Below the pieces are notes generated by a model that did not search any database, was not told the origin of the DNA, and saw nothing but the letters and a program-made list of their open reading frames with translations. A stretch of DNA of 44,212 bases from Escherichia phage Henu5_1. Location: the sequence record PQ133007. The stretch is one strand, 5' to 3'. Positions 1 through 44,212 of this stretch are shown here, in pieces (the first letter of the stretch is position 1; the number at the start of each line of letters is the position of its first letter). The translations under genes were made by a program, and so were the position numbers.

Positions 1-330
1 ATGAATGTAAACGACGCAATCGAAATGTTAACGAAGACTGTTTGCAGTGAGACAAGCCGGTCATGGGCTTATACCGATGCCGTGGGGGCGGTGTTATTTG
101 AAATCGAACGACTGCGCAGTGTCGAAAAAGAATTACGCGCCAGGCTGGAATTGCTCAACGGCACGGCAGCAAGCAAGCTGCAAAAACACAATGAAGAAAT
201 GGAAGAATACAAAAAGCAGGTTATCCGTTTGCGCGCCGAGGGAAAATCCTGGGCGATGATTGCCGAGTTAACCGGAATTAATCAGAGCACAGTGCGCTCC
301 TGGGTACGCAATAATAAAACTTCTAAGTAA
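1..330 (+). CDS. HTH-domain DNA-binding protein (may be 5'-truncated by window edge)
   Basis: ORF begins at base 1; C-terminal helix-turn-helix-like segment SWAMIAELTGINQSTVRSWV; a GAGGG RBS lies at the window 3' end if the genome is circularly permuted. Confidence 0.5.
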   Translation: MNVNDAIEMLTKTVCSETSRSWAYTDAVGAVLFEIERLRSVEKELRARLELLNGTAASKLQKHNEEMEEYKKQVIRLRAEGKSWAMIAELTGINQSTVRSWVRNNKTSK

Positions 331-340
331 GGCCACGGCA

Positions 341-2605
341 ATGAGCTTAATTAAATTCGCTGTAACACGACCCGCTAAAAAAGGCGAAAAAGCCAGGGCG
401 GAAAACTTCCAGATGACTACCGAAGAGTTTTTCGAATTTATCAATGACGCGAAAGAAATCTCCTCGGTGCATATCAACAAAACGGAAGATAAAGCCGAGT
501 ACGCCCGCCGCAAGCGTAAGGCCGATGGCATTGTGGCTTATACCAGTGATGGGCTGCGCCGCAAGACCAGTGCGGTGGACCGTTCGATCCTGTTCTTCGA
601 TATCGACCGTACCGACACCCGCACCCTACGCCGCTGCCGTAAGGCTTTCGTCGATGCGGGGCTGGAGCACGTATTCCATACAACAACCGGCGACCGCCAC
701 CCGCTGAAAGGCGGCACGCGTTGCGCACGTTTCCTTGTGCTCACGGACAAGCCTGTCTCGGCGGAAGACCTGGGCCGTGTCCAGTATGCGCTATTACACC
801 AACTGGGTCTGTCAGATGTGGACTTCGACGATTGCACGAAAGACACAAACCGCCTGATGTACCTGCCACACCAGCAGTCTGTTATTAAGTGCCACTATGG
901 CAAGCGCGCCCGCGTCCGTCGTCTGCTCCGCCTGGCGGATAAGCTGGGCGTGGAGAAAGAGGAAGTCCGCCGCGAGCTTACTCAGGGCGACGACGCAGTG
1001 GCAGACGGCATTCTGGACTGGTGCTTCCAGGCAGGATTCGAGGAGTTATCTTCCGGTCGCGGTTATGAAGTGCCGTGCCCGAACGAACATCTGCACAGCG
1101 GCGAAGGGTCGACGGCTATCATGGTCAAGGATGGCGAGATCCGTTTCAAGTGTATGCACACCGGTAACGAGTGTTGCTCGGAACTGAATAGACACCAGCA
1201 CCTGGCGCTACGTCTTATCGGGATCCCGGACCACCTGAACGTCGAGCCACACAATATGTCCCGTAAGCAAATCGCCGCCATCCTTCCGGGGCTGGACGAC
1301 GAGGAAGTCGAATCCTTATACGAACATATTGTTGATGCGGTTGGCGACGGCGAAGAATACGGCGTGTGCACCGATGCGGATCTGGATAACGAGCCGGTCG
1401 CGCTGTTCAGTAAGCACGACCCGATTATCGAGGGGTTGATTAACTTTAAATCGACCTGGTACATGGCGGGTGAGTCGAATATCGGTAAGTCTTTCTATGT
1501 GCTGGGCCAAATGGGCGCGGTTGCCGCAGGGATCCCGTTCGGCGGTGCGAAGGTCGTCCAGTCTCATTGCTTCTATTTCGACGCGGAAGGTGGTGAAGCC
1601 TCCAACCAGCGTAAGGAAGCATTGCAGATTAAATACGAGCACGACCTGGACAAGCTGCACATTATCGATCTGCAGTCACGCGGCTGGGATATCACCAGCA
1701 AGTCCGGCTTGCGTGAAGTTATCAGCTTTATCAACCGCACCGCTAACGGCGAACCGGTTGGCCTGGTGGCGTTCGACTCACTAAACCAGACTGTTGCGTT
1801 GCGGTCCGCTGATGCTAAACCGTTCGACGAGAACAACGCCAGCGATATGGGTGAAGTGGTCAAAGCGCTGAAGGCCATTGCGGAAAATACAGGAGGCAGT
1901 GCGGGCGTAATTCACCACCCGGCAAAAGGTGCAAACGGCAGCAGAACCCCACGCGGGTCCGGCGCGCTGCATGGTGCTGTCGATTCCGCTTTCTTCCTGG
2001 AACAGCCGGACGACAACCAGCCCGGACAATTGAACCTGTATCATGAGAAGTCCCGTAACGGCATCAAACAAGCGCCGCGCGGCTTCGTCCTGCTCAAGTG
2101 CAAGGTGAAGGTGGATCTCCGCAAGTCAGAAGCGTTCGCGTCGCACCAGTCCACCAGCACCGGGCCGGACTTCGGCGACGTTGTTGCCGGTTGGGACGTC
2201 AAACCAATTGCGTCCACGCCACGCGACGAGACTCTGTACCTCGTACCGGTCGCCCTGGCACCGTTCGCTATAGAACAGGCGAAGGCCGCGGGCAAAGCAG
2301 CAGTTAAGGAAGAGAACACCGCCGGTCCGCGCAACGAAAAAGAGAAAGTGCTTTATGCGGCCCTGGAAAAACTGATGGAAGATAACCCGAACCATACCGG
2401 CTTCAGTAAATCGGCAATTGTCCGCCAGGCTGGACTCGCGAAGGGTGGCACTTCGACGAAGGCAATCGACGATATGGTGGACCGCGGCGTGATTGGTTTC
2501 TATACAGATCCGCACACCGGGGCCATCTATGGGTCGTCGAATTTAGTCATCAAATCGGATATTCCCATAACGCTTTCGGCGACCGATGACGATCTAAAAG
2601 ATTAA
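341..2605 (+). CDS. DNA primase/helicase (primase-polymerase-like N-terminus plus RecA-like P-loop ATPase)
   Basis: 754 aa ORF; P-loop GESNIGKS in C-terminal half; size and layout typical of phage primase-helicase fusions. Confidence 0.65.
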   Translation: MSLIKFAVTRPAKKGEKARAENFQMTTEEFFEFINDAKEISSVHINKTEDKAEYARRKRKADGIVAYTSDGLRRKTSAVDRSILFFDIDRTDTRTLRRCRKAFVDAGLEHVFHTTTGDRHPLKGGTRCARFLVLTDKPVSAEDLGRVQYALLHQLGLSDVDFDDCTKDTNRLMYLPHQQSVIKCHYGKRARVRRLLRLADKLGVEKEEVRRELTQGDDAVADGILDWCFQAGFEELSSGRGYEVPCPNEHLHSGEGSTAIMVKDGEIRFKCMHTGNECCSELNRHQHLALRLIGIPDHLNVEPHNMSRKQIAAILPGLDDEEVESLYEHIVDAVGDGEEYGVCTDADLDNEPVALFSKHDPIIEGLINFKSTWYMAGESNIGKSFYVLGQMGAVAAGIPFGGAKVVQSHCFYFDAEGGEASNQRKEALQIKYEHDLDKLHIIDLQSRGWDITSKSGLREVISFINRTANGEPVGLVAFDSLNQTVALRSADAKPFDENNASDMGEVVKALKAIAENTGGSAGVIHHPAKGANGSRTPRGSGALHGAVDSAFFLEQPDDNQPGQLNLYHEKSRNGIKQAPRGFVLLKCKVKVDLRKSEAFASHQSTSTGPDFGDVVAGWDVKPIASTPRDETLYLVPVALAPFAIEQAKAAGKAAVKEENTAGPRNEKEKVLYAALEKLMEDNPNHTGFSKSAIVRQAGLAKGGTSTKAIDDMVDRGVIGFYTDPHTGAIYGSSNLVIKSDIPITLSATDDDLKD

Positions 2606-2664
2606 ATTTTGCGCGCATTGGTTGCCATTTTGTGTGCTTTTAGCTGGTCGCATTGGTTGCCGTG

Positions 2665-2870
2665 TAGTGTGAATATAATGCATAGTTATGCAATAAAACT
2701 GCATAAAGTAAGCGGGACAAAAAGCGGGACAAACCATGGGCGGGACAAAGCGGGACGGCACCCCTGTCCCGCCCGGATGACGCGGCCTGGCGAGGAGCGG
2801 GACAGGCGGGACAACTCCCAGTCTTTCAGACTAGACGGGGGTCAACGGCCCCCCTCGTCTGAGACTGCAT
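2665..2870. repeat. Iteron array: 7 copies of GCGGGACA/TGTCCCGC plus conserved hairpin (copy 1 of duplicated module)
   Basis: GCGGGACA at about 2712, 2724, 2740, 2750, 2797, 2806 and inverted TGTCCCGC at 2765; about 80 percent identical to 19495-19690. Confidence 0.7.
2819..2867. promoter_or_regulatory. Conserved 49-nt imperfect palindrome / stem-loop (copy 1)
   Basis: cagtct...agacggggg-loop-cccccctcgtct...agactg; outer and inner stems complementary; no adjacent T-run so not a canonical intrinsic terminator. Confidence 0.5.
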
Positions 2871-3026
2871 AAAATCCGGGATTGCAAAATACACGGCAGC
2901 ATGTCGCGGATTGCGGTCGTCGCTGAACTAGGCAACCAATGCGAGATGCAGAAAGCGGTGTGGAAAATGCAGTTTGCAGTTGCAACGGATAGCGATCGAC
3001 TTTTTCATGCGCATGATTAATATTGG

Positions 3027-3055
3027 TTGCATTCGTGCCAGCACCCTGCTAGATT
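3027..3055 (+). promoter_or_regulatory. Putative sigma70-like promoter (TTGCAT-17-TAGATT) overlapping two ATTGGTTGCA motifs
   Basis: -35 TTGCAT lies inside ATTGGTTGCAT; second motif copy overlaps -10/+1; about 25 nt upstream of GGAGG RBS of ORF 3083. Confidence 0.4.
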
Positions 3056-3082
3056 GGTTGCACACCAACAGGAGGGCGGAAC

Positions 3083-3262
3083 ATGAAAACCGAAATGGTT
3101 GATAAGCACGAAATCAAGATCGGCGATACGGTAGTCCACAACGGGGAGCTTCGCACTGTGTGCAGGCGAGCGTTTAGCATCGATGAATTTATGGGCCTGC
3201 TACTTTGGGGCGACAGCTATCGTTTAGGGCATAAACTGGTTGAGAGGGTTACGGAACTATGA
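3083..3262 (+). CDS. Small hypothetical protein (59 aa, below ORF-track threshold)
   Basis: ATG at 3083 preceded by GGAGG RBS; hand-translated MKTEMVDKHEIKIGDTVVHNGELRTV...; stop overlaps next start (ATGA at 3259). Confidence 0.5.
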   Translation: MKTEMVDKHEIKIGDTVVHNGELRTVCRRAFSIDEFMGLLLWGDSYRLGHKLVERVTEL

Positions 3263-3450
3263 AAGCAATTATCTGGAATTACGCAATGGCTATGGCGGAG
3301 ATCCAGCCGTTGGCGAACGCTATCCAGGACTACGCGCTTGCATTTGCCCGTGAACGCCTGGCGTATCGCTTCGGAATCGGCGAGACGGCAGTGACAAACG
3401 TTGCCCGGATTAAAGCCCAGCGTGAGCTATTCGCCCAGCTTGCGAAATAA
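3259..3450 (+). CDS. Hypothetical early protein
   Basis: 63 aa track ORF; start overlaps upstream stop (ATGA). Confidence 0.55.
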   Translation: MKAIIWNYAMAMAEIQPLANAIQDYALAFARERLAYRFGIGETAVTNVARIKAQRELFAQLAK

Positions 3451-3459
3451 GAGGCCAAA

Positions 3460-3729
3460 ATGACCCGTAGACGCGCAAAACAGCTTTCGTGGCATATCCC
3501 CCTGCATTGCATACGAATATGGGCTAAGAATGCGAATGCGGGGGACTCTGTGTACTGGTGCTATCGCGACGACGTTAAGCCGTTGACGCAGACTCGCTAC
3601 TTGCACCAGTTCGCCGCGCAACATGATTTCTATGTGCGGACCTCCTTGCAACCAATGGGGATCCGTATTACATTACGCCGGAAGCCCGCAGTCGAGCGGG
3701 TAGGCAAACACTGGAGACTGAGCAAATGA
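3460..3729 (+). CDS. Hypothetical early protein
   Basis: 89 aa track ORF; AAGAGG RBS upstream of ATG 3460. Confidence 0.6.
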   Translation: MTRRRAKQLSWHIPLHCIRIWAKNANAGDSVYWCYRDDVKPLTQTRYLHQFAAQHDFYVRTSLQPMGIRITLRRKPAVERVGKHWRLSK

Positions 3730-3869
3730 CACCAGCACTAATGGCGGGATTCTCGCAGAAGTTTATTTCTGTTGATGCCTGCATAGCAGATTATGAGATG
3801 GACGGCATCGCTACTGTGTGCGATGGCGACACGAAAACTGCCGACGAGATTGAGGAGACAGAACAATGA
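3726..3869 (+). CDS. Small hypothetical acidic protein (47 aa, below threshold)
   Basis: ATG 3726 overlaps upstream stop and its own stop overlaps ATG 3866 (ATGA at both ends); hand-translated MTPALMAGFSQKFISVDACIADYEMDG... Confidence 0.45.
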   Translation: MTPALMAGFSQKFISVDACIADYEMDGIATVCDGDTKTADEIEETEQ

Positions 3870-4483
3870 AATTACTATTCCGCCGCAAGCATGATGGTCG
3901 CATCCTGAAGCCGATCCAGACCCTGGATTCCTACGTCCGCTTACAAAACGCGGCAGGCAATCGGGTGTGGCGGGCGCCGAAACACACGCTGCCGCAGTTC
4001 TTCGACGTACTCACTCACGATATCGAGCGCGGCGATGTGCTGCGTGATATTCGCGACGGCAGTATGTGGGTCGTCGAGTATGTCGGGCTTCATGGCCTGC
4101 GTATGCAAAACCGCAAGGATGGCGTCGCCGGTATGACTTACTTCGGCCTCGTAAATTACGAGCGAGTGGGTCGCAAATACAGCCTTCGTGACCGCCAGCC
4201 GCACGAGCGCGCGAACGTCATAGCGGATGCCGTTAACCGCGTAACGCATGATGTGGCGCAAAAGACGCGTGTGGAGTTCCGCAAGTCACAGCCAGCCTAT
4301 GCAACCTACGACGCGAGCAAAGTGATGGATCCGATACGCCAGGCGACGCATGCGATTATTAATCGCTTTGATGCCGTGACGAATGCACAGCGCCATGCGC
4401 AGGAATACGGTTTTGGATTCATCCGGGTGGAACGAGACGGCAGCATGAAAGCCATCGACCCGCGCTCGGTGATTCTGAAATGA
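3866..4483 (+). CDS. Hypothetical protein
   Basis: 205 aa track ORF, translationally coupled to neighbours. Confidence 0.65.
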   Translation: MKLLFRRKHDGRILKPIQTLDSYVRLQNAAGNRVWRAPKHTLPQFFDVLTHDIERGDVLRDIRDGSMWVVEYVGLHGLRMQNRKDGVAGMTYFGLVNYERVGRKYSLRDRQPHERANVIADAVNRVTHDVAQKTRVEFRKSQPAYATYDASKVMDPIRQATHAIINRFDAVTNAQRHAQEYGFGFIRVERDGSMKAIDPRSVILK

Positions 4484-4626
4484 GTGCGACGATCCGTGAT
4501 ATGCTTCAGCACAACCGCTTTGAGATAGGCGGTCGGGTATTTCGCAATTACTTCGTGGCGCGTGCATGGGCGCGCCATATTGGCAAACCGGAAGGGGCAA
4601 TTCGATGCTATACGTCTTCGCGGTAG
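4480..4626 (+). CDS. Small hypothetical protein (48 aa, below threshold)
   Basis: ATG 4480 overlaps stop of upstream gene (ATGA); hand-translated MSATIRDMLQHNRFEIGGRVFRNYFVARAW... Confidence 0.45.
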   Translation: MSATIRDMLQHNRFEIGGRVFRNYFVARAWARHIGKPEGAIRCYTSSR

Positions 4627-4706
4627 TATGTGGCGGTAGTCTGGCGGCCCTGGTGCTGTTGGCGTCGGTTATTAGTCTGGTTAAATACCTATGGGGCAGA
4701 TTATGA
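4605..4706 (+). CDS. Putative 33-aa hydrophobic membrane peptide
   Basis: ATG 4605 preceded by GAAGGGG RBS; hand-translated MLYVFAVVCGGSLAALVLLASVISLVKYLWGRL; stop overlaps ATG 4703. Confidence 0.35.
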   Translation: MLYVFAVVCGGSLAALVLLASVISLVKYLWGRL

Positions 4707-4990
4707 TTCATGATGTGATTTATTGGTTTGGTTTGATCTGGGGACTGTGCCTGCTTACTGTGGTGCTGTTGTGCCTCCTGATGTTCGTCGTATGGCCCGC
4801 CGTGGAAGCCGCCAGCATTACCCGCATGACGTTCGAAATATACAAGCGCCGTGGAATCACGGAGCACCCGACCAGGTTGCGCATGTGGTGGCTGTGGTAT
4901 CGGGATATGATAGGCGGGCGAACATTCGAAGCCGTCCGATCATCCGGGTGGGAGTGGAAAGGCGTCGGCAAGTGGTCCGTTTTCGATTAA
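4703..4990 (+). CDS. Membrane protein (single predicted TM helix)
   Basis: Track ORF 4691-4990; ATG 4703 preferred because it overlaps upstream stop (ATGA); hydrophobic N-terminal segment. Confidence 0.5.
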   Translation: MIHDVIYWFGLIWGLCLLTVVLLCLLMFVVWPAVEAASITRMTFEIYKRRGITEHPTRLRMWWLWYRDMIGGRTFEAVRSSGWEWKGVGKWSVFD

Positions 4991-5008
4991 TTATGCAAGC
5001 GTGATATA

Positions 5009-5042
5009 GTCCCAGTGAGCTAAAACTTACTGGGACTTTTTT
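5009..5042 (+). terminator. Rho-independent terminator
   Basis: 9-bp stem AGTCCCAGT/ACTGGGACT followed by TTTTTT, directly after stop at 4990. Confidence 0.6.
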
Positions 5043-5333
5043 ATGGATAAGCTAAACGAGTGGCTATTCGCCCTGGCATGTCTGGCGGGTGGCTTCGTAG
5101 GCGCACGCATTCATGGTGAGGCTACGAAGGGGCCGCTAAACTTCGTTTTGTATGTGGTAGTCGGCTTCCTGTGTGCCATATTTGGCGCACCGGCTATTGC
5201 CGAGTGGGCTGGTTTGTCGGGTGAGCGCACTGTCGCCGGTTTGGGCTTCGTAACCGCAATCTTCTGGATGCCAATCGCCGACCGGATCAGGGAGACTATT
5301 GCGTCGTTCCGACTTCCGGGGGGTGCAAAATGA
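5043..5333 (+). CDS. Holin-like membrane protein
   Basis: 96 aa with 2-3 hydrophobic helices, immediately upstream of lysozyme gene. Confidence 0.5.
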   Translation: MDKLNEWLFALACLAGGFVGARIHGEATKGPLNFVLYVVVGFLCAIFGAPAIAEWAGLSGERTVAGLGFVTAIFWMPIADRIRETIASFRLPGGAK

Positions 5334-5575
5334 TTATCTCCGTCCTGTTGTTTGTTATCATCGGGGCTTCGTCCCTGTTTAACGTGTATGCGCCGTCCGT
5401 CCAGGATGGCATTTTCGGTCGGGTGCTGTATCTGCTAACGGCAATGATCTGTATTATCGGACTGTTGCAAACAGGAGACGTATCTGATACCACCTGGACC
5501 GCGTTAATCTGGCTGTTTGCATTGCGCACCCTGCGTAATGCTGTTTTGAATGGGGTAAAACATGCGATTCAGTGA
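5330..5575 (+). CDS. Small membrane protein (holin/antiholin candidate)
   Basis: 81 aa, 2-3 hydrophobic segments, GGGGGG RBS, overlaps neighbours at both ends. Confidence 0.45.
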   Translation: MIISVLLFVIIGASSLFNVYAPSVQDGIFGRVLYLLTAMICIIGLLQTGDVSDTTWTALIWLFALRTLRNAVLNGVKHAIQ

Positions 5576-6053
5576 CAACGGTCTAAGATTCACGGCAGCA
5601 TGGGAGGCTTTCAGCCCGGTGCCGTATTTCGCGACCAAGAAAGAGCAGGCCCGCGGCCTGTACACCTGGGGTTATGGTCATACAGGCACTAATCCGCCTC
5701 GAAGCATTACCCGCGAGGAGGCGCTGGCACTGCTCAAGCGCGATGTGGCGTATGCCGAGGACTGGGTTAGCAAATACGCACATCCGAGCATTAACCAGGC
5801 GCAATTCGACGCGCTGGTGGATCTGGTAATCAACGCCGGTCCTGGTCCGATCGTACCTGATGACGTCGCGAATGATTTCGATGACGCTGTGCGGTTGGGC
5901 GACTGGGCGAAGGTCCGTGCTACGCTGCCGCTGTTCCGCAAGCAAGGCGGGGAAGTGCTTAAGGGTCTGGTACGCCGTGCAATCGGCAGACAGGCGTTGT
6001 TTGATGGTAAGCAGTGGGACGTTGCCGAGCGAATCGGTCGTAACGCAGCATAA
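5562..6053 (+). CDS. Endolysin (phage lysozyme, GH24-like)
   Basis: 163 aa; N-terminal region with E...GYGHT lysozyme-like motif; position after holin candidates. Confidence 0.7.
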   Translation: MRFSDNGLRFTAAWEAFSPVPYFATKKEQARGLYTWGYGHTGTNPPRSITREEALALLKRDVAYAEDWVSKYAHPSINQAQFDALVDLVINAGPGPIVPDDVANDFDDAVRLGDWAKVRATLPLFRKQGGEVLKGLVRRAIGRQALFDGKQWDVAERIGRNAA

Positions 6054-6069
6054 TACGAGGGGACACGAT

Positions 6070-6483
6070 ATGTTGAAAAGTATTCTTGATCATAATGCGG
6101 ACGCGCTTGCCGCACTGGCTAAAACCGAAGATCCTGACGCACGCGCTATCATCGCGGACACTATCAGCCACGCGGGGGTCTTCAATGCGAAGTTACCCAG
6201 CCCGCCGGAAAGTAAGCCGGTGGCAAGTGCGACCATAACCATCACCCCAGTGTCCGCCGCAGTTGGCGCGAAGGCCGCCGCTTCAGTTGCCGTCCTGCCA
6301 TCCGACGCAACTAACAAGGCCGGGGCGTGGGTGTCTGCAAACCCAGACTGTGCGGCAATCAATCAGGCTACCGGCGAAATCACAGCAAAATCGGAGGGTA
6401 GCGTCCACATCTTCTGGGTGGCATCCGATGGAGGCGGGGCGATGGCGTCCGCCATCTTCACCGTAACGGGAGCCGCAGAATAA
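6070..6483 (+). CDS. Ig-like (Big_2-type) domain protein
   Basis: In-frame ATG 6070 with GAGGGG RBS inside track ORF 5860-6483; C-terminal beta-rich segment resembles bacterial Ig-like domain. Confidence 0.5.
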   Translation: MLKSILDHNADALAALAKTEDPDARAIIADTISHAGVFNAKLPSPPESKPVASATITITPVSAAVGAKAAASVAVLPSDATNKAGAWVSANPDCAAINQATGEITAKSEGSVHIFWVASDGGGAMASAIFTVTGAAE

Positions 6484-6492
6484 AACCCAGCA

Positions 6493-6517
6493 AGCCCGGT
6501 TAATTCCGGGCTTTTTA
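6493..6517 (+). terminator. Rho-independent terminator
   Basis: AGCCCGG-TTAATT-CCGGGCT followed by TTTTT. Confidence 0.6.
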
Positions 6518-6521
6518 TTGC

Positions 6522-6552
6522 TTGACTTGCAACCAACATAGACGCCATACTG
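6522..6552 (+). promoter_or_regulatory. Putative promoter (TTGACT -35) with TGCAACCAAC motif in spacer
   Basis: TTGACT at 6522-6527; weak -10 CATACT; motif copies at 6527-6537 and about 6553-6561. Confidence 0.35.
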
Positions 6553-6580
6553 CGACCAATCAACGAGAGGAGTAATAAAG

Positions 6581-6661
6581 ATGGCACGTAAAGATATTTG
6601 GGTATTAGCGATCTGGACCACCGCGGCTTTTATCGGCATGGTTATTTGCGAATTGATATAG
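6581..6661 (+). CDS. Possible 26-aa hydrophobic peptide
   Basis: ATG 6581 with GAGAGGAG RBS; hand-translated MARKDIWVLAIWTTAAFIGMVICELI; very short, low confidence. Confidence 0.25.
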   Translation: MARKDIWVLAIWTTAAFIGMVICELI

Positions 6662-6674
6662 CCCGCCGCCATAC

Positions 6675-6700
6675 GGACCGTGGTATATTGTCCACGGTCC
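6675..6700. promoter_or_regulatory. Perfect 9-bp inverted repeat GGACCGTGG-N8-CCACGGTCC (operator-like)
   Basis: Palindrome with TATATT in the 8-nt spacer, 23 nt upstream of HTH-phosphoesterase gene start. Confidence 0.4.
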
Positions 6701-6722
6701 ACTAATCAGGAATTAATTAAAT

Positions 6723-7865
6723 ATGCACCCGCAAACTAAAATTACCGATGAGCAATTGATCGCAGAAATTCAGGCAGGGACTACGGTTAAAGAGATTGCG
6801 AAGAAATACGGGATTGCCCTGCGCAATGTCTATATGCGGAAAGCCCGCCTATCGAAAAAAGGAATTGGGCACGGCAACGATGCCGTAATCCGCAAGCGCG
6901 TTGCCGATGGCTTCGGCGTTAAGCGCGTATCGGCCCTGGTGCGCGGCAATGGCGAAGAGGTCATGTCGTGGGTCATCACTGAGCAGGACAAGGAGCGCCA
7001 ACTCGAAGCTATGCGCGCTGTTGTCGATGGCATGAACAGCGAAATCACACCGGCAGCGCCAGTAAAAGCCCCGCCAGTCCCGATCCAGGCGCTCGACTTG
7101 CTAAACCTGTACACCGTGTCAGACTTCCACCTGGGCATGTTGGCATGGGGCGAGGAGACTGGAGAAGACTGGGATATGGCGATCGCCGAAGACCTGTTCT
7201 ACCGCTGGTTTGTCGAAGCCTTCGCCCGCGCACCGGACGCAGGCACTGCCGTGATCAATATCCTCGGCGATATGGCGCACTTTGATAGCCTTGATGCCGT
7301 CACCCCCGCCAGCGGGCACGTACTGGATGCCGACACTCGATACCAGAAGTTGGTCCGCTATATGATACGCATGGTGCGCAACGTCGTAGACCTGGCGCTG
7401 CAAAAACACCATAAAGTCAAACTGCTAATCGTCCAGGGTAATCATGACGAGTCGGGCATGATTTGGCTTGCTGAGATGTTCAACACGCTGTACGAGAACG
7501 AGCCGCGCGTCGATGTGGATACGTCCCCGGACGTCTACAAAATGGTGCAGCACGGTAAGACCACGCTGTTTTTCCACCACGGGCACAAAGCGCGATTCGA
7601 TGCTATCGAGCAGGTTATGATCGCTAAATTCAGACAGGCGTTCGGGTCGAGCGAATACAGCTACGCGCACGTAGGTCATTTGCACCACCAGAAGATTGTC
7701 GAGTCTCGCAACATGATTGTTGAACAGCACCGGACGCTCGCAGCGAAAGACGCCTACGCCAGCCGCGGCGGCTGGATGAGCGGTCGCAGTGCCAACGTCA
7801 TTACCTACAGCGCCAACTACGGCGAAGTAGCGCGCTTAACCATTAGCCCGGAAATGTTGAAGTAA
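6723..7865 (+). CDS. HTH domain fused to calcineurin-like metallophosphoesterase
   Basis: N-terminal HTH-like TVKEIAKKYGIALRNVYMRKARL; phosphoesterase motifs DFH, GDMAHFD, GNHDE, HHGH, GHLHH. Confidence 0.6.
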   Translation: MHPQTKITDEQLIAEIQAGTTVKEIAKKYGIALRNVYMRKARLSKKGIGHGNDAVIRKRVADGFGVKRVSALVRGNGEEVMSWVITEQDKERQLEAMRAVVDGMNSEITPAAPVKAPPVPIQALDLLNLYTVSDFHLGMLAWGEETGEDWDMAIAEDLFYRWFVEAFARAPDAGTAVINILGDMAHFDSLDAVTPASGHVLDADTRYQKLVRYMIRMVRNVVDLALQKHHKVKLLIVQGNHDESGMIWLAEMFNTLYENEPRVDVDTSPDVYKMVQHGKTTLFFHHGHKARFDAIEQVMIAKFRQAFGSSEYSYAHVGHLHHQKIVESRNMIVEQHRTLAAKDAYASRGGWMSGRSANVITYSANYGEVARLTISPEMLK

Positions 7866-7870
7866 CGGCA

Positions 7871-7911
7871 ATAAGTAAGCCCCAGCCTGCCGATTTGGTG
7901 GGCTTTTTTGT
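7871..7911 (+). terminator. Possible weak terminator
   Basis: Short GC stem with large loop followed by TTTTTT. Confidence 0.35.
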
Positions 7912-7993
7912 GCCTGTTATAATCCACCTTAGATGGCAGGGCCGTCTCTTATGTTGCCGATGGTCGGCGCATATGAACAAAAGGGCTTATATC

Positions 7994-8545
7994 ATGGCAG
8001 AAATCAAAGTTAAGGGCCGACGCGCCAAACTGGACGGACGAGTAGCAGTAACCCCGCGCCGTAAACCAGGCGAGCAAACCGAGCACACCAATCTTGGACC
8101 TGAAATCGAGTACGGAAAGCGCCGTAAAGGCGGCAAATGCGGACGCCCTACTGACTACCGATCCGTTTACTGCGACCAGCTTCGCCGCTATTTTGCCGAC
8201 GCCGACGCCTGGCGGGTCAACTACTCCGATAAAGGCGCTGCGCAAGTAATCCCTCGCAACAAAATGCCAACCTTCGGTCGATTTGCCGCTGAAATCGGCG
8301 TAGGCGTCGCCTGCCTGTATCGATGGGCGCGTGCGCATGAGGAGTTTGCCGAGGCGATGGCGGACGCAATGGAACTGCAGAAAACCTTCCTGATGGAAGC
8401 TGGCGGCGTGACCATCGCGGCGGGCTTCGCTACATTCCTGCTTAAAGCAAACCACGGCGTCCGCGACGATGTACCGCTGGATGACGACGAAGATGATAAC
8501 GGTGACGTAGTTGTCGAACCTTCCGGCAAAGGCCAGGGTGAATAA
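7994..8545 (+). CDS. Terminase small subunit (putative)
   Basis: Immediately upstream of and overlapping terminase large subunit; HTH-like segment; acidic C-terminus; ATG 7994 chosen over track start 7895 on RBS grounds. Confidence 0.5.
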   Translation: MAEIKVKGRRAKLDGRVAVTPRRKPGEQTEHTNLGPEIEYGKRRKGGKCGRPTDYRSVYCDQLRRYFADADAWRVNYSDKGAAQVIPRNKMPTFGRFAAEIGVGVACLYRWARAHEEFAEAMADAMELQKTFLMEAGGVTIAAGFATFLLKANHGVRDDVPLDDDEDDNGDVVVEPSGKGQGE

Positions 8546-9930
8546 TGCGTAACTATGCGGCAGAACACCGCGCACTGGAACGCGCGATCGCAAAGCGCAA
8601 CCGACCGCCACGCCCAACACGCGTTGCGCAGGCTGTCCGCCTTTACCAACCTGATTGCCTTCCGCACCAGGTCGAACTACTGCGTGACACGAAGACTAAA
8701 ATCCTCGGCCTGTGTTCCGGCTTCGGTGGCGGAAAGTCGTGGGTCGCAGCCCGTAAGGTAATCCAGCTTCTGACACTTAACCCTGGTTATGACGGCATCG
8801 TTACAGAACCGACTATTCCCCTCCTGGTTAAAATCATGTACCCGGAATTGGAAAAGGCGTTTGATGAGGCTGGATTCCGGTGGAAGTTCAATAAGCAGGA
8901 CAAGATCTATAACGTGCTGGTGAAAGGGAAATGGACCCGCGTTATCTGTGAATCAATGGAGAACTATACCCGCCTGATCGGGGTCAACGCCGCGTGGATT
9001 GTTGCCGATGAATTCGACACTACGAAGCAAGACGTCGCGCTGGCGGCATATCACAAATTGCTCGGTCGTCTGCGTGCGGGCTTCGTCCGCCAGTTCGTCA
9101 TCGTGTCAACGCCTGAAGGCTATCGGGCGATGTACCAAATTTTCGAGGTGGAGAAAGACCGCCAGAAACGCTTGATCCGGGCGAAGACCACGGACAACCA
9201 CCATTTACCGGCAGACTTTATCGACACGCTGCGTAGTCAGTACCCAGCTAACCTGATCGACGCGTACCTGAACGGCCTGTTTGTTAACCTTACGTCGGGC
9301 GCGGTATACAAGATGTTCAACCGTGAGGAGAACGCAAGCACCGAAGAAGTGCAGCCGGAAGACACGCTGATTATCGGTATGGACTTTAACGTCACGAAGA
9401 TGGCGGCGGTTGTGTACGTTAGACGGCAGCGCATCACCGAGAACAAGGAGTTCCGCGACGAGATCCACGCAGTGGATGAATTTGTGGACCTGTTTGATAC
9501 CCCGGCTATGATTGAGGCGATCGAGGAGCGCTACCCCGATCATTGTGCTGCCGGTCGTGTTGTCGTTTACCCGGATAGCAGCGGCAAATCCCGCAAGACG
9601 GTCAACGCGTCGTCGTCCGATATCGCACAACTGGAAGACGCGGGCTTCGAGGTGGAGTATGACAGCGTTAACCCACCTGTGAAAGACCGATTGATTGCGA
9701 TGAATACGATGATGTGCAACTCGAAGGGGGTGCGCCAGTATTTTGTCAACCTGGATAAATGCCCTACACTAGCGAAATGTCTGGAACAGCAGGTGTATGA
9801 CCTGAAGAAAGGCGAACCGGATAAGACCGCCGGTGTGGACCACATGAACGACGCCGCGGGCTATCCTGTTGCGCACCTGTTCCCTGTGATTCGACCGATC
9901 GCCGTTGTTCCAACCGTAGACTTCTACTAA
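8545..9930 (+). CDS. Terminase large subunit
   Basis: Walker A GFGGGKS, Walker B IVADEFD, C-terminal nuclease-like region; 461 aa. Confidence 0.85.
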   Translation: MRNYAAEHRALERAIAKRNRPPRPTRVAQAVRLYQPDCLPHQVELLRDTKTKILGLCSGFGGGKSWVAARKVIQLLTLNPGYDGIVTEPTIPLLVKIMYPELEKAFDEAGFRWKFNKQDKIYNVLVKGKWTRVICESMENYTRLIGVNAAWIVADEFDTTKQDVALAAYHKLLGRLRAGFVRQFVIVSTPEGYRAMYQIFEVEKDRQKRLIRAKTTDNHHLPADFIDTLRSQYPANLIDAYLNGLFVNLTSGAVYKMFNREENASTEEVQPEDTLIIGMDFNVTKMAAVVYVRRQRITENKEFRDEIHAVDEFVDLFDTPAMIEAIEERYPDHCAAGRVVVYPDSSGKSRKTVNASSSDIAQLEDAGFEVEYDSVNPPVKDRLIAMNTMMCNSKGVRQYFVNLDKCPTLAKCLEQQVYDLKKGEPDKTAGVDHMNDAAGYPVAHLFPVIRPIAVVPTVDFY

Positions 9931-9941
9931 GGAAACCGACC

Positions 9942-11462
9942 ATGACCGTTAACGTTGACAACCAGCACCCGCTTTATGCGCGCATCGCGCCAGAGTGGAA
10001 AATGATCCGTGATTGTGTAGCAGGGGAGCGCGCCGTGAAGGCGTGCGGCCCATTATACCTGCCACACCCCGCAAGCGGCGACACCACCGACCCTAAATCG
10101 CGTGCGCGTTATAAGGCGTATAAGCAGCGCGCCGTCTTCCTGAACGCCACCGCCCGAACCCTTAACGCACTGTTAGGCGTGGCCTTCGCCAAGCCGGTGA
10201 GTATGGACCTTTCCGGGGCAATGGCTGACCTGATTGATGACGTAGACGGCAGCGGGATGCCGCTGGCGCAACTCCTGCGCGGCGCTATGTCGGAAGTGCT
10301 GCAATCGGGCCGCGCTGGCTTTATGGTGGACTACGACCGCCAGGCTAACTTTGATGAACTGGGTAACGTAGTGCCGCAGACAGCAGCTGAAATGGCGACA
10401 CATCGCCCGCTTATCCGCCTGTATACGGCTGAACAGATCATCAACTGGCGGCAGACCCACGGCGTCGATACGCTAATTGTGCTGAAGGAAACGGACGAAA
10501 TCAGCACTGAAGACCCGGACGACTTCGCAAACCACGAAGTTACGATCTGGACCGAGCTTCGCATGATTAACGGTGCGGCACACGCCCGCCGCTGGTTTTA
10601 CAACGCGGACACGTCCGAAGTGCAAATGGACTTGCCGCGGGGCTTCACCCGCACCGACCTTGTACCCTTGGTGGATGCTTCAGGTAATGCGCTAACTCAA
10701 CTGCCATTTTGCTGGTGTGGCGCGGTGGACAACAACGCGACACCGGACGCCGCACCGCTGGCGGATATTGCATCCATCAACATTAAGCACTACAACGCCG
10801 AAGCAGACGTCGCCGAGATTGCGCACATTGTGGGCCAACCTACACTCATTGCGACCGGTCTTACCCAATCATGGGCTGATAAAAACCTGAAGGGGGGCAT
10901 CGCACTAGGCGCGACTAAGGGCGTTATCCTTGGTCAGAACATGGACGCTAAACTGCTTCAGGCTGAGGAGAGAAACCTGTCAGTTGCGCTGTGTGAGCGG
11001 CGCGAGTTGCAAATGGCTAAACTGGGCGCGGCCCTGGTTGAGAAGGGGACCGCACCTAAGACGGCAACTGAAGCGGCCTACGATGCGCAGACTGATAACA
11101 GTATCCTGTCACTGATTGCCGGTAACGTTGAGAAAGCTTTCAACCGTGCGCTGCAAATCGTCAAGCTGTTCACTGGCGACACCGCAGATCAACGCGTAAC
11201 GCTGAATAAGTTCTACACCGAAATCACGGTTGACGCACAGCTTATGACCGCGATGATGGCGGGTGTGCAGACCGGTACGGTCCGTCTCGCGGACTTTATC
11301 AAGTGGATGATGGCCCAGGGCGTCATTGATGACTCGCAAACCGTTGAGCAGGTGGAAGACGAATTGCGAAATCAGAATCCATTGCCTCAAATGTCCCCGG
11401 ATGCGGTAGAATCTACCGAAGAAGACCCGGACAAGGTAGCGGACAATGGCGAAGACAATTAA
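9942..11462 (+). CDS. Portal protein
   Basis: 506 aa directly after terminase large subunit; acidic C-terminus; AAGGAAA RBS. Confidence 0.7.
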   Translation: MTVNVDNQHPLYARIAPEWKMIRDCVAGERAVKACGPLYLPHPASGDTTDPKSRARYKAYKQRAVFLNATARTLNALLGVAFAKPVSMDLSGAMADLIDDVDGSGMPLAQLLRGAMSEVLQSGRAGFMVDYDRQANFDELGNVVPQTAAEMATHRPLIRLYTAEQIINWRQTHGVDTLIVLKETDEISTEDPDDFANHEVTIWTELRMINGAAHARRWFYNADTSEVQMDLPRGFTRTDLVPLVDASGNALTQLPFCWCGAVDNNATPDAAPLADIASINIKHYNAEADVAEIAHIVGQPTLIATGLTQSWADKNLKGGIALGATKGVILGQNMDAKLLQAEERNLSVALCERRELQMAKLGAALVEKGTAPKTATEAAYDAQTDNSILSLIAGNVEKAFNRALQIVKLFTGDTADQRVTLNKFYTEITVDAQLMTAMMAGVQTGTVRLADFIKWMMAQGVIDDSQTVEQVEDELRNQNPLPQMSPDAVESTEEDPDKVADNGEDN

Positions 11463-12549
11463 TCAATATATGGCGGATCGAATGATTCGCCGACACATTT
11501 TCACCCAGCGCCTGAGTAATGACCAGGCGCGAAGGGTGCTGTCCATGTGGGAGAAGTTCCGGCCTACATTACTGGGGAAGCTGACCGAGTTGCTTGATGG
11601 CAAATCGTCAATGAATAACCGGGCACTTTCCACCCTGCTAACGCAAATCGACAAGACCGTTAAAGCAGAATTGCGCACCGAGTTTAAGGCGTTGGCTGAA
11701 AGCCTTCAGGAGTTTGCCGACACCGAGGCCGATTATCTCGCCGACACATTAACGGCAGCGATCCAGCCGGCGGTCGCCGTACCTGCGGTCGAGGTGGTTG
11801 GCGTAGTGACCGGTGCGCAGATCGCAGCGACGGCTATGAAAAACCCGTTCCAGGGTAATACGATGATGCAATGGCCTGACTCACTTTCTGAGTGGACCAG
11901 GACGCAGATCGGTAATCAGGTGCGAGCGGGATTCATCCAGGGCAAGCCAACGATGGAAATTATCGCGGACGTGAGGCGCGCGCTAGGTGGTCGTAGTGCG
12001 CAAGCTATCTCGAGCGTTGTTAAGTCCGCAGTCAACCACTATGCGGCTACCGCCCGCGAACTAATGGTAAAAGCAAATGACGATATTCTCGAAGGTCGCC
12101 AATGGTTATCTACATTGGACACGCATACTTCTCCCATGTGCCAGCTACGCGATCGCCTGTTTTATCCGGTTGATGTTACTCCCGATACGAAAGGGAAGCG
12201 CGGCGGGAAAGTGGTGGCTGGATCACAATATGGCGCTGGTCCGGGCAAGTTGCATTATTGTTGCCGGTCTACGGAGACGTGGAAGGTTAAAGGCATGGAA
12301 GATTGGCCCAGTGGTAAGCGTCCGGCACTGAAGGCTGACGCGGGTCGATTGCTGAGTGAGCAGGTCGACGCGCAGACTGATTTCTTCTCATGGGTGCAGC
12401 GCCAGCCGCGCCATATCCTGGAAGAATTATACGGAGTGCAACGCGCCGACCAGATTATGCGCGGCGTGAAAGTGCCAAAGATGTTTACCGATTCTGGCGA
12501 ACTGATGACTATTGCGCAGCTTAAAAACCGGGGGTTATGGCGTGATTAA
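11446..12549 (+). CDS. Head morphogenesis / minor capsid protein (Mu gpF / SPP1 gp7-like)
   Basis: 367 aa, position after portal; assignment by gene order and general resemblance. Confidence 0.45.
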   Translation: MAKTINQYMADRMIRRHIFTQRLSNDQARRVLSMWEKFRPTLLGKLTELLDGKSSMNNRALSTLLTQIDKTVKAELRTEFKALAESLQEFADTEADYLADTLTAAIQPAVAVPAVEVVGVVTGAQIAATAMKNPFQGNTMMQWPDSLSEWTRTQIGNQVRAGFIQGKPTMEIIADVRRALGGRSAQAISSVVKSAVNHYAATARELMVKANDDILEGRQWLSTLDTHTSPMCQLRDRLFYPVDVTPDTKGKRGGKVVAGSQYGAGPGKLHYCCRSTETWKVKGMEDWPSGKRPALKADAGRLLSEQVDAQTDFFSWVQRQPRHILEELYGVQRADQIMRGVKVPKMFTDSGELMTIAQLKNRGLWRD

Positions 12550-12871
12550 ATATGCAGCGATTGGACTGGGTGTCGGTCTGGCGGTAGGATTCTGGCTAGG
12601 TGACTCATATCGCGCTGGCGTAGTGGCGGAGGCGGCGCAAAAAGCGCAAGCCCAAGCCCAACGGCAGCAAACTAAAGTTGTTGAGCGCTCCGTGCAGGCC
12701 GAACAGGCCCGCGACGTGGAATACCGGACTATCACGAAAGAGGTTGTAAAATATGTTACGCGCCCTAACCGCCCTGATTGTAGTTTTGATGCTGAGCGCG
12801 TGCGGATCAAGCAACGTGCCGTTGATGCCGCTAACGGAGTCGGCACTGCGACCGCCGTGCAAGTTCGATAA
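12542..12871 (+). CDS. i-spanin candidate (Rz-like)
   Basis: GTG 12542 with GGGGG RBS; N-terminal TM IKYAAIGLGVGLAVGFWLG followed by Q/A-rich coiled-coil-like segment. Confidence 0.45.
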   Translation: MIKYAAIGLGVGLAVGFWLGDSYRAGVVAEAAQKAQAQAQRQQTKVVERSVQAEQARDVEYRTITKEVVKYVTRPNRPDCSFDAERVRIKQRAVDAANGVGTATAVQVR

Positions 12872-12983
12872 CCCGTCTGCGGACCCCGACGAGGATTTGA
12901 TGATTGACGTGAAAAATATGGAATGCGGGGCGAAGCTAAGGGCGCAGGTGCTGGAGTTGCAGCAAATAATTAAGGGGCCGTAA
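12753..12983 (+). CDS. o-spanin candidate (Rz1-like lipoprotein), overlapping i-spanin gene out of frame
   Basis: Signal peptide with lipobox LSAC, proline-rich mature region; starts inside 12542-12871 in another frame. Confidence 0.5.
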   Translation: MLRALTALIVVLMLSACGSSNVPLMPLTESALRPPCKFDNPSADPDEDLMIDVKNMECGAKLRAQVLELQQIIKGP

Positions 12984-12994
12984 TGGCCCCTTTT
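12972..12994. terminator. Bidirectional terminator hairpin
   Basis: AAGGGGCC-GTAAT-GGCCCCTT, with flanking T-run on the plus strand and A-run (T-run on minus); sits between convergent genes ending 12983 and 12997. Confidence 0.55.
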
Positions 12995-12996
12995 CG

Positions 12997-13761
12997 TTAT
13001 CGCGGAATGCCGCAAATCTCGTTGAGTGTTTTCACGTCCAGCGCCACTGCCGTGGATTTTGGCTTGTCCGGGTATGGGATGAATTGCTCAACTTCAGGCC
13101 ATGCCTTAATCAGCTTCTTGTCAGTATTGTGCAGGTCCAATACACCGGTAACGGTGAGTTTGAACGAATCATACTTCGCGCGCAACTCGCGACGGGCCTT
13201 GTCGTTGCGGTCCAGGCGCTTACAGAAGTCATGGTCCGCCGGGTAGTCTACGCGACCGCGTGGGAGATATATCGGCAGCGCTTTCCCGTCCTCGTCCACT
13301 TCGCACACTGACGCAAGCATAACCTCTTCGAACCCCGGTACGATATCGCCGAGATCGGGGGATAGCTTATTCATGTATTTATATTCCCAGTATCCGCGAT
13401 GTACGCGGTATCGGTAGCCGTCACCGCTCAAGGACAAGGTGCGAACATTTCCGCCTGCGTTGATTTCGAAAGCGGCGTCGTAAACGCTGCCGATACTTTT
13501 CGGGCGGTCGGTGTTATAACTATATGTCGCCTTGTTGGAGTAGACGCTGACGCCGTACATCTGCGACTGGTCATCGCGGATTAACAGGATATGCTCGCGT
13601 AGCGCGGCGAATGTGCGAATGCCGTCCGGCATACAGTCTAGCGTGATTGCGTACGCCAGGTCGCGAGAGTCCATCATAATTGTTTTGGCTTCGGTAGCGA
13701 TTTCGTGGTCGCGCAGGATGTTAGCCAGGATCTGATTTTTAATGTCTTTCGTCAGTCTCAT
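12997..13761 (-). CDS. Hypothetical protein, reverse-oriented gene inside the structural module (moron candidate)
   Basis: 254 aa from ATG at 13761 (GAGGA RBS) within track ORF 12997-13806; own promoter upstream; no recognisable motif. Confidence 0.6.
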   Translation of the reverse strand: MRLTKDIKNQILANILRDHEIATEAKTIMMDSRDLAYAITLDCMPDGIRTFAALREHILLIRDDQSQMYGVSVYSNKATYSYNTDRPKSIGSVYDAAFEINAGGNVRTLSLSGDGYRYRVHRGYWEYKYMNKLSPDLGDIVPGFEEVMLASVCEVDEDGKALPIYLPRGRVDYPADHDFCKRLDRNDKARRELRAKYDSFKLTVTGVLDLHNTDKKLIKAWPEVEQFIPYPDKPKSTAVALDVKTLNEICGIPR

Positions 13762-13790
13762 TTTTATGTCCTCGTTGTTGGTGTGCAACC

Positions 13791-13819
13791 AATATATTGC
13801 AACCAACCCCGCAATGCAA
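13791..13819 (-). promoter_or_regulatory. Putative promoter (TTGCAT-17-TATATT) with GCAACCAA motifs
   Basis: Minus-strand -35/-10 read from reverse complement; two motif copies at about 13784-13808. Confidence 0.4.
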
Positions 13820-13908
13820 GCGAATTTTGCGATTATTTTTATCGCTGATAATATTAAGGCGTGAAGTCAAGCGGGTGGCCCGCTTTGCCACAATCCCAGG
13901 GGGATAGC

Positions 13909-14610
13909 ATGAAACTTACTAAAGCAGAATATGACGCGTTGCCAGAGGGCATGAAGGCTTTATTTGTTGCCGATGGCGATGGGTATAAATCAACGTTCAT
14001 GACCGCCGAAGAAGTACAGGCGGAGATCAAGGGTCTGAAAGACAACAACGCGAAGCTGGTTAGCGAGAAGAAAGCAGAAGCCGAACGTCGCGCCGAAGCC
14101 GAGCGCCTTGCGAAAGAGAAAGAGGAAGCCGCCGCGCGCAAAAATGGCGACCTCGAAGCGATCGACAAGTCCTGGAAAGATAAGTTTGCGAAACACGAAG
14201 CAGACACATCGGGGAAAATCGAAGCCTACCGCAAGCAGATCCACGACCTAACCATCGGCAGCGCTGCCAAAGATTTGGCCTCGAAGCTGTTCGGCAAGAA
14301 TGCTGGCATCATGCAGCGCCACGTTATGGACCGCCTCACTCTGGAAGACGGCGAAGACGGCAGCCTGAAAGTGCGAGTATTGAAGGACGGCAAACCATCC
14401 GCGCTGACTATGGACGAACTGGAAAAAGAGTTCCGTAGTAACGCCGATTTTGCATCTGTCCTGGCTGGCACGCCAGCCGGTGGTGCTCCGAGCAAACCGA
14501 CGCAGGTCGTAGAAGATGTGAAGTCAAAAATCACTATGGGCCACAGCTTCGGTATCACTGACTTGACGAAACAGGCCGGGGATATCATTGCTAAAATGGG
14601 CGACGAGTAA
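13909..14610 (+). CDS. Scaffolding protein (putative)
   Basis: ATG 13909 with GGGGGA RBS; highly charged coiled-coil-like sequence (KAEAERRAEAERLAKEKEEAAARK); directly upstream of major capsid gene. Confidence 0.55.
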   Translation: MKLTKAEYDALPEGMKALFVADGDGYKSTFMTAEEVQAEIKGLKDNNAKLVSEKKAEAERRAEAERLAKEKEEAAARKNGDLEAIDKSWKDKFAKHEADTSGKIEAYRKQIHDLTIGSAAKDLASKLFGKNAGIMQRHVMDRLTLEDGEDGSLKVRVLKDGKPSALTMDELEKEFRSNADFASVLAGTPAGGAPSKPTQVVEDVKSKITMGHSFGITDLTKQAGDIIAKMGDE

Positions 14611-14616
14611 GCAGGC

Positions 14617-14640
14617 CGCCCGCGAAAGCGGGCGATTTTG
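14617..14640 (+). terminator. Terminator/attenuator between scaffold and capsid genes
   Basis: CGCCCGC-GAAA-GCGGGCG followed by ATTTTG. Confidence 0.5.
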
Positions 14641-14707
14641 CGAGCGCGTAAATCTAAGGTAACATTAACGGCACTGGGCGAATGCTCACAACTCAAAGGA
14701 TTCTAAT

Positions 14708-15802
14708 ATGTCATTAACAGTGTTCCAGCGTAAACTCGTCACCGCGGTTACGCAAATGATCCCCGACAACCTGAACGTGTTCAACGCTGCCGCTAATGGC
14801 GCTGTTGTTCTCGGCACCGGTGAAGTGCTGAAGGACGTTGTCGAGAAAATGTCCGTAGGCTTGATCGCCAACCTCGTTACCGACCGTAACGCCTATGCCC
14901 CTGTCGGTACTCCGGCGACCGCAAAAGTGCTGGCGCGTATGCTGACCAACTCGGTTAACCTTTCCGCGAAAGTGGGTCCGGTAGCAATCACTAAGGCCAT
15001 GATGGCTAAGATCGAAACCAACGTTAACAGCGTTGCGGCTGAGATTGCGGCACAGGCTACTCAAGCGATTATGCTGCACTACCTTAAAGCGGGTATCGGT
15101 GCTGGCAAAGCGGCTATCGAAAGCAACACAGCGGCAAACTACACCCAACCGGCGCGCGTTGACGGCGTTGGCGGTCGTACCTTCCCGACCCTGGCAGACT
15201 TCCCGCTGGCGGCTTCTAAGTTCGGCGATCAGGCGTCTTTGATTAAATCCTGGTTTATGGACGGCGTTACCTGGGCAAACTTCATCGCTTACCAGGCGCT
15301 GCCATCTGCCGAGCAGGTATTCGCGATCGGCGATCTGCAGGTAATGGGCGATGGCCTGGGCCGCCGTTTCATTATCTCGGATGCCGCTGCCGATGCCATG
15401 GGCGCGGGTAAAATGCTGGGCCTGGTCCCTGGCGCGGTTGCAGTTACCACCAACGGCCTTGATATGCTGGCGCAGGAAAAAGGCGGTAACGAGAACATTG
15501 AGCGCTGGTGGCAGGGCGAGTTCGACTTCAACGTAGCGGTTAAAGGCTATCGTCTGAAGGCGTCCGCTCGTACTCCGGTCGAAGGCATTCGCTCGTTCAA
15601 ACTGGACGACATTACCACCAAGGATAACTGGGAACTAGACCAGGGCCAGGTAGACAACGCTCCGGCAACCGTGCAGGATGTTGGCGGCGATAGCGATACT
15701 AAAGGCCGTCGTAAGACCCAGGCCGCGCAGGCAGTGCCGACCCGTCACATCAAGGAAACCGCGGGCGTACTGGTTACGCTGACTGCTACCACCGCGTCGT
15801 AA
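14708..15802 (+). CDS. Major capsid protein
   Basis: 364 aa after scaffold gene, followed by strong terminator; AAAGGA RBS. Confidence 0.7.
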   Translation: MSLTVFQRKLVTAVTQMIPDNLNVFNAAANGAVVLGTGEVLKDVVEKMSVGLIANLVTDRNAYAPVGTPATAKVLARMLTNSVNLSAKVGPVAITKAMMAKIETNVNSVAAEIAAQATQAIMLHYLKAGIGAGKAAIESNTAANYTQPARVDGVGGRTFPTLADFPLAASKFGDQASLIKSWFMDGVTWANFIAYQALPSAEQVFAIGDLQVMGDGLGRRFIISDAAADAMGAGKMLGLVPGAVAVTTNGLDMLAQEKGGNENIERWWQGEFDFNVAVKGYRLKASARTPVEGIRSFKLDDITTKDNWELDQGQVDNAPATVQDVGGDSDTKGRRKTQAAQAVPTRHIKETAGVLVTLTATTAS

Positions 15803-15821
15803 CAGGCGCACATCCCAAAGG

Positions 15822-15845
15822 GGCGGGCTTATGCCCGCCTTTTTT
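15822..15845 (+). terminator. Rho-independent terminator after capsid gene
   Basis: GGCGGGC-TTAT-GCCCGCC followed by TTTTTT. Confidence 0.7.
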
Positions 15846-15860
15846 ATAGGAGTGAATACA

Positions 15861-16361
15861 ATGTATGGCGACCCGCAAACCTTTATTGATTATGCCGCTG
15901 CGCGAGGCGTTGAAGTCACACTGAGCGATGCGACGCGACACCTTGTCGTCGTTAATGACTTCCTTAATGGAATCAACTGGATCGGCGAACCCGCAGACCA
16001 GACAGGCATCGACGCATGGCCTCGCATCAATTACCCATCGGATGGTAAGCCGGTGCGCGACACGCTCACTGAAGTTGTGGCAGTAGTGCCTGCAGGGCAA
16101 ATCGTAGACTTCGCATCAATCCCCGTTGCCGTTGAGCAAGCCGTTTACAGGTTGGCGCTGTTGGTGGCTGACGAGGTCGATATTTCTCCTGTGGGCAGTG
16201 GTAAGGAGACTATCCGCGAAACTGTTGGCCCGATCACGATGGAATATGACCCTGCGACGATTGGTAGCGGTGTCTCGTTCCCGTGGTGGGATGGCTTGCT
16301 AGGCCACTGGATTGACTCAGCCGGCAACGCAGCGGGCAATTTTGACGTATTCCGGGGGTGA
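15861..16361 (+). CDS. Hypothetical structural protein (head-tail connector region)
   Basis: ATG 15861 with AGGAG RBS inside track ORF 15831-16361. Confidence 0.55.
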   Translation: MYGDPQTFIDYAAARGVEVTLSDATRHLVVVNDFLNGINWIGEPADQTGIDAWPRINYPSDGKPVRDTLTEVVAVVPAGQIVDFASIPVAVEQAVYRLALLVADEVDISPVGSGKETIRETVGPITMEYDPATIGSGVSFPWWDGLLGHWIDSAGNAAGNFDVFRG

Positions 16362-16465
16362 TATGAATCCTGCATTACTGGCGGCTATTATCGCCGCAAA
16401 TACTAAACGACAACCCGAACCGGAACCAGAGCCAGAACCGGAACCACCGGTGCAGGAGGGTGAAA

Positions 16466-16819
16466 ATGGCGGGCTTTAATTACGCGGGCTTAAAGCGGAA
16501 AGTTAATCCGCTGATTAAAAAGTACGGCATGACGGCTGCGGTGACGCGTCCCGGTACAGTCGACCGCGTAGACGGCGACGAAGTGGTCATCCCTCCGACC
16601 TCGTTTGATGTCATCGGACTTCGCGAGGAGTACGAGCCAAGCGAGATCGACGGGACGCGTATCGTTGCCGGGGATGTGAAGTTTTTGTGTCAGGCAGTAA
16701 AGCCGGTGCAGGTCGGGGATTTGGTTAGACTGAACAATACAGACTACAGGGTCATCAATCCCAACCCCCTGCAACCGGCGGGCACAACCATGCTGTTTCA
16801 ACTACAGCTAAGGGGCTAA
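16466..16819 (+). CDS. Hypothetical structural protein (head completion/neck)
   Basis: ATG 16466 with GGAGGG RBS; track ORF begins at GTG 16460. Confidence 0.55.
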   Translation: MAGFNYAGLKRKVNPLIKKYGMTAAVTRPGTVDRVDGDEVVIPPTSFDVIGLREEYEPSEIDGTRIVAGDVKFLCQAVKPVQVGDLVRLNNTDYRVINPNPLQPAGTTMLFQLQLRG

Positions 16820-16820
16820 T

Positions 16821-17414
16821 GTGGCTGAAGTCTACTCATTCGCCGCCACTATTGCTACGTGGGTGGATAAGACGAAGGAGAACAACGACAAGGCGGTGCG
16901 GGCGTACGGTATGCAAATACTCGGACGCCTGATCGAGATCTCCCCGGTGGGCGACCCTCGCCGGTGGAAAATTAACAGGGCTTACGCGCTTGCCCGCCAG
17001 CACGCGAACAAGGTGAACGCCGCACAGCGTCGCAAGAATGGTGGCAAACTGAAGCGTGGACAGAAGAAGCACGCCAGTGTGCTGGTATCATTCAAAACTA
17101 AAAACGGCAACGTCACGTTCCGCCAGCGTGGCTGGGCTGCGAAGAATTACACCGGCGGACGCTTCCGGGGAAACTGGCAGGTTACGTTCGACCGCCCGGC
17201 TGTTGGCGCTATTGACCGCGTGGACAAGGCCGGAACGGCAACATTAGCCGCGGGGCGTGAAGTGCTGGCGCATTACGATTCGAGTGAATACGGGTCGATC
17301 TGGTTTACTAACAACGTGCCATACGCGCAGCGCCTGGAGTATGGCTGGAGTAAACAAGCGCCCGCGGGGATTGTTCGCGTCGTAGCGGCAGAAATTAATT
17401 CGAAGGTGAAATAA
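16821..17414 (+). CDS. Hypothetical structural protein (head-tail joining)
   Basis: 197 aa, GTG start with AAGGGG RBS, tightly packed in structural operon. Confidence 0.5.
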   Translation: MAEVYSFAATIATWVDKTKENNDKAVRAYGMQILGRLIEISPVGDPRRWKINRAYALARQHANKVNAAQRRKNGGKLKRGQKKHASVLVSFKTKNGNVTFRQRGWAAKNYTGGRFRGNWQVTFDRPAVGAIDRVDKAGTATLAAGREVLAHYDSSEYGSIWFTNNVPYAQRLEYGWSKQAPAGIVRVVAAEINSKVK

Positions 17415-17836
17415 TGAGCAATACCGTAATCCGCAAAGCGCTTAACAGCGTGGTTGAAGAGTTATCGGCAAGCCTGAGCACAAGCCAGCGTCCGATTAGG
17501 GTTAACTGGGAGAACGTGAGTGGCGACCACGCAAACGGCAGCGGGGTCTACCTGGAACCGTACCTGCTACCGGCCCCGACCCAGTTTGTGGGCTTACAGC
17601 AGAAAGGCCGGATCTATGCTGGCGTATATCAGGTTGCCGTGGTGTTCCCTGCGGGCACTGGCACACAGTACGCGAGCGAACTGGCGGACGCCATCGCTAC
17701 GTCGGATAAGTGGCTGGCGGTAAAGATTTCCGGAGCGACCTTCCAGCTTCAGGACGCGCCATACACCAGTTCCGTGATTGAGGACGTCGATCGTGCTCGC
17801 ATCGTTGTTACAGTCCCCTACACCTGTTGCGCCTGA
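17414..17836 (+). CDS. Hypothetical structural protein (tail completion/neck)
   Basis: 140 aa, start overlaps upstream stop (ATGA). Confidence 0.5.
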   Translation: MSNTVIRKALNSVVEELSASLSTSQRPIRVNWENVSGDHANGSGVYLEPYLLPAPTQFVGLQQKGRIYAGVYQVAVVFPAGTGTQYASELADAIATSDKWLAVKISGATFQLQDAPYTSSVIEDVDRARIVVTVPYTCCA

Positions 17837-17897
17837 TTTGGCGCAATTCTGCGCGTGCTGTATCATTAAACCGTATATCTAAACAGGAGCGTTCATT

Positions 17898-18623
17898 ATG
17901 GGTTATCAACTTCCTAACGGGTCCAGCGTCCAGATTGGGTCCGTACTGGGCAGCGGCATCGCTGTTACGGCAGCTACCAACGCTGCCGCGCCGATCTCTG
18001 ACCTTACGCAAGGTTGCGTAATTACCTGCGCGGCTTCGCATGGCCTGGTTGTAGGCGACGTTGTTATGTTCACTAAAACCCCGTGGGTCCGTGCGCTGAA
18101 CCGCGCGTTCATCGTGGGTAAAGTAGCCGAGAACGCTGTTACGCTGGCGCGTTTCGACACCTCGGACGTCACCAAATACCCGACCGGTGCTTTCGGCGTA
18201 GGCACACCAGGCGAAGTGGTGAAGGTGTCGAACTTTATCGATTTCCCGTTTATCACTAACGTCGCCGTGTCTGGGGGCGACCAGCAGACCACCACTTTCC
18301 AGCCGTTGCAGGTGAATACCGCGATCAGTCTGAATACCACGAAAAACCCGTTGGTCCAGACCTACACTTTCACCCACGACGAAGAAGACCCGATCCGCCC
18401 GATTCTGGAAGACCTGGACGACACACAGAAAACCACTGTGATTAAGTTCACTAACCCGGCAGCGGCAAGCGGCAAAGGTGAGATCCGCATTTACCCGGCT
18501 AAGGTGTCTTTCCAGAAGATTCCATCTGCTGAAGTAAACAACGTGGAGACGGTGGAGTCCACCCTCACTATGCAGTCCGATATGGTTATCTACCGTAAGG
18601 ACTTGGTCGAGGCGCTGTCGTAA
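17898..18623 (+). CDS. Major tail protein (putative)
   Basis: 241 aa, AGGAG RBS, followed by strong terminator and chaperone/tape-measure genes. Confidence 0.6.
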   Translation: MGYQLPNGSSVQIGSVLGSGIAVTAATNAAAPISDLTQGCVITCAASHGLVVGDVVMFTKTPWVRALNRAFIVGKVAENAVTLARFDTSDVTKYPTGAFGVGTPGEVVKVSNFIDFPFITNVAVSGGDQQTTTFQPLQVNTAISLNTTKNPLVQTYTFTHDEEDPIRPILEDLDDTQKTTVIKFTNPAAASGKGEIRIYPAKVSFQKIPSAEVNNVETVESTLTMQSDMVIYRKDLVEALS

Positions 18624-18653
18624 TTTGGTCGCTTAAATAGCGGGTGTTAATAT

Positions 18654-18677
18654 GGGGCCAGTACGGCCCCTTTTTTT
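18654..18677 (+). terminator. Rho-independent terminator after major tail gene
   Basis: GGGGCC-AGTAC-GGCCCC followed by TTTTTTT. Confidence 0.7.
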
Positions 18678-18693
18678 ATTGGAGAATACCACA

Positions 18694-19056
18694 ATGGCTA
18701 AAGCACCACTCTTTACACTTGACCCTAAGCCGACTTTTAAGCTACCGATTGAGATCCCGCGCCCCGGAGAAAACGAACCTGGCAAAATGACGTTTACCGT
18801 GCGCCACCGTCCGATCGACGAGTTTTCGCAGACCATGCAGGATACTGAGCGCAAGTTGTCAGAATATGACGACAATGACCCGGACGGCTTTAATGTTATG
18901 GTCGAGGCCATCATGCACGTCGCTGAAGGCTGGAATTTGCCGGACGAATTTAATGCAGCCAACGTCCGCCGCCTGGTAGTCAACTACCCGCGCGCGTTCG
19001 GCGTGTTCCATACGTCGTACTACCTCGAATTGATGGGGTTGCGTGAAAAAAACTAA
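18694..19056 (+). CDS. Tail assembly chaperone (G-like)
   Basis: ATG 18694 with GGAGA RBS; position just upstream of tape measure; ends at slippery A7 run. Confidence 0.6.
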   Translation: MAKAPLFTLDPKPTFKLPIEIPRPGENEPGKMTFTVRHRPIDEFSQTMQDTERKLSEYDDNDPDGFNVMVEAIMHVAEGWNLPDEFNAANVRRLVVNYPRAFGVFHTSYYLELMGLREKN

Positions 19057-19370
19057 TTGAGGCGGCGCGGCGCTTTTACGGCCCGCCGCCACCCTCCGAA
19101 GATTTAGCCGCTAGTTTATGGGGCGCGACACCTGAAGACGTGTGTCCCCCCGTTGCGCTGTGGCCCGACAACGCGAAGGTAGTCGCAGTCTTCACAGATT
19201 GCTCCACGCAATGGCGTACCGGATTCGGTGGCGCATACGGCATCGACTACGGCGTACTGGAATGGCTATTTAAGATGCACGGCATCGAAAACGCGCAGCG
19301 TGCGTTTAAAGATATCAAGCTAATGGAACGCGTTGCGCTGGATGAAATGGCGCGGAAGAACCCCGCATAA
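18694..19370 (+). CDS. Tail assembly chaperone -1 frameshift fusion product (GT-like, predicted)
   Basis: Slippery heptamer A AAA AAC at 19047-19053 just before stop; -1 frame open from 19047 into track ORF 19140-19370. Confidence 0.5.
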
Positions 19371-19374
19371 CGAA

Positions 19375-19690
19375 GCGGGACAGGCGGGATGTCCCGTTTT
19401 GTCCCGCCACCATTAAACCGCATATATACTCACTTTCATTGCATAAACTAAAAGCGGGACGAGGGTGCTGTCCCGATCTGTCCCGCACCTTAAAAGTGAA
19501 TAGCTATGTGGTTTTTCTGCATAAAACAAACGGGACAGAAAGCGGGACAGAATGAGGCGGGACAAAGCGGGACAGCACCCCTGTCCCCGTCAGTGCTGCC
19601 GCGGGTTTTAGCCGATCGGGACAGGCGGGACAAAGCCCAGTCTTTCAGACTAGACGGGGGTCGATAGCCCCCCTCGTCTGAGACTGAATA
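19375..19690. repeat. GGGACA/TGTCCC repeat module (copy 2), about 12 copies plus conserved hairpin 19638-19686
   Basis: Direct and inverted GCGGGACA copies; 19495-19690 aligns with 2665-2870. Confidence 0.7.
19376..19400 (+). terminator. Rho-independent terminator built from GGGACA inverted repeat
   Basis: CGGGACA-GGCGGGA-TGTCCCG followed by TTTT directly after stop at 19370. Confidence 0.5.
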
Positions 19691-19754
19691 AGGTTTGTTT
19701 TAAATTCGCTGATACAATGACCGACGGCAACTGCATAAAAAGGGGGACTGCATA

Positions 19755-22397
19755 ATGGCAGATCAGGCAGCGGGCATCACGCTCAAGGCGGACGTCGCGC
19801 AAATCAAAACGGCTAATACTGTGCTGGACACATTTGCGCAGAAATCCGAGAACACAGAACAGAAAGTAAAAAAATTAAACGACACCCTCGGCAAGTCGAA
19901 AAAGGTCACTGGTGACGCCGCGGGCGGAATGGAAAAGTTAGCGACTGAATCGCAGCGCGCCGCCGACGGCATGACGAAACAGGAGCGACTCGCCAGCCGA
20001 TTAGGCATGTCGACCAAAAACCTGGGATTCGCATCGCGTAACGCCGCATTCCAGTTACAGGATATCGCTGTTACGCTTGAGATGGGTATGCCGGTGCACC
20101 GCGTTATGCTTCAGCAGCTACCGCAGCTTACTGGGGCGTTTGGCGGACTGGGAAACACGCTGCGTTATGTCGTTGGCACACTCGGCCCGTTAGGGATCGG
20201 CATCGCTGCCGTAACGGCAACGCTCGGCGTAGGGGTGGCAATTACGACACGCGCAGAGAACCAGGTGGCGGCGCTTAATAAGACACTGGCGTTGTCCGGT
20301 AATATTTCAGGCCTCACCGCTAACCAGATCCTGGTGCTATCAGAGAACGCCGAGCGGATGGGCGGATCATTTCGCAAGACGCGTGACACAATCCAGGCGC
20401 TGGCGGCGGCGGGTGTGAAAGCGGGTGGTGACTTCGGCGCATTGGCTAAGGTAGTGAATGACTTTGCGAAGGTGTCCAGCCAGCCGATCGAAGATGTGGT
20501 CGCGGCGGTGGCGAAGCTGTCAACCGACCCGGTAGGCGGCTTGCGCGCACTGGCGGATAAGTATCACGTTGTAAACGAAGCGCAGATCCAGCAGGTGCAG
20601 TCGTTGGTGGATATGGGGCGCGAGACAGATGCGGTTGCGTTGGCTAACAAAACCGCCGCCGCGTCGTTCACCACTATGACCAACGATATCAAGGCGAACA
20701 TGGGTACGCTTGAGCGATCTATGAACGTCGTCACATCGGCAGCTAAATCCGTGTGGGACGCCATCCTGGATGTGGGTCGCGCGCAGTCCTCCAATGAGTC
20801 AGAGATGAAAGCGCGTGAATCCTTGCAGCGCATGACCACTGCTTACTATGCCGAGATGAAAGCGGTAAACGCTGCCGGTGGGGTTATGACCGAAGCGCAG
20901 AAAGCACGTATTAACATGCTTTACAGCGAACTGGTCGCCCAGGAGAAAGTAGTGGCGTCGCTCACCCTGCGCAACCGCGCCGAGCGTGACAACGCCCGCG
21001 CCGCAGACGAATCCGCAAAGGCGAACGAGGAGGCCAACCGCACCGCCCGCGACCGCTCTGCGTTCGAGAAGGAGTACGCAACCAACGCGAAGAAGCGCGC
21101 AGACGAGATCGCCCGCCTCAATTTGCTGAATAAGCGCGGCGTTATTGACGAGAAAGAGCTTGCTGAGGCGGTTAAGCAGGTAAACGCGCGTTACAAAGAC
21201 CCGGCCCCGAAGAAGGCCGCGGCTGTTCGCGTGGATGCCGGTATGAAAATGCTGGAAGTCGCACGGAGCGAACTGGCCCAGCTTCGAGAATCCGGCAAGC
21301 AGATCGAAGCCAACGCGTCTACGCAGACCCGCACGCAACGCGCTCAAGCGGCCTTAAACAAGCTGATCGCCGACAATGAGCAGTTAATCGCTGCGAGCAA
21401 AGAAAGAGCGCTAACGGCAGCCGAAAAGCAGCAGATGGTCGAATTCGGACGCGTGAAGGAAGTGCGCGAGCAGATCGTCGAAGAAGCCAAATTGCTGGAC
21501 GCGAAAGAGAAGCAGGTTAAGGCGCACGCGCAGATCGATGCCTTCGTCAAGAACCAGAACGCTGAACTAAAAGCCACCGCCGCGGGCTATGCGCTTTCCA
21601 CTCGCGAAGCGGCAAACCTGCGCGAAGAATTGCAGCTAATTGACCGCCTGAAGCGGGTTGGCGCTAACGATACCGATATTGACAAGGCGGTGTCTAAGCT
21701 GCGCGAAGTGCAGGAAGCACAGACCGGCGCTAACGCCTCGCTATGGGATGGCTTCAGCCGCGGGCTTAAGGATAGCGTGGATGATATTGGTAATGGATAT
21801 ACGCAGATGGCGTCGCTCACAAAATTCACGTTCAGCGCTATGCAAGACACGATGAACGAGTTTTTCGAGACGGGCAAGCTGAACGCAAAGGATATGGTTA
21901 AGTCCATCCTTAGCGAATTAATCAAGCTGGCTACCTCGCAGGCGTTCAAGTCGATCGTTAGCGCTTTTGGTGGCGACGGCGGCAAAAACGGATTGTTCGG
22001 CGCTATCTTCTCGGGCCTCACCAAGAATGCGGACGGCGGAGCGTACGCAGGAGGCAATCTAGCGGCCTATTCTGGGAAAGTGGTAAGCCAGCCTACCTTT
22101 TTTAGTTATGGCGTCCAGGCGTTCGCTAAGGGCGCAGGATTGATGGGTGAGGCTGGACCCGAGGCCATCATGCCACTGAAGCGCGGGCCGGACGGGAAAC
22201 TTGGCGTTGCCGCGTCGGGTGCGGGCGGTGGTATGGTCGTGACGACTAACGTTTACACTGGGGCCGGCAAAACAGACACCAGTGTGAGCGGCCCAGACCC
22301 CCGTACAGCGCAGGCGTTCGGCAAGCAAATCACCGAGGCGGTCAAGGCCGAGATCGTGAAGGCAACGAAACCGGGTGGTGTACTTTACAAACGATGA
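19755..22397 (+). CDS. Tail tape measure protein
   Basis: 880 aa, alpha-helical Ala/Gln/Lys-rich with coiled-coil character, C-terminal Gly-rich segment; AGGGGGA RBS. Confidence 0.85.
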   Translation: MADQAAGITLKADVAQIKTANTVLDTFAQKSENTEQKVKKLNDTLGKSKKVTGDAAGGMEKLATESQRAADGMTKQERLASRLGMSTKNLGFASRNAAFQLQDIAVTLEMGMPVHRVMLQQLPQLTGAFGGLGNTLRYVVGTLGPLGIGIAAVTATLGVGVAITTRAENQVAALNKTLALSGNISGLTANQILVLSENAERMGGSFRKTRDTIQALAAAGVKAGGDFGALAKVVNDFAKVSSQPIEDVVAAVAKLSTDPVGGLRALADKYHVVNEAQIQQVQSLVDMGRETDAVALANKTAAASFTTMTNDIKANMGTLERSMNVVTSAAKSVWDAILDVGRAQSSNESEMKARESLQRMTTAYYAEMKAVNAAGGVMTEAQKARINMLYSELVAQEKVVASLTLRNRAERDNARAADESAKANEEANRTARDRSAFEKEYATNAKKRADEIARLNLLNKRGVIDEKELAEAVKQVNARYKDPAPKKAAAVRVDAGMKMLEVARSELAQLRESGKQIEANASTQTRTQRAQAALNKLIADNEQLIAASKERALTAAEKQQMVEFGRVKEVREQIVEEAKLLDAKEKQVKAHAQIDAFVKNQNAELKATAAGYALSTREAANLREELQLIDRLKRVGANDTDIDKAVSKLREVQEAQTGANASLWDGFSRGLKDSVDDIGNGYTQMASLTKFTFSAMQDTMNEFFETGKLNAKDMVKSILSELIKLATSQAFKSIVSAFGGDGGKNGLFGAIFSGLTKNADGGAYAGGNLAAYSGKVVSQPTFFSYGVQAFAKGAGLMGEAGPEAIMPLKRGPDGKLGVAASGAGGGMVVTTNVYTGAGKTDTSVSGPDPRTAQAFGKQITEAVKAEIVKATKPGGVLYKR

Positions 22398-22404
22398 TAA
22401 AATG

Positions 22405-22432
22405 GCCCTCACTACAGCGTGGGGGCTTTTTT
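22405..22432 (+). terminator. Possible terminator/attenuator after tape measure
   Basis: Imperfect 8-bp stem followed by TTTTTT; RBS of next gene lies in the stem. Confidence 0.35.
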
Positions 22433-23032
22433 ATGTCACAAGGTACAATCACACTAACGAAAGGAAGTAAGACCGTCACGGGCGCGGGAACGGCGTTCTT
22501 GAGCGAGGTCGGGAAGGTACGCGTATTCGCCCGCATCGACGGCAACGACTACACCGGCAAAATTGCGGCGTTCAACTCGAACACGGTCATTACCCTGGAA
22601 GATAACTGGGCAGGTCCGACAAAAGCCGGTGCGGCTTATGAGTTGATCGAAGCGCACGACCCGAGGTCAAACGAATGGCCCTATTACTGGCACATGCAAT
22701 TGCAGGGCGGTGGCGACGTGCAGTTAGCTTTCCGGTCGGAGGAATTGCAATTCGGTAATGGCTACGGGCAGAACATAGCGGACGGCCCGAACGCCGAAAC
22801 GAAACAGTTCCCCGTGCAATTCGTCGGGCTGACTACCGACAAATGGTGCAACCCTAAACTGGTTTACAACTTCCTTCGTGGGCACTTCGTCAAGCCGTTT
22901 GTCGTTACCGCGCCGGATGGCGAAACAGGTTTATTCGTGGTCGAGCGTTCGAGCTTGTCGTACACTGACAACGGGCACTACACGGCAACGGTATCCGCCA
23001 CCCTGAAAACGGCTATTGGATTCGTAAGATGA
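22433..23032 (+). CDS. Minor tail protein (lambda gpM-like position)
   Basis: ATG 22433 inside track ORF 22394-23032 (22394 is an alternative start); first gene after tape measure. Confidence 0.5.
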   Translation: MSQGTITLTKGSKTVTGAGTAFLSEVGKVRVFARIDGNDYTGKIAAFNSNTVITLEDNWAGPTKAGAAYELIEAHDPRSNEWPYYWHMQLQGGGDVQLAFRSEELQFGNGYGQNIADGPNAETKQFPVQFVGLTTDKWCNPKLVYNFLRGHFVKPFVVTAPDGETGLFVVERSSLSYTDNGHYTATVSATLKTAIGFVR

Positions 23033-23817
23033 ATAAACTCTATAGTGAAGCGACGCGCTTTGACCCCTCTGGACGCGTTCGCCTGATTCACATTGACGCG
23101 CAGGACGTGGAACCCGGCGACGGCGCGATCGGCGCGGGCCACCACTATTTTCATTACTGCTTCATTCCACACACTGCGGAGGATATTGCTGCCGCTGGTG
23201 GTGACGAGGACAAGCTAAAACCTAAATCCATCTTCTTCGGCGGGCAGGAGTTTGAATTTTGGCCCTTCGATTTGTCCGGCCTCAACTTCTCCACATCAAC
23301 GGCAGCAGAACCGCAGCTGACCATTGTCGATATTGGCGGAATAATCACCAGGCTGTCGCTGAATCACGACCAGCTACTGGGCGCGAAGGTTGAGATCATT
23401 GATACGTTCGCGAAGTTCCTGGACAACGGGACAGACCCAGACCCGACGCAGAAACGAGTCCAGGAGTATTACATCGACTCGCAGGTCGGGCGCAATCCGG
23501 GCAAGCAAATCACCTTCGCACTATCCTCACCTGCGGATATGGAAGGGCAGGTCGTTCCACGTCGCCAAATCATGAACATGTGCGAATGGGCGCTCAACGG
23601 GAAGTACGCCAGCGGGGACGGTTGCACTTGGAACCTTGCGCAGCCAGGCATCAAGTATTACGACGAACGCGGAAACGAAGTCATCGCAATGAATATGGAC
23701 AGATGCGGTGGCTGTTTGTCAGATTGTTATCTTCGTTTTGGTCAGGGGCTTGCCGACCCGAAAGCTGCGGTGCTGGACTTCGGTGGTTTTCCAGGGTCCA
23801 AATTGATTAAGGGGTAG
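23029..23817 (+). CDS. Minor tail protein L-like
   Basis: 262 aa with C-terminal Cys cluster (C..C, CGGC..C) as in lambda gpL family; gene order M-L-K-I-J. Confidence 0.6.
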   Translation: MNKLYSEATRFDPSGRVRLIHIDAQDVEPGDGAIGAGHHYFHYCFIPHTAEDIAAAGGDEDKLKPKSIFFGGQEFEFWPFDLSGLNFSTSTAAEPQLTIVDIGGIITRLSLNHDQLLGAKVEIIDTFAKFLDNGTDPDPTQKRVQEYYIDSQVGRNPGKQITFALSSPADMEGQVVPRRQIMNMCEWALNGKYASGDGCTWNLAQPGIKYYDERGNEVIAMNMDRCGGCLSDCYLRFGQGLADPKAAVLDFGGFPGSKLIKG

Positions 23818-23819
23818 CC

Positions 23820-24554
23820 ATGTTAACGAAAAAGGTTAAAAGCGATATCGCCGCGCACGTTGCGGCATGTCTGCCGGAAGAAGCCTGTGGGCTGGTCGTC
23901 ATGGTGGGCCGCAAACAAGTATTTGTCCCGTGCATGAACGTATTCGAAGACCCAACCGGCGTGCGCTCACGCAAAGACGCGTTTACGATTAGTGATATGG
24001 CCTGGATGGATGCGGAGGATATGGGCGACGTCGTGCGCGTAGTCCACTCGCATCCAGGCCAGCGAGAGCTTACCCCCTCACTGGGCGACGTTAACGGATG
24101 CAACGGCAGCGGCGTAGTCTGGACCATCACTAACGAATATGGCGACTTTATCGAGATCGACCCTGAAGACCCGCCGCTGGTGGGGCGTCGATTTGTTCTC
24201 GGAATTACGGATTGTTACGGCCTCGTCATGGACTGGCACAAAAAGCAGGGCGTAAACCTGCCAGACTTCCGCGTGCCGTATAACTGGTGGGAGACAGGCG
24301 AAAATCTGTATATGGATAATTGGTACGGCGCAGGCTTCAGGGAATGCGAGGAGAATACGCCGGGGGCAATGGTCATCATGCAGATTAGCGCTCCAGTGCC
24401 TAACCATGCCGGGATATTCCTTCCGGGCAACCAATTACTGCACCATATCTACGGCAGTCTGTCGAGCGTTATACCCTTCCGGTCAGGATTTTTCCGCGAC
24501 AATGTGGTTAAATGGGTACGTCATAAAGACCTACCGGGGAATATCACAGAATGA
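23820..24554 (+). CDS. Tail assembly protein K-like (JAB/MPN plus NlpC/P60)
   Basis: HSHP metalloprotease-like motif and downstream Cys/His NlpC/P60-like residues; AAGGGG RBS. Confidence 0.65.
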   Translation: MLTKKVKSDIAAHVAACLPEEACGLVVMVGRKQVFVPCMNVFEDPTGVRSRKDAFTISDMAWMDAEDMGDVVRVVHSHPGQRELTPSLGDVNGCNGSGVVWTITNEYGDFIEIDPEDPPLVGRRFVLGITDCYGLVMDWHKKQGVNLPDFRVPYNWWETGENLYMDNWYGAGFRECEENTPGAMVIMQISAPVPNHAGIFLPGNQLLHHIYGSLSSVIPFRSGFFRDNVVKWVRHKDLPGNITE

Positions 24555-25162
24555 CAACGTTTAAATTGTACGGCGTCTTAGGGCGTCGTTTTGGTAAAGT
24601 GCATAAGCTGGACTGCTTCACACCGGGAGAAGGCATCACCGGCCTGTGTGTGAAGTTGCCAGGGTTACAAGACTTTTTAATGTCGGCCCACTTGGACAAT
24701 ATGATGTTCAAGGTGCGCAAAGGCAACCACACGATGACCGGTTATGATGAGCTTGGCGAGTTCCACGGCAACCGCGTCGTTACCATCGCGCCGGTTATGA
24801 CGGGGGCAAAAAGCGGACTGGGCCAATTGCTGGCGGGTGTCGCGATTGTAGTGGCGTCGTTCTATACGGGCGGACTTGCTACTGCCGCTTTCGGGGCTTC
24901 GGCGGCAACCGCTGCCGCTATCGGGACGGCTACGTTTTCGTTCGGCATGTCGCTTGCGCTGGGCGGGGCAATGCAATTGCTGTCGCCACAGCCGAAAGGA
25001 TTGCAGACACGGCAGGACGTGGATAACAAAGCGTCGTATGCGTTCGGCGTACCGGTAAACACGACCGCACAAGGTACGGCACTTGGTGTATTATGGGGCG
25101 AGCGTGAGATCGGCGGCGCTATTATTTCAGCCGGAATCGTAACCGAGGACTTGAACGAATGA
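24551..25162 (+). CDS. Tail assembly protein I-like
   Basis: 203 aa with Gly/Ala-rich hydrophobic C-terminal region; position between K-like and J-like genes. Confidence 0.55.
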   Translation: MTTFKLYGVLGRRFGKVHKLDCFTPGEGITGLCVKLPGLQDFLMSAHLDNMMFKVRKGNHTMTGYDELGEFHGNRVVTIAPVMTGAKSGLGQLLAGVAIVVASFYTGGLATAAFGASAATAAAIGTATFSFGMSLALGGAMQLLSPQPKGLQTRQDVDNKASYAFGVPVNTTAQGTALGVLWGEREIGGAIISAGIVTEDLNE

Positions 25163-28100
25163 CGATTGTATACGACGTCACAGGCCATAAAGGCGGCGGG
25201 GGGAAACAGCACACCCCACAGGAGACGCCTGATAGCCTGCATTCGCTGGCTAAAATCCGCATCTTGCTTGCGCTTGGTGAAGGGGAATTCGAAGGCATTA
25301 CGAGCGCCAGCGAATTGCGGCAGCGTGTATACCTGGACGGAACACCGATCCAGAACGCAGACCTGTCTGAAAACTTCCCCGGAGCGCGCGTGGAGTTCCG
25401 CCCCGGCACACAGCACCAGGATGTGATCCACGGATTTTCAGCGGTGGAAAGTGAGCAATCCGTTGGGGTAAAACTGGAGAACGGCACGCCGTGGGTGCGC
25501 CAGATTAACGACACCAGTCTTGACGCCGTGCGAATTCGCATCGGCATTCCGGCCCTGTACACAAACGAAGATAATGGCGACCTGGTGGGCGGGCGCATCG
25601 ACTATAAGATCGTTGTATATACGGATAACGCAGACCCGCGTGAGTTTACATTCGCTGCCGTTGGTAAAACAATGTCGCTGTACGAGCGCGATCACCGCAT
25701 CGAGCTACCGCCGAACGTTAACACCGGCTGGCGCGTGGAGGTGCACCGCATAACGGCAGACTCCACATCGGCGAAAGTGGTTAATGATATCCGGGTGCAA
25801 TCCATCACTGAGATTATCGACGCCCGCCTGCGTTACCCGCTAACCGCGCTGTTGTTCGTGGAGTTCGACGCTAAAGCGTTCCAGAACATCCCGCGCGTGT
25901 CCATTAAGTGCAAAGGTCGCAAGGTGTTGATCCCGAACAACTACGACCCGATTAATCATACCTATTCCGGGGACTGGGACGGCACGTTTAAACGCGCATG
26001 GACGGATAACCCTGCGTGGCACTGGTACGATATTTGTATTACTGAGCGCTTCGGCCTCGGTCGGCGTATCAAACCGCAAATGCTAAACCGATACGCGCTC
26101 TACCAGATTGCGCAGCGCTGCGATCAACTGGTCAGCGACGGCAACGGTGGTCGAGAGATCCGCTTTAAGAATGATATGTACATTCAGTCACAGACGGATG
26201 CCTGGACCGTGCTTAAGGATTTGGCTGCCATCTTCGCCGGAATGACCTGGTGGGGTAACCAGATGTTGAATATCGTCAGTGACCAACCGGTCGCAGCAGT
26301 GTCGCACACTATAACCAACGCATCGGTAATTGATGGGCGATTCGACTACGCATCCGGTAGCCAGAAAACGCGGTACTCCACTTTCGCGGTAGCCTACGGC
26401 AACCCGAAAAACCACTATGAGGACGCTATCGCAACGGGCCAGCGCGTCGAACTGGTGCGCCGCCATAAGATTAACCGTCTCGACATCACGGCTATCGGCT
26501 GTACGCGCGAATCCGAAGCGCAACGCCGCGGACACTGGGCGCTAATCTCAAACCAGCTTGACCAGCAGGTCAGCTTCAAGGTTGGCATGGAAGGTCTATT
26601 CTTTATTCCGGGTAGCGTAGTCGCGATCGCAGATACTAATATTTCTGGCGGATTCGAGACTCGCGGCGGTCGCCTGTTGTCAGACCCCGGCACGCGTACC
26701 GTGCTTAACACAGACAGCGAAATCACATTCCGCCCTGGTGATAAGTTCCTGGTACGCACCGATAGCGGAAATGTGGAGACTCGCGAGATCGCCAGCGTCA
26801 ACGGCAACAAGGTCACGCTAAAAACCGCACTGGATGCCGACCCGATTCCCAACCAGCCGTTTTGCGTTGATGGCGATGATATCCAGTTGCAGAAATTCCG
26901 CATCACCGATCTGGAATATGACGACTCTACCAGCACTTTCTCGGTGCGCGGGATTGAATACAACGATAGCAAGTATGATGCCGTTGATAATGGCGCTCGC
27001 CTTGATCCTGGTATCTTCACGCAAGTGCCAGACGGTGTAATGAAGGGGCCGGAATCCGTTACCATCACCCCGTCGCAGATCTCATCGCAGGGCCAGCTAA
27101 TCACCAACGTGGATATTGTTTTCCCGCCGGTGAAAGATGCCGTGGTGTATGAAATCCAGTGGCGGCGTACAAGCCTGCAGAATATGGAAATACAGTGGGG
27201 TAACGACTGGGTGAATATCCCACGCACGGCGTCGAATGGGGCGCACATCCCTAACGTGTTCTCCGGCAACTACCAGGCACGCGTCCGCGCAATTGGCATG
27301 GGCGAAATCTCGTCCCCATGGGTGTCTTCCGCGATCACGCCGGTGGAAGGTCGCCTCGGTGGGCTTAACGCACCAATCATCACCAACGCTATCTCGGGTC
27401 TGCACCAGATTCTATGGAAGTGGAATCACAACAACGCTGCGACTGATATCTCATACACCGAGCTTGAAGTGCGCAAGACTGGTGAGACGGAATGGAAGTT
27501 CTTAACAAACGTCCCGTATCCTGGCGCGGAGTACGCGCAAACGTCGCTGGAGTTCGGCATATACCAGCAGTTGCGCGCCCGTGTAGCGGATAAAATCGGC
27601 AACCTGTCGGACTGGTCGGCCCCGTTTGAAGGGCAGGTGAGTGACAAAGTTGACGAGTACATGAAGGGGCTTGATGACGAGTTCTTGACTTCCGAGGATG
27701 GTAAACGCTTCCAGGAAGCCATCGACACGATCCCGCAGGGTATTTACGAGGCGATGCTCACCGACGCGCAGCAATTGTTCAACGCCCGCGCCGAGTACAA
27801 GGGCATTTATGCGGAAATCAAGGTGGCGTATAACGTGGCGGCGGACGCCCACAAGGCGGTCGCTCAACTGGAGACGTTGATCGGCACGCGACTTGACGAT
27901 GCGGAAGCGGCGATCCACACGTTGCAGACAGCGCAAAGCACGCACGAGCAAGCCTTCGCCCAGTACCAGCAAACTGTTGCCGCTAAGTTCGGGGAACAGG
28001 AAGCTGCCATCCAGCAGGTACAAACGGCAACGGCAGACGTAGCGGGCGCGCTGGCGGAGTACAAGACCCAGGTAGCGGCACAGTTCGATCAGCAGTCTGC

Positions 28101-28578
28101 AGCTATCGAGCAGAAGATGACGTCTTCGTTTAACCATGCTGGTGGCAGCGCCACATATAGCCTTAAGGCTGGCGTGACGTATAACGGGGCTTACTACGAC
28201 GCCGGTATGCAGCTTTCCGTCGTTGCGGAAGGCGGCGCGGTTAAATCCCGTATCGCGTTCAAGGCGGACCAGTTCTATATCATGCACCCATCTAACGGGT
28301 CGCTTTCGTCCGCGTTTATCGTTGACGGCGGTCAGGTGTATATTGACACGGCACGCATCAAAGACGCGACTATCAACTTCGCGCAGATCACGGACACGCT
28401 GCAATCGAATAACTATGCCGGCAACACGCGTGGTTGGCGCTTAGGGAAAGACGGAACGTTTATCAACCTGGGAACCGGTAACGGTGGCGGGATGAAACAG
28501 ACAAACACGCAAATCAGCGTCAGGGACGGAAACGGCGTGCTCCGCGTGCAGATTGGTGAAATCACAGGTTATTGGTAA
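25159..28578 (+). CDS. Central tail fibre / host specificity protein J-like (tail tip)
   Basis: 1139 aa; size and gene order match lambda gpJ-type tail tip proteins. Confidence 0.75.
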   Translation: MTIVYDVTGHKGGGGKQHTPQETPDSLHSLAKIRILLALGEGEFEGITSASELRQRVYLDGTPIQNADLSENFPGARVEFRPGTQHQDVIHGFSAVESEQSVGVKLENGTPWVRQINDTSLDAVRIRIGIPALYTNEDNGDLVGGRIDYKIVVYTDNADPREFTFAAVGKTMSLYERDHRIELPPNVNTGWRVEVHRITADSTSAKVVNDIRVQSITEIIDARLRYPLTALLFVEFDAKAFQNIPRVSIKCKGRKVLIPNNYDPINHTYSGDWDGTFKRAWTDNPAWHWYDICITERFGLGRRIKPQMLNRYALYQIAQRCDQLVSDGNGGREIRFKNDMYIQSQTDAWTVLKDLAAIFAGMTWWGNQMLNIVSDQPVAAVSHTITNASVIDGRFDYASGSQKTRYSTFAVAYGNPKNHYEDAIATGQRVELVRRHKINRLDITAIGCTRESEAQRRGHWALISNQLDQQVSFKVGMEGLFFIPGSVVAIADTNISGGFETRGGRLLSDPGTRTVLNTDSEITFRPGDKFLVRTDSGNVETREIASVNGNKVTLKTALDADPIPNQPFCVDGDDIQLQKFRITDLEYDDSTSTFSVRGIEYNDSKYDAVDNGARLDPGIFTQVPDGVMKGPESVTITPSQISSQGQLITNVDIVFPPVKDAVVYEIQWRRTSLQNMEIQWGNDWVNIPRTASNGAHIPNVFSGNYQARVRAIGMGEISSPWVSSAITPVEGRLGGLNAPIITNAISGLHQILWKWNHNNAATDISYTELEVRKTGETEWKFLTNVPYPGAEYAQTSLEFGIYQQLRARVADKIGNLSDWSAPFEGQVSDKVDEYMKGLDDEFLTSEDGKRFQEAIDTIPQGIYEAMLTDAQQLFNARAEYKGIYAEIKVAYNVAADAHKAVAQLETLIGTRLDDAEAAIHTLQTAQSTHEQAFAQYQQTVAAKFGEQEAAIQQVQTATADVAGALAEYKTQVAAQFDQQSAAIEQKMTSSFNHAGGSATYSLKAGVTYNGAYYDAGMQLSVVAEGGAVKSRIAFKADQFYIMHPSNGSLSSAFIVDGGQVYIDTARIKDATINFAQITDTLQSNNYAGNTRGWRLGKDGTFINLGTGNGGGMKQTNTQISVRDGNGVLRVQIGEITGYW

Positions 28579-28581
28579 CAC

Positions 28582-28602
28582 AGGGGCTTCGGCCCCTTTC
28601 TT
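28582..28602 (+). terminator. Possible terminator after J-like gene
   Basis: AGGGGC-TTCG-GCCCCT followed by T-rich TTCTT. Confidence 0.4.
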
Positions 28603-28615
28603 AGGGAGGTATTGC

Positions 28616-28918
28616 ATGGCTTTCGGTGTAGCAACATGGGACGCGCAAGGGCGACCAAACAACTACGGGATCAAGCCCGTTTCGGTTGTCGGAATTATTA
28701 AACTGACACAAGGTCAAACATCGGGGGCGTGGTCGTTCGATATTCCGTCGGGTATGAAAGTAGGTTTTGCGGTTACGCTGGACGCAGGCGGCACTACGGT
28801 CGGTAGGGCGATCCGTGCCAGCGGGAACACGATAACAGTATCTGCCGCAAACAGCGTCGGTATTGGAAACTACCCGGCGTCAGAATGTGAAGTAGTAGTT
28901 TTTGTGGAGAAAGCGTAA
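28616..28918 (+). CDS. Hypothetical tail-associated protein
   Basis: ATG 28616 with AGGGAGG RBS inside track ORF 28553-28918. Confidence 0.5.
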   Translation: MAFGVATWDAQGRPNNYGIKPVSVVGIIKLTQGQTSGAWSFDIPSGMKVGFAVTLDAGGTTVGRAIRASGNTITVSAANSVGIGNYPASECEVVVFVEKA

Positions 28919-28920
28919 AA

Positions 28921-29592
28921 ATGGCAAACTTCGGCGCGTTAATCGATAACAACAACGGCAACCCATTCGTCACGCCAAACTCAACGCCGTTCGTCCTCTA
29001 CGCTAAGGTGTCGGCAAATTCAGTGGACGCCGGTGCTGATTATAAAACAGCAAGCGGGGGCGTGGATATCCCCTCGAACTATCCGGCAATGGTTTTCATG
29101 CGGTCAAACAACCGTTGCGTCCTGGCGGCGTCACGATCAGGTAACCGGATTATATTTAGCGGAAGCATTCAGGGGCAGAATAACCCACATTTTACCGTCA
29201 CGGCGTACATATTCGCGCGATTCCCGCAACCGCTGCCGAAATGGGGCTTTGCGATTTGGGACGCCAGCGGGACGTGCATACTCACCAACGAGAGCAAGGT
29301 ACTCACTGATTTAGTCACAGTTGGCAGCTTCGGCAATAACGGCGGGATCAACATAGACCAGACGCTTCCGGGTAAGTACGCAGTATCACCTATGTTAATG
29401 GGCGCTACTCTGATTCAGATCTTTGTACAGGGGCAGCCGCAGATTATACAGATCACGGCGGGGGCCGGTGCTTACGACAACGGAAGCGGAACACGGATTA
29501 ACGCCGTGGCAACACAAGCGGGGTCTGGTAGCGTCGCGGGGTATCAAAACACTGGGGTTGCTTTGACCGCGATTAACGTGGACGGGATATGA
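28921..29592 (+). CDS. Hypothetical tail-associated protein
   Basis: 223 aa, GTGGAGA RBS, between J-like gene and fibre. Confidence 0.5.
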   Translation: MANFGALIDNNNGNPFVTPNSTPFVLYAKVSANSVDAGADYKTASGGVDIPSNYPAMVFMRSNNRCVLAASRSGNRIIFSGSIQGQNNPHFTVTAYIFARFPQPLPKWGFAIWDASGTCILTNESKVLTDLVTVGSFGNNGGINIDQTLPGKYAVSPMLMGATLIQIFVQGQPQIIQITAGAGAYDNGSGTRINAVATQAGSGSVAGYQNTGVALTAINVDGI

Positions 29593-29593
29593 A

Positions 29594-29611
29594 AAGCCCC
29601 TTTCGGGGCTT
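29594..29611. terminator. Bidirectional terminator hairpin
   Basis: AAGCCCC-TTTC-GGGGCTT between convergent genes; T-run on minus-strand side. Confidence 0.5.
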
Positions 29612-29828
29612 ATTTACAGGTTGTGCTTTTGAAGTGGTCAACCGACACATACTGGAAGTTGAAGGGGTATCCCGCCCGTAACATTTTATGACCGCTAACG
29701 TCTGCAACCCCAAACACAGGGACGGAATACTCCATACCACTATTCATGTATGTTGCGTCGCAGATTTTAGACGGCATGTCGGCACAACCAGCCAACAGAA
29801 CCGCACAAATCATAATTAAAGTTTTCAT
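29610..29828 (-). CDS. Small lipoprotein, superinfection-exclusion candidate (Cor/Llp-like by context)
   Basis: ATG at 29828 (GGAGA RBS); signal peptide MKTLIMICAVLLAGC with lipobox LAGC; 72 aa; opposite strand between receptor-binding tail genes. Confidence 0.55.
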   Translation of the reverse strand: MKTLIMICAVLLAGCADMPSKICDATYMNSGMEYSVPVFGVADVSGHKMLRAGYPFNFQYVSVDHFKSTTCK

Positions 29829-29858
29829 GGTATCATCTCCTATATTCGGTTGGGTTTT

Positions 29859-29887
29859 AGTATTGCACCGCTCAACCAAGAATGCAA
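29859..29887 (-). promoter_or_regulatory. Putative promoter (TTGCAT-17-AATACT) with ATTGGTTGCAT motif
   Basis: -35 formed by motif copy at 29882-29893 read on minus strand. Confidence 0.4.
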
Positions 29888-29908
29888 CCAATTCATGAGG
29901 ATTCAGCT

Positions 29909-31702
29909 ATGGCAGCGGGTACACTATCCGTAACGAATAACAGCAAGGCGGTAGTCGGTGTCGGCACGACGTTCACCGCGTTTAAAGCTGGCGACTTCTT
30001 AACGCTGGTGGTGGGGCAAGTCCCTTACACTGTTGCTATCGCGTCCGTCGAAAGCGACACCGCGCTTACGCTGGTGCTGCCGTTCGACGGCCCCACGGCA
30101 ACCGGCCTTGCCTGGGATGGCGTTAAGCGCGATACCATGTCACTGGCAACGATGGGCGTAACAGTACAGGCACAGAAAGCGTTGCGCTTGATGCTCGCGG
30201 ATGAAAACAACTGGCGTGCAATCTTCGGCGACGCTGAAGAGATCACCGTTACGCTGCCCAACGGGCAAGTTATGCAGGGTATGTCATGGGGCTACCTGTC
30301 GCAATTGATGAAGCAAATTGACCCCGTCGAGATGCGCAACCTGCAACAACAAGCCGCTGCATCTGAAGCCGCCGCGCAAGGATACCGGAGCGAGGCCGAA
30401 GGATTCAAGAATGAGACGGCTGGTATTCGCGACGCCACCAATCAGATTAAGGCGGATACGCTGGCGATCCACGACGCTACCGATGCGATCAAGACGCAAA
30501 CCAACCAGATTAAGACTGATACGCAGGCCATCAAGGACCAGACGAACCAGATCAAGACTGACACCGGCCTTATCCGCGACGAGGCCAATACGGCGAAGGC
30601 GGACGCGCAAGCGGCGCGCGACGCGGCGCGGGGATTTCGCGACGAGGCCGAACAATTCAAGAATGAGATCGACCCGTCGAAATTTTTGGTAAAGGGCAAC
30701 AACCTTAGCGATGTTACCGACCCCGCGGCAGCGCGTAGCCACTTAGGCATCGGGCCAGACGATTCCATTAACTTAGCGGGTCTGGTAACGGAAGGCGGCA
30801 TATCCGCAGGCCGTAACACATGGGATGGGTCTAACTGGGGCAGCAGCGCCATTACATCGGCGTTTGCTGTCATGTCCCCCGATGGGAATTCCCAGCCGGG
30901 AATATACGTGCGCCCAAGCAACGGCGCGCCGGGGTACGCCGGTATGTGGTTGTATGATGAGGGTCTAAATAAATGGGGCACAGCGTCGAGGATAGCGGGT
31001 CAGCGTCTTATCGCAGAAGGCTACCAAACCGGCTGGGATATACCAAATAACTACGGGGAAAGCGGCGTATGGCTGACAGGCGTCGGTAATAACGACGGCG
31101 GCTGGGTCCCGGCTATTTCTTGGCTATCCCAATCAAGCGGCGGTTATCCGATCCGGGCTACGTGGGGGCTAATCGCACAAGGCACGACGAACTGGCCCCG
31201 CGCAGTATTGCGTTGCCGAGGGGATGGCGAAAACTGGACAAACTTTGAATTTGTTGTAAACGCCTGTGATATTCAGGTCAGTGGTACATTTGGCGCGTAC
31301 ACGTTCCAGAAAGCGCCTACGTCCGACCGCGACTTAAAGCATGACATTAAGTACACGGAAGGGAAGGAAAGCTACGACCGGGTTATGCAGTGGCTGCCAA
31401 CAATGTTTAAGTATAAGGGGTCCGAAATCCAGCGCTACGGCCTTATCGCGCAGGATCTGGTTAAAATCGACCCACAATACGTGAAGATTATTCCCGGCGC
31501 GCTTAAAGACCCGGATCTGGTAGGTACGGAAGGATTCAACGCGGATGACGGCGACTACTACGACGATACACTGGCACTTGACGGTAATGTCATATTAACC
31601 GACATGGCATGTGCGATGGTGTTCATGGGGCGTAAGGTGGAAGATATGCAGAAAGAACTGGAGGAATTGAAAGCTGCCGTAGCTGCGCTGACTAAAGCGT
31701 GA
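29909..31702 (+). CDS. Tail fibre with C-terminal intramolecular chaperone (peptidase S74-like) domain
   Basis: C-terminal SDRDLKHDIKY...GLIAQDL signature of self-cleaving chaperone domain; central heptad-like repeats IKxDTxAIxDxTNQ; ATG 29909 with GAGGA RBS. Confidence 0.7.
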   Translation: MAAGTLSVTNNSKAVVGVGTTFTAFKAGDFLTLVVGQVPYTVAIASVESDTALTLVLPFDGPTATGLAWDGVKRDTMSLATMGVTVQAQKALRLMLADENNWRAIFGDAEEITVTLPNGQVMQGMSWGYLSQLMKQIDPVEMRNLQQQAAASEAAAQGYRSEAEGFKNETAGIRDATNQIKADTLAIHDATDAIKTQTNQIKTDTQAIKDQTNQIKTDTGLIRDEANTAKADAQAARDAARGFRDEAEQFKNEIDPSKFLVKGNNLSDVTDPAAARSHLGIGPDDSINLAGLVTEGGISAGRNTWDGSNWGSSAITSAFAVMSPDGNSQPGIYVRPSNGAPGYAGMWLYDEGLNKWGTASRIAGQRLIAEGYQTGWDIPNNYGESGVWLTGVGNNDGGWVPAISWLSQSSGGYPIRATWGLIAQGTTNWPRAVLRCRGDGENWTNFEFVVNACDIQVSGTFGAYTFQKAPTSDRDLKHDIKYTEGKESYDRVMQWLPTMFKYKGSEIQRYGLIAQDLVKIDPQYVKIIPGALKDPDLVGTEGFNADDGDYYDDTLALDGNVILTDMACAMVFMGRKVEDMQKELEELKAAVAALTKA

Positions 31703-31706
31703 TGCG

Positions 31707-31730
31707 AAGGGGCCGCACGGCCCCTTTTTT
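31707..31730 (+). terminator. Rho-independent terminator at the junction of the two arms
   Basis: GGGGCCG-CAC-GGCCCC followed by TTTTTT; overlaps stop of convergent minus gene. Confidence 0.6.
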
Positions 31731-32304
31731 AGTTTGAGTTTTCCCAGTCCATTTTGCGCCGAACCAGCGGGCTTTCGTAGTATTCCTTTCCTTCCACTTC
31801 CACTAATGGCCAATCGTTCACGATCACGTATGGCTCTGCTATATCCTCAATAACACCGTGCGCACTATGCTGCCCGAACGACACACCGACCCGGATAACA
31901 CCGGCAACTCGACGGGCTAGATACTCGCGGGCACAACGTGCTTCCACCAGTCCGCGACGGATGCCGCTGGTAGCTTTTACCTCGTATGTCCAGACGGCAT
32001 CAATCATATGTTCGCGGAAGTCAGGGCCGGACTTAACCTTGCGCTTGCCAACCATGATAATATCGCCGCGGTCGATAGTGTTAGCGCTAAACAGGCCGGT
32101 ACGCATTAGCAAACCTTGCGGGATACAGCTACGCCCGCCCGCCTGCCCTTCGAGGTACATGCCTGCAAACATTTCACCCAGCACACCGACGAGTCTGCTT
32201 TGCTTGCACGCGTCGGACTTTAAGCGCCACTGGTCAAACTCGATGCTTGCAATCATTGCCGCCAGGTGGAATTGTTTACCGGTTATTTCATATTCGCCGT
32301 ACAT
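31729..32304 (-). CDS. Hypothetical protein
   Basis: 191 aa, ATG 32304 with GAGGGA RBS. Confidence 0.6.
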   Translation of the reverse strand: MYGEYEITGKQFHLAAMIASIEFDQWRLKSDACKQSRLVGVLGEMFAGMYLEGQAGGRSCIPQGLLMRTGLFSANTIDRGDIIMVGKRKVKSGPDFREHMIDAVWTYEVKATSGIRRGLVEARCAREYLARRVAGVIRVGVSFGQHSAHGVIEDIAEPYVIVNDWPLVEVEGKEYYESPLVRRKMDWENSN

Positions 32305-32345
32305 TGTGAATCCCTCATTGATGCGGGCCGAAGCCCGCGATTAAA

Positions 32346-32837
32346 TTATTTAAGTGCGCCAGTCACCAGTGTTTTTTCCATGTTACGGAAATCTTCCTGC
32401 GTCATGCAGATTTTCGATCCGTCTTCGCCCATGAGCACGACCATAGGTTGGACGTCCTGGGCTACAACTCCAAAATTGGCGGCGTTAACCGTCTTGCCCG
32501 CGGAAGAATGCCCGCCTTTTAGGCTGTCGAATTGTGCTGCCGTTGTATCGATCTGAATTTCGTCATGCACAGTCATGTAAGACTCGCCCAGCAGGGCGGC
32601 ATACGCCACCAGATCCACGATGTTATCTTCCTGGTGTTTACGGTGCTGGCGCACCAGCTTCAGGCAGATCAGGAAGGTCCAGGCTTCTTGCTCGGACAGG
32701 TCGCGCCCGGTAAGCGCGTTAAACACGGCAGCGATTTGTTTAGCGCTGCGTTCTTCTTTCGCGTTGTCATAGCCGTTTTCTTTCCCGCGCTGTTCCATAG
32801 TGGTGGCGGCGTTTTTGCAGTATTCGTATGCTTTCAC
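32346..32837 (-). CDS. Hypothetical protein
   Basis: Track ORF 32346-32915; GTG at 32837 with AAGGG RBS preferred (ATG 32798 is an alternative). Confidence 0.45.
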   Translation of the reverse strand: MKAYEYCKNAATTMEQRGKENGYDNAKEERSAKQIAAVFNALTGRDLSEQEAWTFLICLKLVRQHRKHQEDNIVDLVAYAALLGESYMTVHDEIQIDTTAAQFDSLKGGHSSAGKTVNAANFGVVAQDVQPMVVLMGEDGSKICMTQEDFRNMEKTLVTGALK

Positions 32838-32892
32838 AGTATTACCCTTTTTAGAGAGGGGGCTGTATTGCCCCCCGACACGTTTACTATAG

Positions 32893-32916
32893 TGCAACCA
32901 ACCTATTGGTTGCAAG
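32893..32916. promoter_or_regulatory. Palindromic double motif GCAACCAA-N4-TTGGTTGC
   Basis: Two motif copies as a perfect inverted repeat overlapping the 3' end of the HAD-like gene, upstream of gene 32837. Confidence 0.5.
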
Positions 32917-33373
32917 TGAATTTTGCAACGTTTATTGCGTAAATTTTCGGGACCAAATCACCACACGCCCGACGAATTGCCGCGATGTTCTTCTCGCAAT
33001 CTTCAATGATGACCAGTTCAGACACGTCCGCGTAGCAGACCATTTTGAACACGGCGCACGCCTTAAACTCTGGCGGCGGGGTGTCGTCCAGCATGTGGCG
33101 CATAAACAACCTGCCTACGGGGAAGACTTCCAGTTGTTCGGCGGTGGTGTCCCAACATTCACGCTGCCGGTTTGTCAGATACGCGATCTCGAAGCCTTGC
33201 TCTTTATACATGCGCAGTAGCGGCAGCATATCCATGTTCAGGTCTTCGCGGACGTGCGCCTTGTGCCACTTTGCCCAAAAGGTGGATTTCGTTTTTATCC
33301 CCGGCACCAGGTCGGCGCGCGCATCGCTTGATCCATTAATAACGCCATCCAGATCACAAATCAGTAATTTCAT
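32903..33373 (-). CDS. HAD-superfamily hydrolase-like protein
   Basis: N-terminal DLDGV (HAD motif I DxDG), downstream LTN (motif II); GAGGA RBS. Confidence 0.55.
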   Translation of the reverse strand: MKLLICDLDGVINGSSDARADLVPGIKTKSTFWAKWHKAHVREDLNMDMLPLLRMYKEQGFEIAYLTNRQRECWDTTAEQLEVFPVGRLFMRHMLDDTPPPEFKACAVFKMVCYADVSELVIIEDCEKNIAAIRRACGDLVPKIYAINVAKFTCNQ

Positions 33374-33594
33374 TTCAATTCCTCAATCAAATTTGCACGA
33401 ACACTACGGGCGGAAAACGTGTCACACACAAGATGACAGCGGGCAGTCATTACAAGCCAGCCAGTAAGGTCCATGCCCAGGAGGTGTTCCGGACGTGACA
33501 CACGACGCACTTTGTTCTCCCTCGGGTTGATTTGGTAGCGTTTAACAATTTCGTCCACGACGCGCATACTGCGGTCAACGATTAAGATATTCAC
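33370..33594 (-). CDS. Hypothetical protein
   Basis: 74 aa; GTG start with GGAGA RBS; overlaps both neighbours. Confidence 0.45.
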   Translation of the reverse strand: MNILIVDRSMRVVDEIVKRYQINPRENKVRRVSRPEHLLGMDLTGWLVMTARCHLVCDTFSARSVRANLIEELK

Positions 33595-34060
33595 GTAGTT
33601 CTCCTTCGCTCATTATTTCAATTTGTGCGCTGCCGATGGGCGGCGCTTCGTCAAAGACTATCAATTGCTGGCACTTGTTATTGCTCGGCCCGACTTCGCC
33701 GGTTACAGCATGTATAAATCGGATCCGCCAGTCCAGAAGAATTATCAGGTTTGCAGTCTTCCGGGCCAGCTTCGCCCACTTCGTCGACGTGTCCTGATTC
33801 AGTAGCATGACGGTCCGGCGTCCGTGCGCTGCGCACTCGACCCACGGCAGCGGATCGGAATACGGCGGGTTGCACCACTTCCACCCTTTCAACTCTGACC
33901 AGTCCACCTCAAGCGCGCTGTGCTCTGCCGTGAAGTAACGCGGTAGCAGATGGTTGGCGTCGCTTGCCGCCATATCGTAACGGAATCGGTACTTACGGCG
34001 CAGCGGTTTAAATAAAGCTGGCGGCGTGCGCCAGCTATCTTTTTGCTCACTCTTCTGCAT
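33575..34060 (-). CDS. DNA N6-adenine methyltransferase (phage Dam-type)
   Basis: 161 aa with NPPY catalytic motif (CNPPYS) and upstream DMAASD segment. Confidence 0.65.
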   Translation of the reverse strand: MQKSEQKDSWRTPPALFKPLRRKYRFRYDMAASDANHLLPRYFTAEHSALEVDWSELKGWKWCNPPYSDPLPWVECAAHGRRTVMLLNQDTSTKWAKLARKTANLIILLDWRIRFIHAVTGEVGPSNNKCQQLIVFDEAPPIGSAQIEIMSEGELREYLNR

Positions 34061-34511
34061 GATCTGGATCTATCGCGTACAGGGCGATTTTATTGCCGGT
34101 CTTGAGAATGCGTTGCACGCGCTTTGTCTCCTCGACACTAAGCGGGCGCGCGTCCGGGTAGAAGCTGCCGTTTGTAGGGTTGCGCCACGCCATGAGCACA
34201 AGGTCTTTCCGGGCGATCGAAGACTGGCGACCCTTCAGACGCGCGTGCTCCTCCGCACGTTTGCAATGCTCACGCAAACCATCGGCAGTGATGCGGTTTA
34301 GTGCAACGCTGGTGGTGTATCCGGTGCGCTGCATAATACCCATCAATTCGAAAAGCAGTTCGAAGCGCTCCTCTAACTCCTGGCGCACTTTCTTCTCCCC
34401 TTCATATAGCGACTGGTTGGCGGACGCCAACGCGTTCGCACGTTTGGCCTGATCGCGGGCTTCGAGGCATTGCGCGGCCCAGTAATTTTTCTCTTCTTGT
34501 AAAATTTTCAT
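34047..34511 (-). CDS. Hypothetical protein
   Basis: ATG 34511 with GGAGA RBS inside track ORF 34047-34559; charged helical sequence. Confidence 0.55.
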   Translation of the reverse strand: MKILQEEKNYWAAQCLEARDQAKRANALASANQSLYEGEKKVRQELEERFELLFELMGIMQRTGYTTSVALNRITADGLREHCKRAEEHARLKGRQSSIARKDLVLMAWRNPTNGSFYPDARPLSVEETKRVQRILKTGNKIALYAIDPDHAEE

Positions 34512-34530
34512 CGTGTTGTCTCCAGGTATT

Positions 34531-34556
34531 AAAAAGGGCGTCCAACCGGACACCCT
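34531..34556 (-). terminator. Terminator-like hairpin on minus strand
   Basis: Minus-strand RNA AGGGUGUCC-GGUU-GGACGCCCU followed by UUUUU. Confidence 0.4.
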
Positions 34557-34557
34557 C

Positions 34558-34586
34558 AATATAATGCAACCAATCTAGTTATGCAA
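34558..34586 (-). promoter_or_regulatory. Putative promoter (TTGCAT-17-TATATT) built on two ATTGGTTGCAT motifs
   Basis: -35 inside motif at 34581-34592; second motif 34564-34574 overlaps spacer and -10. Confidence 0.5.
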
Positions 34587-34590
34587 CCAA

Positions 34591-34914
34591 TTACGCATAA
34601 AAATTTGGGTCGCGCGCTACGTCTACCAGATACAGGTTACTAATGCGGTTGCCGTAGTGGCCTGGTGTGCGCTGACGGCACACTACGGCATAGCCTGGAG
34701 GGATTGTATTGCCAGTCTCAATAATCCACGCCACGCGTGCGCCAGACAGCGTCTTGCCGTTGCATTCGATACGAGTACCGCCATCGGCAGTATTGAGGTT
34801 GCCAATCTTGCAGCCGGTTGACTTCAGGCGGATAACGCCGGTCTTGCTGTCGTAGGAAAAAAGCTGATTGGTCATTGCCACTGAAAAGTCGATGGCGTCG
34901 AATGTAGTATTCAT
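34591..34914 (-). CDS. HNH homing-endonuclease-like protein (NUMOD4/HNH_3-like, possibly degenerate)
   Basis: N-terminal FSYDSKTG..IRLK motif and GNRISNLYLV resembling the DNR..NL element; catalytic His not obvious. Confidence 0.4.
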   Translation of the reverse strand: MNTTFDAIDFSVAMTNQLFSYDSKTGVIRLKSTGCKIGNLNTADGGTRIECNGKTLSGARVAWIIETGNTIPPGYAVVCRQRTPGHYGNRISNLYLVDVARDPNFYA

Positions 34915-35606
34915 TTTAAATTTTCCTCGTTAACCGCTATCGCGAAGCCGCGCGGGGTGAGTGAGCGGATTAATTTTGTACGAGCGGATTTACCACCGAG
35001 GCGACTATACTGTTTCGAGTACCCTTTTTCAACGAAAACAGGTTTCTTCTCTGGCATACGGAAGCCGTTGCCGGTCCATAAGCAGGTCAGCTTCGGATAT
35101 GAATCGCGGGCGTTGATGTATTCCGGGAAGAGCGGGTGTACGTCATCCTCCGGCAGATATCCGCCATACTCCCACGGGTCAAACGAGTGGTCCGGCTTAC
35201 GCCATTGAGTTGATAGCACGCTGCGCGGATTCTCAATCATATACGGCACTTCAAAGAAATCACCCAGGTAAGCGGCGATCTTCGCGGTGCGCACTGCCTT
35301 AAGCTGGAAGGCAGGGTCGCGGGCGCGCTTGCGCGGGAAAGCTGGCGCACCGCTCACCGCCAGATCCGTACACGGCGGGAATGCGTAAATGATATCCGGC
35401 GTGCCGAAATCGCCATTCATCGCACGGTCCACGAAGTCCAGATCGATAAACTCATTACGATAGCGGATCCCGCGACCATAAATCCTGTAGTCCAGGTACG
35501 ACCCGTGATCGGCTTCGGAGTAGTTGAAGCAATAACACTTATGCCCCATCTCGGCAGCACGCTCAATCATCAAGCCGCTGCCGTCAAATAATGACCAGAT
35601 AATCAT
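34911..35606 (-). CDS. DNA cytosine-C5 methyltransferase-like protein (short)
   Basis: FDGSG (motif I-like), AFPPCTDLAVSG (motif IV PC-like), ENP (motif VI ENV-like); 231 aa, shorter than typical Dcm. Confidence 0.55.
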   Translation of the reverse strand: MIIWSLFDGSGLMIERAAEMGHKCYCFNYSEADHGSYLDYRIYGRGIRYRNEFIDLDFVDRAMNGDFGTPDIIYAFPPCTDLAVSGAPAFPRKRARDPAFQLKAVRTAKIAAYLGDFFEVPYMIENPRSVLSTQWRKPDHSFDPWEYGGYLPEDDVHPLFPEYINARDSYPKLTCLWTGNGFRMPEKKPVFVEKGYSKQYSRLGGKSARTKLIRSLTPRGFAIAVNEENLK

Positions 35607-37027
35607 TTGCGCGCCTTTTTAGCTTTCATGTATTCCATTAAATCGTCCTGAATATCTCGCTTACTGTCGCGGCGCTCTGCGACCAGTTCATCAAGTGTGC
35701 CGCGCGCCTGGATAATGTAGACGAATACCGGGCGAGGGTGTCCGGCTTGCATCTGGCGAACTGGCCCGATACGCTCCACGATCTGCGCAAAGTGCTCATA
35801 GTTCCAGGTGTCTGAGAAGATGGCAAGGTGGTGTCCCCCATCCTGCAAGTTAAGGCCGTGACCCGCCGATGCCGGGTGCGCAAACATGATGGGGATCTCG
35901 CCCCTGTTCCACGCTTCCATATCCTTATTGCCTTGCTTACCCTTACCCATCGCTACGCCGTGAGGGAATTTCTTCTTAAGACGTGCCAGATCATGCTTGT
36001 ACTGGTACGCGACGAGCAACGGTGCGCCGTTCAACTCCTCCACGATACTTTCTAGCGCGTCCAGTTTAGCGTCGTGAATTTTCACCCATTCGTCGGTGCG
36101 CTCGCCGTCTTCGTCGACTTTATACACGGCCCCGGAAGCAAGCTGAAGGCACTTAATAGTCTTCGACGCAGCGTTCGCCGCCTCCACAGTTCCGCTTTCC
36201 AGTTCGGCAAATAGCTCCGCTTCGAACTGGTCATAAATCTTGCGGGCTTTCTTCGGCAGGTCCACAACAACCGGCGTATAGATTGGCTTGTCACATCCGA
36301 AGTATTCAGCCGCATCAACTGTGAGCGACACGTCGGACAGGCGTTGTTGTATTTCTTTCTCGGAGTTCTTAAGCGGGGCGTGCTGCATAGTGAAGCTGCC
36401 AGGCTTAACGGGCTTGCTAATAAACCAGCGATCCGTGAATGCCTTATAGCTGCTGCCGAGGCGTTCGCCACCATCGACAAACCACGTCTGACCCCACAGG
36501 TCTTTCAGTCCGTTTGGTGCGGGTGTGCCGGTCAGGTTAATCCAGCGCTTGACGTGCTTATGGGCGATCGCCGCCAGTGCGCGGGCGCGCTTACTCCCCT
36601 GCTTGCTTCTATAACCTTTCAGCTTAGTGGATTCATCGGCAACCACGACCGTAAAGGGCCACTCGTCGCCGCAATACTCGACGAGCCACTCAACCACATC
36701 ATAGTTAACACAAACCACGTTGGCGTCGCTCTCAATCGCCGCAATACGGGCCTTCTCGGATCCGGTGCCGTCTACTACCAGCAAGGCGGGGAAGCGCCAT
36801 TTTTCTTGCTCCGGGGGCCATGTACCAGATGCAACGCGCAGCGGGGCCAGCACCAGTACGCGGTCCTCCTGGTTGGACAGGATGCCGGTCTGGAACATTT
36901 TATTCAGCGCCCACATGGTCGCGCCAGTTTTACCCGACCCCATTGTCGCCCAAATATTGCAGCGCTTATGCTTGAGGATGAACGCGGTTATCAACTTCTG
37001 ATATTCGCGACGTCGGAATCTTGCCAT
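35603..37027 (-). CDS. SNF2-family helicase/ATPase
   Basis: Walker A GSGKTG, DEST (DExx) box, C-terminal helicase motif; ATG 37027 inside track ORF 35603-37117. Confidence 0.7.
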   Translation of the reverse strand: MARFRRREYQKLITAFILKHKRCNIWATMGSGKTGATMWALNKMFQTGILSNQEDRVLVLAPLRVASGTWPPEQEKWRFPALLVVDGTGSEKARIAAIESDANVVCVNYDVVEWLVEYCGDEWPFTVVVADESTKLKGYRSKQGSKRARALAAIAHKHVKRWINLTGTPAPNGLKDLWGQTWFVDGGERLGSSYKAFTDRWFISKPVKPGSFTMQHAPLKNSEKEIQQRLSDVSLTVDAAEYFGCDKPIYTPVVVDLPKKARKIYDQFEAELFAELESGTVEAANAASKTIKCLQLASGAVYKVDEDGERTDEWVKIHDAKLDALESIVEELNGAPLLVAYQYKHDLARLKKKFPHGVAMGKGKQGNKDMEAWNRGEIPIMFAHPASAGHGLNLQDGGHHLAIFSDTWNYEHFAQIVERIGPVRQMQAGHPRPVFVYIIQARGTLDELVAERRDSKRDIQDDLMEYMKAKKARK

Positions 37028-37031
37028 ATCT

Positions 37032-37250
37032 TTATTCCGCCTTTTTCCAGACTTCTGTCTCACTGTTCCAGTTCCTTTTTGTAGCGTCGTAGTTGGTGGC
37101 GTGTCCGATGTGCACACCAGTCGCCCGGAAGCTCTTAAATTTTTGCCAGCACACCGTCAACGGCATCGGGTCATTCATGCCTGCAATAAACCATACGCGA
37201 TCGCCTGGTTTGCATTCGCCCAGCTTGGTGAGTCGGTAATGTTCTTTCAT
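37032..37250 (-). CDS. Small hypothetical protein
   Basis: ATG 37250 with GGGAGA RBS inside track ORF 37032-37265. Confidence 0.45.
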   Translation of the reverse strand: MKEHYRLTKLGECKPGDRVWFIAGMNDPMPLTVCWQKFKSFRATGVHIGHATNYDATKRNWNSETEVWKKAE

Positions 37251-37293
37251 CGTCATGTCTCCCAAAAATGGCGGGACAAGCCCGCCGTCTTAA

Positions 37294-37467
37294 TTATTTT
37301 TGCTCGGCGCGGTAGCGGCGCTGCCGTTCACGCTCTTTTTTATTTCGGCACGATTTGCACTCGGCCCGATACCCGTCGGGGCTGCGCGCGGTTTTGCCGG
37401 TGTATTTGTGGAACTGGGATAGCGGTTTAACACAACCGCAATTACTACAGCGTTTTTCTTCAACCAT
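37294..37467 (-). CDS. Small zinc-ribbon-like protein
   Basis: 57 aa from ATG 37467 (GAGGA RBS); CxxC...CxxC cysteine pairs. Confidence 0.45.
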   Translation of the reverse strand: MVEEKRCSNCGCVKPLSQFHKYTGKTARSPDGYRAECKSCRNKKERERQRRYRAEQK

Positions 37468-37507
37468 TTCTAAAATCCTCGATAGGGCTAACCTGCTAAC
37501 TATACTG

Positions 37508-37786
37508 TTAAGCGACCAATTCAGCAACCAATAAATCACAGTCGGCTATGCTGTCGATAACGCGAACGTCCGCACCGCGGCGGGCCATTCGCTCATGTTC
37601 TCGTACCTGGTGCGGCTTAGGTTTACCGCCTGGGCGCTTCACTTCGACGAAAACTATCTTGCCGTTGATGATGATTATAAGGTCGGGCGCTCCCGCGCGC
37701 CCCTCCCATGCCACTTTACGGCAGAATCCGCCGACGGCTTTAACCAACTTCATAAGGTGACTTTGGATCTTGCCTTCTGGTGTCAT
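37508..37786 (-). CDS. VRR-NUC domain nuclease
   Basis: GAPDLIIIINGKIVFVEVKRPGGKPKPHQ matches the PD-(D/E)xK VRR-NUC signature; start overlaps DNA polymerase stop. Confidence 0.6.
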   Translation of the reverse strand: MTPEGKIQSHLMKLVKAVGGFCRKVAWEGRAGAPDLIIIINGKIVFVEVKRPGGKPKPHQVREHERMARRGADVRVIDSIADCDLLVAELVA

Positions 37787-40077
37787 TATTTTCTGTACCT
37801 GTACATAATGTCGCCTTCCGCGGCAAGCGGGAAGCCTTTCGCCCAAACCGGCAGGTCGCACATCAGCGCGCACAACTCCTCGGTTGTGTAGTCGTCAGTA
37901 TCCGGCACTTCGGTTATCAGTTCATCGTGCACTGACAGGACGATCTCATATCCCGCGGCTTCAACGCCCGGCATGGACCATGCGAGAATATCGCGGCACA
38001 GCGCCTGCACGATGTTCTCCGTAAGTTTGCCACCGTAGGTGTACTGGAAGCCCCACTGGCGGGTCGTCTGATTCTCGCCCTGATATTTAATGCGGGTGCT
38101 GGTGCGCTTCTTGCCGGTATCTTCGTCGATCTCGGTCGTGACAGACAGCGCGATGCCGGGGTAGCTCATGATGCGCCCCGACGGTAACTCAATTTTCAAC
38201 CACCACCCCGCGGCGTTAGGGTCGTCGCGCTCCTCGTCGAAGGTTGGGTCATGCTTCGCCTTCGTGCGGACTATCTTGAGCGCTTTCTTACCATCCGGGC
38301 GAACGTTCGCGCCGGCCCAGTACGCTTTGCCCGGATTGCGGATTGCACACAACACCGCGTCTTCCAGTTCAGCCCAAAATGCTACCGTCTTCGGGTGGGC
38401 CTCGCGCCACATACGTTTAATCGCATCACATGTAAGCCATACGTTTTTCGGCAGTATGTAAGTTGGGCGCTCGTCCTTCTTGCCAGGCTTCGGCGGGCGC
38501 TTCGCCTCGTTAATGCGGGCGTACTCATAACCCCGTTTCGCCGCGGCCCAAATGTGATCGGGAAATGTGCCCTTCATGACGTCCGCCATCGCGTAAAGGT
38601 CGAGGCCCAGGTTTTTAGCGAACTGCAAGAACGCCGCCACGCCACCACCATAGCCCAGGCCCAATTCGCACGCCTTACCGATCTGGCGTAAGTCTTTGCG
38701 GTTGGCTTTAATGTATTCTGGGTCAAGGCCGAACATCTTACCGGCAGTTTCACAATAGATATCGCGACCGGCCCTAAACACCATGAGCGCTGTTTTCTCG
38801 CCAGCGATCCAGGCAAGTCCACGCCCTTCCACGTTGGAGTAGTCCGCTACGACAAACTTCTTACCCTTCGCCGGAATAATGCACCCGCGGACAGTCGAGG
38901 CCGTTAGCTTCGATATGTCATACGCCCAGTGCGCTGTCCCACGTAACAGGGAGTTGATGCCGTTGGTGAGCATGTGCGACCGCACCCAAAAAGCGACGTC
39001 GCTCTCGCCTTCACGGCGTTTAATCTTCCCTTCGTGGTCGTCGCTATATTCGCCGCGTGCCAGGTTTTGCGGCTGGAAGCCTTTACCGGCCCAGCGTAGC
39101 GTGCGCTTTGCGCCGCCATACTGAAGACACCCACGGCGGCGACCATCGGCGGATAGGCCATTAACGAGCGGATTGTACTTAGTCGACGCCGTGGATGACG
39201 CACCGAGGCGCATCTCGATAAGCACTTTGCCTTCGTCCGGGAAGTCTGGATCTTCCAGCAGGTCGTTAAGCGTGGATTTCTGCGCGTTGTGGATTGTGAA
39301 CGCAGGCGCGAGGTCGCGCAGCGCGGGCAGGAAGTCATTGCCGGTTAGCTTACCGCCGAAGCGCTCCCAGGCTTCTTCCTTTAATTCTTCCTTATGCGCC
39401 TGTACCGCTTTGATCGCAGCGCGTGCCAGGTCAACGTCCACATAGAAGCCGCGGTCGTTAATCAACTGGTCAATAAGCAGGATTTCGTCTTCCTTCGGCG
39501 TATTACCCCAGTCCGGTATGCGCCAATAGACTTCCCTCATCGCGATGATATCCAGCGCGGCATAGCGCAGGAATTTAGCCCATTCTTCAGGGTGAGTCTC
39601 GCGGGTGTAGCGGCGGATTTTGTAGGTCTTAGGGGTTGGCTTACAGAAGCGTTTGATCAGCGCCTTGCCAGCCTTATCCTTCGCGTGTTCTGCGTCAACG
39701 CCCAGCACCTGGCATTGCATATCGAGGCTACCTGGCAGCGCGTGTCGGAAGGCCATAATCATGGTGTCTTCGATCTGGCCTACCGGCAGGTCAATGCCCC
39801 ACTTCTCGCGAATAACCAGGCGGTCAAACAGGAGGCCGTTAGCCATCACGATTTTTGCTTTCTTGCGAGATACCCGGCGGAGCGCCTTGCGCAGTTCACG
39901 CGGCATTGTGGGGGACTCGGTGCAATCCCATGTCTGCACGCGGCCCTCGTCGATGGCGTAGGTGCAAATCATAATCTCGGTGGTTGGGTGCTCTGCGTAG
40001 GCGTATGCGCCCACTTTCTTCAGGTCTACCCCGCTAAATGTTTCGGTGTCGAGAAACAGGCGTTCAAAGTCTTTCAT
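37786..40077 (-). CDS. DNA polymerase, family A, with 3'-5' exonuclease domain
   Basis: 763 aa; exo motif LFLDTETF, motif A DYSNVEGR, motif C VHDE. Confidence 0.9.
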   Translation of the reverse strand: MKDFERLFLDTETFSGVDLKKVGAYAYAEHPTTEIMICTYAIDEGRVQTWDCTESPTMPRELRKALRRVSRKKAKIVMANGLLFDRLVIREKWGIDLPVGQIEDTMIMAFRHALPGSLDMQCQVLGVDAEHAKDKAGKALIKRFCKPTPKTYKIRRYTRETHPEEWAKFLRYAALDIIAMREVYWRIPDWGNTPKEDEILLIDQLINDRGFYVDVDLARAAIKAVQAHKEELKEEAWERFGGKLTGNDFLPALRDLAPAFTIHNAQKSTLNDLLEDPDFPDEGKVLIEMRLGASSTASTKYNPLVNGLSADGRRRGCLQYGGAKRTLRWAGKGFQPQNLARGEYSDDHEGKIKRREGESDVAFWVRSHMLTNGINSLLRGTAHWAYDISKLTASTVRGCIIPAKGKKFVVADYSNVEGRGLAWIAGEKTALMVFRAGRDIYCETAGKMFGLDPEYIKANRKDLRQIGKACELGLGYGGGVAAFLQFAKNLGLDLYAMADVMKGTFPDHIWAAAKRGYEYARINEAKRPPKPGKKDERPTYILPKNVWLTCDAIKRMWREAHPKTVAFWAELEDAVLCAIRNPGKAYWAGANVRPDGKKALKIVRTKAKHDPTFDEERDDPNAAGWWLKIELPSGRIMSYPGIALSVTTEIDEDTGKKRTSTRIKYQGENQTTRQWGFQYTYGGKLTENIVQALCRDILAWSMPGVEAAGYEIVLSVHDELITEVPDTDDYTTEELCALMCDLPVWAKGFPLAAEGDIMYRYRK

Positions 40078-40244
40078 TGCTTAATCCTCACCACGGCGTC
40101 AGCACTGCCGATCATGGAGAAGATACCGTCGGAAAGGGTAATCTCCTCACCGTTGTTGCGAATCTCGGCAACTGTGAAATATTCGCCCAGCATTTTGGAC
40201 CATACTTGCATTCCGACTTTTACTTCGCTGGCTTTAATACGCAT
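40074..40244 (-). CDS. Small hypothetical protein (56 aa, below threshold), translationally coupled to DNA polymerase
   Basis: Hand-translated MRIKASEVKVGMQVWSKMLGEYFTVAEIRNNGEEITLSDGIFSMIGSADAVVRIKQ; stop overlaps polymerase ATG (ATGA); AGGA RBS. Confidence 0.4.
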   Translation of the reverse strand: MRIKASEVKVGMQVWSKMLGEYFTVAEIRNNGEEITLSDGIFSMIGSADAVVRIKQ

Positions 40245-40261
40245 TTTTCATTGTCCTATTA

Positions 40262-40284
40262 AAAAGCCCGCATTAAGCGGGCTT
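40262..40284 (-). terminator. Rho-independent terminator on minus strand
   Basis: Minus RNA AAGCCCGC-UUAA-UGCGGGCUU followed by UUUUU, downstream of gene 40303-41034. Confidence 0.5.
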
Positions 40285-40302
40285 GAATAGTGGGCTTTGC
40301 CC

Positions 40303-41034
40303 TTAACGGCGGCGACGTTTACGTGGTGCTTCGTCTTCGTCGTCTTCGTCCTCATCTTCGTCATCGCGTGGCTTTCGACGTTTACGAGGTTTCTCGTCTT
40401 CGTCATCATCGTCGTCATCGCGGCGCTTGGACTTTTTGGACTTGCGCGGGCTTTCATCTTCGTCATCGTTATCCAGGTCTTCGTCTGAGCACGAAGACCC
40501 GCCACCGCCGAAGGCTTCGCCGTCATCACGGAAGCGCAGACCCAAAAGACCAGCACCGAGTCCCTTGCCGTTGGTATTGTTCCACGCCCAGATATCGAGT
40601 GACACGTTGCAATAACAACCGGAGTAGATCTCCTGGCCTTCGATCTCGTCGCCTTCTACGGTCAGACCTTGTTCCGTCTGCTTCTCGCCGAGTGACGTTT
40701 GAATGATCGGCTGTTTGAACGATTTGGCGTTGATGTACAACATGCCTTCGAATTCTTCGGTTACTTCGTCGCGCTCGTCACCATCGCGAACTGCGCATTC
40801 CTTAGAATCCTGGGCGTAGTGGCGGTCCATCCACTTATCAGCATTCTTCTCGGATTTCAGCTTGTCGGTGAGCACTGCGCGCGCTGCCGCTTCCACTTTG
40901 TCCACCTGCGGATCTTCTTTATCCAGAAGAATCACTGCACGGTATGCCGGTTTTTGACCATCCTGTTTAGGGGTATCGCGTTCCCAAATTTTAAGGAAAC
41001 ATACGCGCACATTTTTCAGGTTGACTTTAGCCAT
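40303..41034 (-). CDS. Putative ssDNA-binding protein (DUF2815-like) with extreme acidic/basic C-terminal tail
   Basis: ATG 41034 with GAGGA RBS; N-terminus MAKVNLKNVRV; C-terminal 60 aa alternate D/E runs with KR clusters; family assignment from memory. Confidence 0.45.
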   Translation of the reverse strand: MAKVNLKNVRVCFLKIWERDTPKQDGQKPAYRAVILLDKEDPQVDKVEAAARAVLTDKLKSEKNADKWMDRHYAQDSKECAVRDGDERDEVTEEFEGMLYINAKSFKQPIIQTSLGEKQTEQGLTVEGDEIEGQEIYSGCYCNVSLDIWAWNNTNGKGLGAGLLGLRFRDDGEAFGGGGSSCSDEDLDNDDEDESPRKSKKSKRRDDDDDDEDEKPRKRRKPRDDEDEDEDDEDEAPRKRRRR

Positions 41035-41099
41035 TTTCCAATTCCTCATTTTCACATGTATCGGGGTTATTATGAGCCGCCCCGTTCGGCTTGGTTGCC

Positions 41100-41128
41100 A
41101 ATTTACTTGGTTGCGCCTAAGCGGTCAA
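41100..41128 (-). promoter_or_regulatory. Putative promoter (TTGACC-17-TAAATT) with CAACCAAG motifs
   Basis: Motif copies 41091-41100 and 41107-41115 in spacer and just downstream of -10. Confidence 0.4.
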
Positions 41129-41367
41129 GCACTTTCATTAAAAAGATTTCTGGTCACGTAGTTGATGGCGTTCTCGATCCAGCTTAACGGCGGTCGGTCG
41201 ATGTTCTTCTCCACCCAGTCGACGGCAGCGTCACTATAACCGTCATCCAGCCAGCGGGTCGGATGACGAATCATCCACGCCACCATTAACACGCCTTGCA
41301 CGCAATGCAGGATAAAGCCCAGCGCGCCGAGCAAAAACATCAATAAGATCGCAAATACTTTATTCAT
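41125..41367 (-). CDS. Small membrane protein
   Basis: 80 aa, hydrophobic N-terminal half; GAGGA RBS. Confidence 0.5.
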   Translation of the reverse strand: MNKVFAILLMFLLGALGFILHCVQGVLMVAWMIRHPTRWLDDGYSDAAVDWVEKNIDRPPLSWIENAINYVTRNLFNESA

Positions 41368-42790
41368 TGCTTAAGTCCTCGTCAGTGGCCTCCGACCACG
41401 CGGGGCGCGGGTCGTCGATAGGTGCTAACACCGGTTTAGCGGGTGCGCGTGTGATTTTAGCACACAGCTTCGCCCACACTTTCGGTTTTTCGTCCTTCAG
41501 TACCTTCTCGGCATCTGTCGGGCTGAGCAATGTTTCTTTGTACATCACATCGCGCTTGACCCGTGCCTTAGTGAAGATTTCAATCACTTCGCTCTCGTCC
41601 GCCCACTTACGGATCCCTTCCTTACCGGCAACCATCTTGAGGCCCAGCGATTCGCCATCGCCCGCCATGACCGCCTTGAATACCGCGGACTCGATAGCCT
41701 TGATGTGCTGGCGCATTGCGTCCAGACCTTCATAAGCCTTGCGCAGTTCCGCCGCGCTCATAGCGCCTGGTGTGGATTCCTTCTTGCCTCGTTTAGCACG
41801 TCGGGCAGCCTTCCTGGCTTCGCGGGCCATATTGCGATCGTGGTTGGCGCATTCTTCCTCGGTCGCCACGCTCACGTCGTCGCCCAGGTCTTCGTCGGTT
41901 GCCGTTGGTTGGGCCATCGTATCGATTGCAGCCTTAGCGCGGGCGCTACACTGATCCGCAAATCGGCACCACTGACACGCATCAACGCCCGGTCGGAAGT
42001 CGGCACGGGTGAGTCCTTTCTTACCGCGGGCGTACGCTTCCAGGGCGGCGATAGCACGCTTGGACGCAAACTTCGCGAATATCTCCAGGGCTTCTACCGA
42101 AATATCCCACTCTGACGCCCCGCCGCAATACGGCTGGAAGATAACCAGGCGCACCGTCGTAATGTCGTACATGGTTTTCAGCTTGCGCAGTAAGCCCAGC
42201 GCGTACAACATAAGCTGTTTGTTTTCTTTTGCCTCGACCTTATGCCGCCCGGTCTTCAGGTCGCCAACGATCAGCATGTACGTTCCGTCGGTCTTTTTCA
42301 TGACCATGACCATATCGGCAGTACCGAACGTTTTAATCCTGTTGCCGTCGACCTCGAAGCCAGAGTGTAGGACGCGGGTAAGATCGGCGCGCATCTCAAG
42401 CTGAACAAACTCCGCCACTTCGAGGAGCGGTCGCCAGTGGTCGATGTACGCATCGCACTGCTTCACCATATCGTCGTTGACCAGTACGCCGCCTTTCGGT
42501 GCTTTTGGGTGGGCCTTTACCGGCCCCCTGCCTTCGTTCTCGACGTAACATCCTTTATACGTCTTCGCGGTTATTTTCTTCTCACCGGCGATAATGCGGT
42601 TTAGCACCACTTCAGATACGGTGTGCATACTCGTACCGTTAATCGCGGCTTGCCCGGATTCGTTCGGGATATCTTTTTCTACCACCAGGGCGGCGGGACA
42701 CCCCATCCATTTTTTAGCACCGGATGGGCCAAGTAATGAGTGTTCCGTATTACTACCGGATTGCGTTTTACGTTTTGGTTTAATCGCCAT
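41360..42790 (-). CDS. PD-(D/E)xK exonuclease, Cas4-like with 4-Cys cluster (DUF2800-like)
   Basis: 476 aa; N-terminal Cys (MGCPA) and C-terminal C-x2-C-x5-C (DACQWCRFADQC) typical of Cas4/RecB-family Fe-S nucleases. Confidence 0.6.
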   Translation of the reverse strand: MAIKPKRKTQSGSNTEHSLLGPSGAKKWMGCPAALVVEKDIPNESGQAAINGTSMHTVSEVVLNRIIAGEKKITAKTYKGCYVENEGRGPVKAHPKAPKGGVLVNDDMVKQCDAYIDHWRPLLEVAEFVQLEMRADLTRVLHSGFEVDGNRIKTFGTADMVMVMKKTDGTYMLIVGDLKTGRHKVEAKENKQLMLYALGLLRKLKTMYDITTVRLVIFQPYCGGASEWDISVEALEIFAKFASKRAIAALEAYARGKKGLTRADFRPGVDACQWCRFADQCSARAKAAIDTMAQPTATDEDLGDDVSVATEEECANHDRNMAREARKAARRAKRGKKESTPGAMSAAELRKAYEGLDAMRQHIKAIESAVFKAVMAGDGESLGLKMVAGKEGIRKWADESEVIEIFTKARVKRDVMYKETLLSPTDAEKVLKDEKPKVWAKLCAKITRAPAKPVLAPIDDPRPAWSEATDEDLSNE

Positions 42791-42969
42791 TATTCCACCC
42801 GTGTAAACTGGACAATTACATATTTCACATTTGCCAGGCCAGCTTTTTCGACTCGGCGCTTAACTTCATTTTGCGCGTCCACAAAGCAATTGCTTGCGTT
42901 GGTGTTTTCAACAATAAAAGAAGTGTGATCGTTTAATTCGTGGCATGTTGCCAGGACGAAGAATTTCAT
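42790..42969 (-). CDS. Small hypothetical protein (59 aa)
   Basis: ATG 42969 overlaps upstream stop (TAATG); within track ORF 42790-42984. Confidence 0.4.
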   Translation of the reverse strand: MKFFVLATCHELNDHTSFIVENTNASNCFVDAQNEVKRRVEKAGLANVKYVIVQFTRVE

Positions 42970-43220
42970 TATTTCGTCTCCCATCGGTCAATTGTTTTTG
43001 CTTCGGATGCAACTGCGAAGCGAACATATTCCAGGTTGGAATCGGCCCAAATATAAAAGTCTGGATTGGTAAAGGTGGTGCGCTTAATTTGCGCGGGTGT
43101 AGTGCGGCGTTTATCAATTACGGCAACGCGTGACTGAAAGCTGCCGATGCGTTCGAATAGCCAATAGTACGGGCGCTGGTCGCGGGAATCCACCGCCTCG
43201 ATTAGCGTGAAGCGTGCCAT
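42969..43220 (-). CDS. Hypothetical protein
   Basis: 83 aa, ATG 43220 with GAGGA RBS. Confidence 0.55.
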   Translation of the reverse strand: MARFTLIEAVDSRDQRPYYWLFERIGSFQSRVAVIDKRRTTPAQIKRTTFTNPDFYIWADSNLEYVRFAVASEAKTIDRWETK

Positions 43221-43231
43221 TGTCTCGTCCT

Positions 43232-43260
43232 CTAAAAATAGGCCCGCTAATCTGCGGGCC
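43232..43260 (-). terminator. Terminator-like hairpin on minus strand
   Basis: GGCCCGC-AGAUUA-GCGGGCC followed by U-rich tract, after stop of gene 43269-43811. Confidence 0.45.
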
Positions 43261-43268
43261 GGATAATA

Positions 43269-43811
43269 TTAATCTTCCAGTTCGAAATACGTTTCTACGA
43301 TTTCTTTCAATTCGGTGTGGAAGTCCGCCACGTCGTCGTCTTCCAGTTTAGCGATTGATTTGATCTCGAACGATTCCAGCAGGTCGTCGAATTCGTCGTT
43401 CGCATCATCATCATCGCCGCCTGCGATAATAGCGGCATACTGTTTGATTTCGTCGCGCATCTCTGCCAGCGGGTCGGCATCTTTCTTACCTTTGCCTTTC
43501 GCTGGTGCTTTTTTACCCTTCGCCGGTTTTTCGTCTTCGGCTTCATCATCCTCGTCGTCATCCTCTACGACTTCTTTTTTGGCCTTTCCTTTAGACTTGG
43601 TTTCTTTTGCCGCGCCTTTTTTCGCCTTTGGCGTATCTTCGACTTCGTCCTGATCGTCGTCTTCGACTTCGGTCTCCGGCTTGGCCTTGCCTTTCTTAGC
43701 GGTGCCGTTTGCTTTTTGGTCTACGGCAGCGCCCACAGTTTCATAATGTTTAGCGATGGTTTCCAGTGCTACTACGCCGCGAGTGATCAGGTTTACGATT
43801 TGCTCAAACAT
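43269..43811 (-). CDS. Lys/Asp/Glu-rich low-complexity protein, first gene of minus arm
   Basis: ATG 43811 with GGAGA RBS inside track ORF 43269-44039; alternating K-rich and D/E-rich blocks, strongly acidic C-terminus. Confidence 0.55.
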   Translation of the reverse strand: MFEQIVNLITRGVVALETIAKHYETVGAAVDQKANGTAKKGKAKPETEVEDDDQDEVEDTPKAKKGAAKETKSKGKAKKEVVEDDDEDDEAEDEKPAKGKKAPAKGKGKKDADPLAEMRDEIKQYAAIIAGGDDDDANDEFDDLLESFEIKSIAKLEDDDVADFHTELKEIVETYFELED

Positions 43812-44007
43812 GGTATATCTCCGATTGGTTAAGTTTAGGTGTCGACCATTAACTTCGTCGGTGGCCTTAACATAGAGCCAGGTTACGCGTTCTCCCTTTC
43901 GGGTAGTGGACCTGGTTATATAATCACGGTTGGGAATCCTGACACTTCGATCCGGCCCCTGCGTTGCCCCTCTCCAGTTTGCGTACTGCATCCTGTCGAC
44001 GAGGTGA

Positions 44008-44036
44008 ATATTAGATTGGTTGCAGAAGGGAGTCAA
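44008..44036 (-). promoter_or_regulatory. Strong sigma70-like promoter (TTGACT-17-TAATAT) for the minus arm
   Basis: Near-consensus hexamers with 17-bp spacer containing TGCAACCAAT; about 200 nt upstream of ATG 43811. Confidence 0.5.
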
Positions 44037-44046
44037 CAACTAATTT

Positions 44047-44081
44047 AAAAAAAAAAGCGCCGAAGCAAAATGCGACGGCGC
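44047..44081 (-). terminator. Rho-independent terminator on minus strand
   Basis: A10 run on plus strand (U10 on minus) adjacent to imperfect 10-bp GC stem. Confidence 0.5.
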
Positions 44082-44152
44082 TAACCAATAAGAGACAATG
44101 AGACGGGAGTTATTATTACACGCGTGCGCGCCCGTTTCAATATCCAAAGGAT

Positions 44153-44181
44153 TTGACACCGTGCAGTTTTGGGTGTAGTTT
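44153..44181 (+). promoter_or_regulatory. Putative promoter (TTGACA-17-TAGTTT) reading toward the window end
   Basis: Consensus -35 TTGACA; followed by palindrome GTTGGT-N5-ACCAAC and GAGGG RBS at the last bases of the window. Confidence 0.3.
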
Positions 44182-44212
44182 CGTTGGTCATTAACCAACT
44201 GAGGGCAGAGCA

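Follow-up and report, generated by a model that had tools for sequence, protein, structure and literature searches.

Introduction

Phage lambda has 17-bp dyads as operators, grouped at two loci (OR and OL), and its Cro protein represses early promoters in the lytic phase. The temperate phage P1 has an immunity repressor of 283 aa, C1, which acts on dispersed asymmetric 17-bp operators, several of which overlap promoters and some of which are paired. In T4, MotA boxes of 9-10 bp replace a good -35 element in fixed register at middle promoters. The immunity repressor of Cluster A (L5-type) mycobacteriophages uses short asymmetric operators and stoperators, which are present in tens of copies concentrated in intergenic regions; some of these sites overlap early promoters, and stoperators have been described as elongation-stopping sites (PMC9283540, PMC6550527).

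Here we analyzed a window of 44,212 nt, the complete genome of a Dhillonvirus (HK578/SO-1-like) phage of E. coli, in which a box of 9-10 bp with the consensus aTTGGTTGCa lies on the core of nearly all non-structural promoters. We found no publication on this box in the searchable literature, nor any Dhillonvirus binding, transcript or timing data. The layout resembles that of lambda Cro: a small helix-turn-helix (HTH) protein is encoded by the first rightward-early gene, at a divergent early-promoter region and followed by replication genes, and the proposed sites overlap early -35 and -10 elements, including those of its own promoter, as would suit turn-down and autoregulation. In contrast to lambda, the box is asymmetric and found mostly as direct repeats of variable spacing at about 11 loci, the protein has 109 aa with a long helix and lacks a Cro/CI family match in Pfam, and no CI partner or lysogeny module was found in the genome. 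As with P1 C1, one regulator would serve many scattered asymmetric sites, some paired and several on promoters; no homology to P1 C1 was detected. The Cluster A system is similar in its short non-dyad sites, present in many copies in short intergenic regions and in part on early promoters, but here the orientation is mixed and nearly all sites lie on promoter cores, and the host, life style and protein are unrelated. No integrase was seen in this phage genome. As with T4 MotA, the box replaces a good -35 in fixed register at four promoters (A, B, D and E), but it is also found inverted in spacers, on -10 elements and on start sites.

Distribution of the box in the genome

The original prediction described a motif with at least 17 copies. 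This motif is real, and all of the positions given for it exist within 1-2 nt. The exact 9-mer GCAACCAAT/ATTGGTTGC occurs 14 times on both strands, whereas dinucleotide shuffles average 0.47 copies and never exceed 2, and 30 matches with at most one mismatch were found where 12.5 were expected. Exact copies lie at 2617, 2652, 2932, 3022, 3053, 13785, 29884, 32905, 34566, 34583, 37524, and 44015, and inside coding sequence at 3648 and 24427; copies with one mismatch lie at 6529, 6552, 13799, 32894, 37512, 41090, and 41106. The 8-mer core TTGGTTGC is intergenic in 15 of 20 copies, with non-coding sequence making up 7.7% of the genome (binomial p = 2e-13). An order-1 Markov model predicts 0.2 intergenic and 1.8 coding copies, so the coding count is chance-like and the intergenic count is not. 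The composition-based objection raised with the prediction therefore does not refute it. The positions given with the prediction do not include the two exact coding copies.

The box occurs in both orientations (12 sense, 7 antisense), as predicted, which favors DNA as the level of recognition. It is asymmetric, and paired boxes are nearly all direct repeats, at spacings of 9, 12, 13, 14, 16, 17, 23, 31, and 35 bp, an arrangement unlike a classical dyad operator. Palindromes of the form TTGGT-N5-ACCAA are present at three promoters. Such half-sites, which we take to be reminiscent of GntR/FadR-type operators such as those of PdhR, would fit a host E. coli transcription factor that reads the box and ties early transcription to host physiology. 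However, the N5 spacing and the mostly single or direct-repeat boxes differ from a PdhR-type N3 dyad, a 51-nt double-box promoter finds zero matches in 5,426 E. coli genomes, and the phage HTH gene accompanies the box in every lineage sampled. To our knowledge, no E. coli factor has this consensus, and we regard a host reader as very improbable.

Promoters carrying boxes

Ten sigma70-like promoters with conserved hexamers and spacer lengths carry boxes between -40 and +12, and every one has at least one box within -29 to +12, the zone where repressors typically sit in E. coli regulation. On both strands, these promoters head all operons for replication, modification, and accessory functions, and the boxes overlap the conserved -35/-10 hexamers of all non-structural operons, in line with the predicted position on core promoter elements. 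In the late structural block, no intergenic box was found except at two opposite-strand insert genes.

The predicted inverted box in the spacer of TTGAC-type promoters was recovered at three sites. Promoter H (44008-44036, minus strand; TTGACT-17-TAATAT, read from 44036 to 44008) serves the leftward early operon and has GCAACCAAT inverted within its spacer at 44015-44023. This box is invariant in six relatives while the remaining spacer is variable, and the divergent lineages L007 and L010 have two tandem boxes in the spacer. Promoter G (41090-41128, minus strand; TTGACC-17-TAAATT, read from 41128 to 41100), located 5' of the SSB and DNA polymerase genes, has inverted boxes (GCAACCAAG) in the spacer abutting the -10 (41106-41114) and directly past the -10 (41090-41098). 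Promoter I (6522-6560, plus strand; TTGACT-18-CATACT at 6522-6551), located 5' of a 26-aa ORF and a 380-aa phosphoesterase gene, has inverted boxes directly past the -35 (6529-6537) and directly past the -10 (6552-6560). The promoter of the candidate regulator gene (44153-44199, plus strand) consists of TTGACA-17-TAGTTT at 44153-44181, and the palindrome GTTGGTCATTAACCAAC, noticed earlier and confirmed here, covers about -5 to +12 (44183-44199, plus strand). This palindrome is a putative autoregulatory site. L007 and L010 have a perfect GCAACCAAT at the equivalent position, and in every lineage the regulator promoter has a box or palindrome directly past the -10.

The second predicted promoter class, TTGCAT-17-TATATT, is present on the minus strand from 34586 to 34558 (promoter B) and from 13819 to 13791 (promoter C), but the site at 3027-3055 (promoter A) has TAGATT. 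Promoter A (3022-3061, plus strand; TTGCAT-17-TAGATT), 5' of orf59 through the lysis genes, has one box as its -35 (3022-3030) and another overlapping the -10 and start site (3053-3061); among relatives its spacer sequence varies and its spacer length and boxes are invariant. Promoter B (34558-34591), 5' of the YD09, Dam, and PNK-like genes, has a box as its -35 (34583-34591) and a second that fills the spacer to 2 nt short of the -10 (34566-34574). Promoter C (13785-13819), at the opposite-strand Nmad5 gene, has one box in the spacer (13799-13807) and another across the start site and the final 3 nt of the -10 (13785-13793). Promoter D (37499-37532, minus strand; TTGCTG-17-TATAGT), which shares sequence with the 3' end of the VRR-NUC gene, lies 5' of the Lar-like, SNF2 helicase, Dcm, and HNH genes; its boxes form the -35 (37524-37532) and lie in the spacer (37512-37520, ATTGGTCGC). 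Promoter E (29859-29892, minus strand; TTGCAT-17-AATACT) precedes the cor (superinfection exclusion) gene and has a box at the -35 (29884-29892) and, in the spacer, a second, degenerate copy (cTTGGTTGAg), which in phage LM40P1 is a perfect ATTGGTTGCAC abutting TATATT. At promoter F (32886-32915, minus strand; TTGCAA-18-TATAGT), an inverted box forms the -35 (32905-32913) and a sense box ends 2 nt short of the -10 (32894-32902), the pair jointly reading GCAACCAAT-AG-GTTGGTTGC; in LM40P1 a sense copy 17 bp upstream replaces the inverted copy. A possible internal promoter (3646-3674, plus strand; TTGCAA-17-TACATT) lies on the coding copy at 3648-3656, inside the 3' end of the gene at 3460-3729. 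This copy is identical in six of six relatives and neighboring wobble positions are variable, a pattern confounded by coding constraint.

The box could instead be a positive promoter element, with ATTGGTTGCAw bound at -40 to -32, where a phage factor, possibly the candidate regulator itself with its sigma-region-4-like HTH, would substitute for or help sigma70 region 4 where the -35 is poor. This would be middle-promoter activation as by T4 MotA/AsiA or class II activators, with the copies in strong TTGAC promoters negative or incidental. Promoters A, B, D, and E share the box register, with TTGC at -35 to -32, and were missed by a consensus scan because TTGCAT/TTGCTG matches TTGACA at only 3/6 positions; the inverted box gives TTGCAA at promoter F and the 3646 site; and the 109-aa protein matches Sigma70_r4_2 above the Pfam cut-off. 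However, a protein bound at the second box, in the spacer or on the -10 or start site, should block RNA polymerase, the four good TTGAC promoters have an opposite-orientation box only in the spacer or past the -10, the TTGCAT at the -35 of promoter C lacks the ATTGG part, and no MotA/AsiA homologues were found in Pfam or PHROG scans. We give this reading a small chance of being right. In six promoters, the box supplies the sole -35-like hexamer TTGCAw (3-4/6 match) in fixed register, which speaks against a repressor and also fits an activator or recruitment element.

Boxes flanking the iterons

The equation of boxes with promoter sites holds for the ten promoters but not for the copies at 2617-2625 and 2652-2660 (sense) and 2932-2940 (inverted), where no recognizable sigma70 promoter was found. 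These boxes (region B, 2617-2940) have a special flank, CGCATTGGTTGCC, and surround an array of GCGGGACA iterons and a hairpin, located 3' of the helicase-primase gene. An extra upstream copy is present in the relatives rolling, bob, and LM40P1. The lack of a promoter at these three boxes counts against the operator reading.

The box might be primarily a site of replication or origin organization, similar to a DnaA box, whose protein binds clusters around the iterons and builds an initiation complex, with the promoter copies secondary and coupling early transcription to replication. Boxes are densest at 2617-3061 (5 in 445 bp), directly 3' of the HTH and helicase-primase genes, and this cluster flanks the iteron/hairpin region, where the SO-1 record marks a repeat region; the flank is distinct and promoterless, and L010 retains the layout despite its changed iterons. 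However, at least 15 sites outside region B each lie on a promoter core, boxes are absent from the second iteron region (19371-19700), and both iteron regions are only putative origins. A primary role in replication appears unlikely. The neighboring iteron reads (A)RCGGTGCC(A) instead of GCGGGACA in L010, where TTGGTTGC and the HTH are unchanged; iterons and boxes are therefore two separate recognition systems.

Conservation in related phages

In six full-length relatives (80-94% identity), the box core bases are 96.2% identical, compared with 90.1% for the inferred hexamers and 71.8% for other intergenic bases, which makes the box the best-conserved intergenic feature. Spacer sequence drifts among these relatives and spacer length and boxes stay, the third -10 position is variable, as in genuine sigma70 -10 elements, and site turnover was observed in LM40P1. 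In the distant lineages L007, L009, and L010, the top intergenic 8-mer is still TTGGTTGC. Covariation between box and regulator gave no informative signal because neither the protein nor the motif ever changes.

Candidate regulator

The gene at 1-330 (plus strand), directly upstream of the helicase-primase gene, is the first of the rightward early operon and encodes the 109-aa protein gp(1-330), a long helix followed by an HTH. Its annotation as a "transposase" is a mis-annotation. In Pfam, HTH_23, HTH_28, and Sigma70_r4_2 match above cut-off at residues 65-105, and HTH_3 is sub-threshold (E 0.0037, 17.7 bits against a cut-off of 23); among the proteins scanned, it alone has above-cut-off HTH matches. 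The AF2 model (pLDDT 84) has a helix at 21-79 and then the HTH. Across 19 homologues, residues 47-106 hardly vary, with the recognition helix STVRSWVRN invariant, and some lineages have exchanged the N-terminal 45 aa. The HTH domain is 83-85% conserved between lineages, no higher than DNA polymerase or SSB. Two observations do not sit easily with binding by gp(1-330): direct repeats dominate, where a symmetric coiled-coil HTH dimer is expected to favor inverted repeats, and eight invariant bases are long for one three-helix HTH.

Another phage protein may read the box, either the 380-aa metallophosphoesterase (6723-7865, plus strand) through an HTH-like N-terminal segment or an unrecognized small protein. 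The first 50 residues of the former show weak GerE, HTH_28, and HTH_7 matches (E 0.003-0.02), its orthologue is named a putative transcriptional regulator in the SO-1 record, and its gene lies behind promoter I; Pfam and PHROG scans assign no fold to about 20 small ORFs, and the real binder could be among these. However, the HTH matches are below all Pfam cut-offs, and the gene is missing from L007, L010, L025, L011, and L015, whose loci, spanning the syntenic lysis-to-terminase interval, have 10-14 boxes each. We consider a different binder distinctly unlikely.

Discussion

The box is real, intergenic, conserved, and coincident with conserved promoter hexamers. Its position on promoter cores and its conservation in all relatives examined suggest that a small HTH regulator encoded by the phage most likely binds it. 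The original reading as an operator for such a regulator on early/middle promoters is supported by the enrichment, conservation, spacer drift, LM40P1 turnover, and hexamer overlap, and by a candidate regulator with a site at its own promoter; every computational test that could have spoken against it came out in its favor. We infer binding of a protein to the box, the identity of this protein as gp(1-330), and a repressive effect. The specific proposal of aTTGGTTGCa as an asymmetric operator, with gp(1-330) as its most likely binder and a Cro-like repressor/autoregulator, has in our view about an even chance of being correct. The target of gp(1-330) would be DNA containing ATTGGTTGCA.

Under this proposal, host sigma70 RNA polymerase would start at about ten promoters, including the regulator's own. 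As gp(1-330) accumulates, it would fill one or two boxes per promoter, located at the -35, spacer, -10, or start site, and exclude RNA polymerase, leading to autoregulation and a general turn-down of early and middle transcription. This mode would resemble that of lambda Cro, except that the non-dyad sites are many and dispersed, and the three region-B boxes may couple control to a putative origin. The box circuit would be a new yet ordinary kind of phage gene control.

A conserved asymmetric box in the intergenic regions

The window, 44,212 bp long, is the complete genome of an E. coli siphophage in the genus Dhillonvirus (HK578/SO-1-like); it shares 91-94% identity over nearly its full length with PC2, YD-2008.s, SSL-2009a, SO-1 and about 150 other phages. 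We built a gene map by carrying over the YD-2008.s annotation with tblastn; after two corrections, 7.7% of the genome was non-coding. A rightward block (plus strand, 1 to ~31.7 kb) contains the genes for the small helix-turn-helix (HTH) protein, helicase-primase, accessory functions, lysis, phosphoesterase, terminase and structural proteins, and a leftward block (minus strand, 31.7-43.8 kb) contains the replication, recombination and DNA-modification genes. Two minus-strand genes are inserted within the structural block: the Nmad5 gene (13000-13761), which encodes a nucleotide-modification-associated domain 5 protein (Pfam E 5e-59), and the cor gene (29610-29828).

An unbiased k-mer count identified only two 8-mers that were abundant and mainly intergenic, TTGGTTGC and an unrelated repeat, GCGGGACA. 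Fifteen of the 20 copies of TTGGTTGC were intergenic (binomial p = 2e-13), two lay at extreme gene ends and three were internal to coding sequence. An order-1 Markov model predicts 0.2 intergenic and 1.8 coding copies. The intergenic excess is thus about 75-fold, whereas the internal coding copies are at chance level. The 9-mer GCAACCAAT occurred 14 times, compared with an expected 0.47 and a maximum of 2 in dinucleotide shuffles; with one mismatch allowed, there were 30 matches against 12.5 expected. The original prediction of a genome-wide, almost exclusively intergenic motif therefore held after correction for composition. Its positions were accurate to within 1-2 nt, but two copies in coding sequence (3648 and 24427) and a one-mismatch copy at 6552 were absent from the list.

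A position matrix built from the 17 non-coding or gene-end sites contained information for a-TTGGTTGC-a and none farther out, and the element is therefore an asymmetric box of 9-10 bp without a second half-site. Across 13 genomes or loci, neighbouring boxes were direct repeats in 76 of 82 pairs, with spacings of 9-37 bp, and palindromic variants (TTGGT-N5-ACCAA) were found at three promoters only. Relative to local transcription, 12 boxes were in the sense and 7 in the antisense orientation. We scanned the whole window for Rfam families and tRNAs and found no match, which places the box and the neighbouring repeats outside known RNA families. When IMG/VR was searched for two boxes 1-10 bp apart, at least 120 stretches were found, and among the matches listed most were unrelated contigs and tandem repeats; the pattern was too loose to show how the box is distributed beyond Dhillonvirus.

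Conservation of the box among relatives

We compared the window with six complete relatives of 80-94% identity (YD-2008.s, LM40P1, WFI, bob, rolling and SO-1), each of which carries 18-23 copies of the box core. Identity to the window, calculated across every intergenic region of 40 nt or longer, was 96.2% in boxes, 90.1% in predicted promoter hexamers and 71.8% at other intergenic positions. In the alignments, the boxes were invariant islands amid drifting sequence. Site turnover was seen in LM40P1, in which two of the predicted promoters (E and F, described below) have gained a perfect direct pair of boxes 17 bp apart.

Using homologues of the small HTH protein, we also retrieved three distant metagenomic lineages, L007, L009 and L010. 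In L007 and L010, the helicase-primase is 66-68% identical and many accessory genes have been replaced. TTGGTTGC is nevertheless the commonest intergenic 8-mer in both, with 10-12 of its 13-14 copies intergenic.

Predicted promoters carrying the box

We predicted ten sigma70-like promoters, four by a consensus scan and six by string search. Each has -35-like and -10-like hexamers 16-18 bp apart, lies upstream of an operon and is conserved. The hexamers are 90% conserved and the spacers are constant in length and variable in sequence. Promoter A illustrates this: most relatives differ in the sequence of the 17-nt spacer, but its length and both boxes are fixed. Several -10 hexamers vary at the third base (TAGATT/TATATT; TAAATT/TAGATT/TACATT), which is the least constrained position of the sigma70 -10 element.

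The promoters, placed from sequence and conservation, can be grouped into two classes. In class 1, the sense box provides a weak -35 (TTGCAT, TTGCTG or TTGCAA) and there is a second box within the spacer or over the -10 or the start site. This class comprises promoters A (3027-3055, plus strand), B (34586-34558, minus), C (13819-13791, minus), D (37527-37499, minus), E (29887-29859, minus) and F (32915-32886, minus); at promoter F the box supplying the -35 is inverted, and at promoter C the TTGCAT lacks the ATTGG part. In class 2, a good -35 (TTGAC[ATC]) is accompanied by an inverted box in the spacer and/or immediately 3' of the -10. This class comprises promoters G (41128-41100, minus), H (44036-44008, minus) and I (6522-6551, plus) and the promoter of the HTH gene (44153-44181, plus), downstream of which lies the palindrome GTTGGTCATTAACCAAC (44183-44199).

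Counted from the conserved predicted -10, all promoter-associated boxes fall within -40 to +12, and no predicted promoter lacks a box in the interval -29 to +12. Box-bearing promoters head all non-structural operons on both strands as well as both inserted minus-strand genes. Within the structural block (~7.9-29.6 kb), the only intergenic boxes are those at promoters C and E of these inserts. All 6 relatives share an identical coding box at 3648; it creates TTGCAA-17-TACATT (3646-3674), which may be an eleventh, internal promoter, its conservation being confounded by coding constraint. The box thus occurs in both orientations and overlaps predicted core promoter elements, as had been proposed. 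Its assignment to promoters was supported for the ten predicted here and failed for three boxes at 2617, 2652 and 2932.

The locus downstream of promoter C, from which the Nmad5 gene would be expressed independently, differs among relatives. YD-2008.s has an extra hypothetical gene, EpYD_35, between the promoter C region and the Nmad5 gene, with no counterpart in the window. An additional opposite-strand gene, annotated DNA polymerase III beta subunit / RusA-like resolvase, is present at this locus in rolling and SO-1.

Repeat arrays and other intergenic elements

The conserved boxes at 2617, 2652 and 2932 share a common flank, CGCATTGGTTGCC, and no recognisable promoter was found at these sites. 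They bracket an array of GCGGGACA and a hairpin just 3' of the helicase-primase gene. Fourteen of the 15 copies of GCGGGACA are intergenic, in two arrays (2700-2890 and 19371-19700) that terminate in the same ~60-nt hairpin, CCCAGTCTTTCAGACTAGACGGGGGTC...GCCCCCCTCGTCTGAGACTG; the SO-1 GenBank record labels the equivalent arrays repeat regions A and B. In L010, the iteron (A)RCGGTGCC(A) takes the place of GCGGGACA, with TTGGTTGC and the HTH unchanged; the two repeats are therefore parts of distinct recognition systems. The two-site layout is similar to that of P4 ori/crr, and the GCGGGACA arrays may serve as an origin or as a helicase-primase site.

Several other elements were observed. The leftward early operon has in its 5' leader a stretch of 52 nt (43924-43975) that matches, at 92-94% identity, intergenic DNA left unannotated in T1-like Drexlerviridae, including Salmonella phage slyngel, E. 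coli phages ityhuna and tunus, and others, which are otherwise unrelated to the window at the DNA level. The 190-nt leader 3' of promoter H folds no better than shuffled sequences (z = 0.19), and the leader of this operon has no Rfam match. The best consensus promoter of the control region is on the minus strand (TTGAAA-17-AATAAT with a TG extension, 44140->44112). About 25 nt past its -10 are a strong terminator hairpin (GCGCCG...CGGCGC, ~44084-44059) and a ten-T run (~44058-44049), which suggests that this unit (44046-44140) yields a transcript of about 50-60 nt containing ATTGGTTAGC. The entire unit is kept in the six close relatives and L009. Directly 3' of promoter I is a conserved ORF for a 26-aa hydrophobic peptide (MARKDIWVLAIWTTAAFIGMVICELI, 6581-6661) with a strong ribosome-binding site, unannotated in the relatives whose annotation was inspected.

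A candidate regulator encoded at 1-330

We scanned small and unassigned proteins, together with the larger ones checked, against Pfam and PHROG. The only HTH matches above curated cut-offs (HTH_23, HTH_28 and Sigma70_r4_2) were to residues 65-105 of the 109-aa protein encoded at 1-330. Its gene lies at a region of divergent promoters and is the first in the rightward early operon. The match to HTH_3 (E 0.0037, 17.7 bits) was under the cut-off of 23, and the protein does not belong to the Cro/CI (HTH_3/XRE) family. A confident AlphaFold2 model (pLDDT 84) shows a 59-residue helix preceded by a short one and followed by a terminal HTH. Comparison of fold and sequence with the PDB found no significant neighbour, only generic HTH matches (LuxR/GerE, resolvase, IstA and sigma region 4), all with E > 0.7; the one sequence match was a designed repeat protein, and these comparisons assigned the protein to no family.

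In a profile-guided search of viral contigs, the family was limited to Dhillonvirus-like contigs. The 19 homologues are nearly invariant over residues 47-106, which contain the recognition helix STVRSWVRN, and this holds also for those whose N-terminal 45 residues are entirely different; lineages have exchanged these 45 residues, and the C-terminal 60 are fixed. The predicted promoter of the gene has, in every lineage, a site directly 3' of the -10; this is a perfect GCAACCAAT in L007 and L010 and a degenerate palindrome in the lineage of the window. Public records name this protein 'transposase' (SO-1, YD-2008.s, PHROG 9366) or 'DNA recombination nuclease inhibitor gamma' (bob, rolling), and our analysis found no support for either name.

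Two other binders were considered. The 380-aa metallophosphoesterase (6723-7865, annotated 'DNA repair exonuclease / calcineurin-like phosphoesterase') has an N-terminal HTH-like segment, ITDEQLIAEIQAGTTVKEIAKKYGIALRNVYMRKARL, with sub-threshold matches to GerE, HTH_28 and HTH_7. The gene is dispensable, as it is missing in several close and distant relatives, among them five loci that span the syntenic region and retain 10-14 boxes, and we rejected its product as the binder on this ground. For a host factor, the double-box promoter had no match in 5,426 E. coli genomes, which is weak evidence given the short query.

Discussion

The comparative evidence supports the original reading of the box as the operator of a phage-encoded regulator, with three amendments: the 109-aa protein is now the candidate regulator, the boxes at 2617, 2652 and 2932 are not promoter sites, and the boxes are mostly direct repeats. 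The most likely mechanism is a lambda-Cro-like circuit with dispersed asymmetric sites. Host RNA polymerase would fire the early promoters, and the HTH protein would build up from its own strong promoter. It would then fill the boxes, whether these cover the -35, the spacer, the -10 or the start site, and exclude polymerase, so that it regulates its own gene and turns down non-structural transcription in general. Repression is supported most strongly by the range of box positions; in E. coli, a promoter site between -35 and +20 typically belongs to a repressor. The boxes overlap core elements of the predicted promoters, that of the candidate regulator's gene among them.

The principal reservation is that the pairs are nearly all direct repeats with many spacings, an arrangement not expected of a symmetric dimer. 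The box is not the inverted-repeat operator of a symmetric HTH dimer, and the proposed circuit resembles lambda Cro/OR-OL in gene position, promoter overlap and proposed autoregulation but differs in that the box is not a dyad operator and the protein is not of the Cro/CI family. Many asymmetric operator/stoperator sites also serve the repressor of cluster A mycobacteriophages (PMC9283540, PMC6550527). Like L5-type stoperators, the boxes are asymmetric, present in many copies genome-wide and mainly intergenic; stoperators, however, have a single orientation within transcription units, at a distance from promoters, where they block elongation, whereas the boxes are mixed in orientation and lie on predicted promoters. 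The L5-type repressor, gp71, is a monomeric two-domain protein; for the 109-aa protein, Pfam, PHROG and PDB searches gave generic HTH matches only. P1 C1 likewise has many asymmetric sites, and differs in that the boxes here are of mixed orientation and on promoters rather than within transcription units.

A second reservation is that the box or its regulator may have an activating or dual role, since at six promoters the box supplies the sole -35-like hexamer. The fixed -35 register of T4 MotA boxes is matched at promoters A, B, D and E only; elsewhere it is lost, the box being inverted and occupying the spacer, the -10 or the start site. No MotA or AsiA homologue was found among the small and unassigned window proteins when these were compared with Pfam and PHROG. 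We consider it improbable that the 109-aa protein is a dual-purpose organiser rather than a plain repressor, in either of two forms. In one, a region-4-like module would dock RNA polymerase onto promoters with ATTGGTTGCAw as '-35' and shut those with TTGAC; if true, this would be a one-protein early-to-middle switch and a case of sigma appropriation in a siphophage. In the other, a DnaA-like protein would use the 9-bp boxes both to assemble an origin beside the helicase-primase gene and to set early transcription.

Dhillonviruses, including SECphi4, SECphi18 and several BASEL phages, are common test phages in work on anti-phage defence. Their transcription programme is undescribed; in the Dhillonvirus literature searched, we found no mention of the box, these promoters or a function for the candidate regulator, which databases list under the names 'transposase' or 'nuclease inhibitor gamma'. 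Operator, promoter map of all non-structural operons and candidate regulator together offer an engineering handle for tunable or insulated promoters and conditional early shut-off, help to interpret when defence triggers act, and correct public annotation. The system is an undescribed instance of a familiar kind of phage control circuit, useful and without conceptual surprise, and would add another virulent phage that retains a Cro-like circuit with dispersed asymmetric operators.

Follow-up and report, generated by a model that had tools for sequence, protein, structure and literature searches.

The DNA analysed here is a stretch of 44,212 nucleotides from Escherichia phage Henu5_1 (sequence record PQ133007), referred to below as the window, and it represents a complete or near-complete Dhillonvirus genome of the HK578 / JL1 / SSL-2009a / SO-1 group. 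Dhillonviruses are common, widely used coliphages that are found in the BASEL collection and among phage-therapy isolates, and we know of no replication origin that has been mapped in this genus or in the related Guernseyvirinae. From position 1 to about 31.7 kb the genes lie on the plus strand and encode an HTH protein (1-330) and a primase-helicase (341-2605), followed by small genes, lysis genes, a metallophosphoesterase/exonuclease gene (6723-7865), terminase genes, and head and tail genes; the genes from 31.7 to 44.0 kb, the polymerase gene among them, lie on the minus strand. The ORF at 6723-7865 had originally been described as an HTH protein but is instead a metallophosphoesterase / DNA-repair exonuclease. 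Two gaps in this gene order hold modules built of short repeats, one 3' of the primase-helicase gene (locus B) and one inside the tail operon (locus A). In the portion of the SO-1 GenBank record available to us, a note marks both gaps, as 'region A' and as 'region B ... direct, inverted and palindromic repeat sequences', and this is the sole prior mention that we found. We found no published analysis of these regions, papers on Dhillonvirus, HK578, SO-1, and phiEap-2 being silent on the repeats, and a literature search with the octamer returned unrelated papers only.

A conserved repeat array follows the primase-helicase gene

Between positions 2500 and 3200, the window is 90 to 94% identical to many Dhillonvirus phages. 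The gap 3' of the primase-helicase stop codon (at 2605) is 477 bp long, and its first elements are two ATTGGTTGC motifs. They are followed by an AT-rich stretch at 2660-2711 (plus strand) containing GTGAATATAATGCATAGTTATGCA and CTGCATAAA, both of them versions of a GTGAATAGTTATGCA motif that all related lineages share and that is conserved in St162, phiEap-2, AH01, L068, L070, L077, and L082. The original prediction had noted an AT-rich flank, which proves to be real and of moderate strength, with 69% A+T compared with ~45% for the genome. This stretch is a candidate unwinding region and/or entry promoter; that it is modest and present on one flank only counts against an origin.

The array itself starts 107 bp after the stop codon, directly downstream of the primase-helicase gene as had been claimed. 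Its 102 bp (2712-2813) contain seven copies of GCGGGAC, one of them inverted, in good agreement with the seven copies, one inverted, originally counted in about 100 bp. Six of the seven are exact copies of the octamer GCGGGACA, starting at 2712, 2724, 2740, 2797, and 2806 on the plus strand and occupying 2765-2772 on the minus strand, and the remaining plus-strand copy, at 2750, deviates in its eighth letter (GCGGGACg). The first three exact copies and the deviating one form a block of four direct repeats (2712-2757, plus strand). The fourth of these pairs with the inverted copy, TGTCCCGC (2765-2772), in a small inverted repeat at 2750-2772 that folds as DNA with -9.8 kcal/mol (z = -3.25), a stability that none of 200 shuffles matched; the GGGAC...GTCCC pairing is retained among relatives, and its loop varies. 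After a locus-specific spacer of ~24 bp come two further direct repeats (2797 and 2806, together spanning 2797-2813 on the plus strand), which lie 8 or 9 nt apart in relatives. The helical-turn spacing that had been attributed to the array is only loosely true, since the direct copies follow one another at start-to-start distances of 12, 16, 10, 47, and 9 nt. The array is followed by a long imperfect palindrome of 47 nt at 2820-2866, AGTCTTTCAGACTAGACGGGGGTC-loop-GCCCCCCTCGTCTGAGACT and then GCATAA, which folds as DNA with -11.4 kcal/mol (z = -2.6) and corresponds to the large hairpin of the original prediction. Further 3' lies ACGGCAGC (2893-2900, plus strand), an ACGGCARC-type octamer that marks the return of homology after the exchanged cassette described below.

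Counted over the whole window, the exact octamer GCGGGACA occurs 15 times compared with 2.15 +/- 1.62 expected, and none of 100 shuffled controls reached 15, which confirms the repeat observation. The shorter GCGGGAC occurs in shuffled sequence at a rate of 9.6 per window, corresponding to ~0.02 copies per 102 bp, in keeping with the earlier statement that an 8-mer is expected well under once by chance in such a span. GC skew and cumulative skew had no feature at 2.7 or 19.5 kb; the skew tracks gene orientation only and is thus uninformative on origins.

Matches to the module were found in 158 phage records, exclusively Dhillonvirus, each of which contains it in at least two places. Across 30 distinct Dhillonvirus module copies, taken from IMG/VR, SO-1, and this genome, conservation of the repeat cores was 0.98 to 1.00 and that of the spacers was 0.75 to 0.96, and the arms of the long hairpin scored 0.99 to 1.00 and its loop scored 0.73; the 3' arm (0.99) was not constrained by the search pattern. 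Invariant cores combined with drifting spacers and loop are what one expects of sites bound by protein and of a palindrome constrained by its structure. The repeats might alternatively belong to a host or mobile family (REP/ERIC-like, MITE, or common terminator) without any phage-specific function. The presence of two copies of the module, which must have been duplicated at least once, is what such a family would predict, but the module is confined to Dhillonvirus records, has no match among 5,426 complete E. coli genomes, and has a repeat that tracks the phage lineage and not the host. A host or mobile family can therefore be discounted with near certainty, and the specific suggestion of a common host terminator family, raised in the original prediction, is refuted by the absence of any match in those 5,426 genomes.

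The primase-helicase ends in a predicted winged helix

The primase-helicase gene (341-2605, plus strand) encodes a protein of 754 aa. Its N terminus is an AEP-fold primase (about aa 1-205), followed by a Cys/His zinc-ribbon-like segment (about aa 240-290), a RepA-like AAA_25 helicase detected by Pfam at aa 357-531 and extending beyond, and then a linker. Pfam has no family for the N- or C-terminal parts, and a PDB sequence search with the whole protein gave only a weak match to RSF1010 RepA. In an AF2 model of aa 600-754, aa 660-739 have pLDDT values of 81 to 93 and adopt the topology H1-b-H2-turn-H3-b-wing-b. Foldseek matched this C-terminal model to winged helices of MarR, ArsR, RIO2, and histone H1, with probabilities of up to 0.99 and E values of at least 0.011. 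The C-terminal segment is thus a predicted winged helix by fold, and the Foldseek matches do not assign it to a family. This domain (aa 666-737, encoded by 2336-2551 on the plus strand) is the proposed reader of GCGGGACA; its parts are H1 (666-681), H2 (690-697), H3 (703-715; GTSTKAIDDMVDR), and the wing (721-734). The protein ends in a conserved acidic tail, DDDLKD.

Related lineages have a similar layout and different repeats

Relatives whose primase-helicase is 37 to 69% identical carry an array directly 3' of the stop codon. The usual order of its parts is one or two repeat copies, GAATAGTTATGCA...GTGAATAGTTATGC, about four direct repeats, an inverted copy, a spacer of ~28 bp, two or three direct repeats, the long hairpin, and ..CACGGCA(A/G)CA. 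The repeat itself differs between lineages: it is CGGGACA in Dhillonvirus and in L054 (68% identical), CGGACAA in phiEap-2, AH01, and L072-75, TCCGACA in L068, L077, and L081, AGGGATA in L070, GGGGAGA in the St162 group, GGGGATG in L082, TTGCGAGT in the VLCpiS11a group, and TTCCGCACA in Tsm2. The last two, the VLCpiS11a group and Tsm2, have a variant layout and a different long hairpin. Across the related lineages, a long hairpin of lineage-specific sequence occupies the equivalent position, and in several of them its loop contains an extra inverted copy of the lineage's own repeat (TCTGTCGGA, TCTGTCCGA), a feature absent from the Dhillonvirus loop.

When 7-mers were ranked by local clustering without prior knowledge of the repeat, the array came first in four of six genomes (the window, St162, VLCpiS11a, and AH01) and also in the partial phiEap-2 locus; the Tsm2 array was not ranked first by this procedure and was recognised by reading the sequence. 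A search of a plasmid database yielded no characterised replicon, its only find being a Kagunavirus-like phage genome deposited as a plasmid. The clade L064-L071 keeps the winged helix and has no array after the gene and none within the 10-kb loci, an observation that counts against the origin model.

The repeat changes with the C-terminal domain of the primase-helicase

Three pairs of relatives have primase-helicase cores (residues 1-640) of very similar sequence and arrays of different repeats. phiEap-2 (CGGACAA) and L077 (TCCGACA) are 99% identical over the core and 48% identical over the C terminus; the corresponding values are 96% and 48% for AH01 (CGGACAA) and L068 (TCCGACA) and 97% and 45% for L072 (CGGACAA) and St162 (GGGGAGA). 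In all three pairs, DNA homology of 88 to 95% ends 100 to 104 codons before the stop codon and returns 223 to 272 nt after it, and these breakpoints delimit an exchanged unit of ~530 to 580 bp, consisting of the C-terminal domain, the array, and the hairpin. The homologous flanks of the three pairs hold an XRE HTH gene on one side and a ACGGCAAC motif and the next promoter on the other. In these in silico comparisons, the repeat class follows the C-terminal domain of the primase-helicase and not the protein core. In line with this, the turn and the start of helix 3 have a common sequence in lineages with the same repeat, despite cores that are only 76 to 82% identical: the signature is GGGNxRRR with CGGACAA, GDGGRRRPA with TCCGACA, and GKGGDRYK with GGGGAGA.

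In a comparison of gene families within +/-3.5 kb, from which ORFs nested inside the primase-helicase gene were set aside, the primase-helicase was the sole family present in 12/12 array-bearing lineages. The upstream HTH protein (ORF 1-330, HTH_23-type) was considered as the reader and rejected. It is replaced by an unrelated XRE-type HTH protein in 10 of the 11 other array-bearing lineages, and the XRE HTH protein is 90 to 95% identical in pairs whose arrays differ.

Three independent exchanges with the same boundaries, located at a disordered linker, and with no other candidate gene in the cassette make the C-terminal domain the best candidate by far, and from this covariation it is very probable that the repeats are bound by the C-terminal domain of the primase-helicase. 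The original prediction had held that the binding protein could not be assigned; an assignment can now be inferred, because the repeat changes with the C-terminal ~100 residues in all three pairs. Because the domain lies right next to the array, linkage, and not function, could account in part for their joint exchange. The long hairpin also lies inside the exchanged cassette. The exchange moves it along with the C-terminal domain and leaves the primase domain in place, so a link to the winged helix, or a purely structural role, is more likely for the hairpin than sequence-specific reading by the primase.

The limits of the cassette also bear on the proposal that the array serves in packaging (pac) or as a centromere-like site, bound by the small terminase or by a different structural or segregation protein. 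Some pac and centromere sites typically consist of short repeats in clusters, and the linear GenBank records of phiEap-2 and AH01 end 0.6 to 0.9 kb after the primase-helicase gene. The terminase genes, however, are 5 kb off and outside the exchanged cassette, and no partition genes were seen. In addition, headful packaging with a circular assembly has been reported for the genus Dhillonvirus (PMC9022532), and the cos sequence claimed for phage EE09 (PMC10673088) is absent from this genome stretch. We consider a packaging or centromere function highly improbable. A packaging site or a regulator array had originally been called 'equally possible' alternatives to an origin; both are now less likely, because the terminase and the upstream HTH protein lie outside the cassette and the HTH protein is 90 to 95% identical where the arrays differ.

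The module could also be transcribed and act as a structured RNA, either a small regulatory RNA or a primer/R-loop RNA, in which direct and inverted copies pair. With RNA parameters, strong alternative hairpins of ~-35 kcal/mol form between 2765 and 2797-2813; the position of the hairpin is conserved across lineages, and promoter-like sequences containing GTGAATAGTT lie upstream in relatives. Against this, the repeats are mostly direct and their spacers vary, as expected of sites bound by protein and not of paired helices, and the repeat covaries with a DNA-binding fold. Moreover, no sigma-70 consensus was found upstream, and a search of the whole window against Rfam 15 gave no match at the gathering threshold. 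A structured RNA is thus very unlikely.

A second module lies in the tail operon

A second cluster of GCGGGACA-type repeats, missed by the original prediction, lies at 19375-19632 and contributes at least seven further copies. It fills a 385-bp gap between the gene for the tail assembly chaperone (G/GT, end at ~19370) and the tape measure gene (19755), and locus A thereby accounts for this non-coding gap inside the tail operon. The upstream part of the locus (19375-19486) comprises two units (19375-19407 and 19454-19486), in each of which GCGGGAC occurs once in direct and twice in inverted orientation, and an AT-rich stretch with TGCATAAA lies between them. The module that follows (19503-19685, plus strand) has the same part order as 2670-2866 and is 84% identical to locus B over 240 nt. 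At its 5' end, GTGAATAGCTATG...CTGCATAAA precedes four direct repeats (19530, 19542, 19557, and 19567), which are followed by an inverted copy (19582), a spacer, two direct copies (19616 and 19625), and a palindrome (19639-19685) that folds as DNA with -10.8 kcal/mol (z = -2.7). A copy of ACGGCAAC lies 3' of the hairpin at 19724-19731 (plus strand). Loci A and B are co-oriented and 16.8 kb apart, and every Dhillonvirus record contains the locus A module.

Three lineages, namely, Dhillonvirus, VLCpiS11a, and Tsm2, have a complete second module built from their own repeat. In VLCpiS11a it occupies the intergenic gap between the spanin and head morphogenesis genes, and in Tsm2 its gap is flanked by a tail protein gene and the spanin gene; these differing insertion sites suggest that the module can be duplicated into intergenic gaps. 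In AH01-type genomes, a pair of CGGACAGgaaCGGACAA sequences beside an sRNA-like element was considered as a second array. The same pair is identical in a TCCGACA-class genome, and because it does not covary with the cassette, it does not qualify as a genuine second array. For a simple origin, one would not expect another complete module within the tail operon, and locus A in this respect counts against the origin model. By analogy, locus A could serve as another origin or, like crr in phage P4, as a cis-acting partner, and we judge the chances that it has the same activity as locus B to be about even.

The positions of the two modules raise the question of whether the arrays control transcription and not replication, with a phage protein, possibly the primase-helicase winged helix itself, bound to the repeats. 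The palindrome would serve as a terminator or roadblock, which at locus B would set the switch from the early replication operon to the downstream genes and at locus A would lower read-through from the tail-tube and chaperone genes into the tape measure and distal tail genes. Consistent with this suggestion, both modules lie at operon-like boundaries and are co-oriented with transcription, and the position of locus A between the chaperone and tape measure genes would suit control of stoichiometry. There is a promoter-like TTGCAT-17-TAGATT before gene 3083, a conserved TGATACAAT extended -10 after locus A, and a TTGACA-17-TATTGT after the module in relatives. The palindrome, however, lacks a U/T tract, and a consensus scan of 2550-3150 found no terminator and no sigma-70 promoter in locus B; the equivalent promoter and terminator scan of locus A gave a single weak minus-strand call composed of the repeats themselves. 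Furthermore, the array is not at the promoter of the primase-helicase gene, the second module occupies different places in different genera, and only one protein segment covaries with the repeat, and it belongs to a replication enzyme. Transcriptional control in place of replication is accordingly unlikely, and a role as terminator, attenuator, or operator could possibly coexist with origin function.

Locus B as a candidate replication origin

The comparative evidence points to an iteron-type replication origin at locus B that would be read by the C-terminal domain of the initiator helicase itself, a reading to which we assign a probability of roughly 0.7; with the same confidence, locus B (about 2660-2900) would be the origin or an essential part of one. 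Replication-origin iterons beside an initiator-type gene had been the first choice of the original prediction, and we infer that this choice was the right one to favour. In the mechanism that we envisage, newly made primase-helicase would bind the repeats through its winged helix, as the covariation suggests. By analogy with other initiators, the protomers gathered on the array may then assemble the RepA-like ring helicase, which may open the AT-rich DNA and/or the palindromes and so load itself. More speculatively, the AEP primase might make the first primer nearby, possibly at the ACGGCARC octamer just 3' of the hairpin, and locus A would act as a second origin or as a cis-acting partner in the style of P4 crr.

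Several features of this model are known from other mobile elements. In the staphylococcal pathogenicity islands (SaPIs), the C-terminal winged helix of Rep or PriRep reads 6 to 12 iterons that lie immediately 3' of rep and constitute the origin; some members have a primase fused to the helicase (PriRep, SaPI5), and each protein is specific for its own origin (PMC9371898). The phage described here likewise has at least six short repeats 3' of the initiator ORF (seven at 2712-2813), a predicted C-terminal winged helix on the helicase polypeptide, and an apparent cognate specificity between domain and iterons, seen in silico in the exchange in three pairs. The systems differ in that SaPI Rep is a 3'-5' helicase of the AAA+/SF3 clade, whereas the helicase here is of the RecA-type AAA_25/RepA-like kind, and in that the SaPI origin has an AT-rich centre between opposed iterons, whereas locus B has an AT-rich 5' flank, one inverted copy in seven, and a long palindrome after the array. 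There are also two modules per genome here, and the proteins have no sequence homology to those of the SaPIs.

The alpha protein of phage P4 combines a primase with a DnaG-like motif, an SF3 helicase, and a C-terminal winged-helix origin-binding domain on one polypeptide, and its iterons are octamers, TGTTCACC, at two loci, ori and crr, which are 4.5 kb apart. Alpha, ori, and crr are said to have been described by Ziegelin et al. in 1993 (EMBO J), by Flensburg and Calendar in 1987 (JMB), and by Yeo et al. in 2002 (Mol Microbiol). The primase-helicase studied here similarly unites a primase, a helicase, and a predicted winged helix of origin-binding type, and its octamer repeats are likewise found at two loci (2712-2813 and 19375-19632), but the primase is AEP-fold, the helicase is AAA_25, and 16.8 kb separate the two loci. 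The top fold matches of the C-terminal model did not include the P4 origin-binding domain, and the PDB matches contained no P4 chain.

ORF904 of plasmid pRN1 has an AEP primase, a helicase, and a winged helix, and an essential stem-loop, conserved in structure and not in sequence, lies 54 bp 3' of the gene; similar layouts have been noted in some phages (PMC4234260). The order AEP primase, helicase, winged helix and the positionally conserved hairpin 3' of the gene are found here too. The pRN1 protein, in contrast, has an SF3 helicase, and its stem-loop is ~100 nt long and without iterons, whereas here an AAA_25 helicase is combined with a 47-nt hairpin that follows seven repeats.

The IncQ plasmid RSF1010 has an origin, oriV, in which RepC binds iterons of about 20 bp and the two strands each carry an ssi hairpin. 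In work by Scherzinger et al. and by Geibel et al. (2009, PNAS), RepC, the RepA helicase, and the RepB' primase that serve oriV are reportedly separate proteins. A RepB'-like primase and a RepA-like helicase are present here as well, but on one polypeptide, together with 8-mers in place of the long iterons and one palindrome per module, and no other gene family is common to the array loci. Among lambdoid phages, exchange of O and ori gives rise to type-specific replication in mosaic phages, and the DNA-binding part of lambda O and the iterons are said, in studies by Furth, Moore, Blattner, and colleagues, to be inherited as one exchangeable unit. An initiator DNA-binding part and its iterons appear to have been exchanged as one unit here too, with two differences: the lambda iterons lie inside the O gene and not after it, and the lambda helicase is host DnaB brought by P, whereas here the initiator is itself a primase-helicase.

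Overall, locus B would represent a known design, an initiator-helicase with its own winged helix and with iterons after its gene, on a different scaffold, that of an AEP primase and a RepA-type helicase, and the additions to this design are the palindrome and the duplicated module. The own-winged-helix initiator logic of the SaPIs, P4, and pRN1 would thus extend to an AEP-primase / RepA-type helicase protein. The design is familiar to specialists from other mobile elements, and the result is well supported and unsurprising. It gives Dhillonvirus a concrete origin candidate and a named protein domain expected to read it, and because the natural swap pairs predict which domain-array combinations are compatible, origin specificity is directly testable. 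Practical uses might include safe sites for phage engineering, phage-derived replicons, and decoy arrays that titrate the initiator.

A wider replication 'code' can be imagined in which an exchangeable specificity cassette, two co-oriented modules, and ACGGCARC primase sites work together; as a whole we regard it as rather unlikely. Its cassette would consist of the winged helix, its iterons, and the hairpin. The two modules, 16.8 kb apart, would have to cooperate in the manner of P4 ori and crr or fire as twin unidirectional origins. ACGGCARC would be the recognition or start site of the AEP primase, where the enzyme would both make the initial primer at the origin and prime lagging strands throughout the genome. 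ACGGCARC showed only a moderate strand bias, and a strong one was not confirmed. An octamer of this type lies 25 to 35 nt 3' of the hairpin in every lineage, and ACGGCARC is ~tenfold over-represented, flanks every module, and is conserved across genera.

Short motifs and promoter-like sites

The octamer ACGGCARC occurs 51 times in the whole window against 4.8 ± 2.2 expected, with a moderate strand bias (30:9 in the plus-strand gene block and 5:7 in the minus-strand block), and its copies in the window share no extended flanking consensus. One copy is always found 25 to 35 nt 3' of the module hairpin, as at 2893-2900 in locus B and 19724-19731 in locus A, and this hairpin-proximal copy is the point at which homology between related phages resumes past the exchanged cassette. 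Heptamers related to the octamer are the most abundant 7-mers in relatives, CGGCAAC numbering 47 in Salmonella phage St162 and CGGCAGC 70 in VLCpiS11a. ACGGCARC could be recognised by the primase, or it could act as a signal for recombination or at the RNA level.

A second motif, ATTGGTTGC, is present in 15 exact copies in the window (30 with at most one mismatch, against 12 expected), for the most part paired within intergenic gaps; sites include 2617, 2652, 2932(-), 3022, 3053, 13785(-), 34566(-), 34583(-), 37524(-), 32905 and 44015, among others. The copies at 3022 and 3053 form a pair that overlaps both the -35 and the -10 element of a promoter-like sequence, TTGCAT-17-TAGATT, ahead of gene 3083. 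ATTGGTTGC has the look of an operator or promoter motif of the phage, and its partner is possibly the HTH protein of ORF 1-330. The original prediction had also taken ORF 6723-7865 to encode an HTH protein; the ORF instead matches Pfam Metallophos/Metallophos_2 and PHROG 704 ("DNA repair exonuclease"). Its homologue in SO-1 is annotated as "putative transcriptional regulator."

In the stretch that follows the hairpin of locus A (19686-19754), the sequence GCTGATACAAT is conserved in all Dhillonviruses and has the form of an extended -10 element (TGnTAnnnT). This suggests that the tape measure and distal tail genes have a dedicated promoter.

In the Guernseyvirinae relatives Pantoea phage AH01 and St162, a conserved strong promoter (TTGACA-N17-TATAAT) is followed by a GC-rich element of about 150 nt adjoining the spanin gene; they lie at about 12180-12340 in AH01 and about 25470-25690 in St162. 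The differences between the two phages within the GC-rich element look compensatory, and the element is a candidate small RNA. No such element was seen in the window.

The primase-helicase and its downstream region in relatives

Every primase-helicase compared ends in an acidic tail, D-x-D-L-E/K-D (amino acids 749-754 of the window protein; 2585-2602), which is kept even where the C-terminal domain has been exchanged. Similar acidic tails tether T7 gp4 and gp2.5 to the DNA polymerase. In one clade of IMG/VR relatives (L064-L071), the C-terminal winged helix is retained with the turn GPGGGRRPA, only terminator-like hairpins and opposite-strand genes follow the primase-helicase gene, and no repeat array was found within the 10-kb loci searched. 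In another IMG/VR relative, L078, the gap 3' of this gene is filled by seven copies of TGGTTGC.

The record CP088689.1 is filed as the 44-kb E. coli plasmid pC16EC0033-2, and its primase-helicase is 34% identical to the window protein. It appears to be the genome of a Kagunavirus-like phage, which suggests that the clinical isolate carried the phage or that its assembly was contaminated with it.

Follow-up and report, generated by a model that had tools for sequence, protein, structure and literature searches.

Two copies of an intergenic module

The 44,212-nt sequence of Escherichia phage Henu5_1 (PQ133007), here called the window, is a complete Dhillonvirus genome. Near its left end, the gene of a 109-aa HTH protein (HTH_23 / sigma-70 region 4-like) is followed by that of a 754-aa helicase-primase. 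Directly 3' of the latter lies an intergenic module of ~195 nt (module B), which recurs 16.8 kb away between the tail chaperone and tape-measure genes (module A; Table 1). The two modules run in the direction of transcription, each stopping a short way before the start of a gene. Each runs from an AT-rich segment with a palindrome, through an array of GCGGGACA octamers (iterons), to a 49-nt imperfect palindrome that we call the hairpin. An earlier note had described the two hairpins and missed this context, namely a duplicated iteron module placed directly after the helicase-primase gene. The hairpins thus belong to a larger duplication, and part of their identity reflects common descent.

The iterons are direct and inverted, mostly 9-16 nt apart. 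CGGGACA is found 22 times genome-wide where 6.6 copies would be expected, and the two modules account for 17 of the 22; module A alone holds 11 exact copies plus variants. The hairpin starts 5 nt past the last iteron; hairpin B begins 214 nt past the helicase-primase stop codon. GC content drops to 27-33% at 2665-2709, 19420-19449, 19495-19524, and 19675-19719, compared with 51-58% in 1-kb windows genome-wide. The AT-rich segment of module B is a candidate unwinding element and/or operator. An 87-aa ORF overlapping this module (2609-2872) was judged spurious, being made of repeats and having copies that differ by indels. A pac site or mobile element was likewise dismissed: the positions are two and fixed, terminal repeats are absent, and the terminase gene lies elsewhere. 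The GC skew profile shows no discontinuity at either module, hence no origin signal, and seems to track the gene-strand layout.

The two loci are already known as repeat regions A and B in the record of the congeneric Sodalis phage SO-1 (GenBank GQ502199, repeat_region), which annotates both as built of direct, inverted, and palindromic repeats that resemble one another. The region B match reaches 90% identity across 661 nt; across the 202-nt module the figure is 89%. That annotation is descriptive only and does not single out the hairpin. In the literature on Dhillonvirus, SO-1, and related phages we found no functional study: no origin mapping, binding data, or transcript maps. Some records label the modules as hypothetical proteins or a terminator; the "terminator" of the CS16 record sits on an inverted GCGGGAC/GTCCCGC pair, not on the 49-nt hairpin. 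Searches of PLSDB plasmids and E. coli genomes gave no match to the module.

Table 1. Features of the two modules and of the neighboring genes (nucleotide positions in the window unless marked aa)
Feature	Position	Strand	Remarks
109-aa HTH protein	1..330	+	just upstream of helicase-primase gene
754-aa helicase-primase	341..2605	+	proposed trans-acting partner; PF13481, phrog_3228
AEP PrimPol domain	aa 1-200		6zp9_A, E 1.8e-5; invariant DxD, H, D motifs
Zn motif of helicase-primase	C246...H285
RepA-like AAA_25 helicase domain	aa 357-531		PF13481; weak PDB match to RSF1010 RepA (1g8y)
C-terminal winged helix	aa ~665-740, nt 2333-2560		predicted fold
Module B	2679-2872
AT-rich segment upstream of module B iterons	2665..2711		27-37% GC; contains CTGCATAAA
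Palindrome TGCATAGTTATGCA in that segment	2679-2692		conserved in relatives
Module B iteron array, GCGGGACA-type	2712..2813		7 octamers
Module B octamers	2712-2719, 2724-2731, 2740-2747, 2797-2804, 2806-2813		GCGGGACA-type
Remaining module B octamers	2750-2757; 2765-2772		GCGGGACG; inverted
Hairpin, module B copy	2819..2867		49 nt, imperfect palindrome; CAGTCTTTCAGACTAGACGGGGG-TCAACGG-CCCCCCTCGTCTGAGACTG; both strands fold, z ~ -4
TTGCAAAAT, weaker -10-like element (inferred)	2882..2890	+	equivalent place after hairpin B; moderately conserved
Module A	19497-19691
Module A iteron arrays	19375..19632 (19375-19407, 19454-19486, 19530-19632)		direct and inverted
Module A equivalent AT-rich segment	19495..19526		TGAATAGCTATGTG, then CTGCATAAA
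Hairpin, module A copy	19638..19686		49 nt; apical loop TCGATAG
TGATACAAT, extended -10-like element	19710..19718	+	24 nt after hairpin A, 37 nt before tape-measure ATG (19755)

Sequence, folding, and constraint of the hairpin

The two copies are identical at 46 of 49 positions and differ only at three in the apex, exactly as the earlier note had it. A search of the window for the left arm finds two sites and no more, even with up to three mismatches allowed (0 expected by chance). Folding of both copies, a check which that note had proposed, gives RNA minimum free energies of -25.5 (B) and -25.3 (A) kcal/mol, whereas shuffled sequences average -14.4 and -13.5 (z -4.4 and -4.5; 0/200 shuffles fold as well). 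As DNA, the copies reach -12.7 and -12.1 kcal/mol (z -3.8 and -4.2), and the minus strand is as stable as the plus strand. The hairpin is predicted to form three helices, in more than one possible register: CAGTC(T)/(A)GACTG on the outside, AGAC/GTCT in the middle, and G5/C5-6 at the apex. Since the left arm contains AGAC twice, the continuous inner stem drawn previously is one of the alternatives.

The stems are far better conserved than the module sequence around them. The 140-nt flank is 76% identical between modules and the 40 nt downstream 50% identical, with no change in 42 stem positions (P ~1e-5 at the flank divergence rate). Among 24 distinct module-B sequences the hairpin is the most conserved block, and both copies are found in all 158 matching phage records. 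These observations bear on the idea that the copies are products of neutral duplication or gene conversion and that the hairpin has no function of its own. Its position inside a larger duplicated segment would suit such a history, as would a TCG-to-CCG change common to both hairpin copies of phage LM40P1, which shows concerted evolution. We nevertheless regard this as very improbable, given the stem conservation, the presence of both copies in every matching record, and an architecture that persists in relatives whose helicase-primase is only 43-69% identical, despite other iterons and even other hairpin sequences. Direct repeats 16.8 kb apart also invite deletion, so that their retention implies selection.

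Whether selection acts on structure, as proposed earlier, is a finer question. In this genome as well as among relatives, constraint is indeed stronger on the arms than on the loop; differences confined to the loop are nevertheless weaker as an argument than they seem, with Dhillonvirus stems invariant and the left arm conserved as sequence. RNAalifold on 21 hairpin variants gave a covariation term of ~0 over mostly invariant stems, and within Dhillonvirus there is almost no covariation because the stems do not vary there. Structure-preserving changes are confined to more distant lineages (L077, L078, VLCpiS11a). The left arm is kept as sequence, far beyond what pairing needs, and not merely as a pairing partner.

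Relatives switch octamers and keep the architecture

The two-module layout is common to relatives, in which the octamer differs by lineage: GCGGGACA, GTGTGGCA, GTGTGCCA, CGGTGCCA, ACTCGCAA, and GGGGGAGA define the classes, and module A of L100 carries AAAGGGAT. Wherever both modules are readable (the window, SO-1, LM40P1, VLCpiS11a, and the L076/L098 contig), the two belong to the same class. Immediately 3' to its helicase-primase gene the window has an iteron cluster, and so do ten relatives at 43-86% protein identity (L067, L068, L075-L082); none was seen at this place in L070-L072, at 32-35% identity. St162 has a single cluster only, and the two-module layout is thus not universal. The second module also varies in location, lying between tail chaperone and tape measure in Dhillonvirus and between head morphogenesis and spanin genes in VLCpiS11a.

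The hairpin is retained across iteron classes while its loop, internal loops, and apical helix vary. Spacing from AGAC to GTCT ranges over 19-27 nt, and the apical helix appears as GGGGG/CCCCC, GACGGG/CCCGTC, or CGGGAG/CTCCCG. In L078 a 15-bp stem is maintained through a partner switch. The two modules of VLCpiS11a carry different hairpins of ~65 nt at the same place, with outer stems that differ by two compensatory pairs.

Unrelated viral contigs of high GC content (L030, L059, L048) also pair CGGGACA arrays with a G/C-run palindrome beside AAA_25 helicase genes. These pairings hint that the design may be widespread; the contigs were selected by the search pattern, so the resemblance may be coincidence. 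Between the winged helix of the window protein and those of the helicases near these arrays, no sequence similarity was found.

The helicase-primase as candidate iteron binder

The helicase-primase combines an AEP PrimPol domain, a RepA-like helicase domain, and a predicted C-terminal winged helix (Table 1). AF2 models the last with pLDDT 85-91, and Foldseek matches it to MarR, LexA, H1, and ORC winged-helix domains, all at E > 0.01. Within Dhillonvirus the winged helix is 91-99% identical, even where the remaining protein is 76% identical; between iteron classes it falls to 43-63%, while the remaining protein is at 60-81%. The ratio of the two identities averages 1.01 for same-class pairs vs 0.77 for different-class pairs (nominal p 4e-6, the pairs being non-independent), with overlapping ranges: the window and L075 share an iteron and have a ratio of only 0.81. 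In statistical terms, the winged helix appears to diverge in step with iteron class.

Other candidates fared less well. The recognition helix of the 109-aa HTH protein (STVRSWVRN) is identical across four iteron classes, which excludes this protein as the binder. A 380-aa protein (6723-7865), homologous to a "putative transcriptional regulator" of SO-1, is not an obvious regulator because its matches are to calcineurin-like phosphoesterase/DNA repair exonuclease families, without a DNA-binding domain match. In the partial loci that could be compared, no protein was exclusive to genomes of one iteron class. A homologue search with the C-terminal 151 aa alone returned a single fragment.

RNA element, promoter, or DNA structure?

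A hairpin on the coding strand between genes might act as RNA. In such a case, it would serve long rightward transcripts as a 3'/5' stabilizer or as a processing site of the RNase III type, dividing the polycistronic mRNA at two places, behind the helicase-primase gene and between the genes for tail chaperone and tape measure. As RNA the fold is stable, and its ~18-20 imperfect base pairs with internal loops are compatible with the ~20-bp imperfect dsRNA of an RNase III site. GC-rich imperfect stem-loops between genes, on the transcribed strand, are likewise found among T7-type RNase III sites and intrinsic terminators; no terminator was called between the upstream genes and the hairpins, and variants in L005, L099, and L101 create G.U pairs on the plus strand. 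Unlike those elements, the hairpin has no U-tract and no strand asymmetry, and it is always linked to DNA repeat arrays.

The earlier note had rightly set aside an intrinsic terminator. No T-run follows either hairpin, and a terminator scan of both regions called none at the hairpins, its one call being a minus-strand pair of inverted iterons that weakly resembles a terminator; the actual terminators of this genome look different (repeat family D3). The RNA processing site, which that note had offered as one of two suggestions, gained no support. An Rfam 15 scan of the whole window found no family at or above the gathering threshold. Mean energies over 24 variants are -25.3 kcal/mol for the plus and -25.6 for the minus strand, the minus strand being more stable in 14 of 24. 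Strand asymmetry (G.U vs A.C) of the sort that would separate RNA from DNA function was not detected, with three variants favoring plus and one (L099, A.C on plus) favoring minus. Equal folding of both strands is as expected for a DNA palindrome. An RNA role would also leave unexplained why the hairpin always follows lineage-specific DNA repeats that track the helicase-primase, or why left-arm sequence is conserved far past any pairing requirement, and the hairpin would lie outside the transcripts if the -10-like elements downstream are real promoters. We consider it improbable; the evidence favors the note's other suggestion, a cruciform-forming DNA element.

Those -10-like elements raise a further possibility, that the modules are activator-dependent promoter regions. 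On this account, the arrays would bind a phage regulator, possibly the helicase-primase itself, and the dyad would be an activator or architectural site centered ~53-63 bp upstream of a promoter without a -35 element; the modules would activate the block of genes that follows the helicase-primase gene and raise expression of the tape-measure and tail genes. Co-orientation with downstream genes fits, as does the placement of module B at the boundary between replication genes and a later gene block. The extended element TGATACAAT near the tape-measure start is invariant among 17 distinct module A sequences, and -10-like elements also follow the hairpins in module B and in the VLCpiS11a modules. 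A scan for sigma-70 consensus promoters found no -35/-10 pair at 16-18 nt spacing in either module region; TGATACAAT was not called because it lacks a -35 element, and any promoter here would need help. Finally, each module opens with a palindrome, and in Kagunavirus a related sequence lies between promoter-like hexamers, which we read as a promoter operator.

Several observations sit poorly with this account. A dimeric binder of duplex DNA would not tolerate the variable AGAC-GTCT spacing and differing apical helices, and the compensatory changes between the two VLCpiS11a stems fit a structure rather than a shared sequence-specific site. The obvious adjacent regulator, the HTH protein, does not co-vary with the repeats, and the genes after module B are already preceded by a separate sigma-70-like promoter (TTGCAT-17-TAGATT, 3026-3054). 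We judge this account rather unlikely. Replication origins are often coupled to promoters, and a promoter here would be compatible with an origin; the two are not mutually exclusive.

A putative bipartite replication origin

Our preferred reading, which we hold with about even confidence, is that the hairpin works as a structure in the DNA, within a bipartite replication origin of the iteron type. The C-terminal winged helix of the AEP-primase/RepA-like-helicase protein would bind the iterons, and the protein would multimerize on the array, possibly looping the modules together as in P4 ori/crr, with melting of neighboring DNA. The imperfect palindrome could then extrude as a hairpin or cruciform, and this structure, with its almost invariant left arm, may be the loading and/or priming site for the helicase and primase domains, analogous to the RSF1010 ssiA/ssiB hairpins and the pRN1 stem-loop origin. 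Iteron binding, unwinding, priming, and origin function itself are steps that we infer.

Three known systems offer partial precedents. Satellite phage P4 has octamer repeats, divided between the cis regions ori and crr. Here, too, clustered non-coding repeats with an adjacent AT-rich segment occupy two cis regions; these octamer arrays lie 16.8 kb apart and change class jointly. The P4 alpha protein resembles the helicase-primase in carrying primase, helicase, and a C-terminal winged helix on one polypeptide. The winged helix of alpha is origin-binding; its counterpart here has a predicted winged-helix fold that appears to co-vary with iteron class. The catalytic parts differ, with a Toprim (bacterial-type) primase and SF3 helicase in alpha and AEP PrimPol and RepA-like AAA_25 domains here. 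P4 ori and crr are not known to have a conserved long hairpin.

For that feature, RSF1010 (IncQ) offers a parallel. Its oriV has iterons beside hairpins that become active on unwinding; in our modules a stable predicted DNA hairpin (-12 to -13 kcal/mol, z ~ -4) adjoins the iterons. The RSF1010 primase RepB', which is AEP-like and recognizes specific hairpin sequence, primes at the ssiA and ssiB hairpins (PMC8567376). Here an AEP domain is present, the left arm is nearly invariant, and the helicase likewise belongs to the RepA family (PF13481, with the weak 1g8y match). In RSF1010 the three functions reside in separate proteins (RepA, RepB', RepC), whereas here they are fused in one. Moreover, ssiA differs from ssiB and lies on the other strand, each being 40 nt long; the phage has one 49-nt palindrome per module whose strands fold alike and which has no sequence similarity to the ssi elements.

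The third precedent is pRN1, in which a stem-loop 3' of an AEP-helicase-winged-helix rep gene is required for replication and stem integrity is needed (PMC4234260, where the mechanisms of P4 alpha protein and RSF1010 are also summarized). With pRN1 and Bordetella phage BIP-1 the window shares an AEP primase, a helicase, and a C-terminal winged helix, with a stem-loop just 3' of the gene. The pRN1/BIP-1 stem-loop is ~100 nt and without iterons, while ours is 49 nt, follows seven iterons in module B, and is present twice; the helicase there is SF3 and here RepA-like.

In weighing an origin, we counted in its favor iteron clustering, adjacency to the helicase-primase, concerted class switching, winged-helix co-variation, the AEP and RepA-like domains, hairpin persistence, the VLCpiS11a compensatory pairs, strand symmetry, the differing positions of the second module, and the precedents above. 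Against it stand co-orientation with genes plus a conserved -10-like element, equally promoter-like, together with the non-independent and overlapping co-variation, weak Foldseek E values, covariation of ~0, GC skew without a discontinuity at the modules, and St162.

Implications

In broader form, the proposal is that Dhillonvirus and related Guernseyvirinae-like siphophages use an undescribed kind of origin, in which a single AEP-primase/RepA-helicase/winged-helix protein recognizes two distant iteron arrays whose specificity switches rapidly and in concert with its winged helix, giving incompatibility-like replicon classes among co-infecting phages, and a nearly invariant hairpin is the common structure for priming or loading. 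This generalization seems to us somewhat less than evenly probable.

Origin function of the modules would tell where replication begins in a common group of E. coli phages. Dhillonvirus members are present in the BASEL collection and have been isolated in phage-therapy-oriented studies. The modules also matter as assembly-breaking repeats, one 27.6-kb metagenomic contig being bounded by them. If origin function holds, the determinant of origin specificity would be the C-terminal winged helix of the helicase-primase, and rapid, concerted iteron switching between close relatives would constitute a natural experiment in the change of replicon specificity. The modules would then be obvious parts for phage-dependent replicons or origin-decoy resistance plasmids, and the switching may decide if co-infecting relatives can share replication proteins.

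Duplicated modules that end in a hairpin

The 49-nt stem-loop that the earlier note had reported twice is present in both places, and only three apical positions differ between the copies. Each hairpin forms the 3' end of a duplicated module of ~195 nt (see table), which reads 5' to 3' as an AT-rich stretch holding a palindrome (TGCATAGTTATGCA) and CTGCATAAA, an array of direct and inverted GCGGGACA octamers spaced mostly 9-16 nt, the hairpin (5 nt from the last octamer), and a -10-like element. The two modules contain 17 of the 22 genomic copies of CGGGACA (genome-wide expectation, 6.6). Module B follows directly on the stop codon of the gene for the 754-aa helicase-primase, and module A occupies the 385 nt that separate the tape-measure gene from the tail assembly chaperone genes (PF08748, DUF1799); this junction has no gap in Klebsiella phage VLCpiS11a.

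The whole window, 44.2 kb, is the complete genome of an E. coli siphophage of Dhillonvirus type. Rightward genes (HTH protein, helicase-primase, small genes, lysis, terminase, head, tail) run from 1 to ~31.7 kb, and leftward replication genes from 44.0 to 31.7 kb. Among the 264 phage records that match the 661 nt surrounding the first hairpin, Escherichia phage JL1 is the best (95%); others include HK578, SSL-2009a and Sodalis phage SO-1, whose GenBank record already annotates both loci as "region A" and "region B," with direct, inverted and palindromic repeats. No functional study of the loci was found in the literature on Dhillonvirus, SO-1 and related phages. At module B, several GenBank records place a "hypothetical protein" and one a "terminator" (on an inverted iteron pair), and an 87-aa TTG-start ORF (2609-2872) overlaps it; all three are probably annotation artefacts.

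Other features of the genome include a homologue (6723-7865) of SO-1 gp58, called a "putative transcriptional regulator" there, which instead matches calcineurin-like phosphoesterase and DNA repair exonuclease families; a 63-nt tandem duplication (30437-30558) within a 606-aa tail fibre-like ORF (29882-31702); and a 9-nt TCGTCTTCG repeat array (40313-40420) inside long minus-strand ORFs. The palindrome that opens each module resembles GTGAATAGTTCAC, which in Kagunavirus phages is flanked by promoter-like TTGACA and TATAGT hexamers next to a divergent HTH gene (Jersey annotation), where it may be an operator.

Positions of the features discussed and distribution of iteron classes
Feature	Genome, locus or contig	Position (nt)	Remark
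Module B (duplicated part)	window	2679-2872	
Module A (duplicated part)	window	19497-19691	reaches upstream to 19375
49-nt hairpins	window	2819-2867, 19638-19686	
Palindrome TGCATAGTTATGCA / TGAATAGCTATGTG	window	2679-2692, 19497-19510	
Palindrome related to TGCATAGTTATGCA / TGAATAGCTATGTG / GTGAATAGTTCAC	L068	12720-12752	
Palindrome, same family	L070	4405-4420, 4826-4841	
Hairpins of Dhillonvirus LM40P1	L073	11724-11772, 40079-40128	
ATTGGTTGC(A/C) motif	window	2617-2626, 2652-2661, 3022-3031, 3053-3062, 13785-13807(-), 34566-34591(-), 41090-41116, 44015-44023	others also present
Intrinsic terminator family D3	window	12975-13004, 15823-15852, 18655-18684, 31709-31738	GGGCC-loop-GGCCCC, then T-run
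Iteron GCGGGACA	L075, L079, L081, L082		
Iteron GTGTGGCA	L076, L077		
Iteron GTGTGCCA	L078		
Iteron CGGTGCCA	L080		
Iteron ACTCGCAA	Klebsiella phage VLCpiS11a		
Iteron GGGGGAGA	Salmonella phage St162		
GGGGTGTGGCAAGTGTGGCAGCACACC at contig ends	L076 (end), L098 (start)	12340-12370, 1-27	
CGGGAC(A) cluster	L030	2950-3080	
CGGGAC(A) cluster	L059	650-860	reverse complement
CGGGAC(A) cluster	L048	4100-4330	
CGGGAC(A) cluster	L013/L060		
CGGGAC(A) cluster	L022	6330-6720	
(CACG)n-type tract	L075	12590-12615	
(CACG)n-type tract	L013/L060	about 4290-4350	reverse complement
(CACG)n-type tract	L022	6540-6610	

Structure and constraint within the genus

RNA folding bears out the stem-loop in both copies, at -25.5 (z -4.4) and -25.3 kcal/mol (z -4.5); the DNA values are -12.7 (z -3.8) and -12.1 kcal/mol (z -4.2), and the complementary strands fold equally well. 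Three helices are predicted, CAGTC(T)/(A)GACTG, AGAC/GTCT and G5/C5-6, with internal loops between them and alternative pairing registers, because AGAC is present twice in the left arm. That arm occurs exactly twice in the window with up to three mismatches allowed. Neither hairpin is a standard intrinsic terminator, as the earlier note had held: the T-run is absent and no terminator is called at either. The D3 terminators, which punctuate the late operon, show the real terminator form in this genome.

The copies agree at 46/49 hairpin positions, compared with 76% identity across the preceding 140 nt and 50% on the downstream side; 42 unchanged stem positions would arise by chance with a probability of ~1e-5. 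The stems are far better conserved than their surroundings, a pattern that contradicts a neutral duplication and makes that account of the two copies very improbable.

Every one of 158 matching phage records has at least two module-matching places. Comparison of 17 distinct A with 24 distinct B modules ranks the hairpin arms as the most conserved single block, with variation in the loop, the G- and C-run lengths and the internal loop. The proposal of selection on structure thus holds within the genus as constraint on the arms, but not as covariation: RNAalifold predicts 18 pairs for 21 hairpin variants, with a covariation term of ~0. Both LM40P1 hairpins carry an identical internal-loop change (TCGTCT to CCGTCT), which points to concerted evolution of the two or to their co-selection by a partner that they share.

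Iterons switch while the hairpin persists

More distant relatives were retrieved via protein homology and so are unbiased as to DNA; they are the informative comparative set. Among helicase-primase homologues, all those at 43-86% identity show an iteron cluster in the gap that immediately follows the gene, with an iteron that differs among lineages. The same gap has no iteron array in 32-35% homologues (fEg-Eco19, K1ind2, Jersey), where it is taken up by a divergent HTH gene or by promoter-like repeats. In tape-measure-anchored loci, module A is at the same chaperone/tape-measure junction where the tape-measure protein is 51-61% identical, with nine GTGTGGCA in L101, a GCGGGAC type in L099 and AAAGGGAT in L100. 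Wherever both modules of one genome or contig could be read, the module A iteron is of the genome's own class. VLCpiS11a has two modules with the same iterons, the second between head-morphogenesis and spanin genes; St162 has one cluster only. The 27.6-kb metagenomic L076/L098 contig has the same GTGTGGCA repeat, in a shared GGGGTGTGGCAAGTGTGGCAGCACACC sequence, at its start and end; the two modules therefore break assemblies.

The hairpin is retained through these switches. In six of the seven protein-anchored lineages its left arm, (C)AGTCTTTCAGACTAGACGGGG, does not change from the second base on; the right arm is variable (GTCT-G/A/TC-AGACTG, GGACTG, GTCC). The apical helix changes with pairing kept, taking the forms GGGGG/CCCCC, GACGGG/CCCGTC (L077) and CGGGAG/CTCCCG (L078, where a partner switch keeps a 15-bp stem). 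VLCpiS11a has different hairpins of ~65 nt at the same position in its two modules (DNA, -22.5 and -19.8 kcal/mol), with two outer-stem pairs altered on both sides. AGAC-to-GTCT spacing ranges from 19 to 27 nt. Such a pattern argues for a structure that would pair within one strand, and against recognition of duplex DNA by a symmetric dimer. Stability is equal on the plus and the minus strand (-25.3 vs -25.6 kcal/mol over 24 variants), so the transcript strand is not singled out. An RNA processing or stability element, as the fold alone might suggest, is at odds with this absent strand bias and with the link to repeat arrays, and we consider it unlikely.

Dense CGGGAC(A) clusters and G/C-run palindromes also occur in unrelated GC-rich IMG/VR contigs. 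The shared octamer may be coincidence, since these contigs were found via the search pattern itself; that pattern does not account for the position of three clusters (L030, L059, L048) immediately downstream of AAA_25 helicase genes. Near the repeat arrays of several unrelated phage contigs are tracts of alternating purines and pyrimidines, (CACG)n for example, with the potential to form Z-DNA.

Candidate partners of the repeats

The helicase-primase begins with an AEP PrimPol domain (AF2 pLDDT 83; invariant DxD, H and D motifs; best PDB match cyanophage S-2L PrimPol, E 1.8e-5), followed by a Cys/His zinc motif, a RepA-like AAA_25 helicase with a weak match to RSF1010 RepA, and a predicted C-terminal winged helix (pLDDT 85-91) whose Foldseek matches are MarR, LexA, H1 and ORC winged helices (E >0.01 for all). 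The winged helix is 91-99% identical in Dhillonvirus-class proteins, even with the rest of the protein at 76%; between classes it is 43-63% identical and the rest 60-81%. The winged-helix/rest identity ratio averages 1.01 in same-class vs 0.77 in different-class pairs (nominal p 4e-6, the pairs being non-independent). Residues of helices 2 and 3 track class (FSKSAI...KGGTxT for GCGGGACA vs FSRRAI...GGSSTKP and others), yet the window and L075 share an iteron at a ratio of 0.81. The association is suggestive, not conclusive.

A small HTH protein (1-330; HTH_23 / sigma-70 region 4-like) is encoded just upstream of the helicase-primase. It is excluded as iteron binder: its recognition helix is identical across four iteron classes and differs in two genomes having the window's class. 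Separately, the motif ATTGGTTGC(A/C) occurs 23 times in the window, mostly intergenic and often paired 14-35 nt apart, and frequently provides a -35-like TTGCAT (TTGCAT-17-TATATT at 34589(-), TTGCAT-17-TAGATT at 3026-3054). The motif is kept in all relatives regardless of iteron class, and the recognition helix is invariant, which makes the HTH protein a candidate to bind it.

A possible bipartite origin

We give about even weight to the reading that a bipartite origin uses the hairpin for loading or priming. Known origin designs are matched by the features taken together: repeat arrays adjoining the replication gene, an initiator-like winged helix whose sequence tracks repeat class, a further array of the same class elsewhere, AT-rich flanks and a conserved hairpin. 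A promoter region is a less probable reading, though one compatible with an origin and not mutually exclusive with it: both modules are co-directional with transcription and end just ahead of a gene, TGATACAAT is invariant downstream of the module A hairpin, and a consensus scan finds canonical promoters absent from both regions.

For the origin reading, the closest precedents in design are P4, RSF1010 and pRN1; P4 has two cis regions, ori and crr. The winged helix of P4 alpha binds origin repeats, pRN1 replication requires a stem-loop 3' of its AEP-helicase-winged-helix gene, and Bordetella phages are noted to have similar stem-loops 3' of their replication genes (PMC4234260). RSF1010 divides the work among RepC, which binds the iterons, RepA, which unwinds, and the AEP-like RepB', whose priming sites are the ssiA/ssiB hairpins (PMC8567376). 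The loci were noticed descriptively in 2009 (SO-1 record), and an iteron origin with a hairpin is of a known kind. What sequence comparison adds here is an apparent tie of the loci to the winged helix of the helicase-primase, concerted switching of iterons, and a hairpin that persists from class to class.

Follow-up and report, generated by a model that had tools for sequence, protein, structure and literature searches.

Overlapping stop and start codons of the AUGA or UAAUG type are a textbook trait of translationally coupled operons in bacteria and phages. In the Dhillonviruses, a cluster of small genes is located between the helicase-primase gene and the holin genes, as in HK578 (gp48-gp54), SSL-2009a (orf54-orf60), SM_S22 (CDS0057-0064), TheodorHerzl (gp53-gp59) and Sodalis phage SO-1 (gp49-gp53). 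All eight genes considered here are annotated as hypothetical proteins in the GenBank records of SM_S22, Zumzum, TheodorHerzl and RuthEpting. The relatives differ among themselves in which of the small ORFs their annotations call: several are omitted in PC2, EP23 and jat and included in the SM_S22 and BASEL records. In a preprint, HK578 gp45-gp46, upstream of the cluster, were described as an operon that has a promoter of its own.

Runs of co-oriented small hypothetical genes that include a homologue of the first gene of the chain (O1) are also found in the T1-like Drexlerviridae (pSf-1 gp33-gp41 and phiD2-2 GP08-GP18). The corresponding 61-aa proteins, pSf-1 gp37 and phiD2-2 GP15, share about 66% amino acid identity with O1. 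However, O1 alone is common to both groups; its neighbours there are unrelated, and the junctions are mostly short gaps instead of ATGA overlaps.

The DNA stretch of 44,212 nt analyzed in this study (the window) shows a DNA identity of 89-96% to SSL-2009a, JL1, HK578 and SM_S22, and the phage is a virulent E. coli siphophage of the Dhillonvirus type. EE09 has been reported to carry the cohesive-end sequence ATCTTAAGGG, of which the window contains no copy. The eight ORFs of the cluster, O1 to O8, lie between the replicative helicase-primase gene and a holin/holin/endolysin cassette, on the same strand as both (Table 1). For the conservation and selection counts, 28 related loci were used as the comparison set.

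The order helicase-primase, cluster, holin is the same as in the Dhillonvirus relatives, as are the junction types, and alignments of the 28 loci showed that the promoter and terminator sequences are common to the window and these phages. Two differences were found. O1, O4 and O7 are all present in the window, whereas many relatives are without them, and an in-frame deletion of 45 codons in O2 occurs in the window only. The genes O1 to O8 are already known as hypothetical proteins from more than 100 related phage genomes, and the cluster is a real, tightly packed operon, an ordinary and already known feature.

Table 1. Positions and properties of the promoter, the eight genes and the terminator in the window.
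Feature	Position	Strand	Description
Promoter	3021..3062	+	−35 TTGCAT (3028-3033), 17-nt spacer, −10 TAGATT (3051-3056); read from sequence and conservation
O1	3083..3262	+	59 aa; phrog_3623, E 2e-30
O2	3259..3450	+	63 aa; phrog_9839, profile positions 50-101 of 101
O3	3460..3729	+	89 aa, pI 11; 9-nt spacer with AAGAGG upstream; core gene, 28/28 loci
O4	3726..3869	+	47 aa; ATGA overlap at both ends; phrog_15977, E 7e-34
O5	3866..4483	+	205 aa, pI 10.2; core gene
O6	4480..4626	+	48 aa, pI 11.2; phrog_13628, E 1e-37
O7	4605..4706	+	33 aa; single hydrophobic helix, then KYLWGRL; on 98-nt indel module
O8	4703..4990	+	95 aa; phrog_2531, E 8e-37; core gene
Intrinsic terminator	5008..5042	+	12-bp stem (5008-5019 / 5026-5037), then TTTTTT; terminator scan and inverted-repeat finder

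Gene junctions and ribosome binding sites

All eight ORFs listed in the earlier note are present, each with an ATG start. The note had also described every start codon as overlapping with the stop codon before it in the form ATGA. This applies to five of the seven junctions (O1/O2, O3/O4, O4/O5, O5/O6 and O7/O8) and not to the remaining two: the O2/O3 junction is a 9-nt gap (TAAgaggccaaaATG) with a Shine-Dalgarno (SD) site, and O6 and O7 overlap out of frame by 22 nt. The chain is similar to the textbook coupled operons in its 4-nt ATGA overlaps and in the weak SD of O6 (−3.0 kcal/mol). It differs from them in the two junctions of other geometry, and we infer its coupling from the geometry alone.

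On the plus strand of the region, 99.5% of the sequence lies within ATG-initiated ORFs of 30 codons or more, compared to 58 ± 12% (maximum 91%) in 1000 dinucleotide shuffles. A mechanical count of ATGA-coupled pairs gave 6, with a shuffle mean of 0.34 and a maximum of 4; these 6 pairs comprise the five real ones and one alternative-frame artefact at 4133. The arrangement of O1 to O8 is far from chance. In the SM_S22 annotation, an ATGA overlap is found at 13 of 65 same-strand junctions. Compared to this, the chain is enriched in ATGA (Fisher p about 0.03), but it is not exceptional.

Among the relatives, the ATGA overlap is conserved at O5/O6 in 27 of 28 loci and at O7/O8 in 15 of 15. Where O4 is missing, the resulting O3/O5 junction is itself of the ATGA type in six of the eight loci. 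In these alignments, the junction types are kept even through gene gain or loss.

An SD pairing energy of −5.8 kcal/mol or stronger was found for five of the eight starts, compared to a background of 9% of ATGs reaching −6. The strongest SD of the chain is that of O1 (AGGAGG, −10.8 kcal/mol). The start codons previously chosen for O7 and O8 are supported by the pairing energies, which were −7.1 kcal/mol for the O7 start at 4605 (−1.5 at 4566) and −4.7 kcal/mol for the O8 start at 4703 (−2.2 at 4691). The latter is also favoured by the alignment with relatives. An antisense ORF of 193 codons (4286-4867, minus strand) was rejected as a gene, since the selection signal lies in the plus strand frames.

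Promoter, terminator and proposed expression of the operon

The predicted promoter is located about 20 nt upstream of O1, and both of its hexamers lie within direct copies of ATTGGTTGCA (3021-3030 and 3052-3061). Across the 28 related loci, little or no variation is seen in the hexamers and the motif, and the spacer sequence is variable. TTGGTTGC occurs 20 times in the window, compared to 2.1 expected occurrences. The same promoter together with its leader is found again at about 13819 on the minus strand, within the head-gene region. A generic promoter scan of the window did not list the promoter at 3021-3062. The proposed position of the chain downstream of a motif-bearing promoter agrees with these data, as O1 to O8 are co-oriented and closely packed into a single unit downstream of a conserved, predicted sigma-70-like promoter carrying TTGGTTGC.

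At the other end of the unit, the T-run of the terminator is directly followed by the holin ATG at 5043. The wider 45-nt stretch around the terminator (5001-5045) has a minimum free energy of −21.5 kcal/mol. The terminator is kept in 28 of 28 loci, one of which (L025) carries a compensatory C:G insertion, and it is annotated in the record of phage PTXU06. The sole Rfam return, NsiR1, was rejected, as this match is sub-threshold and coincides with the terminator hairpin.

The late operon of phage lambda has the layout pR' - tR' - S R Rz. As in lambda, a strong intrinsic terminator is located directly upstream of the holin and endolysin genes, and in the window the packaging and structural genes come next, on the same strand. 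In lambda, however, a short leader lies between promoter and terminator, whereas here eight protein genes are found between them, and the likeness is an analogy only. A Q-like antiterminator was not detected using PHROG and Pfam profiles.

O1 to O8 very probably constitute one polycistronic operon, which would be transcribed by the host, translationally coupled, insulated by the terminator and used as a host-interaction or accessory module. Host RNA polymerase would start at the promoter upstream of O1 and would probably also reach the unit by reading through from the helicase-primase operon, because the terminator scan found no terminator-like site on the plus strand between 2606 and 3082. 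Ribosomes terminating at each UGA would re-initiate at the overlapping AUG, and this would matter most for O6 because of its weak own SD. Expression would take place with or soon after that of the replication genes, and the terminator would insulate the unit from the lysis and structural genes. The set is taken as a putative host-interaction or accessory module; no homology in favour of this label was found in the Pfam, NCBIfam and PADLOC scans.

'Early' expression can reasonably be assumed from the host-type promoter, the co-orientation with the helicase-primase operon, from which no terminator-like site separates the unit, and the strong terminator before the lysis genes. A transcriptome or ribosome profiling data set of any Dhillonvirus was not found in the literature. 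The only Dhillonvirus infection proteome, that of EE09 at 25 min, comprises 4 phage proteins, none of which is indicated as a member of the cluster, and its depth is too low to inform on the translation of these genes.

Alternatively, the cluster, or at least O7 and O8, could belong with the lysis cassette and be expressed as middle or late genes, tuning holin timing or superinfection exclusion. O7 and O8 are predicted single-pass membrane proteins encoded immediately upstream of two holin genes. In addition, only 52 nt lie between the O8 stop and the holin ATG, and since this gap is mostly hairpin, transcription of the holin depends on read-through or on the conserved TGATATAGT element (5002-5010). 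However, it is the strong, conserved terminator that separates O8 from the holin, and O8 has neither a lipobox nor spanin-like features in its sequence nor a PHROG match of the lysis category. Moreover, a spanin is annotated elsewhere in SM_S22. An assignment to the lysis cassette is considered unlikely, and the early, terminator-insulated operon is the preferred reading.

Coding status of the small ORFs and the O7 module

Seven of the eight proteins belong to PHROG families, all of unknown function, which is consistent with the earlier description of the proteins as uncharacterised. The families are 3623, 9839, 12533, 15977, 10243, 13628 and 2531 for O1 to O6 and O8, respectively, with E-values of 2e-30 to 5e-102. 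Scans of all eight proteins against Pfam, NCBIfam and PADLOC returned nothing above threshold.

Frame-specific purifying selection was detected for O2 to O6 and O8, with pN/pS values of 0.14-0.38 compared to values above 1 in the shifted frames. The lowest value was obtained for O6 (0.14 vs. 1.3-2.0 in the shifted frames), which is a core gene (28/28 loci) and encodes the most conserved protein of the chain. For O8, O4 and O2 the values were 0.27 (vs. 1.2-1.7), 0.29 (vs. 1.2-1.3) and 0.36 (vs. 1.4-1.8), respectively. A pN/pS of 0.36 was also found for O1, based on few sequences. The conserved core consists of O3, O5, O6, O8 and the C-terminal half of O2; O1 (8/28 loci), O4 (20/28) and O7 (15/28) are swappable accessories.

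The ORFs below the size cutoff of the ORF list had been proposed as genes, and this was confirmed by the cross-family conservation of O1 and the frame-specific purifying selection on O4 and O6, for which a non-gene explanation is rejected. The coding status of O7 is probable only. With this grading, the hand-found ORFs of 33 to 59 codons are confirmed as real genes, and automated pipelines call them inconsistently.

The 98-nt module carrying O7 is found in 15 of the 28 loci, and the intact 33-codon ORF in 14. O7 was detected by tblastn in 38 phage records with 97-100% amino acid identity. It begins at the ATG and the SD which are used by O8 in phages without O7. Conceivably, O7 is a micro-gene for a membrane protein which arrived with a 98-nt insertion and captured the ribosome binding site of O8, the terminal ATGA having re-coupled O8.

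A different explanation is that O7 does not function as a gene, which might also apply to other sub-threshold ORFs. In this case, the module would be a neutral insertion just after the O8 start codon, in which O7 is read only via the inherited O8 initiation site and the ATGA returns ribosomes to O8. This would account for the absence of O7 from about 75% of the Dhillonvirus records and of the module, which is dispensable, from 13 of the 28 loci. It would likewise fit the lack of a PHROG profile match for O7 and the ZCEC12 recombinant, in which the module carries a truncated O7 ORF of 23 codons and O8 is still intact. The pN/pS of O7 is about 0.4, and the +1 frame scores alike, so that the frames are not separated by this value. 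On the other hand, the exact 33 codons with start, SD and terminal ATGA are maintained in 14 of the 15 module-bearing loci. Furthermore, two diverged copies with 70% amino acid identity differ only by conservative changes (V/I, F/L, V/M, S/G and R/K), next to about 9 synonymous ones, and the transmembrane helix and the KYLW(x)(R/K)L tail are preserved. A neutral insertion is thus possible but doubtful, and O7 is regarded as a probable coding gene on the basis of these comparisons.

The apparent 'hybrid' in ZCEC12 is better read as a recombinant of alleles with and without O7. An origin of O7 as a duplicate of the 5′ end of O8 was rejected, the DNA similarity score being 4 compared to 2.4 ± 1.6 in shuffles.

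Properties and possible roles of the proteins

O1 is a near-neutral small protein and O4 an acidic peptide (pI 4.1, 11 D+E). For O8, an N-terminal transmembrane segment (about residues 6-32, hydropathy maximum 2.93) is predicted, followed by a basic, Trp-rich domain of ~60 aa. According to the positive-inside rule, O7 and O8 would be oriented N-out/C-in. O2, O3, O5 and O6 are basic (pI 9.7-11.2) and probably bind nucleic acids or proteins.

O2 is a derivative of a 96-108 aa protein, and an alignment with 27 relatives showed that the in-frame deletion is present in the window alone. The conserved C-terminal region contains an HTH-like stretch (RERLAYRFGIGETAVTNV). With its unique deletion, O2 of the window may be impaired. 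Matches of O2 to HTH_Tnp_4 (Pfam, E 0.04) and to methylmalonyl-CoA mutase were far below the cut-offs and were rejected. The structure model of O3 shows an alpha/beta sandwich, which is a generic fold.

The basic core proteins O2, O3, O5 and O6 could also be accessories of replication, recombination or transcription control that act on the phage DNA itself, for example on the adjacent iteron region. Immediately upstream of the operon are the helicase-primase gene and a non-coding region of 477 nt, in which GCGGGACA is repeated 6 times and a hairpin of −26 kcal/mol is found. The high pI values and the HTH-like stretch of O2 are compatible with this role, and the core genes are present in every relative, unlike typical anti-defence accessories. 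However, no DNA-binding domain was found at any curated threshold, the fold matches are generic, and the mutations by which HK578 escapes OLD are located in gp43, gp46 and the gp45 promoter, outside the cluster. A role on the phage DNA is rather unlikely compared to the preferred host-interaction or accessory module.

O5 is 100% identical to SSL-2009a gp58. In its structure model, two small N-terminal beta-barrels (residues 1-103) are followed by a helical hairpin, whose length varies, and by a beta-hairpin conserved at the C-terminus. The barrels are predicted to be of the tandem Tudor/SH3-like type, a generic fold modelled with moderate confidence. They were compared with RNA polymerase-interacting domains of this type, namely the C-terminal domain of UvrD/PcrA, the RID of CarD/Mfd and the KOW domain of NusG. 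The sequences show no similarity to O5 (6-17% identity), and no Pfam match links O5 to a Tudor-like RNA polymerase-interacting family. As a ubiquitous fold, it also matches ribosomal, PsaE, FeoA and SMN entries with scores equal to those of the RNA polymerase-interacting domains. A profile search of 1.84 billion representatives returned 23 clusters, all of the Dhillonvirus type, and one plant B3-repeat protein, which was rejected as spurious.

It is conceivable, but highly improbable, that the operon serves early host takeover and at the same time contains a gate between early and late expression. O5 would dock on RNA polymerase, with its tandem Tudor-like barrels binding as the UvrD/PcrA/CarD domains do, and O3 or O6 would allow passage of the terminator. 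If this were true, the lysis and structural genes would be switched on as by lambda Q, by unrelated proteins. Control of the host RNA polymerase or of the early/late switch by the operon would fill a gap in the transcription programme of the genus.

The result is a clean operon map (promoter, eight genes and terminator) for a cluster that is carried by every Dhillonvirus. As it stands, its significance is small. The Dhillonviruses SECphi18, HK578 and Bas14-18 are now standard test phages in work on defence systems, which makes a defined, small and partly variable operon of this kind worth targeting in deletion and toxicity screens.

In the earlier note, anti-defence or host-takeover functions had been suggested for the small proteins. 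This is a tentative possibility at best. The genes are of small size and restricted to the lineage, and they vary in part: O1, O4 and O7 are accessories, and O2 and O5 contain indel hot spots. A host-type promoter lies upstream. O4 is strongly acidic, the modelled O5 barrels resemble RNA polymerase-binding Tudor domains, and a weak BFVD match to a 'host shutoff protein' of a Bacillus phage was obtained, with a TM-score of only 0.26. However, there is no sequence or confident structural link to known anti-defence or shut-off proteins. No homology to a validated anti-defence protein was found in PHROG, Pfam and NCBIfam, a search scope without a dedicated anti-defence HMM library. The uneven distribution of the accessories among the 28 loci is a trait that is not specific to anti-defence genes.

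In the publications consulted, neither the anti-defence gene nor any of the defence triggers or escape loci described for Dhillonviruses is located within the cluster. These are anti-Tmn, nmad5, Ksap1, portal, SSB, DNA polymerase, helicase-primase, gp43 and the gp45 promoter, and the determinants for RAZR, Retron-Eco8, Borvo and OLD likewise all map outside the chain. The counterparts of anti-Tmn and Ksap1, both experimentally defined defence-interaction genes of Dhillonviruses, are located outside the chain on the minus strand of the window, at about 34050-34511 and about 33373-33558, respectively.

Organization of the small-gene chain

Using megablast, positions 2600-5100 were found to match 158 GenBank phage records, nearly all of Escherichia or Shigella Dhillonvirus, with a DNA identity of 96.5% for SSL-2009a, 94% for JL1 and about 89% for SM_S22, HK578, TheodorHerzl and others. 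The ORF map and the full SM_S22 annotation revealed the usual Dhillonvirus layout in the window. The rightward arm comprises a small HTH-like gene, helicase-primase, the small-gene cluster, holin/holin/endolysin, exonuclease, terminase and the genes for head and tail, and the leftward arm carries replication and DNA-metabolism genes. The chain of eight small genes (O1 to O8) is flanked by the helicase-primase and the first holin gene. It is real and well defined: eight genes between a single promoter and a single terminator, linked mostly by ATGA junctions. As a phage operon of small genes it is ordinary, and more than 100 public genomes already contain it in annotated form.

Positions and properties of the chain and of other features in the window (pN/pS in the proposed frame; orthologues among 28 related loci)
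Feature	Position (strand)	aa	pI	Anti-SD pairing (kcal/mol)	Loci	pN/pS
Helicase-primase	341-2605
GCGGGACA cluster, 6 copies	2712-2813
Hairpin	2819-2867
Promoter	3021-3062
O1	3083-3262(+)	59	near-neutral	-10.8	8	0.36
O2	3259-3450(+)	63	9.7	-6.3	28	0.36 (C-terminal part)
O3	3460-3729(+)	89	11.0	-5.8	28	0.21
O4	3726-3869(+)	47	4.1	-6.4	20	0.29
O5	3866-4483(+)	205	10.2	-9.3	28	0.38
O6	4480-4626(+)	48	11.2	-3.0	28	0.14
O7	4605-4706(+)	33		-7.1	15	~0.4
O8	4703-4990(+)	95		-4.7	28	0.27
Antisense ORF	4286-4867(-)	193
TGATATAGT	5002-5010
Terminator	5008-5042
First holin	5043-5333
GCGGGACA cluster, 7 copies	19375-19632
Gene at Ksap1 position	33373-33558(-)
SM_S22 CDS0035 homologue	34050-34511(-)
TTGGTTGC copies (partial list)	2618, 2653, 2932(-), 3023, 3054, 13785/13799(-), 32894(-)/32906, 34566/34583(-), 41091/41107, 44016

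All eight ORFs described in an earlier note were found at the stated positions, each with an ATG start. The accompanying statement that each start overlaps the preceding stop as ATGA holds for five junctions (3259, 3726, 3866, 4480 and 4703) and is wrong for two of the seven, since O2/O3 is a spacer (TAA, 9 nt, ATG, with AAGAGG inside it) and O6/O7 is a 22-nt overlap. With these two corrected, the structural observation is essentially right.

The packing of the chain is non-random. Compared to 1000 dinucleotide shuffles, the + strand coverage by ORFs with an ATG start and at least 30 codons was 99.5% versus 58 ± 12% (maximum 91%). ATGA-coupled pairs numbered 6 versus a shuffle mean of 0.34 (maximum 4), whereby this mechanical count includes one alternative-frame artefact at 4133. 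ATGA overlaps are common across the genus: of the 65 same-strand junctions annotated in SM_S22, 13 overlap by 4 nt, and 4 of these 13 belong to the orthologous chain (Fisher p 0.025). The mean anti-SD pairing over all 675 + strand ATGs was -2.3 kcal/mol, and the alternative starts at 4566 and 4691 pair more weakly (-1.5 and -2.2 kcal/mol) than the chosen ones.

Among the related loci, ATGA was identified at O5/O6 in 27 of 28, at O7/O8 in 15 of 15, at O4/O5 in 17 of 20 and at O3/O4 in 15 of 20, and the 9-nt O2/O3 spacer is retained in 26 of 28. Where O4 is missing, the O3/O5 junction is itself ATGA in 6 of 8 loci. Since the junction types are kept despite gene gain and loss, overlap-bounded cassettes are the units of gene exchange.

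Coding evidence and the O7 insertion

Seven of the eight proteins match PHROG families, every one of unknown function, and no PHROG family was matched by O7. Each of the eight appears as a hypothetical protein in the annotation of at least some relatives (SM_S22, Zumzum, TheodorHerzl, RuthEpting), and several of the small ORFs are omitted by earlier or more cautious annotations (PC2, EP23, jat, slur05).

Orthologues in the 28 related loci were placed by tblastn. In the codon alignments of O2 to O6 and O8, the two shifted frames gave pN/pS values of 1.1-2.1, and third codon positions hold most of the variable sites. Judged by these alignments, the six genes are under frame-specific purifying selection. 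For O1, the shifted frames gave 0.56-0.61, and the variation within the genus is too low for a test; homologues of 61 aa with about 66% amino acid identity are found in T1-like Drexlerviridae, likewise set in runs of small genes. The GTG-started ORF antisense to O5-O8 is almost certainly spurious in view of the selection signal in the + strand frames.

Where O7 is lacking, O8 begins ...GGAAGGGGCAATTCG-ATG-CTA-CAC-GAT..., and its overlap with O6 is 16 nt. Phages carrying O7 have a segment of 98 nt after the same ATG-CTA, resulting in the 33-codon ORF, whose final four bases, ATGA, restart O8 as M-I-H-D. Translation of O7 is very likely, since its start uses the site which elsewhere serves as the O8 ribosome-binding site. 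By tblastn, O7 was found in 38 phage records with 97-100% identity. Two diverged O7 copies, from RuthEpting and JohannBuxtorf (70% amino acid identity), differ by about 9 synonymous and about 11 non-synonymous changes, the latter all conservative (V/I, F/L, V/M, S/G, R/K); the pN/pS obtained from this pair has a binomial p of ~0.02-0.03, and the +1 frame scores alike. O7 is thus read as a genuine membrane peptide of 33 aa, albeit dispensable, which is probable, not proven. An origin of O7 by duplication of the O8 5' end was rejected, because the DNA of the two shows no similarity. The version in ZCEC12 (L015, 2127-2275) is broken, a recombinant that fuses the 3' end of the O7 module to an additional copy of an O8 5' end, a truncated ORF of 23 codons.

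Protein properties and known defence determinants

No Pfam, NCBIfam or PADLOC family was found at threshold for O1 to O8. O2 contains an HTH-like stretch and, compared to 27 of 27 relatives, has lost 45 internal codons in frame between MAMA and EIQPL; in the relatives, the O2 protein measures 96-108 aa or is part of a longer fusion. Both O7 and O8 contain one strongly hydrophobic segment followed by basic residues, which suggests an N-out/C-in topology according to the positive-inside rule.

The 430 O5 homologues all come from contigs of ~44 kb or from pieces of such contigs, and none has a Pfam domain. A profile search of 1.84 billion representatives yielded only 23 clusters; the sole outlier, a plant B3-repeat protein, is spurious. 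The AlphaFold2 model of O5 (mean pLDDT 68) predicts two small beta-barrels in residues 1-103 (pLDDT ~80), and then a helical hairpin that varies in length and is modelled with low confidence; a BFVD search returned orthologues and low-TM matches only. The O3 model (pLDDT 80) is a small alpha/beta sandwich with generic matches.

The label "host-takeover or anti-defence" given to the chain in the earlier note reflects a prior expectation rather than a result. Phage SMS22 encodes its anti-Tmn protein as ORF35 (PMC11846954); if this is GenBank CDS0035, as presumed, its homologue in the window is the gene with 79% identity to SM_S22 CDS0035. [quoted passage not shown] The RAZR trigger is the portal protein, escape mutations for Retron-Eco8 and Borvo map to SSB and DNA polymerase, and those for OLD to gp43, the helicase-primase and the gp45 promoter (preprint). 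None of these determinants falls within the chain. Testable leads added here are the Tudor-like barrels predicted for O5, the capture of the O8 start by the O7 insertion and the terminator that directly adjoins the start of the holin gene.

Transcription signals around the chain

Upstream of O1, the sequence ATATTGGTTGCAT-N17-TAGATTGGTTGCACACCAACAGGAGGGCGGAACATG was identified. TTGCAT and TA(G/T)ATT, 17 nt apart, are (nearly) invariant in all 28 loci and the spacer varies freely, as would be expected for a functional sigma-70 promoter. The two hexamers lie within copies of TTGGTTGC, a motif found 20 times in the window (2.1 expected) and often paired. Near-identical promoter and leader units (TTGCAT-N17-TAnATTGGTTGCACACCAACA-GAGG-ATG) are located at 3027(+) and ~13819(-), so TTGGTTGC seems to mark a promoter class, not a position. 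The ~13819(-) unit precedes, and would drive, an antisense gene within the head module. At 34590(-), TTGGTTGC again frames a TTGCAT-17-TATATT promoter.

The first gene after the chain promoter varies among relatives, being O1, another small ORF or full-length O2, a sign that this position is a recombination hot spot. A further sign is the fusion of the O2 homologue to a 58-aa N-terminal extension (MKFPVTIKDGKST...), giving 159 aa, in jat (L014) and JohannBuxtorf (L024), both at 587-1066.

The terminator consists of a 12-bp hairpin followed by T6, 18 nt after the chain end; the hairpin is kept in all 28 loci, with one compensatory C:G insertion. Immediately upstream of the hairpin lies TGATATAGT, conserved and similar to an extended -10 element, and the holin ATG directly follows the T-run. 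Because hairpin and T-run abut this ATG, transcription of the lysis genes would need terminator read-through or a start inside the hairpin, and 5002-5045 may act as an early/late gate.

On the + strand, no terminator-like site was found between the helicase-primase stop and O1, and read-through from the upstream operon is therefore likely; in HK578 this operon (gp45-gp46) has its own promoter, according to a preprint. The signals would fit a chain expressed together with, or shortly after, the replication genes and insulated from the lysis genes, making the "early" label plausible. Transcriptome, ribosome-profiling or informative proteome data were not found in the literature.

The 8-mer GCGGGACA was found 15 times in the window (2.2 expected). 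Its six-copy cluster sits in the 477-nt non-coding gap between helicase-primase and chain, pointing to an origin or iteron region; the seven-copy cluster lies just upstream of the tape-measure gene. ORFs annotated over these repeats in some relatives (e.g., SM_S22 CDS0055) are probably spurious. The stretch from the putative iterons to the chain promoter contains a strong hairpin without a following T-run (-26.2 kcal/mol, z -3.7), which is flanked by CGCATTGGTTGCC, direct at 2614 and 2649 and inverted at 2931-2943.

Follow-up and report, generated by a model that had tools for sequence, protein, structure and literature searches.

The gene at 6723..7865 (+ strand) of Escherichia phage Henu5_1 is, on balance, best explained as encoding a stand-alone DNA nuclease of the Mre11-like kind, tethered to DNA by its own helix-turn-helix (HTH) and expressed from its own transcription unit; we lean toward this explanation over the others considered here. 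The window analyzed is the whole 44,212-nt record PQ133007, which by its matches to relatives is the genome of a Dhillonvirus, an HK578-like coliphage. The original prediction took this open reading frame, which encodes 380 aa, to be a fusion of an HTH with a metallophosphoesterase (MPE), and domain search, alignment, and fold all bear this out.

The 1.6 kb around the gene matches 156 phage records at 80 to 99% identity, nearly all of them Escherichia phages of the genus Dhillonvirus (HK578, vB_EcoS_011D5, and others). Its product is the ortholog of HK578 gp59 and T1 gp16 and falls within PHROG 704, the phrog_704 profile matching it with an E value of 1.3e-161 (residues 5 to 380 on profile positions 2 to 390 of 390). 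The HK578 gp59 gene, labelled "DNA repair exonuclease," has 96% DNA identity to the Henu5_1 gene, and T1 gp16 (ST16) is 45% identical to the 380-aa protein over its full length. The same gene in 011D5 is labelled "putative phosphoesterase," and PHROG 704 itself carries the labels "DNA repair exonuclease" and "phosphoesterase." All of these family names derive from homology only; the literature searched held analogies but no functional or experimental study of any PHROG 704 member. Given that full-length architecture and sequence family are shared among PHROG 704, T1 gp16, HK578 gp59, and the Henu5_1 protein, the last is a member of this family.

The family is large. By tblastn, a homolog of the 380-aa protein is found in 2063 phage records, with at least 80% of the query covered in 1681 of them; the carriers include Dhillonvirus, Kagunavirus, Jerseyvirus, and T1-like Drexlerviridae, as well as phages of Klebsiella, Vibrio, Rhizobium, and Campylobacter. 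When 1.84 billion cluster representatives were searched exhaustively with HMMER (50% identity clusters; cutoff, E ≤ 0.001), 4683 clusters matched, and among the 150 matches listed, most are 370 to 420 aa long and many align from close to the N terminus. Within the genus, 154 of the 156 phage records with the TerL of Henu5_1 also have the gene, which makes it a core gene rather than a sporadic insert; more widely, the PHROG 704 gene belongs to the core set in several groups of virulent siphoviruses. The view that the fusion is uncommon does not survive these counts, since the same architecture is that of the whole family. The Henu5_1 copy is an ordinary, already catalogued member, and in that sense the window brings nothing new. 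We also considered a free-standing homing endonuclease or other selfish gene, an idea prompted by the layout of HTH, linker, and nuclease, by insertion sites that vary, and by HNH genes as frequent neighbors. It was rejected because such genes are sporadically present and this one is core.

Residues 121 to 380 (7083..7862, + strand) form a calcineurin-like/Mre11-like MPE domain in which the following motifs can be read from the sequence, all on the + strand: motif I, DFH, with D134 and H136 (residues 134 to 136; 7122-7130); motif II, GD, with G182 and D183 (7266-7271); motif III, GNHD (residues 239 to 242; 7437-7448); motif IV, HHGH (residues 285 to 288; 7575-7586); and motif V, GHLH (residues 318 to 321; 7674-7685). 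All five motifs of the superfamily, DxH, GDxx(D/H), GNH(D/E), H, and GHxH, are therefore represented, the GDxxH form of the second spanning residues 182 to 186. Motif II of archaeal Mre11 is likewise of the GDxxH form.

In an alignment of 46 diverse family members (32 to 49% identity), D134, H136, G182, D183, T194, N240, H241, H286, G318, and H321 are invariant, and at least 90% of members keep H186, D188, G239, D242, H285, H288, and H319. With the metal-ligand motifs invariant or conserved at this level in 46 members, the active site is evidently under selection. The full set of phosphoesterase motifs claimed from the sequence is therefore present and conserved, and the outcome that the original prediction had named as counting against it, motif residues that are not conserved, is not what the alignment shows. 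The Pfam models place the protein just under their gathering cutoffs (Metallophos PF00149, 20.2 bits versus 21.5; Metallophos_2 PF12850, 23.7 bits versus 27), and 11 of the 46 family members match PF00149, and 5 match PF12850, at E ≤ 0.01.

An AlphaFold2 model built from the family alignment (pLDDT, 91; pTM, 0.78) has the β-sandwich fold of MPEs, residues 51 to 57 being its only poorly defined segment. The top Foldseek matches of this model are Mre11 proteins, that of Thermotoga maritima first, and in a search of the family profile against the PDB, T. maritima Mre11/SbcD were the only MPE chains with E < 1. Aligned by hhalign with T4 gp47, a phage SbcD/Mre11 homolog, the family gave a probability of 79.6% and an E value of 1.5e-5, with motifs I to V in register. 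Homology to the Mre11/SbcD nuclease domain is thus detectable, and fold and profile matches together place the domain nearest to the Mre11/SbcD/DP1 nucleases. Judged by its predicted fold and conserved motifs, the enzyme is a binuclear metallophosphoesterase with an intact catalytic site, and its structural type is that of Mre11/SbcD/PolD-DP1. Another phage-encoded member of the calcineurin-like superfamily is the lambda NinI (PP-lambda) Ser/Thr phosphatase; profile comparison with it gave a probability of 1%, and the features of PPP-type Ser/Thr phosphatases that we looked for (PP-lambda homology and a GDxVDRG motif) are absent from the Henu5_1 protein.

The superfamily also includes enzymes that act on small molecules, and one can envision a counter-defense phosphodiesterase that hydrolyzes cyclic (oligo)nucleotides or related immune signals, much like the class III cyclic nucleotide monophosphate (cNMP) phosphodiesterases Rv0805 and CpdA, with the HTH having a localizing or regulatory part. 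We consider this unlikely. Nucleases outrank matches of the cNMP phosphodiesterase type in both fold searches, and the sequence profile reaches only gp47/Mre11. The conserved HTH is of a DNA-binding type and would have no obvious role in such an enzyme, and counter-defense genes are usually accessory, whereas this one is core. A PADLOC search for known defense system proteins gave no match, an observation that is weakly relevant here.

The N-terminal part of the protein begins with a three-helix HTH at residues ~8 to 46 (6744..6860, + strand; helices 9 to 17, 22 to 29, and 33 to 45), followed by a linker at residues 50 to 57 that is modelled with low confidence and then by a family-specific module of a β-hairpin plus helix that runs from residue 64 to residue 105 (6912..7037, + strand) or 107, delimited from the secondary structure of the AlphaFold2 model and from conservation. 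In the hairpin module, W83 is invariant and G77 nearly so in the family alignment; the fold search found no distinct structural relative of the module. For the 380-aa protein by itself, the Pfam HTH matches are weak (GerE, E = 0.016; HTH_28, E = 0.026). Across family members, they reach 1.5e-9 for Sigma70_r4_2 and 2.4e-8 for GerE, and the family profile matches GerE in the PDB at E = 0.015. In the fold search, the HTH matches sequence-specific DNA binders, operator-binding proteins among them. The proposed N-terminal HTH is therefore supported by family-wide Pfam matches and by fold, and we take it to be a real LuxR/sigma-4/resolvase-type HTH, recognizable across the family by sequence and in the model. 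The layout of HTH, flexible linker, hairpin module, and enzyme domain is conserved across the family.

The resemblance to known nucleases has clear limits. Identity between the Henu5_1 protein and Mre11/SbcD, T4 gp47 included, is only 13 to 17%, and alignments with SbcD and Mre11 chains, which are 319 to 362 residues long, cover only 186 to 192 residues. Mre11/SbcD proteins have a capping domain. In the Henu5_1 protein, ~60 residues follow motif V before the end at residue 380, so there is none. Mre11/SbcD proteins, in turn, lack its N-terminal HTH and hairpin module. Mre11/SbcD pair with a Rad50/SbcC ATPase, and here none is encoded adjacent to the gene, the neighbors being an Ig-domain protein and the small terminase subunit. 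No SMC-like ATPase is annotated in HK578 or 011D5, and none lies beside the homologs examined in other phages. The small subunit DP1 of archaeal PolD, a 3′-5′ proofreading exonuclease, differs in its N-terminal domains, and, unlike DP1, the Henu5_1 protein has no PolD-type polymerase associated with it: T1 has no annotated DNA polymerase, and HK578 has one, annotated only as "DNA polymerase."

Most probably, the HTH and hairpin module hold the enzyme on DNA while a Mn2+/Mg2+ center cuts phosphodiester bonds, which would make the protein a stand-alone DNA exo- or endonuclease. With DNA binding supplied by the HTH and hairpin module, a Rad50-like partner would not be needed. The original prediction had listed a DNA-targeted nuclease among its possibilities; that reading is plausible and is the one best supported by fold and profile similarity. 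More tentatively, the nuclease may break down host DNA for nucleotide reuse or, alternatively, process DNA ends or intermediates in phage replication and recombination. Both roles are attached, by annotation, to the Mre11-like nuclease T4 gp46/47.

Of these roles, the first touches an older question. Both T1 and its relative TLS break down the host genome, and a 2024 re-annotation of TLS states that this degradation has not been assigned to a gene product in either phage (PMC11447400). The HTH-Mre11-like enzyme could be what starts or drives degradation of the host chromosome in virulent siphoviruses of the T1-like, Dhillon-, Kaguna-, and Jersey-type groups; we hold this as a speculative and rather doubtful proposal. 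Under it, the HTH would guide the enzyme to DNA, and a preference for certain sequences or methylation states might keep phage DNA from being cut. Gp48 of the cluster A mycobacteriophage A10ZJ24 offers a parallel: it carries the five MPE motifs, is active as a phosphodiesterase, and damages the genomic DNA of the host (PMC12287305). Gp48 and the Henu5_1 protein are alike in being phage encoded and in carrying the five motifs, but only the latter has an HTH, the first motif of Gp48 lying at residue 10 and so leaving no N-terminal HTH (PMC12287305). T5 A1 has also been implicated in host DNA degradation (10.64898/2026.04.02.716235). We rejected it as a relative, hhalign aligning only a 19-residue stretch around motif III with a probability of 21.6%. 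Gp48 and T5 A1 serve here as functional analogies only. Were a partnerless, HTH-guided nuclease of the Mre11 type indeed to break down host DNA, an old question of T1 biology would be settled and an upstream trigger would be identified for defense systems that sense degradation of the host genome. One such system, PUA-Cal-HAD, detects m6-dAMP released when host DNA is broken down and is reported to protect against Bas12, a phage of the Tunavirinae (10.64898/2026.01.15.699771). The family, with its thousands of phage genomes by the tblastn count, is core in several genera that are used for phage therapy and as models.

Genomic context offers several further readings of the gene. As in 011D5 and HK578, the local order runs from small early genes through two holins, endolysin, and an Ig-domain protein to the phosphoesterase, followed by terS, TerL, and portal; the location proposed for the gene, between the lysis genes (holins, endolysin, and Ig-domain protein) and the small terminase subunit, is as described. 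In Dhillonvirus, the gene lies directly upstream of terS. Elsewhere, its surroundings change: in T1-like phages, dam precedes the homolog, and an HNH gene and a holin follow it; the Jerseyvirus homolog is within the tail module on the opposite strand; and that of Jedunavirus VLCpiM12a has a polynucleotide kinase gene on each side, and a dNMP kinase gene follows closely. A metagenomic phage carries the gene between TerL and portal, a T4-like contig between a clamp-loader gene and regA. In Campylobacter phage F371, an HTH-less version sits beside a resolvase and a DNA ligase. Genes of DNA and nucleotide metabolism recur as neighbors in some phages, in keeping with a nuclease; since the neighborhoods differ between genera, context yields no consistent functional partner.

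The position next to terS raises the idea of an accessory nuclease for packaging, one that works with terminase at pac/cos or clears branched DNA before packaging, and the placement in the metagenomic phage as well as in Jedunavirus (~2 kb from terS) could be taken in the same sense. Against this are the Jerseyvirus, T1-like, and T4-like arrangements, in which the gene has other neighbors, and the terminator that insulates it transcriptionally from terS in Henu5_1. We regard this as highly improbable. The original prediction had treated identity with a known terminase accessory factor as an outcome that would overturn it. Nothing ties the protein to such a factor, and we rejected this candidate because adjacency to terminase is not conserved across genera.

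The Jedunavirus arrangement invites a different idea, namely, that the enzyme heals ends, acting as a 3′-phosphatase or 2′,3′-cyclic phosphodiesterase in the manner of the MPE module of bacterial Pnkp and working with a polynucleotide kinase to mend nicked or cleaved RNA or DNA. The two genes that flank the homolog there are annotated as polynucleotide kinases, and T1 encodes a polynucleotide kinase too, although far from gp16. We consider end healing quite unlikely.

Some features of the surroundings deserve mention in their own right. In T1 (42028-42510) and in a Vibrio phage (6010-6519), the homolog is followed directly by an HNH endonuclease gene, and in Salmonella phage SeF1, an HNH gene is annotated under or adjacent to the homolog match; free-standing HNH genes may repeatedly insert into the terminator-flanked gap behind the gene. 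At 7866-7995, the window is without the small ORF of ~195 nt (HK578 gp60; 011D5 QMP82802) that lies between phosphoesterase and terS in relatives. Ahead of terS, this interval holds, besides the terminator at 7884-7904, a perfect extended −10 sequence, TGTTATAAT, at 7915-7923 and a short hairpin at 7931-7947. A record deposited as Acinetobacter phage NJ01 (OQ221563.1; host, A. baumannii) encodes a protein 99.5% identical to that of Henu5_1, with DNA ~96% identical; it resembles an ordinary E. coli Dhillonvirus, which makes its host assignment doubtful.

The remaining question is how the gene is expressed and whether its product controls it. Just upstream of the start codon, as originally described, is a perfect 9-bp inverted repeat, GGACCGTGG-N8-CCACGGTCC (6675..6700), with TATATT in the spacer; it ends 22 nt 5′ of the ATG and occurs once in the window. 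The repeat straddles a predicted extended −10 sigma-70 element, TGGTATATT (6681..6689, + strand), its left arm and spacer together reading gTGgTATATT. Transcription would be expected to start near 6696. Only three TGNTATANT sites occur in the window, and one of them is this predicted −10 element. The 24 Dhillonvirus-like loci compared have 18 distinct upstream sequences, and the promoter core TG[G/A]TATATTG is invariant in all 18. An AGGA resembling a Shine-Dalgarno sequence (6708..6711, + strand) lies 11 nt 5′ of the ATG, and ATCAGGAA is kept in most Dhillonvirus upstream sequences.

The palindrome behaves differently from the promoter that it overlaps. It had been proposed to be an autoregulatory operator, and one can extend this to a protein that is primarily a transcription regulator, its HTH acting on the palindrome at its own promoter or on other phage promoters while the enzyme domain senses or processes a signal. 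A perfect dyad flanking a −10 element, together with an HTH that has the fold of operator-binding proteins, is what such a protein would lead one to expect, and the dyad keeps at least 8 of 10 pairs in 12 of the 18 Dhillonvirus variants. It is degraded in the other 6, and these phages keep the promoter, with HTH residues 30 to 46 the same as in the window. In one clade, the dyad changes on both sides, gaining an outer G-C pair and losing an inner pair, and the same clade carries I31L/A32S at the start of the recognition helix; this co-variation is suggestive, but being specific to one clade, it is inseparable from shared ancestry. Outside the genus, the regions 5′ of the homologs in T1, Jerseyvirus AG11, Warwickvirus, Jedunavirus, and one metagenomic phage have no inverted repeat. 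An operator of this protein would be conserved with the gene and would co-vary with the recognition helix, and that is not the pattern observed across these upstream sequences.

Nor does the palindrome stand out in the genome. Counting perfect inverted repeats with 9-nt arms and 3- to 20-nt loops, we found 6 matches (at 5 places) in the window, compared with 4.0 ± 2.4 in dinucleotide-preserving shuffles; 9-bp palindromes like this one are no rarer than chance predicts. The genome holds no further full copy, and near-copies of the half-site are fewer than expected by chance, so we rejected the idea that the palindrome belongs to a regulon. A TGATATAGT site at 5002, considered as a third pairing of promoter and palindrome, was set aside as well, its repeat being followed by TTTTTT and looking like a terminator. 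These observations, and an invariant catalytic site that argues for enzymology as the main function, make a primary role in regulation very unlikely, and the autoregulatory operator does not hold up. The palindrome is a lineage-specific, dispensable overlay on the promoter and not a feature of the family. It may bind some regulator in the Henu5_1 lineage; there is no indication that this gene encodes that regulator. The data favor none of the four rivals weighed here, namely, counter-defense, end healing, packaging, and regulation.

We also considered whether the palindrome could act as RNA. Its fold, at −19.4 kcal/mol (z = −2.18), is moderately more stable than those of shuffled sequences. 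This moderate stability for its composition, the lack of a T-run behind it, and a search of Rfam with nothing above threshold led us to reject an RNA element; the sole Rfam match was to the rimP leader, at 27.7 versus 47 bits and on the opposite strand. Since the predicted transcript start lies inside the right arm, the hairpin would be whole only in readthrough RNA from a promoter at 6522-6551.

The feature that is conserved is, rather, a free-standing sigma-70 transcription unit, as the gene's own promoter and the hairpins flanking it indicate. A bidirectional terminator-like hairpin (6492..6513) closes the upstream lysis and Ig-domain genes, and a second terminator-like hairpin with a T-run (7884..7904, + strand) stands directly 3′ of the stop codon. 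In T1, an annotated terminator likewise follows gp16. The HTH-tethered nuclease would accordingly have a unit of its own, consisting of extended −10 promoter, short leader, ORF, and terminator, and its expression from the predicted promoter would presumably be early.

Between the upstream terminator and this promoter, the window has a predicted sigma-70 promoter, TTGACT-18-CATACT, at 6522-6551, followed by a hydrophobic ORF of 26 codons at 6582-6662 (MARKDIWVLAIWTTAAFIGMVICELI) that is without annotation in 011D5. The segment 6522-6662 is mosaic: some Dhillonviruses have a different sequence there, and in others, the terminator runs straight into the target gene's promoter.

The 9-mer TGCAACCAA occurs in 12 exact copies (at 3023, 3054, 3647, 6528, 13784, 13798, 29883, 32893, 32906, 34565, 34582, and 44016), compared with 0.41 expected, and none of 100 shuffles reaches 12. 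The copies often form close pairs, one of which, at 32893/32906, is palindromic, and often stand directly behind −10-like boxes; judged by this distribution, the set looks like putative operators of some phage regulator. T1 has 2 copies, compared with 0.6 expected, and is not enriched. The copy at 6528-6536 adjoins, with one base in common, the −35 hexamer of the promoter predicted at 6522-6551, ~150 nt ahead of the promoter of the target gene itself. Among the perfect short-range palindromes of the window, the longest is a 10-bp inverted repeat, GGGCGGGACA-N17-TGTCCCGCCC, at 2738-2774, which contains the GGGACA motif named in the original prediction.

Follow-up and report, generated by a model that had tools for sequence, protein, structure and literature searches.

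The closest described gene is nmad5 of the Dhillonvirus phages PhiSMA8 and PhiSMS22 (Yamashita et al. 2025, Commun Biol 8:290, PMC11846954). The exchange K216E in its product lets the phage escape Tmn, a KAP-NTPase defence. Independent escape mutants in the two phages carried the equivalent lysine-to-glutamate change, and reversion restored sensitivity. The nmad5 deletion mutant is viable and stays Tmn-sensitive, wild-type Nmad5 gives no protection against the tested Tmn allele, and the cloned gene is toxic. Allele specificity was shown for a separate anti-Tmn protein, and phage T1 is also blocked by Tmn. A DNA-modification role was assumed for Nmad5 (PMC11846954).

The Pfam name carries the same assumption. 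In Pseudomonas phages M6, YuA and SN1, an Nmad5 member lies inside a thymidine-hypermodification cluster. YuA gp15, a bona fide Nmad5 (E=4e-56), adjoins a 5-hmdU DNA kinase helical-domain protein, a radical-SAM enzyme, a PLP enzyme and a dUMP hydroxymethylase. The family name comes from this position; the Nmad domains were reportedly named by Iyer et al. in 2013. For the M6 5-NedU pathway, every step was reconstituted with gp51-gp54 alone and the Nmad5 homologue was not used (PMC8989533).

Many phages with unmodified DNA carry Nmad5 homologues in their early operons. Of 77 lambdoid loci, 72 have the gene immediately behind that of the antiterminator N, a count taken from a sub-alignment search whose 80 related loci all belong to one lambdoid lineage and which was used for this count only. 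The lambda pL operon has the accessory genes ral, sieB and ea10 between N and cIII. In HK542 and in these 72 prophage loci, the canonical Nmad5 is found at just this place, which is early and dispensable and lies in a mosaic region. The proteins of ral, sieB and ea10 share neither sequence nor fold likeness with Nmad5. Other contexts are the gene order YqaJ-Nmad5-RecT and an early operon with exonuclease, annealase and polymerase. Homologues adjoin ArdA, methylases, NADAR or nucleotide-metabolism genes, and early accessory regions with Nmad5 homologues also hold Lar, Gam and Abc2.

The nmad5 locus of phage Henu5_1

The window analysed here is the 44,212-nt sequence of Escherichia phage Henu5_1 (PQ133007), a Dhillonvirus of E. 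coli. The following features define the locus.

9942-11462 (+): portal gene
11446-12549 (+): head morphogenesis gene
12542-12871 (+): Rz spanin gene, left neighbour, overlapping Rz1 (PHROG Rz-like spanin; EP23 annotation)
12753-12983 (+): Rz1 spanin gene, left neighbour, with lipobox LSAC (PHROG Rz-like spanin; EP23 annotation)
12972..12992 (both strands): predicted bidirectional intrinsic terminator hairpin (scan positive on each strand; folding)
12997..13761 (-): nmad5 coding sequence, 254 aa, stop codon TAA at 12997-12999 (open reading frame list, Pfam, PHROG, orthologues, dN/dS)
13769..13773 (-): nmad5 ribosome-binding site GAGGA, 8 nt before the ATG (read from the sequence; kept in relatives)
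13791..13819 (-): predicted nmad5 promoter, -35 TTGCAT at 13819-13814, 17-nt spacer, -10 TATATT at 13796-13791 (comparative)
13806-13798 and 13792-13784 (-): two TTGGTTGCA boxes flanking the -10 hexamer on both sides, candidate operator
13827..13854 (+): inferred candidate for a divergent rightward promoter of the scaffold and capsid genes, TTGCGA-N16-TAATAT, preceded by TG as in an extended -10
13909-14610 (+): head scaffolding gene, right neighbour (PHROG 206, E=3.5e-51; ATG at 13909 kept in relatives)
14708-15802 (+): major capsid gene

The gene is a single-gene leftward transcription unit that splits the head cluster between the spanin and scaffold genes. As a separate unit inside the head cluster, it is unlike the accessory genes of the lambda pL operon. 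It also differs from the family in running against the head operon and not within an early operon. The original prediction placed all flanking morphogenesis genes on the plus strand. The strand was right, but the genes directly to the left are Rz and Rz1, which serve lysis and not morphogenesis, with PHROG Rz-like spanin matches at E=1e-35 and 2e-26.

The reverse-oriented 254-aa gene is real: a minus-strand open reading frame is preceded by the GAGGA site, and dN/dS is 0.12. The longest reading frame, 12997-13806, would provide 269 aa from a TTG start, and an internal ATG at 13761 yields the 254-aa protein. The ATG is the true start, because the ribosome-binding site and the family N-terminus M-R-L-T, which starts exactly there, both point to it; the upstream TTG was dropped on these grounds. 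AT skew flips its sign over 13000-13800, as expected where a gene is coded on the opposite strand. The GC content of 53.3% compares with 54.8% for the whole window, with a local profile of 0.52-0.55 and no compositional anomaly.

Protein family and structure

The protein matched Pfam family PF18757, 'Nucleotide modification associated domain 5', with E=5e-59 and 200.2 bits against a cut-off of 27 bits. Residues 1-253 align to model positions 1-206, the full length of the model. The protein is also assigned to PHROG 1965. The original prediction, which saw no recognisable motif, had proposed a profile HMM search, and this search identified the family. Its view of the gene as a lead to an undescribed function did not hold either: work of 2025 in the genus had named and investigated this very gene (PMC11846954). 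As Dhillonvirus nmad5, it has an already known identity and does not represent a new system.

The PhiSMA8 and PhiSMS22 genes belong to the same genus and are located 'near the capsid gene'; the PhiSMA8 form also has 254 aa. In Henu5_1, the escape residue corresponds to K216 within NTDKKLIKAWPEV. Orthology is indicated by the shared genus, gene position, protein length and residue numbering. K216 is invariant in 36 Dhillonvirus cluster representatives. Within the family, it is part of the most conserved motif, and its position holds K, R or Q in 125 of 141 members.

Clustering at 50% identity divides the family into 823 clusters, whose phages infect many different hosts. All family signatures are present in the Henu5_1 protein: R2-L3-T4, T213...E223 and L246-N247...G251-I-P253. 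It shares with PF18757 members the N-terminal R-L-T-x-x-I, a central GG beta-hairpin, the motif T-x-x-K-L-x-x-x-W-P-E, the tail L-N-x-x-x-G-[LI]-P and the stand-alone, single-domain organisation. Only T213, L217, W221, P222, E223, L246 and N247 are near-invariant in the family. An enlarged central beta-domain makes the Henu5_1 protein about 50 residues longer than family members of the typical 200-aa size. Variation clusters within residues 46-135, and dN of nmad5 is 4-5 times that of the flanking genes. No domain fusions were detected: the best 150 matches of the exhaustive search have at most 253 aa, and the word-indexed matches carry PF18757 alone. A second word-indexed homologue search added none.

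An AlphaFold model of Nmad5 reached a pLDDT of 89, and no relative of this model was found in the PDB. A first model of low confidence (pLDDT 66) had retrieved nothing from the PDB with Foldseek. Against BFVD, Foldseek found Nmad5 proteins only, all uncharacterised (E 3e-29 to 1e-5, probability 1.0). PDB sequence searches with profiles of 9 and 141 sequences gave chance matches only (DsbC with E 0.5, others with E>0.07), and NCBIfam, PADLOC and Rfam gave no matches. The family alignment and the structure search revealed neither a conserved set of catalytic residues nor a recognisable catalytic fold. Nucleic-acid binding by a basic helix was considered and dropped: residues 177-254 are basic in Dhillonvirus only, and the family has no conserved net charge that suggests nucleic-acid binding.

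Promoter and terminator

A generic sigma-70 scan called no promoter in 12000-15000. It missed the nmad5 promoter because the -35 hexamer matches at just three of six positions. Only when other sites in the window and relatives were compared did the promoter become apparent. Its region is near-invariant in SECphi4 and BF9, and the architecture is also found in EP23 and the distant relatives L101-L104. The motif is retained in relatives with an Nmad5 diverged to 37-45% identity. The TTGGTTGCA box occurs in exact form 12 times in the window, where 0.36 copies would be expected, and directly upstream of the -10 hexamer it is invariant in 8 of 8 aligned promoters. The same promoter architecture recurs at 3054(+), 44016(+), 32901(-) and 34573(-), ahead of small-gene, primase, Dam and ligase-like genes. 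TTGCAw / TTGGTTGCA / TAnnnT is common to nmad5, the primase operon, the ligase-like/Dam/phosphatase operon and others. The region of the divergent rightward promoter candidate is invariant in relatives.

The own promoter at 13791-13819 and the bidirectional terminator at 12972-12994 of the original prediction agree well with these analyses: TTGCAT-N17-TATATT is near-invariant in relatives, and the hairpin 12972-12992 was called on both strands and is supported by folding. On folding, the minus strand reached -18.7 kcal/mol (z -3.7) and the plus strand -18.2 kcal/mol (z -2.7). The stop codon of Rz1 is located within the loop. On the minus strand, the hairpin is predicted to terminate nmad5 transcription, and on the plus strand, the transcript of the portal, head morphogenesis and spanin genes.

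The common promoter architecture and the presence of homologues in early operons suggest that nmad5 is transcribed with the DNA-metabolism operons, probably by the host RNA polymerase. Judged from promoter similarity and the context of homologues, its timing class is probably that of the DNA-metabolism genes and not that of morphogenesis. No transcriptome was found for the genus Dhillonvirus.

Distribution and accessory status

Of the roughly 158 records that a tblastn search matched, about 145, from Dhillonvirus, have nmad5 at this place, with orthologues 85-95% identical. The Henu5_1 protein is 94-95% identical to those of EP23, HH3 and PS2. No clean absence was seen among the matching records, only truncated copies; such natural truncations occur, for example, in JL1. 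In L101-L104, the gene order is terminase, portal, a gene for a 367-aa protein and a small gene, then the reversed Nmad5 cassette, scaffold and capsid. The Nmad5 proteins of these phages are merely 37-45% identical, and the position is kept. A further relative, L008, has a reversed cassette with Nmad5 between the portal and Mu-F genes. The position is held throughout the wider Dhillonvirus-like clade. The variable, moron-like elements at this locus are the companion genes of nmad5. The 170-aa extra gene of EP23 was compared with the 170-aa gene downstream of the 34586 promoter and showed no likeness.

Morons are independent promoter-gene-terminator units inserted between conserved genes, a concept from lambdoid and HK97 genomics. 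Like a moron, nmad5 is a non-essential single gene with its own predicted promoter (13819-13791) and terminator hairpin (12972-12992), located between conserved genes of the late operon. Unlike a moron, it is fixed at its site throughout the genus and in distant relatives and is close to the window in GC content; presence and absence do not alternate among close relatives. It is also reverse-oriented and shares its promoter set with core DNA-metabolism genes. Of the proposed moron or accessory gene, the independent reverse-oriented unit with its own promoter and terminator is supported, and the accessory part stands on the deletion mutant, the natural truncations and the lysate proteome of phage EE09, in which the orthologue was not detected; a sporadic foreign insert does not fit. 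The gene is still an accessory unit.

Function of Nmad5

The Tmn escape mutants provide a constraint on function. Since the point mutant escapes and the deletion mutant does not, K216E alters an interaction and is not a loss of function. Few near-invariant residues, the lack of domain fusions and the lack of a conserved net charge argue for a non-catalytic binder. Nmad5 would be an intracellular factor that exerts its effect through a bound partner. The surface for this contact may be formed by the invariant C-terminal module, that is, the helix-turn T213-x-x-K216-L217-x-x-x-W221-P222-E223 and the tail L246-N247-x-x-C-G-I-P, and the fast-evolving central beta-domain (residues ~46-135) would tune specificity. 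Such a protein would act at the interface of phage DNA metabolism and host defence. Our best explanation, to which we give an even chance, is that Dhillonvirus nmad5 is a transcription unit of the DNA-metabolism class and encodes a non-catalytic, partner-binding protein near host defence. More speculatively, Nmad5 may be misnamed and be the founding member of a fold-novel family of early/DNA-metabolism phage binders, whose module docks to a conserved bacterial target and which the charge reversal at K216 redirects to the neutralisation of Tmn.

The original prediction listed anti-defence among its candidate functions, and a link to defence does exist in the Tmn escape by K216E (PMC11846954). 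Nmad5 may be a dedicated counter-defence inhibitor, for example of KAP-NTPase Tmn variants, with K216E retuning it towards the tested allele; we consider this possible but doubtful. The mutation resembles a gain of function, the separate anti-Tmn protein offers a precedent for allele specificity (PMC11846954), and early accessory regions have homologues next to ArdA, NADAR, Lar, Gam and Abc2. A non-essential gene with a promoter of the DNA-metabolism type and a fast-evolving central domain also fits an inhibitor. Anti-defence genes are typically patchy, however, whereas nmad5 is near-universal and fixed in position in the clade, and the strong conservation of both termini is unusual for counter-defence genes. 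The motif with K216 is conserved over the 823 family clusters from phages of many hosts, which argues for a conserved target and not a variable immune protein. The escape mutants could also be read the other way round, with Nmad5 as the phage trigger sensed by Tmn and K216E removing the recognised surface. The equivalent change in two phages and the restored sensitivity of revertants would agree with this. The nmad5-deletion phage remains Tmn-sensitive, though, and Nmad5 cannot be the sole or necessary trigger. T1 is blocked as well, and no Tunavirus is among the organism names listed for the tblastn matches. A trigger role is very unlikely.

An enzymatic role in DNA modification, as the catalyst or an obligatory subunit, with Tmn sensing the resulting mark, is unlikely. 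It has in its favour the family name with its origin in thymidine-hypermodification clusters, the enzymes adjoining YuA gp15, the DNA methylases or nucleotide-metabolism genes beside some homologues, and the promoter type shared with the Dam-like methylase operon of the window. Unlike in M6, YuA and SN1, no enzymes of such a cluster are encoded near nmad5 in Henu5_1 or other Dhillonvirus, and the Dam-like methylase is the sole modification enzyme found in the window. Co-occurrence with modification-pathway genes is limited to the YuA/M6 type; lambdoid, Guernseyvirinae, Dhillonvirus and other contexts are devoid of them. The canonical Nmad5 as the first gene after N in lambdoid prophages, the M6 pathway rebuilt without its homologue (PMC8989533) and the lack of a known catalytic fold and of a conserved catalytic residue set all speak against this role. 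If Tmn sensed an Nmad5-made mark, the deletion should escape, and it does not. R2, T213, E223 and N247 could still be catalytic in a new enzyme with a fold without relatives, and the toxicity of the cloned gene would suit an enzyme and a binder equally. 'DNA modification enzyme', as the protein is now annotated, is probably incorrect. This matters because the label is spreading through genome records and papers.

The location raises the question of a virion function. The original prediction would have been contradicted by a conserved structural or assembly protein at the same position in all relatives; conservation at the position was observed, and a structural or assembly role is unsupported. 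The whole clade has nmad5 between head-morphogenesis/spanin genes and scaffold, and L008 between portal and Mu-F genes, which might suggest an accessory protein of head assembly or of another structure. The gene is, however, on the opposite strand with its own terminator and a promoter of the DNA-metabolism class, is deletable (PMC11846954) and is truncated in JL1. Homologues elsewhere are located in early operons distant from structural genes. In the lysate proteome of phage EE09, the orthologue CDS32 was not detected, whereas CDS28-30 and CDS34-36 on either side were. A structural protein is extremely improbable.

If the binder reading is true, Nmad5 would be a general, evolvable scaffold for counter-defence or host takeover, and within the otherwise variable reverse cassette of the Dhillonvirus-like clade its gene would be the one kept constant. 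Its binding partner would explain Tmn activation and evasion and guide phage engineering. In Dhillonvirus, the change of one Nmad5 residue defeats Tmn. The large family is present in therapeutic-candidate coliphages, Stx-converting prophages and Pseudomonas phages.

Identity and distribution of nmad5

The window gene is certainly the Dhillonvirus orthologue of nmad5. Its protein matched Pfam PF18757 'Nucleotide modification associated domain 5' over the full length (E=5e-59, 200 bits vs a cut-off of 27 bits), which overturns the original prediction of a protein lacking recognisable motifs. PHROG 1965, a family with no assigned function, was also matched; NCBIfam and PADLOC searches gave no match. 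At the DNA level, about 150 Dhillonvirus phages of Escherichia and Shigella, among them EP23, SSL-2009a, HH3, SECphi4 and BASEL phages, share 93-95% identity with the region. By tblastn, about 145 phage records have an Nmad5 copy of 85-95% identity in the same place. Family matches and copies together thus establish a recognisable family and a gene fixed in the genus. The unannotated Campylobacter phage A144 (MG065648.1, 35 kb) appears to be a Dhillonvirus that was mislabelled or came in as contamination, because its Nmad5 is 94% identical to that of the window. Two nmad5 copies in P-GXEC-L2P5 (PQ843332.1, 88.6 kb) suggest a concatenated assembly.

Three metagenomic relatives (L101, L102 and L103/L104) retain the window gene order: small terminase, large terminase, DUF4055 portal, a 367-aa protein and a small gene on one strand, then a reversed cassette with Nmad5, followed by scaffold and capsid. 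In the more distant locus L008 (portal 28% identical), a reversed eight-gene cassette with Nmad5 lies between portal and Mu-F genes. This cassette (5437-8276, +) also encodes a protein with a dGTP diphosphohydrolase N-terminal (MazZ-like) domain. Same-position copies in the genus and in distant relatives, together with a GC content at genome level across 13000-13800, speak against the moron proposed from the sequence.

Between nmad5 and its promoter lies a slot for variable cargo. It is empty in the window, SECphi4 and BF9, and holds a 109-aa protein (PHROG 24635) in HH3 (L019 2802-3131, -) and JL1 (L018 2632-2961) and a 170-aa protein in EP23 (L005 3343-3855, -). The latter has weak similarity to the central domain of the DNA polymerase III beta-clamp (PHROG 3007, labelled RusA-like). 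The EP23 insert is flanked on both sides by the duplicated ribosome-binding-site sequence CAACAACGAGGA. Some distant relatives have an extra gene downstream of Nmad5.

Natural disruptions of nmad5 include a 74-aa stub in JL1 (L018 3001-3225) and, in metagenomes, a 155-aa truncation, a 299-aa read-through and a 107-aa C-terminal fragment (P0041, P0042, P0194). The 299-aa allele lacks both the terminator and the C-terminal third of the protein and continues into spanin-region antisense sequence. Across five genomes, dN/dS was 0.12 for nmad5 (dN 0.053, dS 0.43) and 0.03-0.05 for flanking head genes (dN about 0.01, dS 0.25-0.29). Differences cluster in residues 46-135, with residues 1-20 and 205-254 unchanged throughout. 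Conserved position, dN/dS and disruptions show that nmad5 is under selection, functional and dispensable, that it evolves faster than its neighbours and that it is not a recent insert.

Gene architecture and promoter class

The minus-strand reading frame 12997-13806 encodes 269 aa with a TTG start in the window ORF list. An internal ATG at 13761 yields the 254-aa form originally predicted. This ATG is the true start: a ribosome-binding site lies just upstream and every homologue in the sequence comparison begins with the conserved M-R-L-T. The sign of the AT skew is reversed across 13000-13800, fitting a gene on the opposite strand. The reverse-oriented gene is confirmed.

Features around nmad5
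12542-12983, +: overlapping spanin genes Rz and Rz1, immediately left of nmad5
12972-12992, both strands: bidirectional intrinsic terminator hairpin (terminator scan)
8 nt 5' of ATG 13761, -: ribosome-binding site GAGGA
13819-13791, -: putative nmad5 promoter TTGCAT-N17-TATATT (read from sequence)
Flanking genes, +: portal (DUF4055), head morphogenesis, scaffold, Gp13-like major capsid protein

The predicted bidirectional terminator was recovered by the scan and by folding (-18.7 and -18.2 kcal/mol, z-scores -3.7 and -2.7). The gene's own promoter was also read accurately as architecture; a generic consensus scan did not call it because the -35 agrees at only 3 of 6 positions. Flanking genes all lie on the plus strand, as described, but the immediate left neighbours are spanins and not morphogenesis genes. 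The terminator common to Rz1 and nmad5 has the Rz1 stop codon in its loop. Rz/Rz1 are within the head-gene cluster; their distance to holin and endolysin (~4691-6053) is ~6.5 kb. The spacer between nmad5 and scaffold (147 bp) is nearly invariant among Dhillonviruses and is predicted to hold divergent promoters, back to back. The scaffold leader (13827-13908, +) has a candidate extended -10 promoter, TTGCGA-N16-TAATAT with TG just before, and a conserved GC hairpin, AGCGGGTGGCCCGCT, at about 13869-13884. With these elements before scaffold, the nmad5 unit would therefore separate two transcription units of head genes.

The 9-mer TTGGTTGCA occurs 12 times in the window vs 0.36 expected. Most copies are at promoter-like sites, often paired around the -10; the leftward nmad5 promoter has one copy on each side of the -10 hexamer. 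The common layout is TTGCAw, 7-9 nt, TTGGTTGCA and TAnnnT, often with GGTTGCA next.

Locations of TTGGTTGCA and downstream genes of promoter-like sites
3023-3062, +: site 3054 (+), small-gene operon leading to lysis genes
3647-3655, -
6528-6536, -
13784-13806, -
29883-29891, -
32893-32914, both strands: site 32901 (-), 191-aa gene
34565-34590, -: site 34573 (-), ligase-like protein, Dam methylase, HAD phosphatase
44016-44024, +: site 44016 (+), primase operon

Distant relatives with Nmad5 only 37-45% identical keep both layout and box ahead of their nmad5 cassette. We infer that nmad5 shares its promoter class with the DNA-metabolism genes and not with the morphogenesis genes, and that the boxes are a putative operator for a regulator. 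The 9-mer looks like an operator or promoter sequence common to a phage-wide set comprising primase, small-gene/lysis, Dam/ligase-like and nmad5 units. A leader, TTGGTTGCACACCAACA(A/G)..GAGG..ATG, is near-verbatim in nmad5 (13784-13762, -) and in the 59-aa gene 3083-3262 (leader 3054-3085, +). It contains a small inverted repeat, TTGGT/ACCAA.

Family, structure and genomic context

An exhaustive profile search yielded 823 clusters (50% identity) at E<=1e-3. Most members have about 200 aa and match the query N-terminus and residues about 165-254. Domain fusions were seen neither in this nor in a second homologue search. T213, L217, W221, P222, E223, L246 and N247 are near-invariant; 125 of 141 sequences have K, R or Q at position 216. 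AlphaFold2 gave a confident model from the 141-sequence alignment (pLDDT 89, pTM 0.82): N-terminal helices, a central beta-sheet and a long helix (178-209), then a short helix-turn bearing the WPE motif and, past a flexible linker, a C-terminal helix. Net charge is not conserved across the family. Neither a known catalytic fold nor a nucleic-acid-binding surface is indicated.

Contexts of Nmad5 homologues
YuA: inside the thymidine-hypermodification cluster; source of the family name
HK542 (L003 5695-6318) and 72 of 77 lambdoid prophage loci (IMG/VR): first gene downstream of antiterminator N
L013: flanked by YqaJ exonuclease and RecT
L004 (Guernseyvirinae): in an early operon that also encodes exonuclease, annealase and polymerase
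L015: after ArdA and a methylase
L012: adjoining methylases
L007: after HD, YAcAr and NADAR genes
L011: after ThyA, DHFR, dUTPase and a kinase

The lambdoid count covers enterobacterial prophage loci (L020-L099). There, Nmad5 is followed by cIII, kil, gam and bet/exo, or erf/abc2, in a mosaic of small genes. Stx-converting phages are among them, where canonical Nmad5 is often without annotation. The common context is an early operon for DNA metabolism, recombination or anti-restriction, and not DNA hypermodification; YuA differs from the other contexts compared.

Role of Nmad5

The original prediction saw a lead for an undescribed function. Gene, family and the link to the host defence Tmn are published. 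In the Dhillonviruses PhiSMA8 and PhiSMS22, Tmn escape mutants carry Nmad5 K216E (254-aa numbering), and reversion restored sensitivity. A deletion phage was viable and still restricted; cloning failed, apparently from toxicity (Yamashita et al. 2025, PMC11846954). Window Nmad5 has K216 in the same sequence context.

With moderate confidence, Nmad5 is placed in the general class of non-catalytic intracellular partner-binding factors made with DNA-metabolism genes. A dedicated anti-defence inhibitor, retuned by K216E, overlaps this explanation and is possible, though a conserved target fits better with the conserved motif and with a distribution that is near-universal and fixed in position. A true modification enzyme is improbable. 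The label 'DNA-modification enzyme' was adopted from the Pfam name (Yamashita et al. 2025), and homologue contexts, predicted fold and deletion phenotype weaken this reading. So does phage M6, in which every step of 5-NedU synthesis was reconstituted with gp51-gp54 (Lee et al. 2021, PMC8989533); by gene order, its Nmad5 homologue is the next gene past gp55, outside this set. The family is large, has no structural relatives and is probably mislabelled as an enzyme.

That Nmad5 is itself the Tmn trigger is still more doubtful and at odds with the deletion phenotype. A structural or assembly role is scarcely credible for a dispensable minus-strand gene with a promoter of the putative DNA-metabolism class. 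The lysate proteome of Dhillonvirus EE09 had 24 phage proteins, including products of the genes on either side, and lacked the orthologue CDS32.

As a partner-binding factor, Nmad5 would act where phage DNA metabolism meets host defence. The invariant C-terminal module may be the binding surface, and the variable central domain may tune specificity. K216 is within the family's most conserved motif and invariant in natural Dhillonviruses, and deletion does not mimic the point mutant; this suggests that K216E alters an interaction and does not abolish Nmad5 function.
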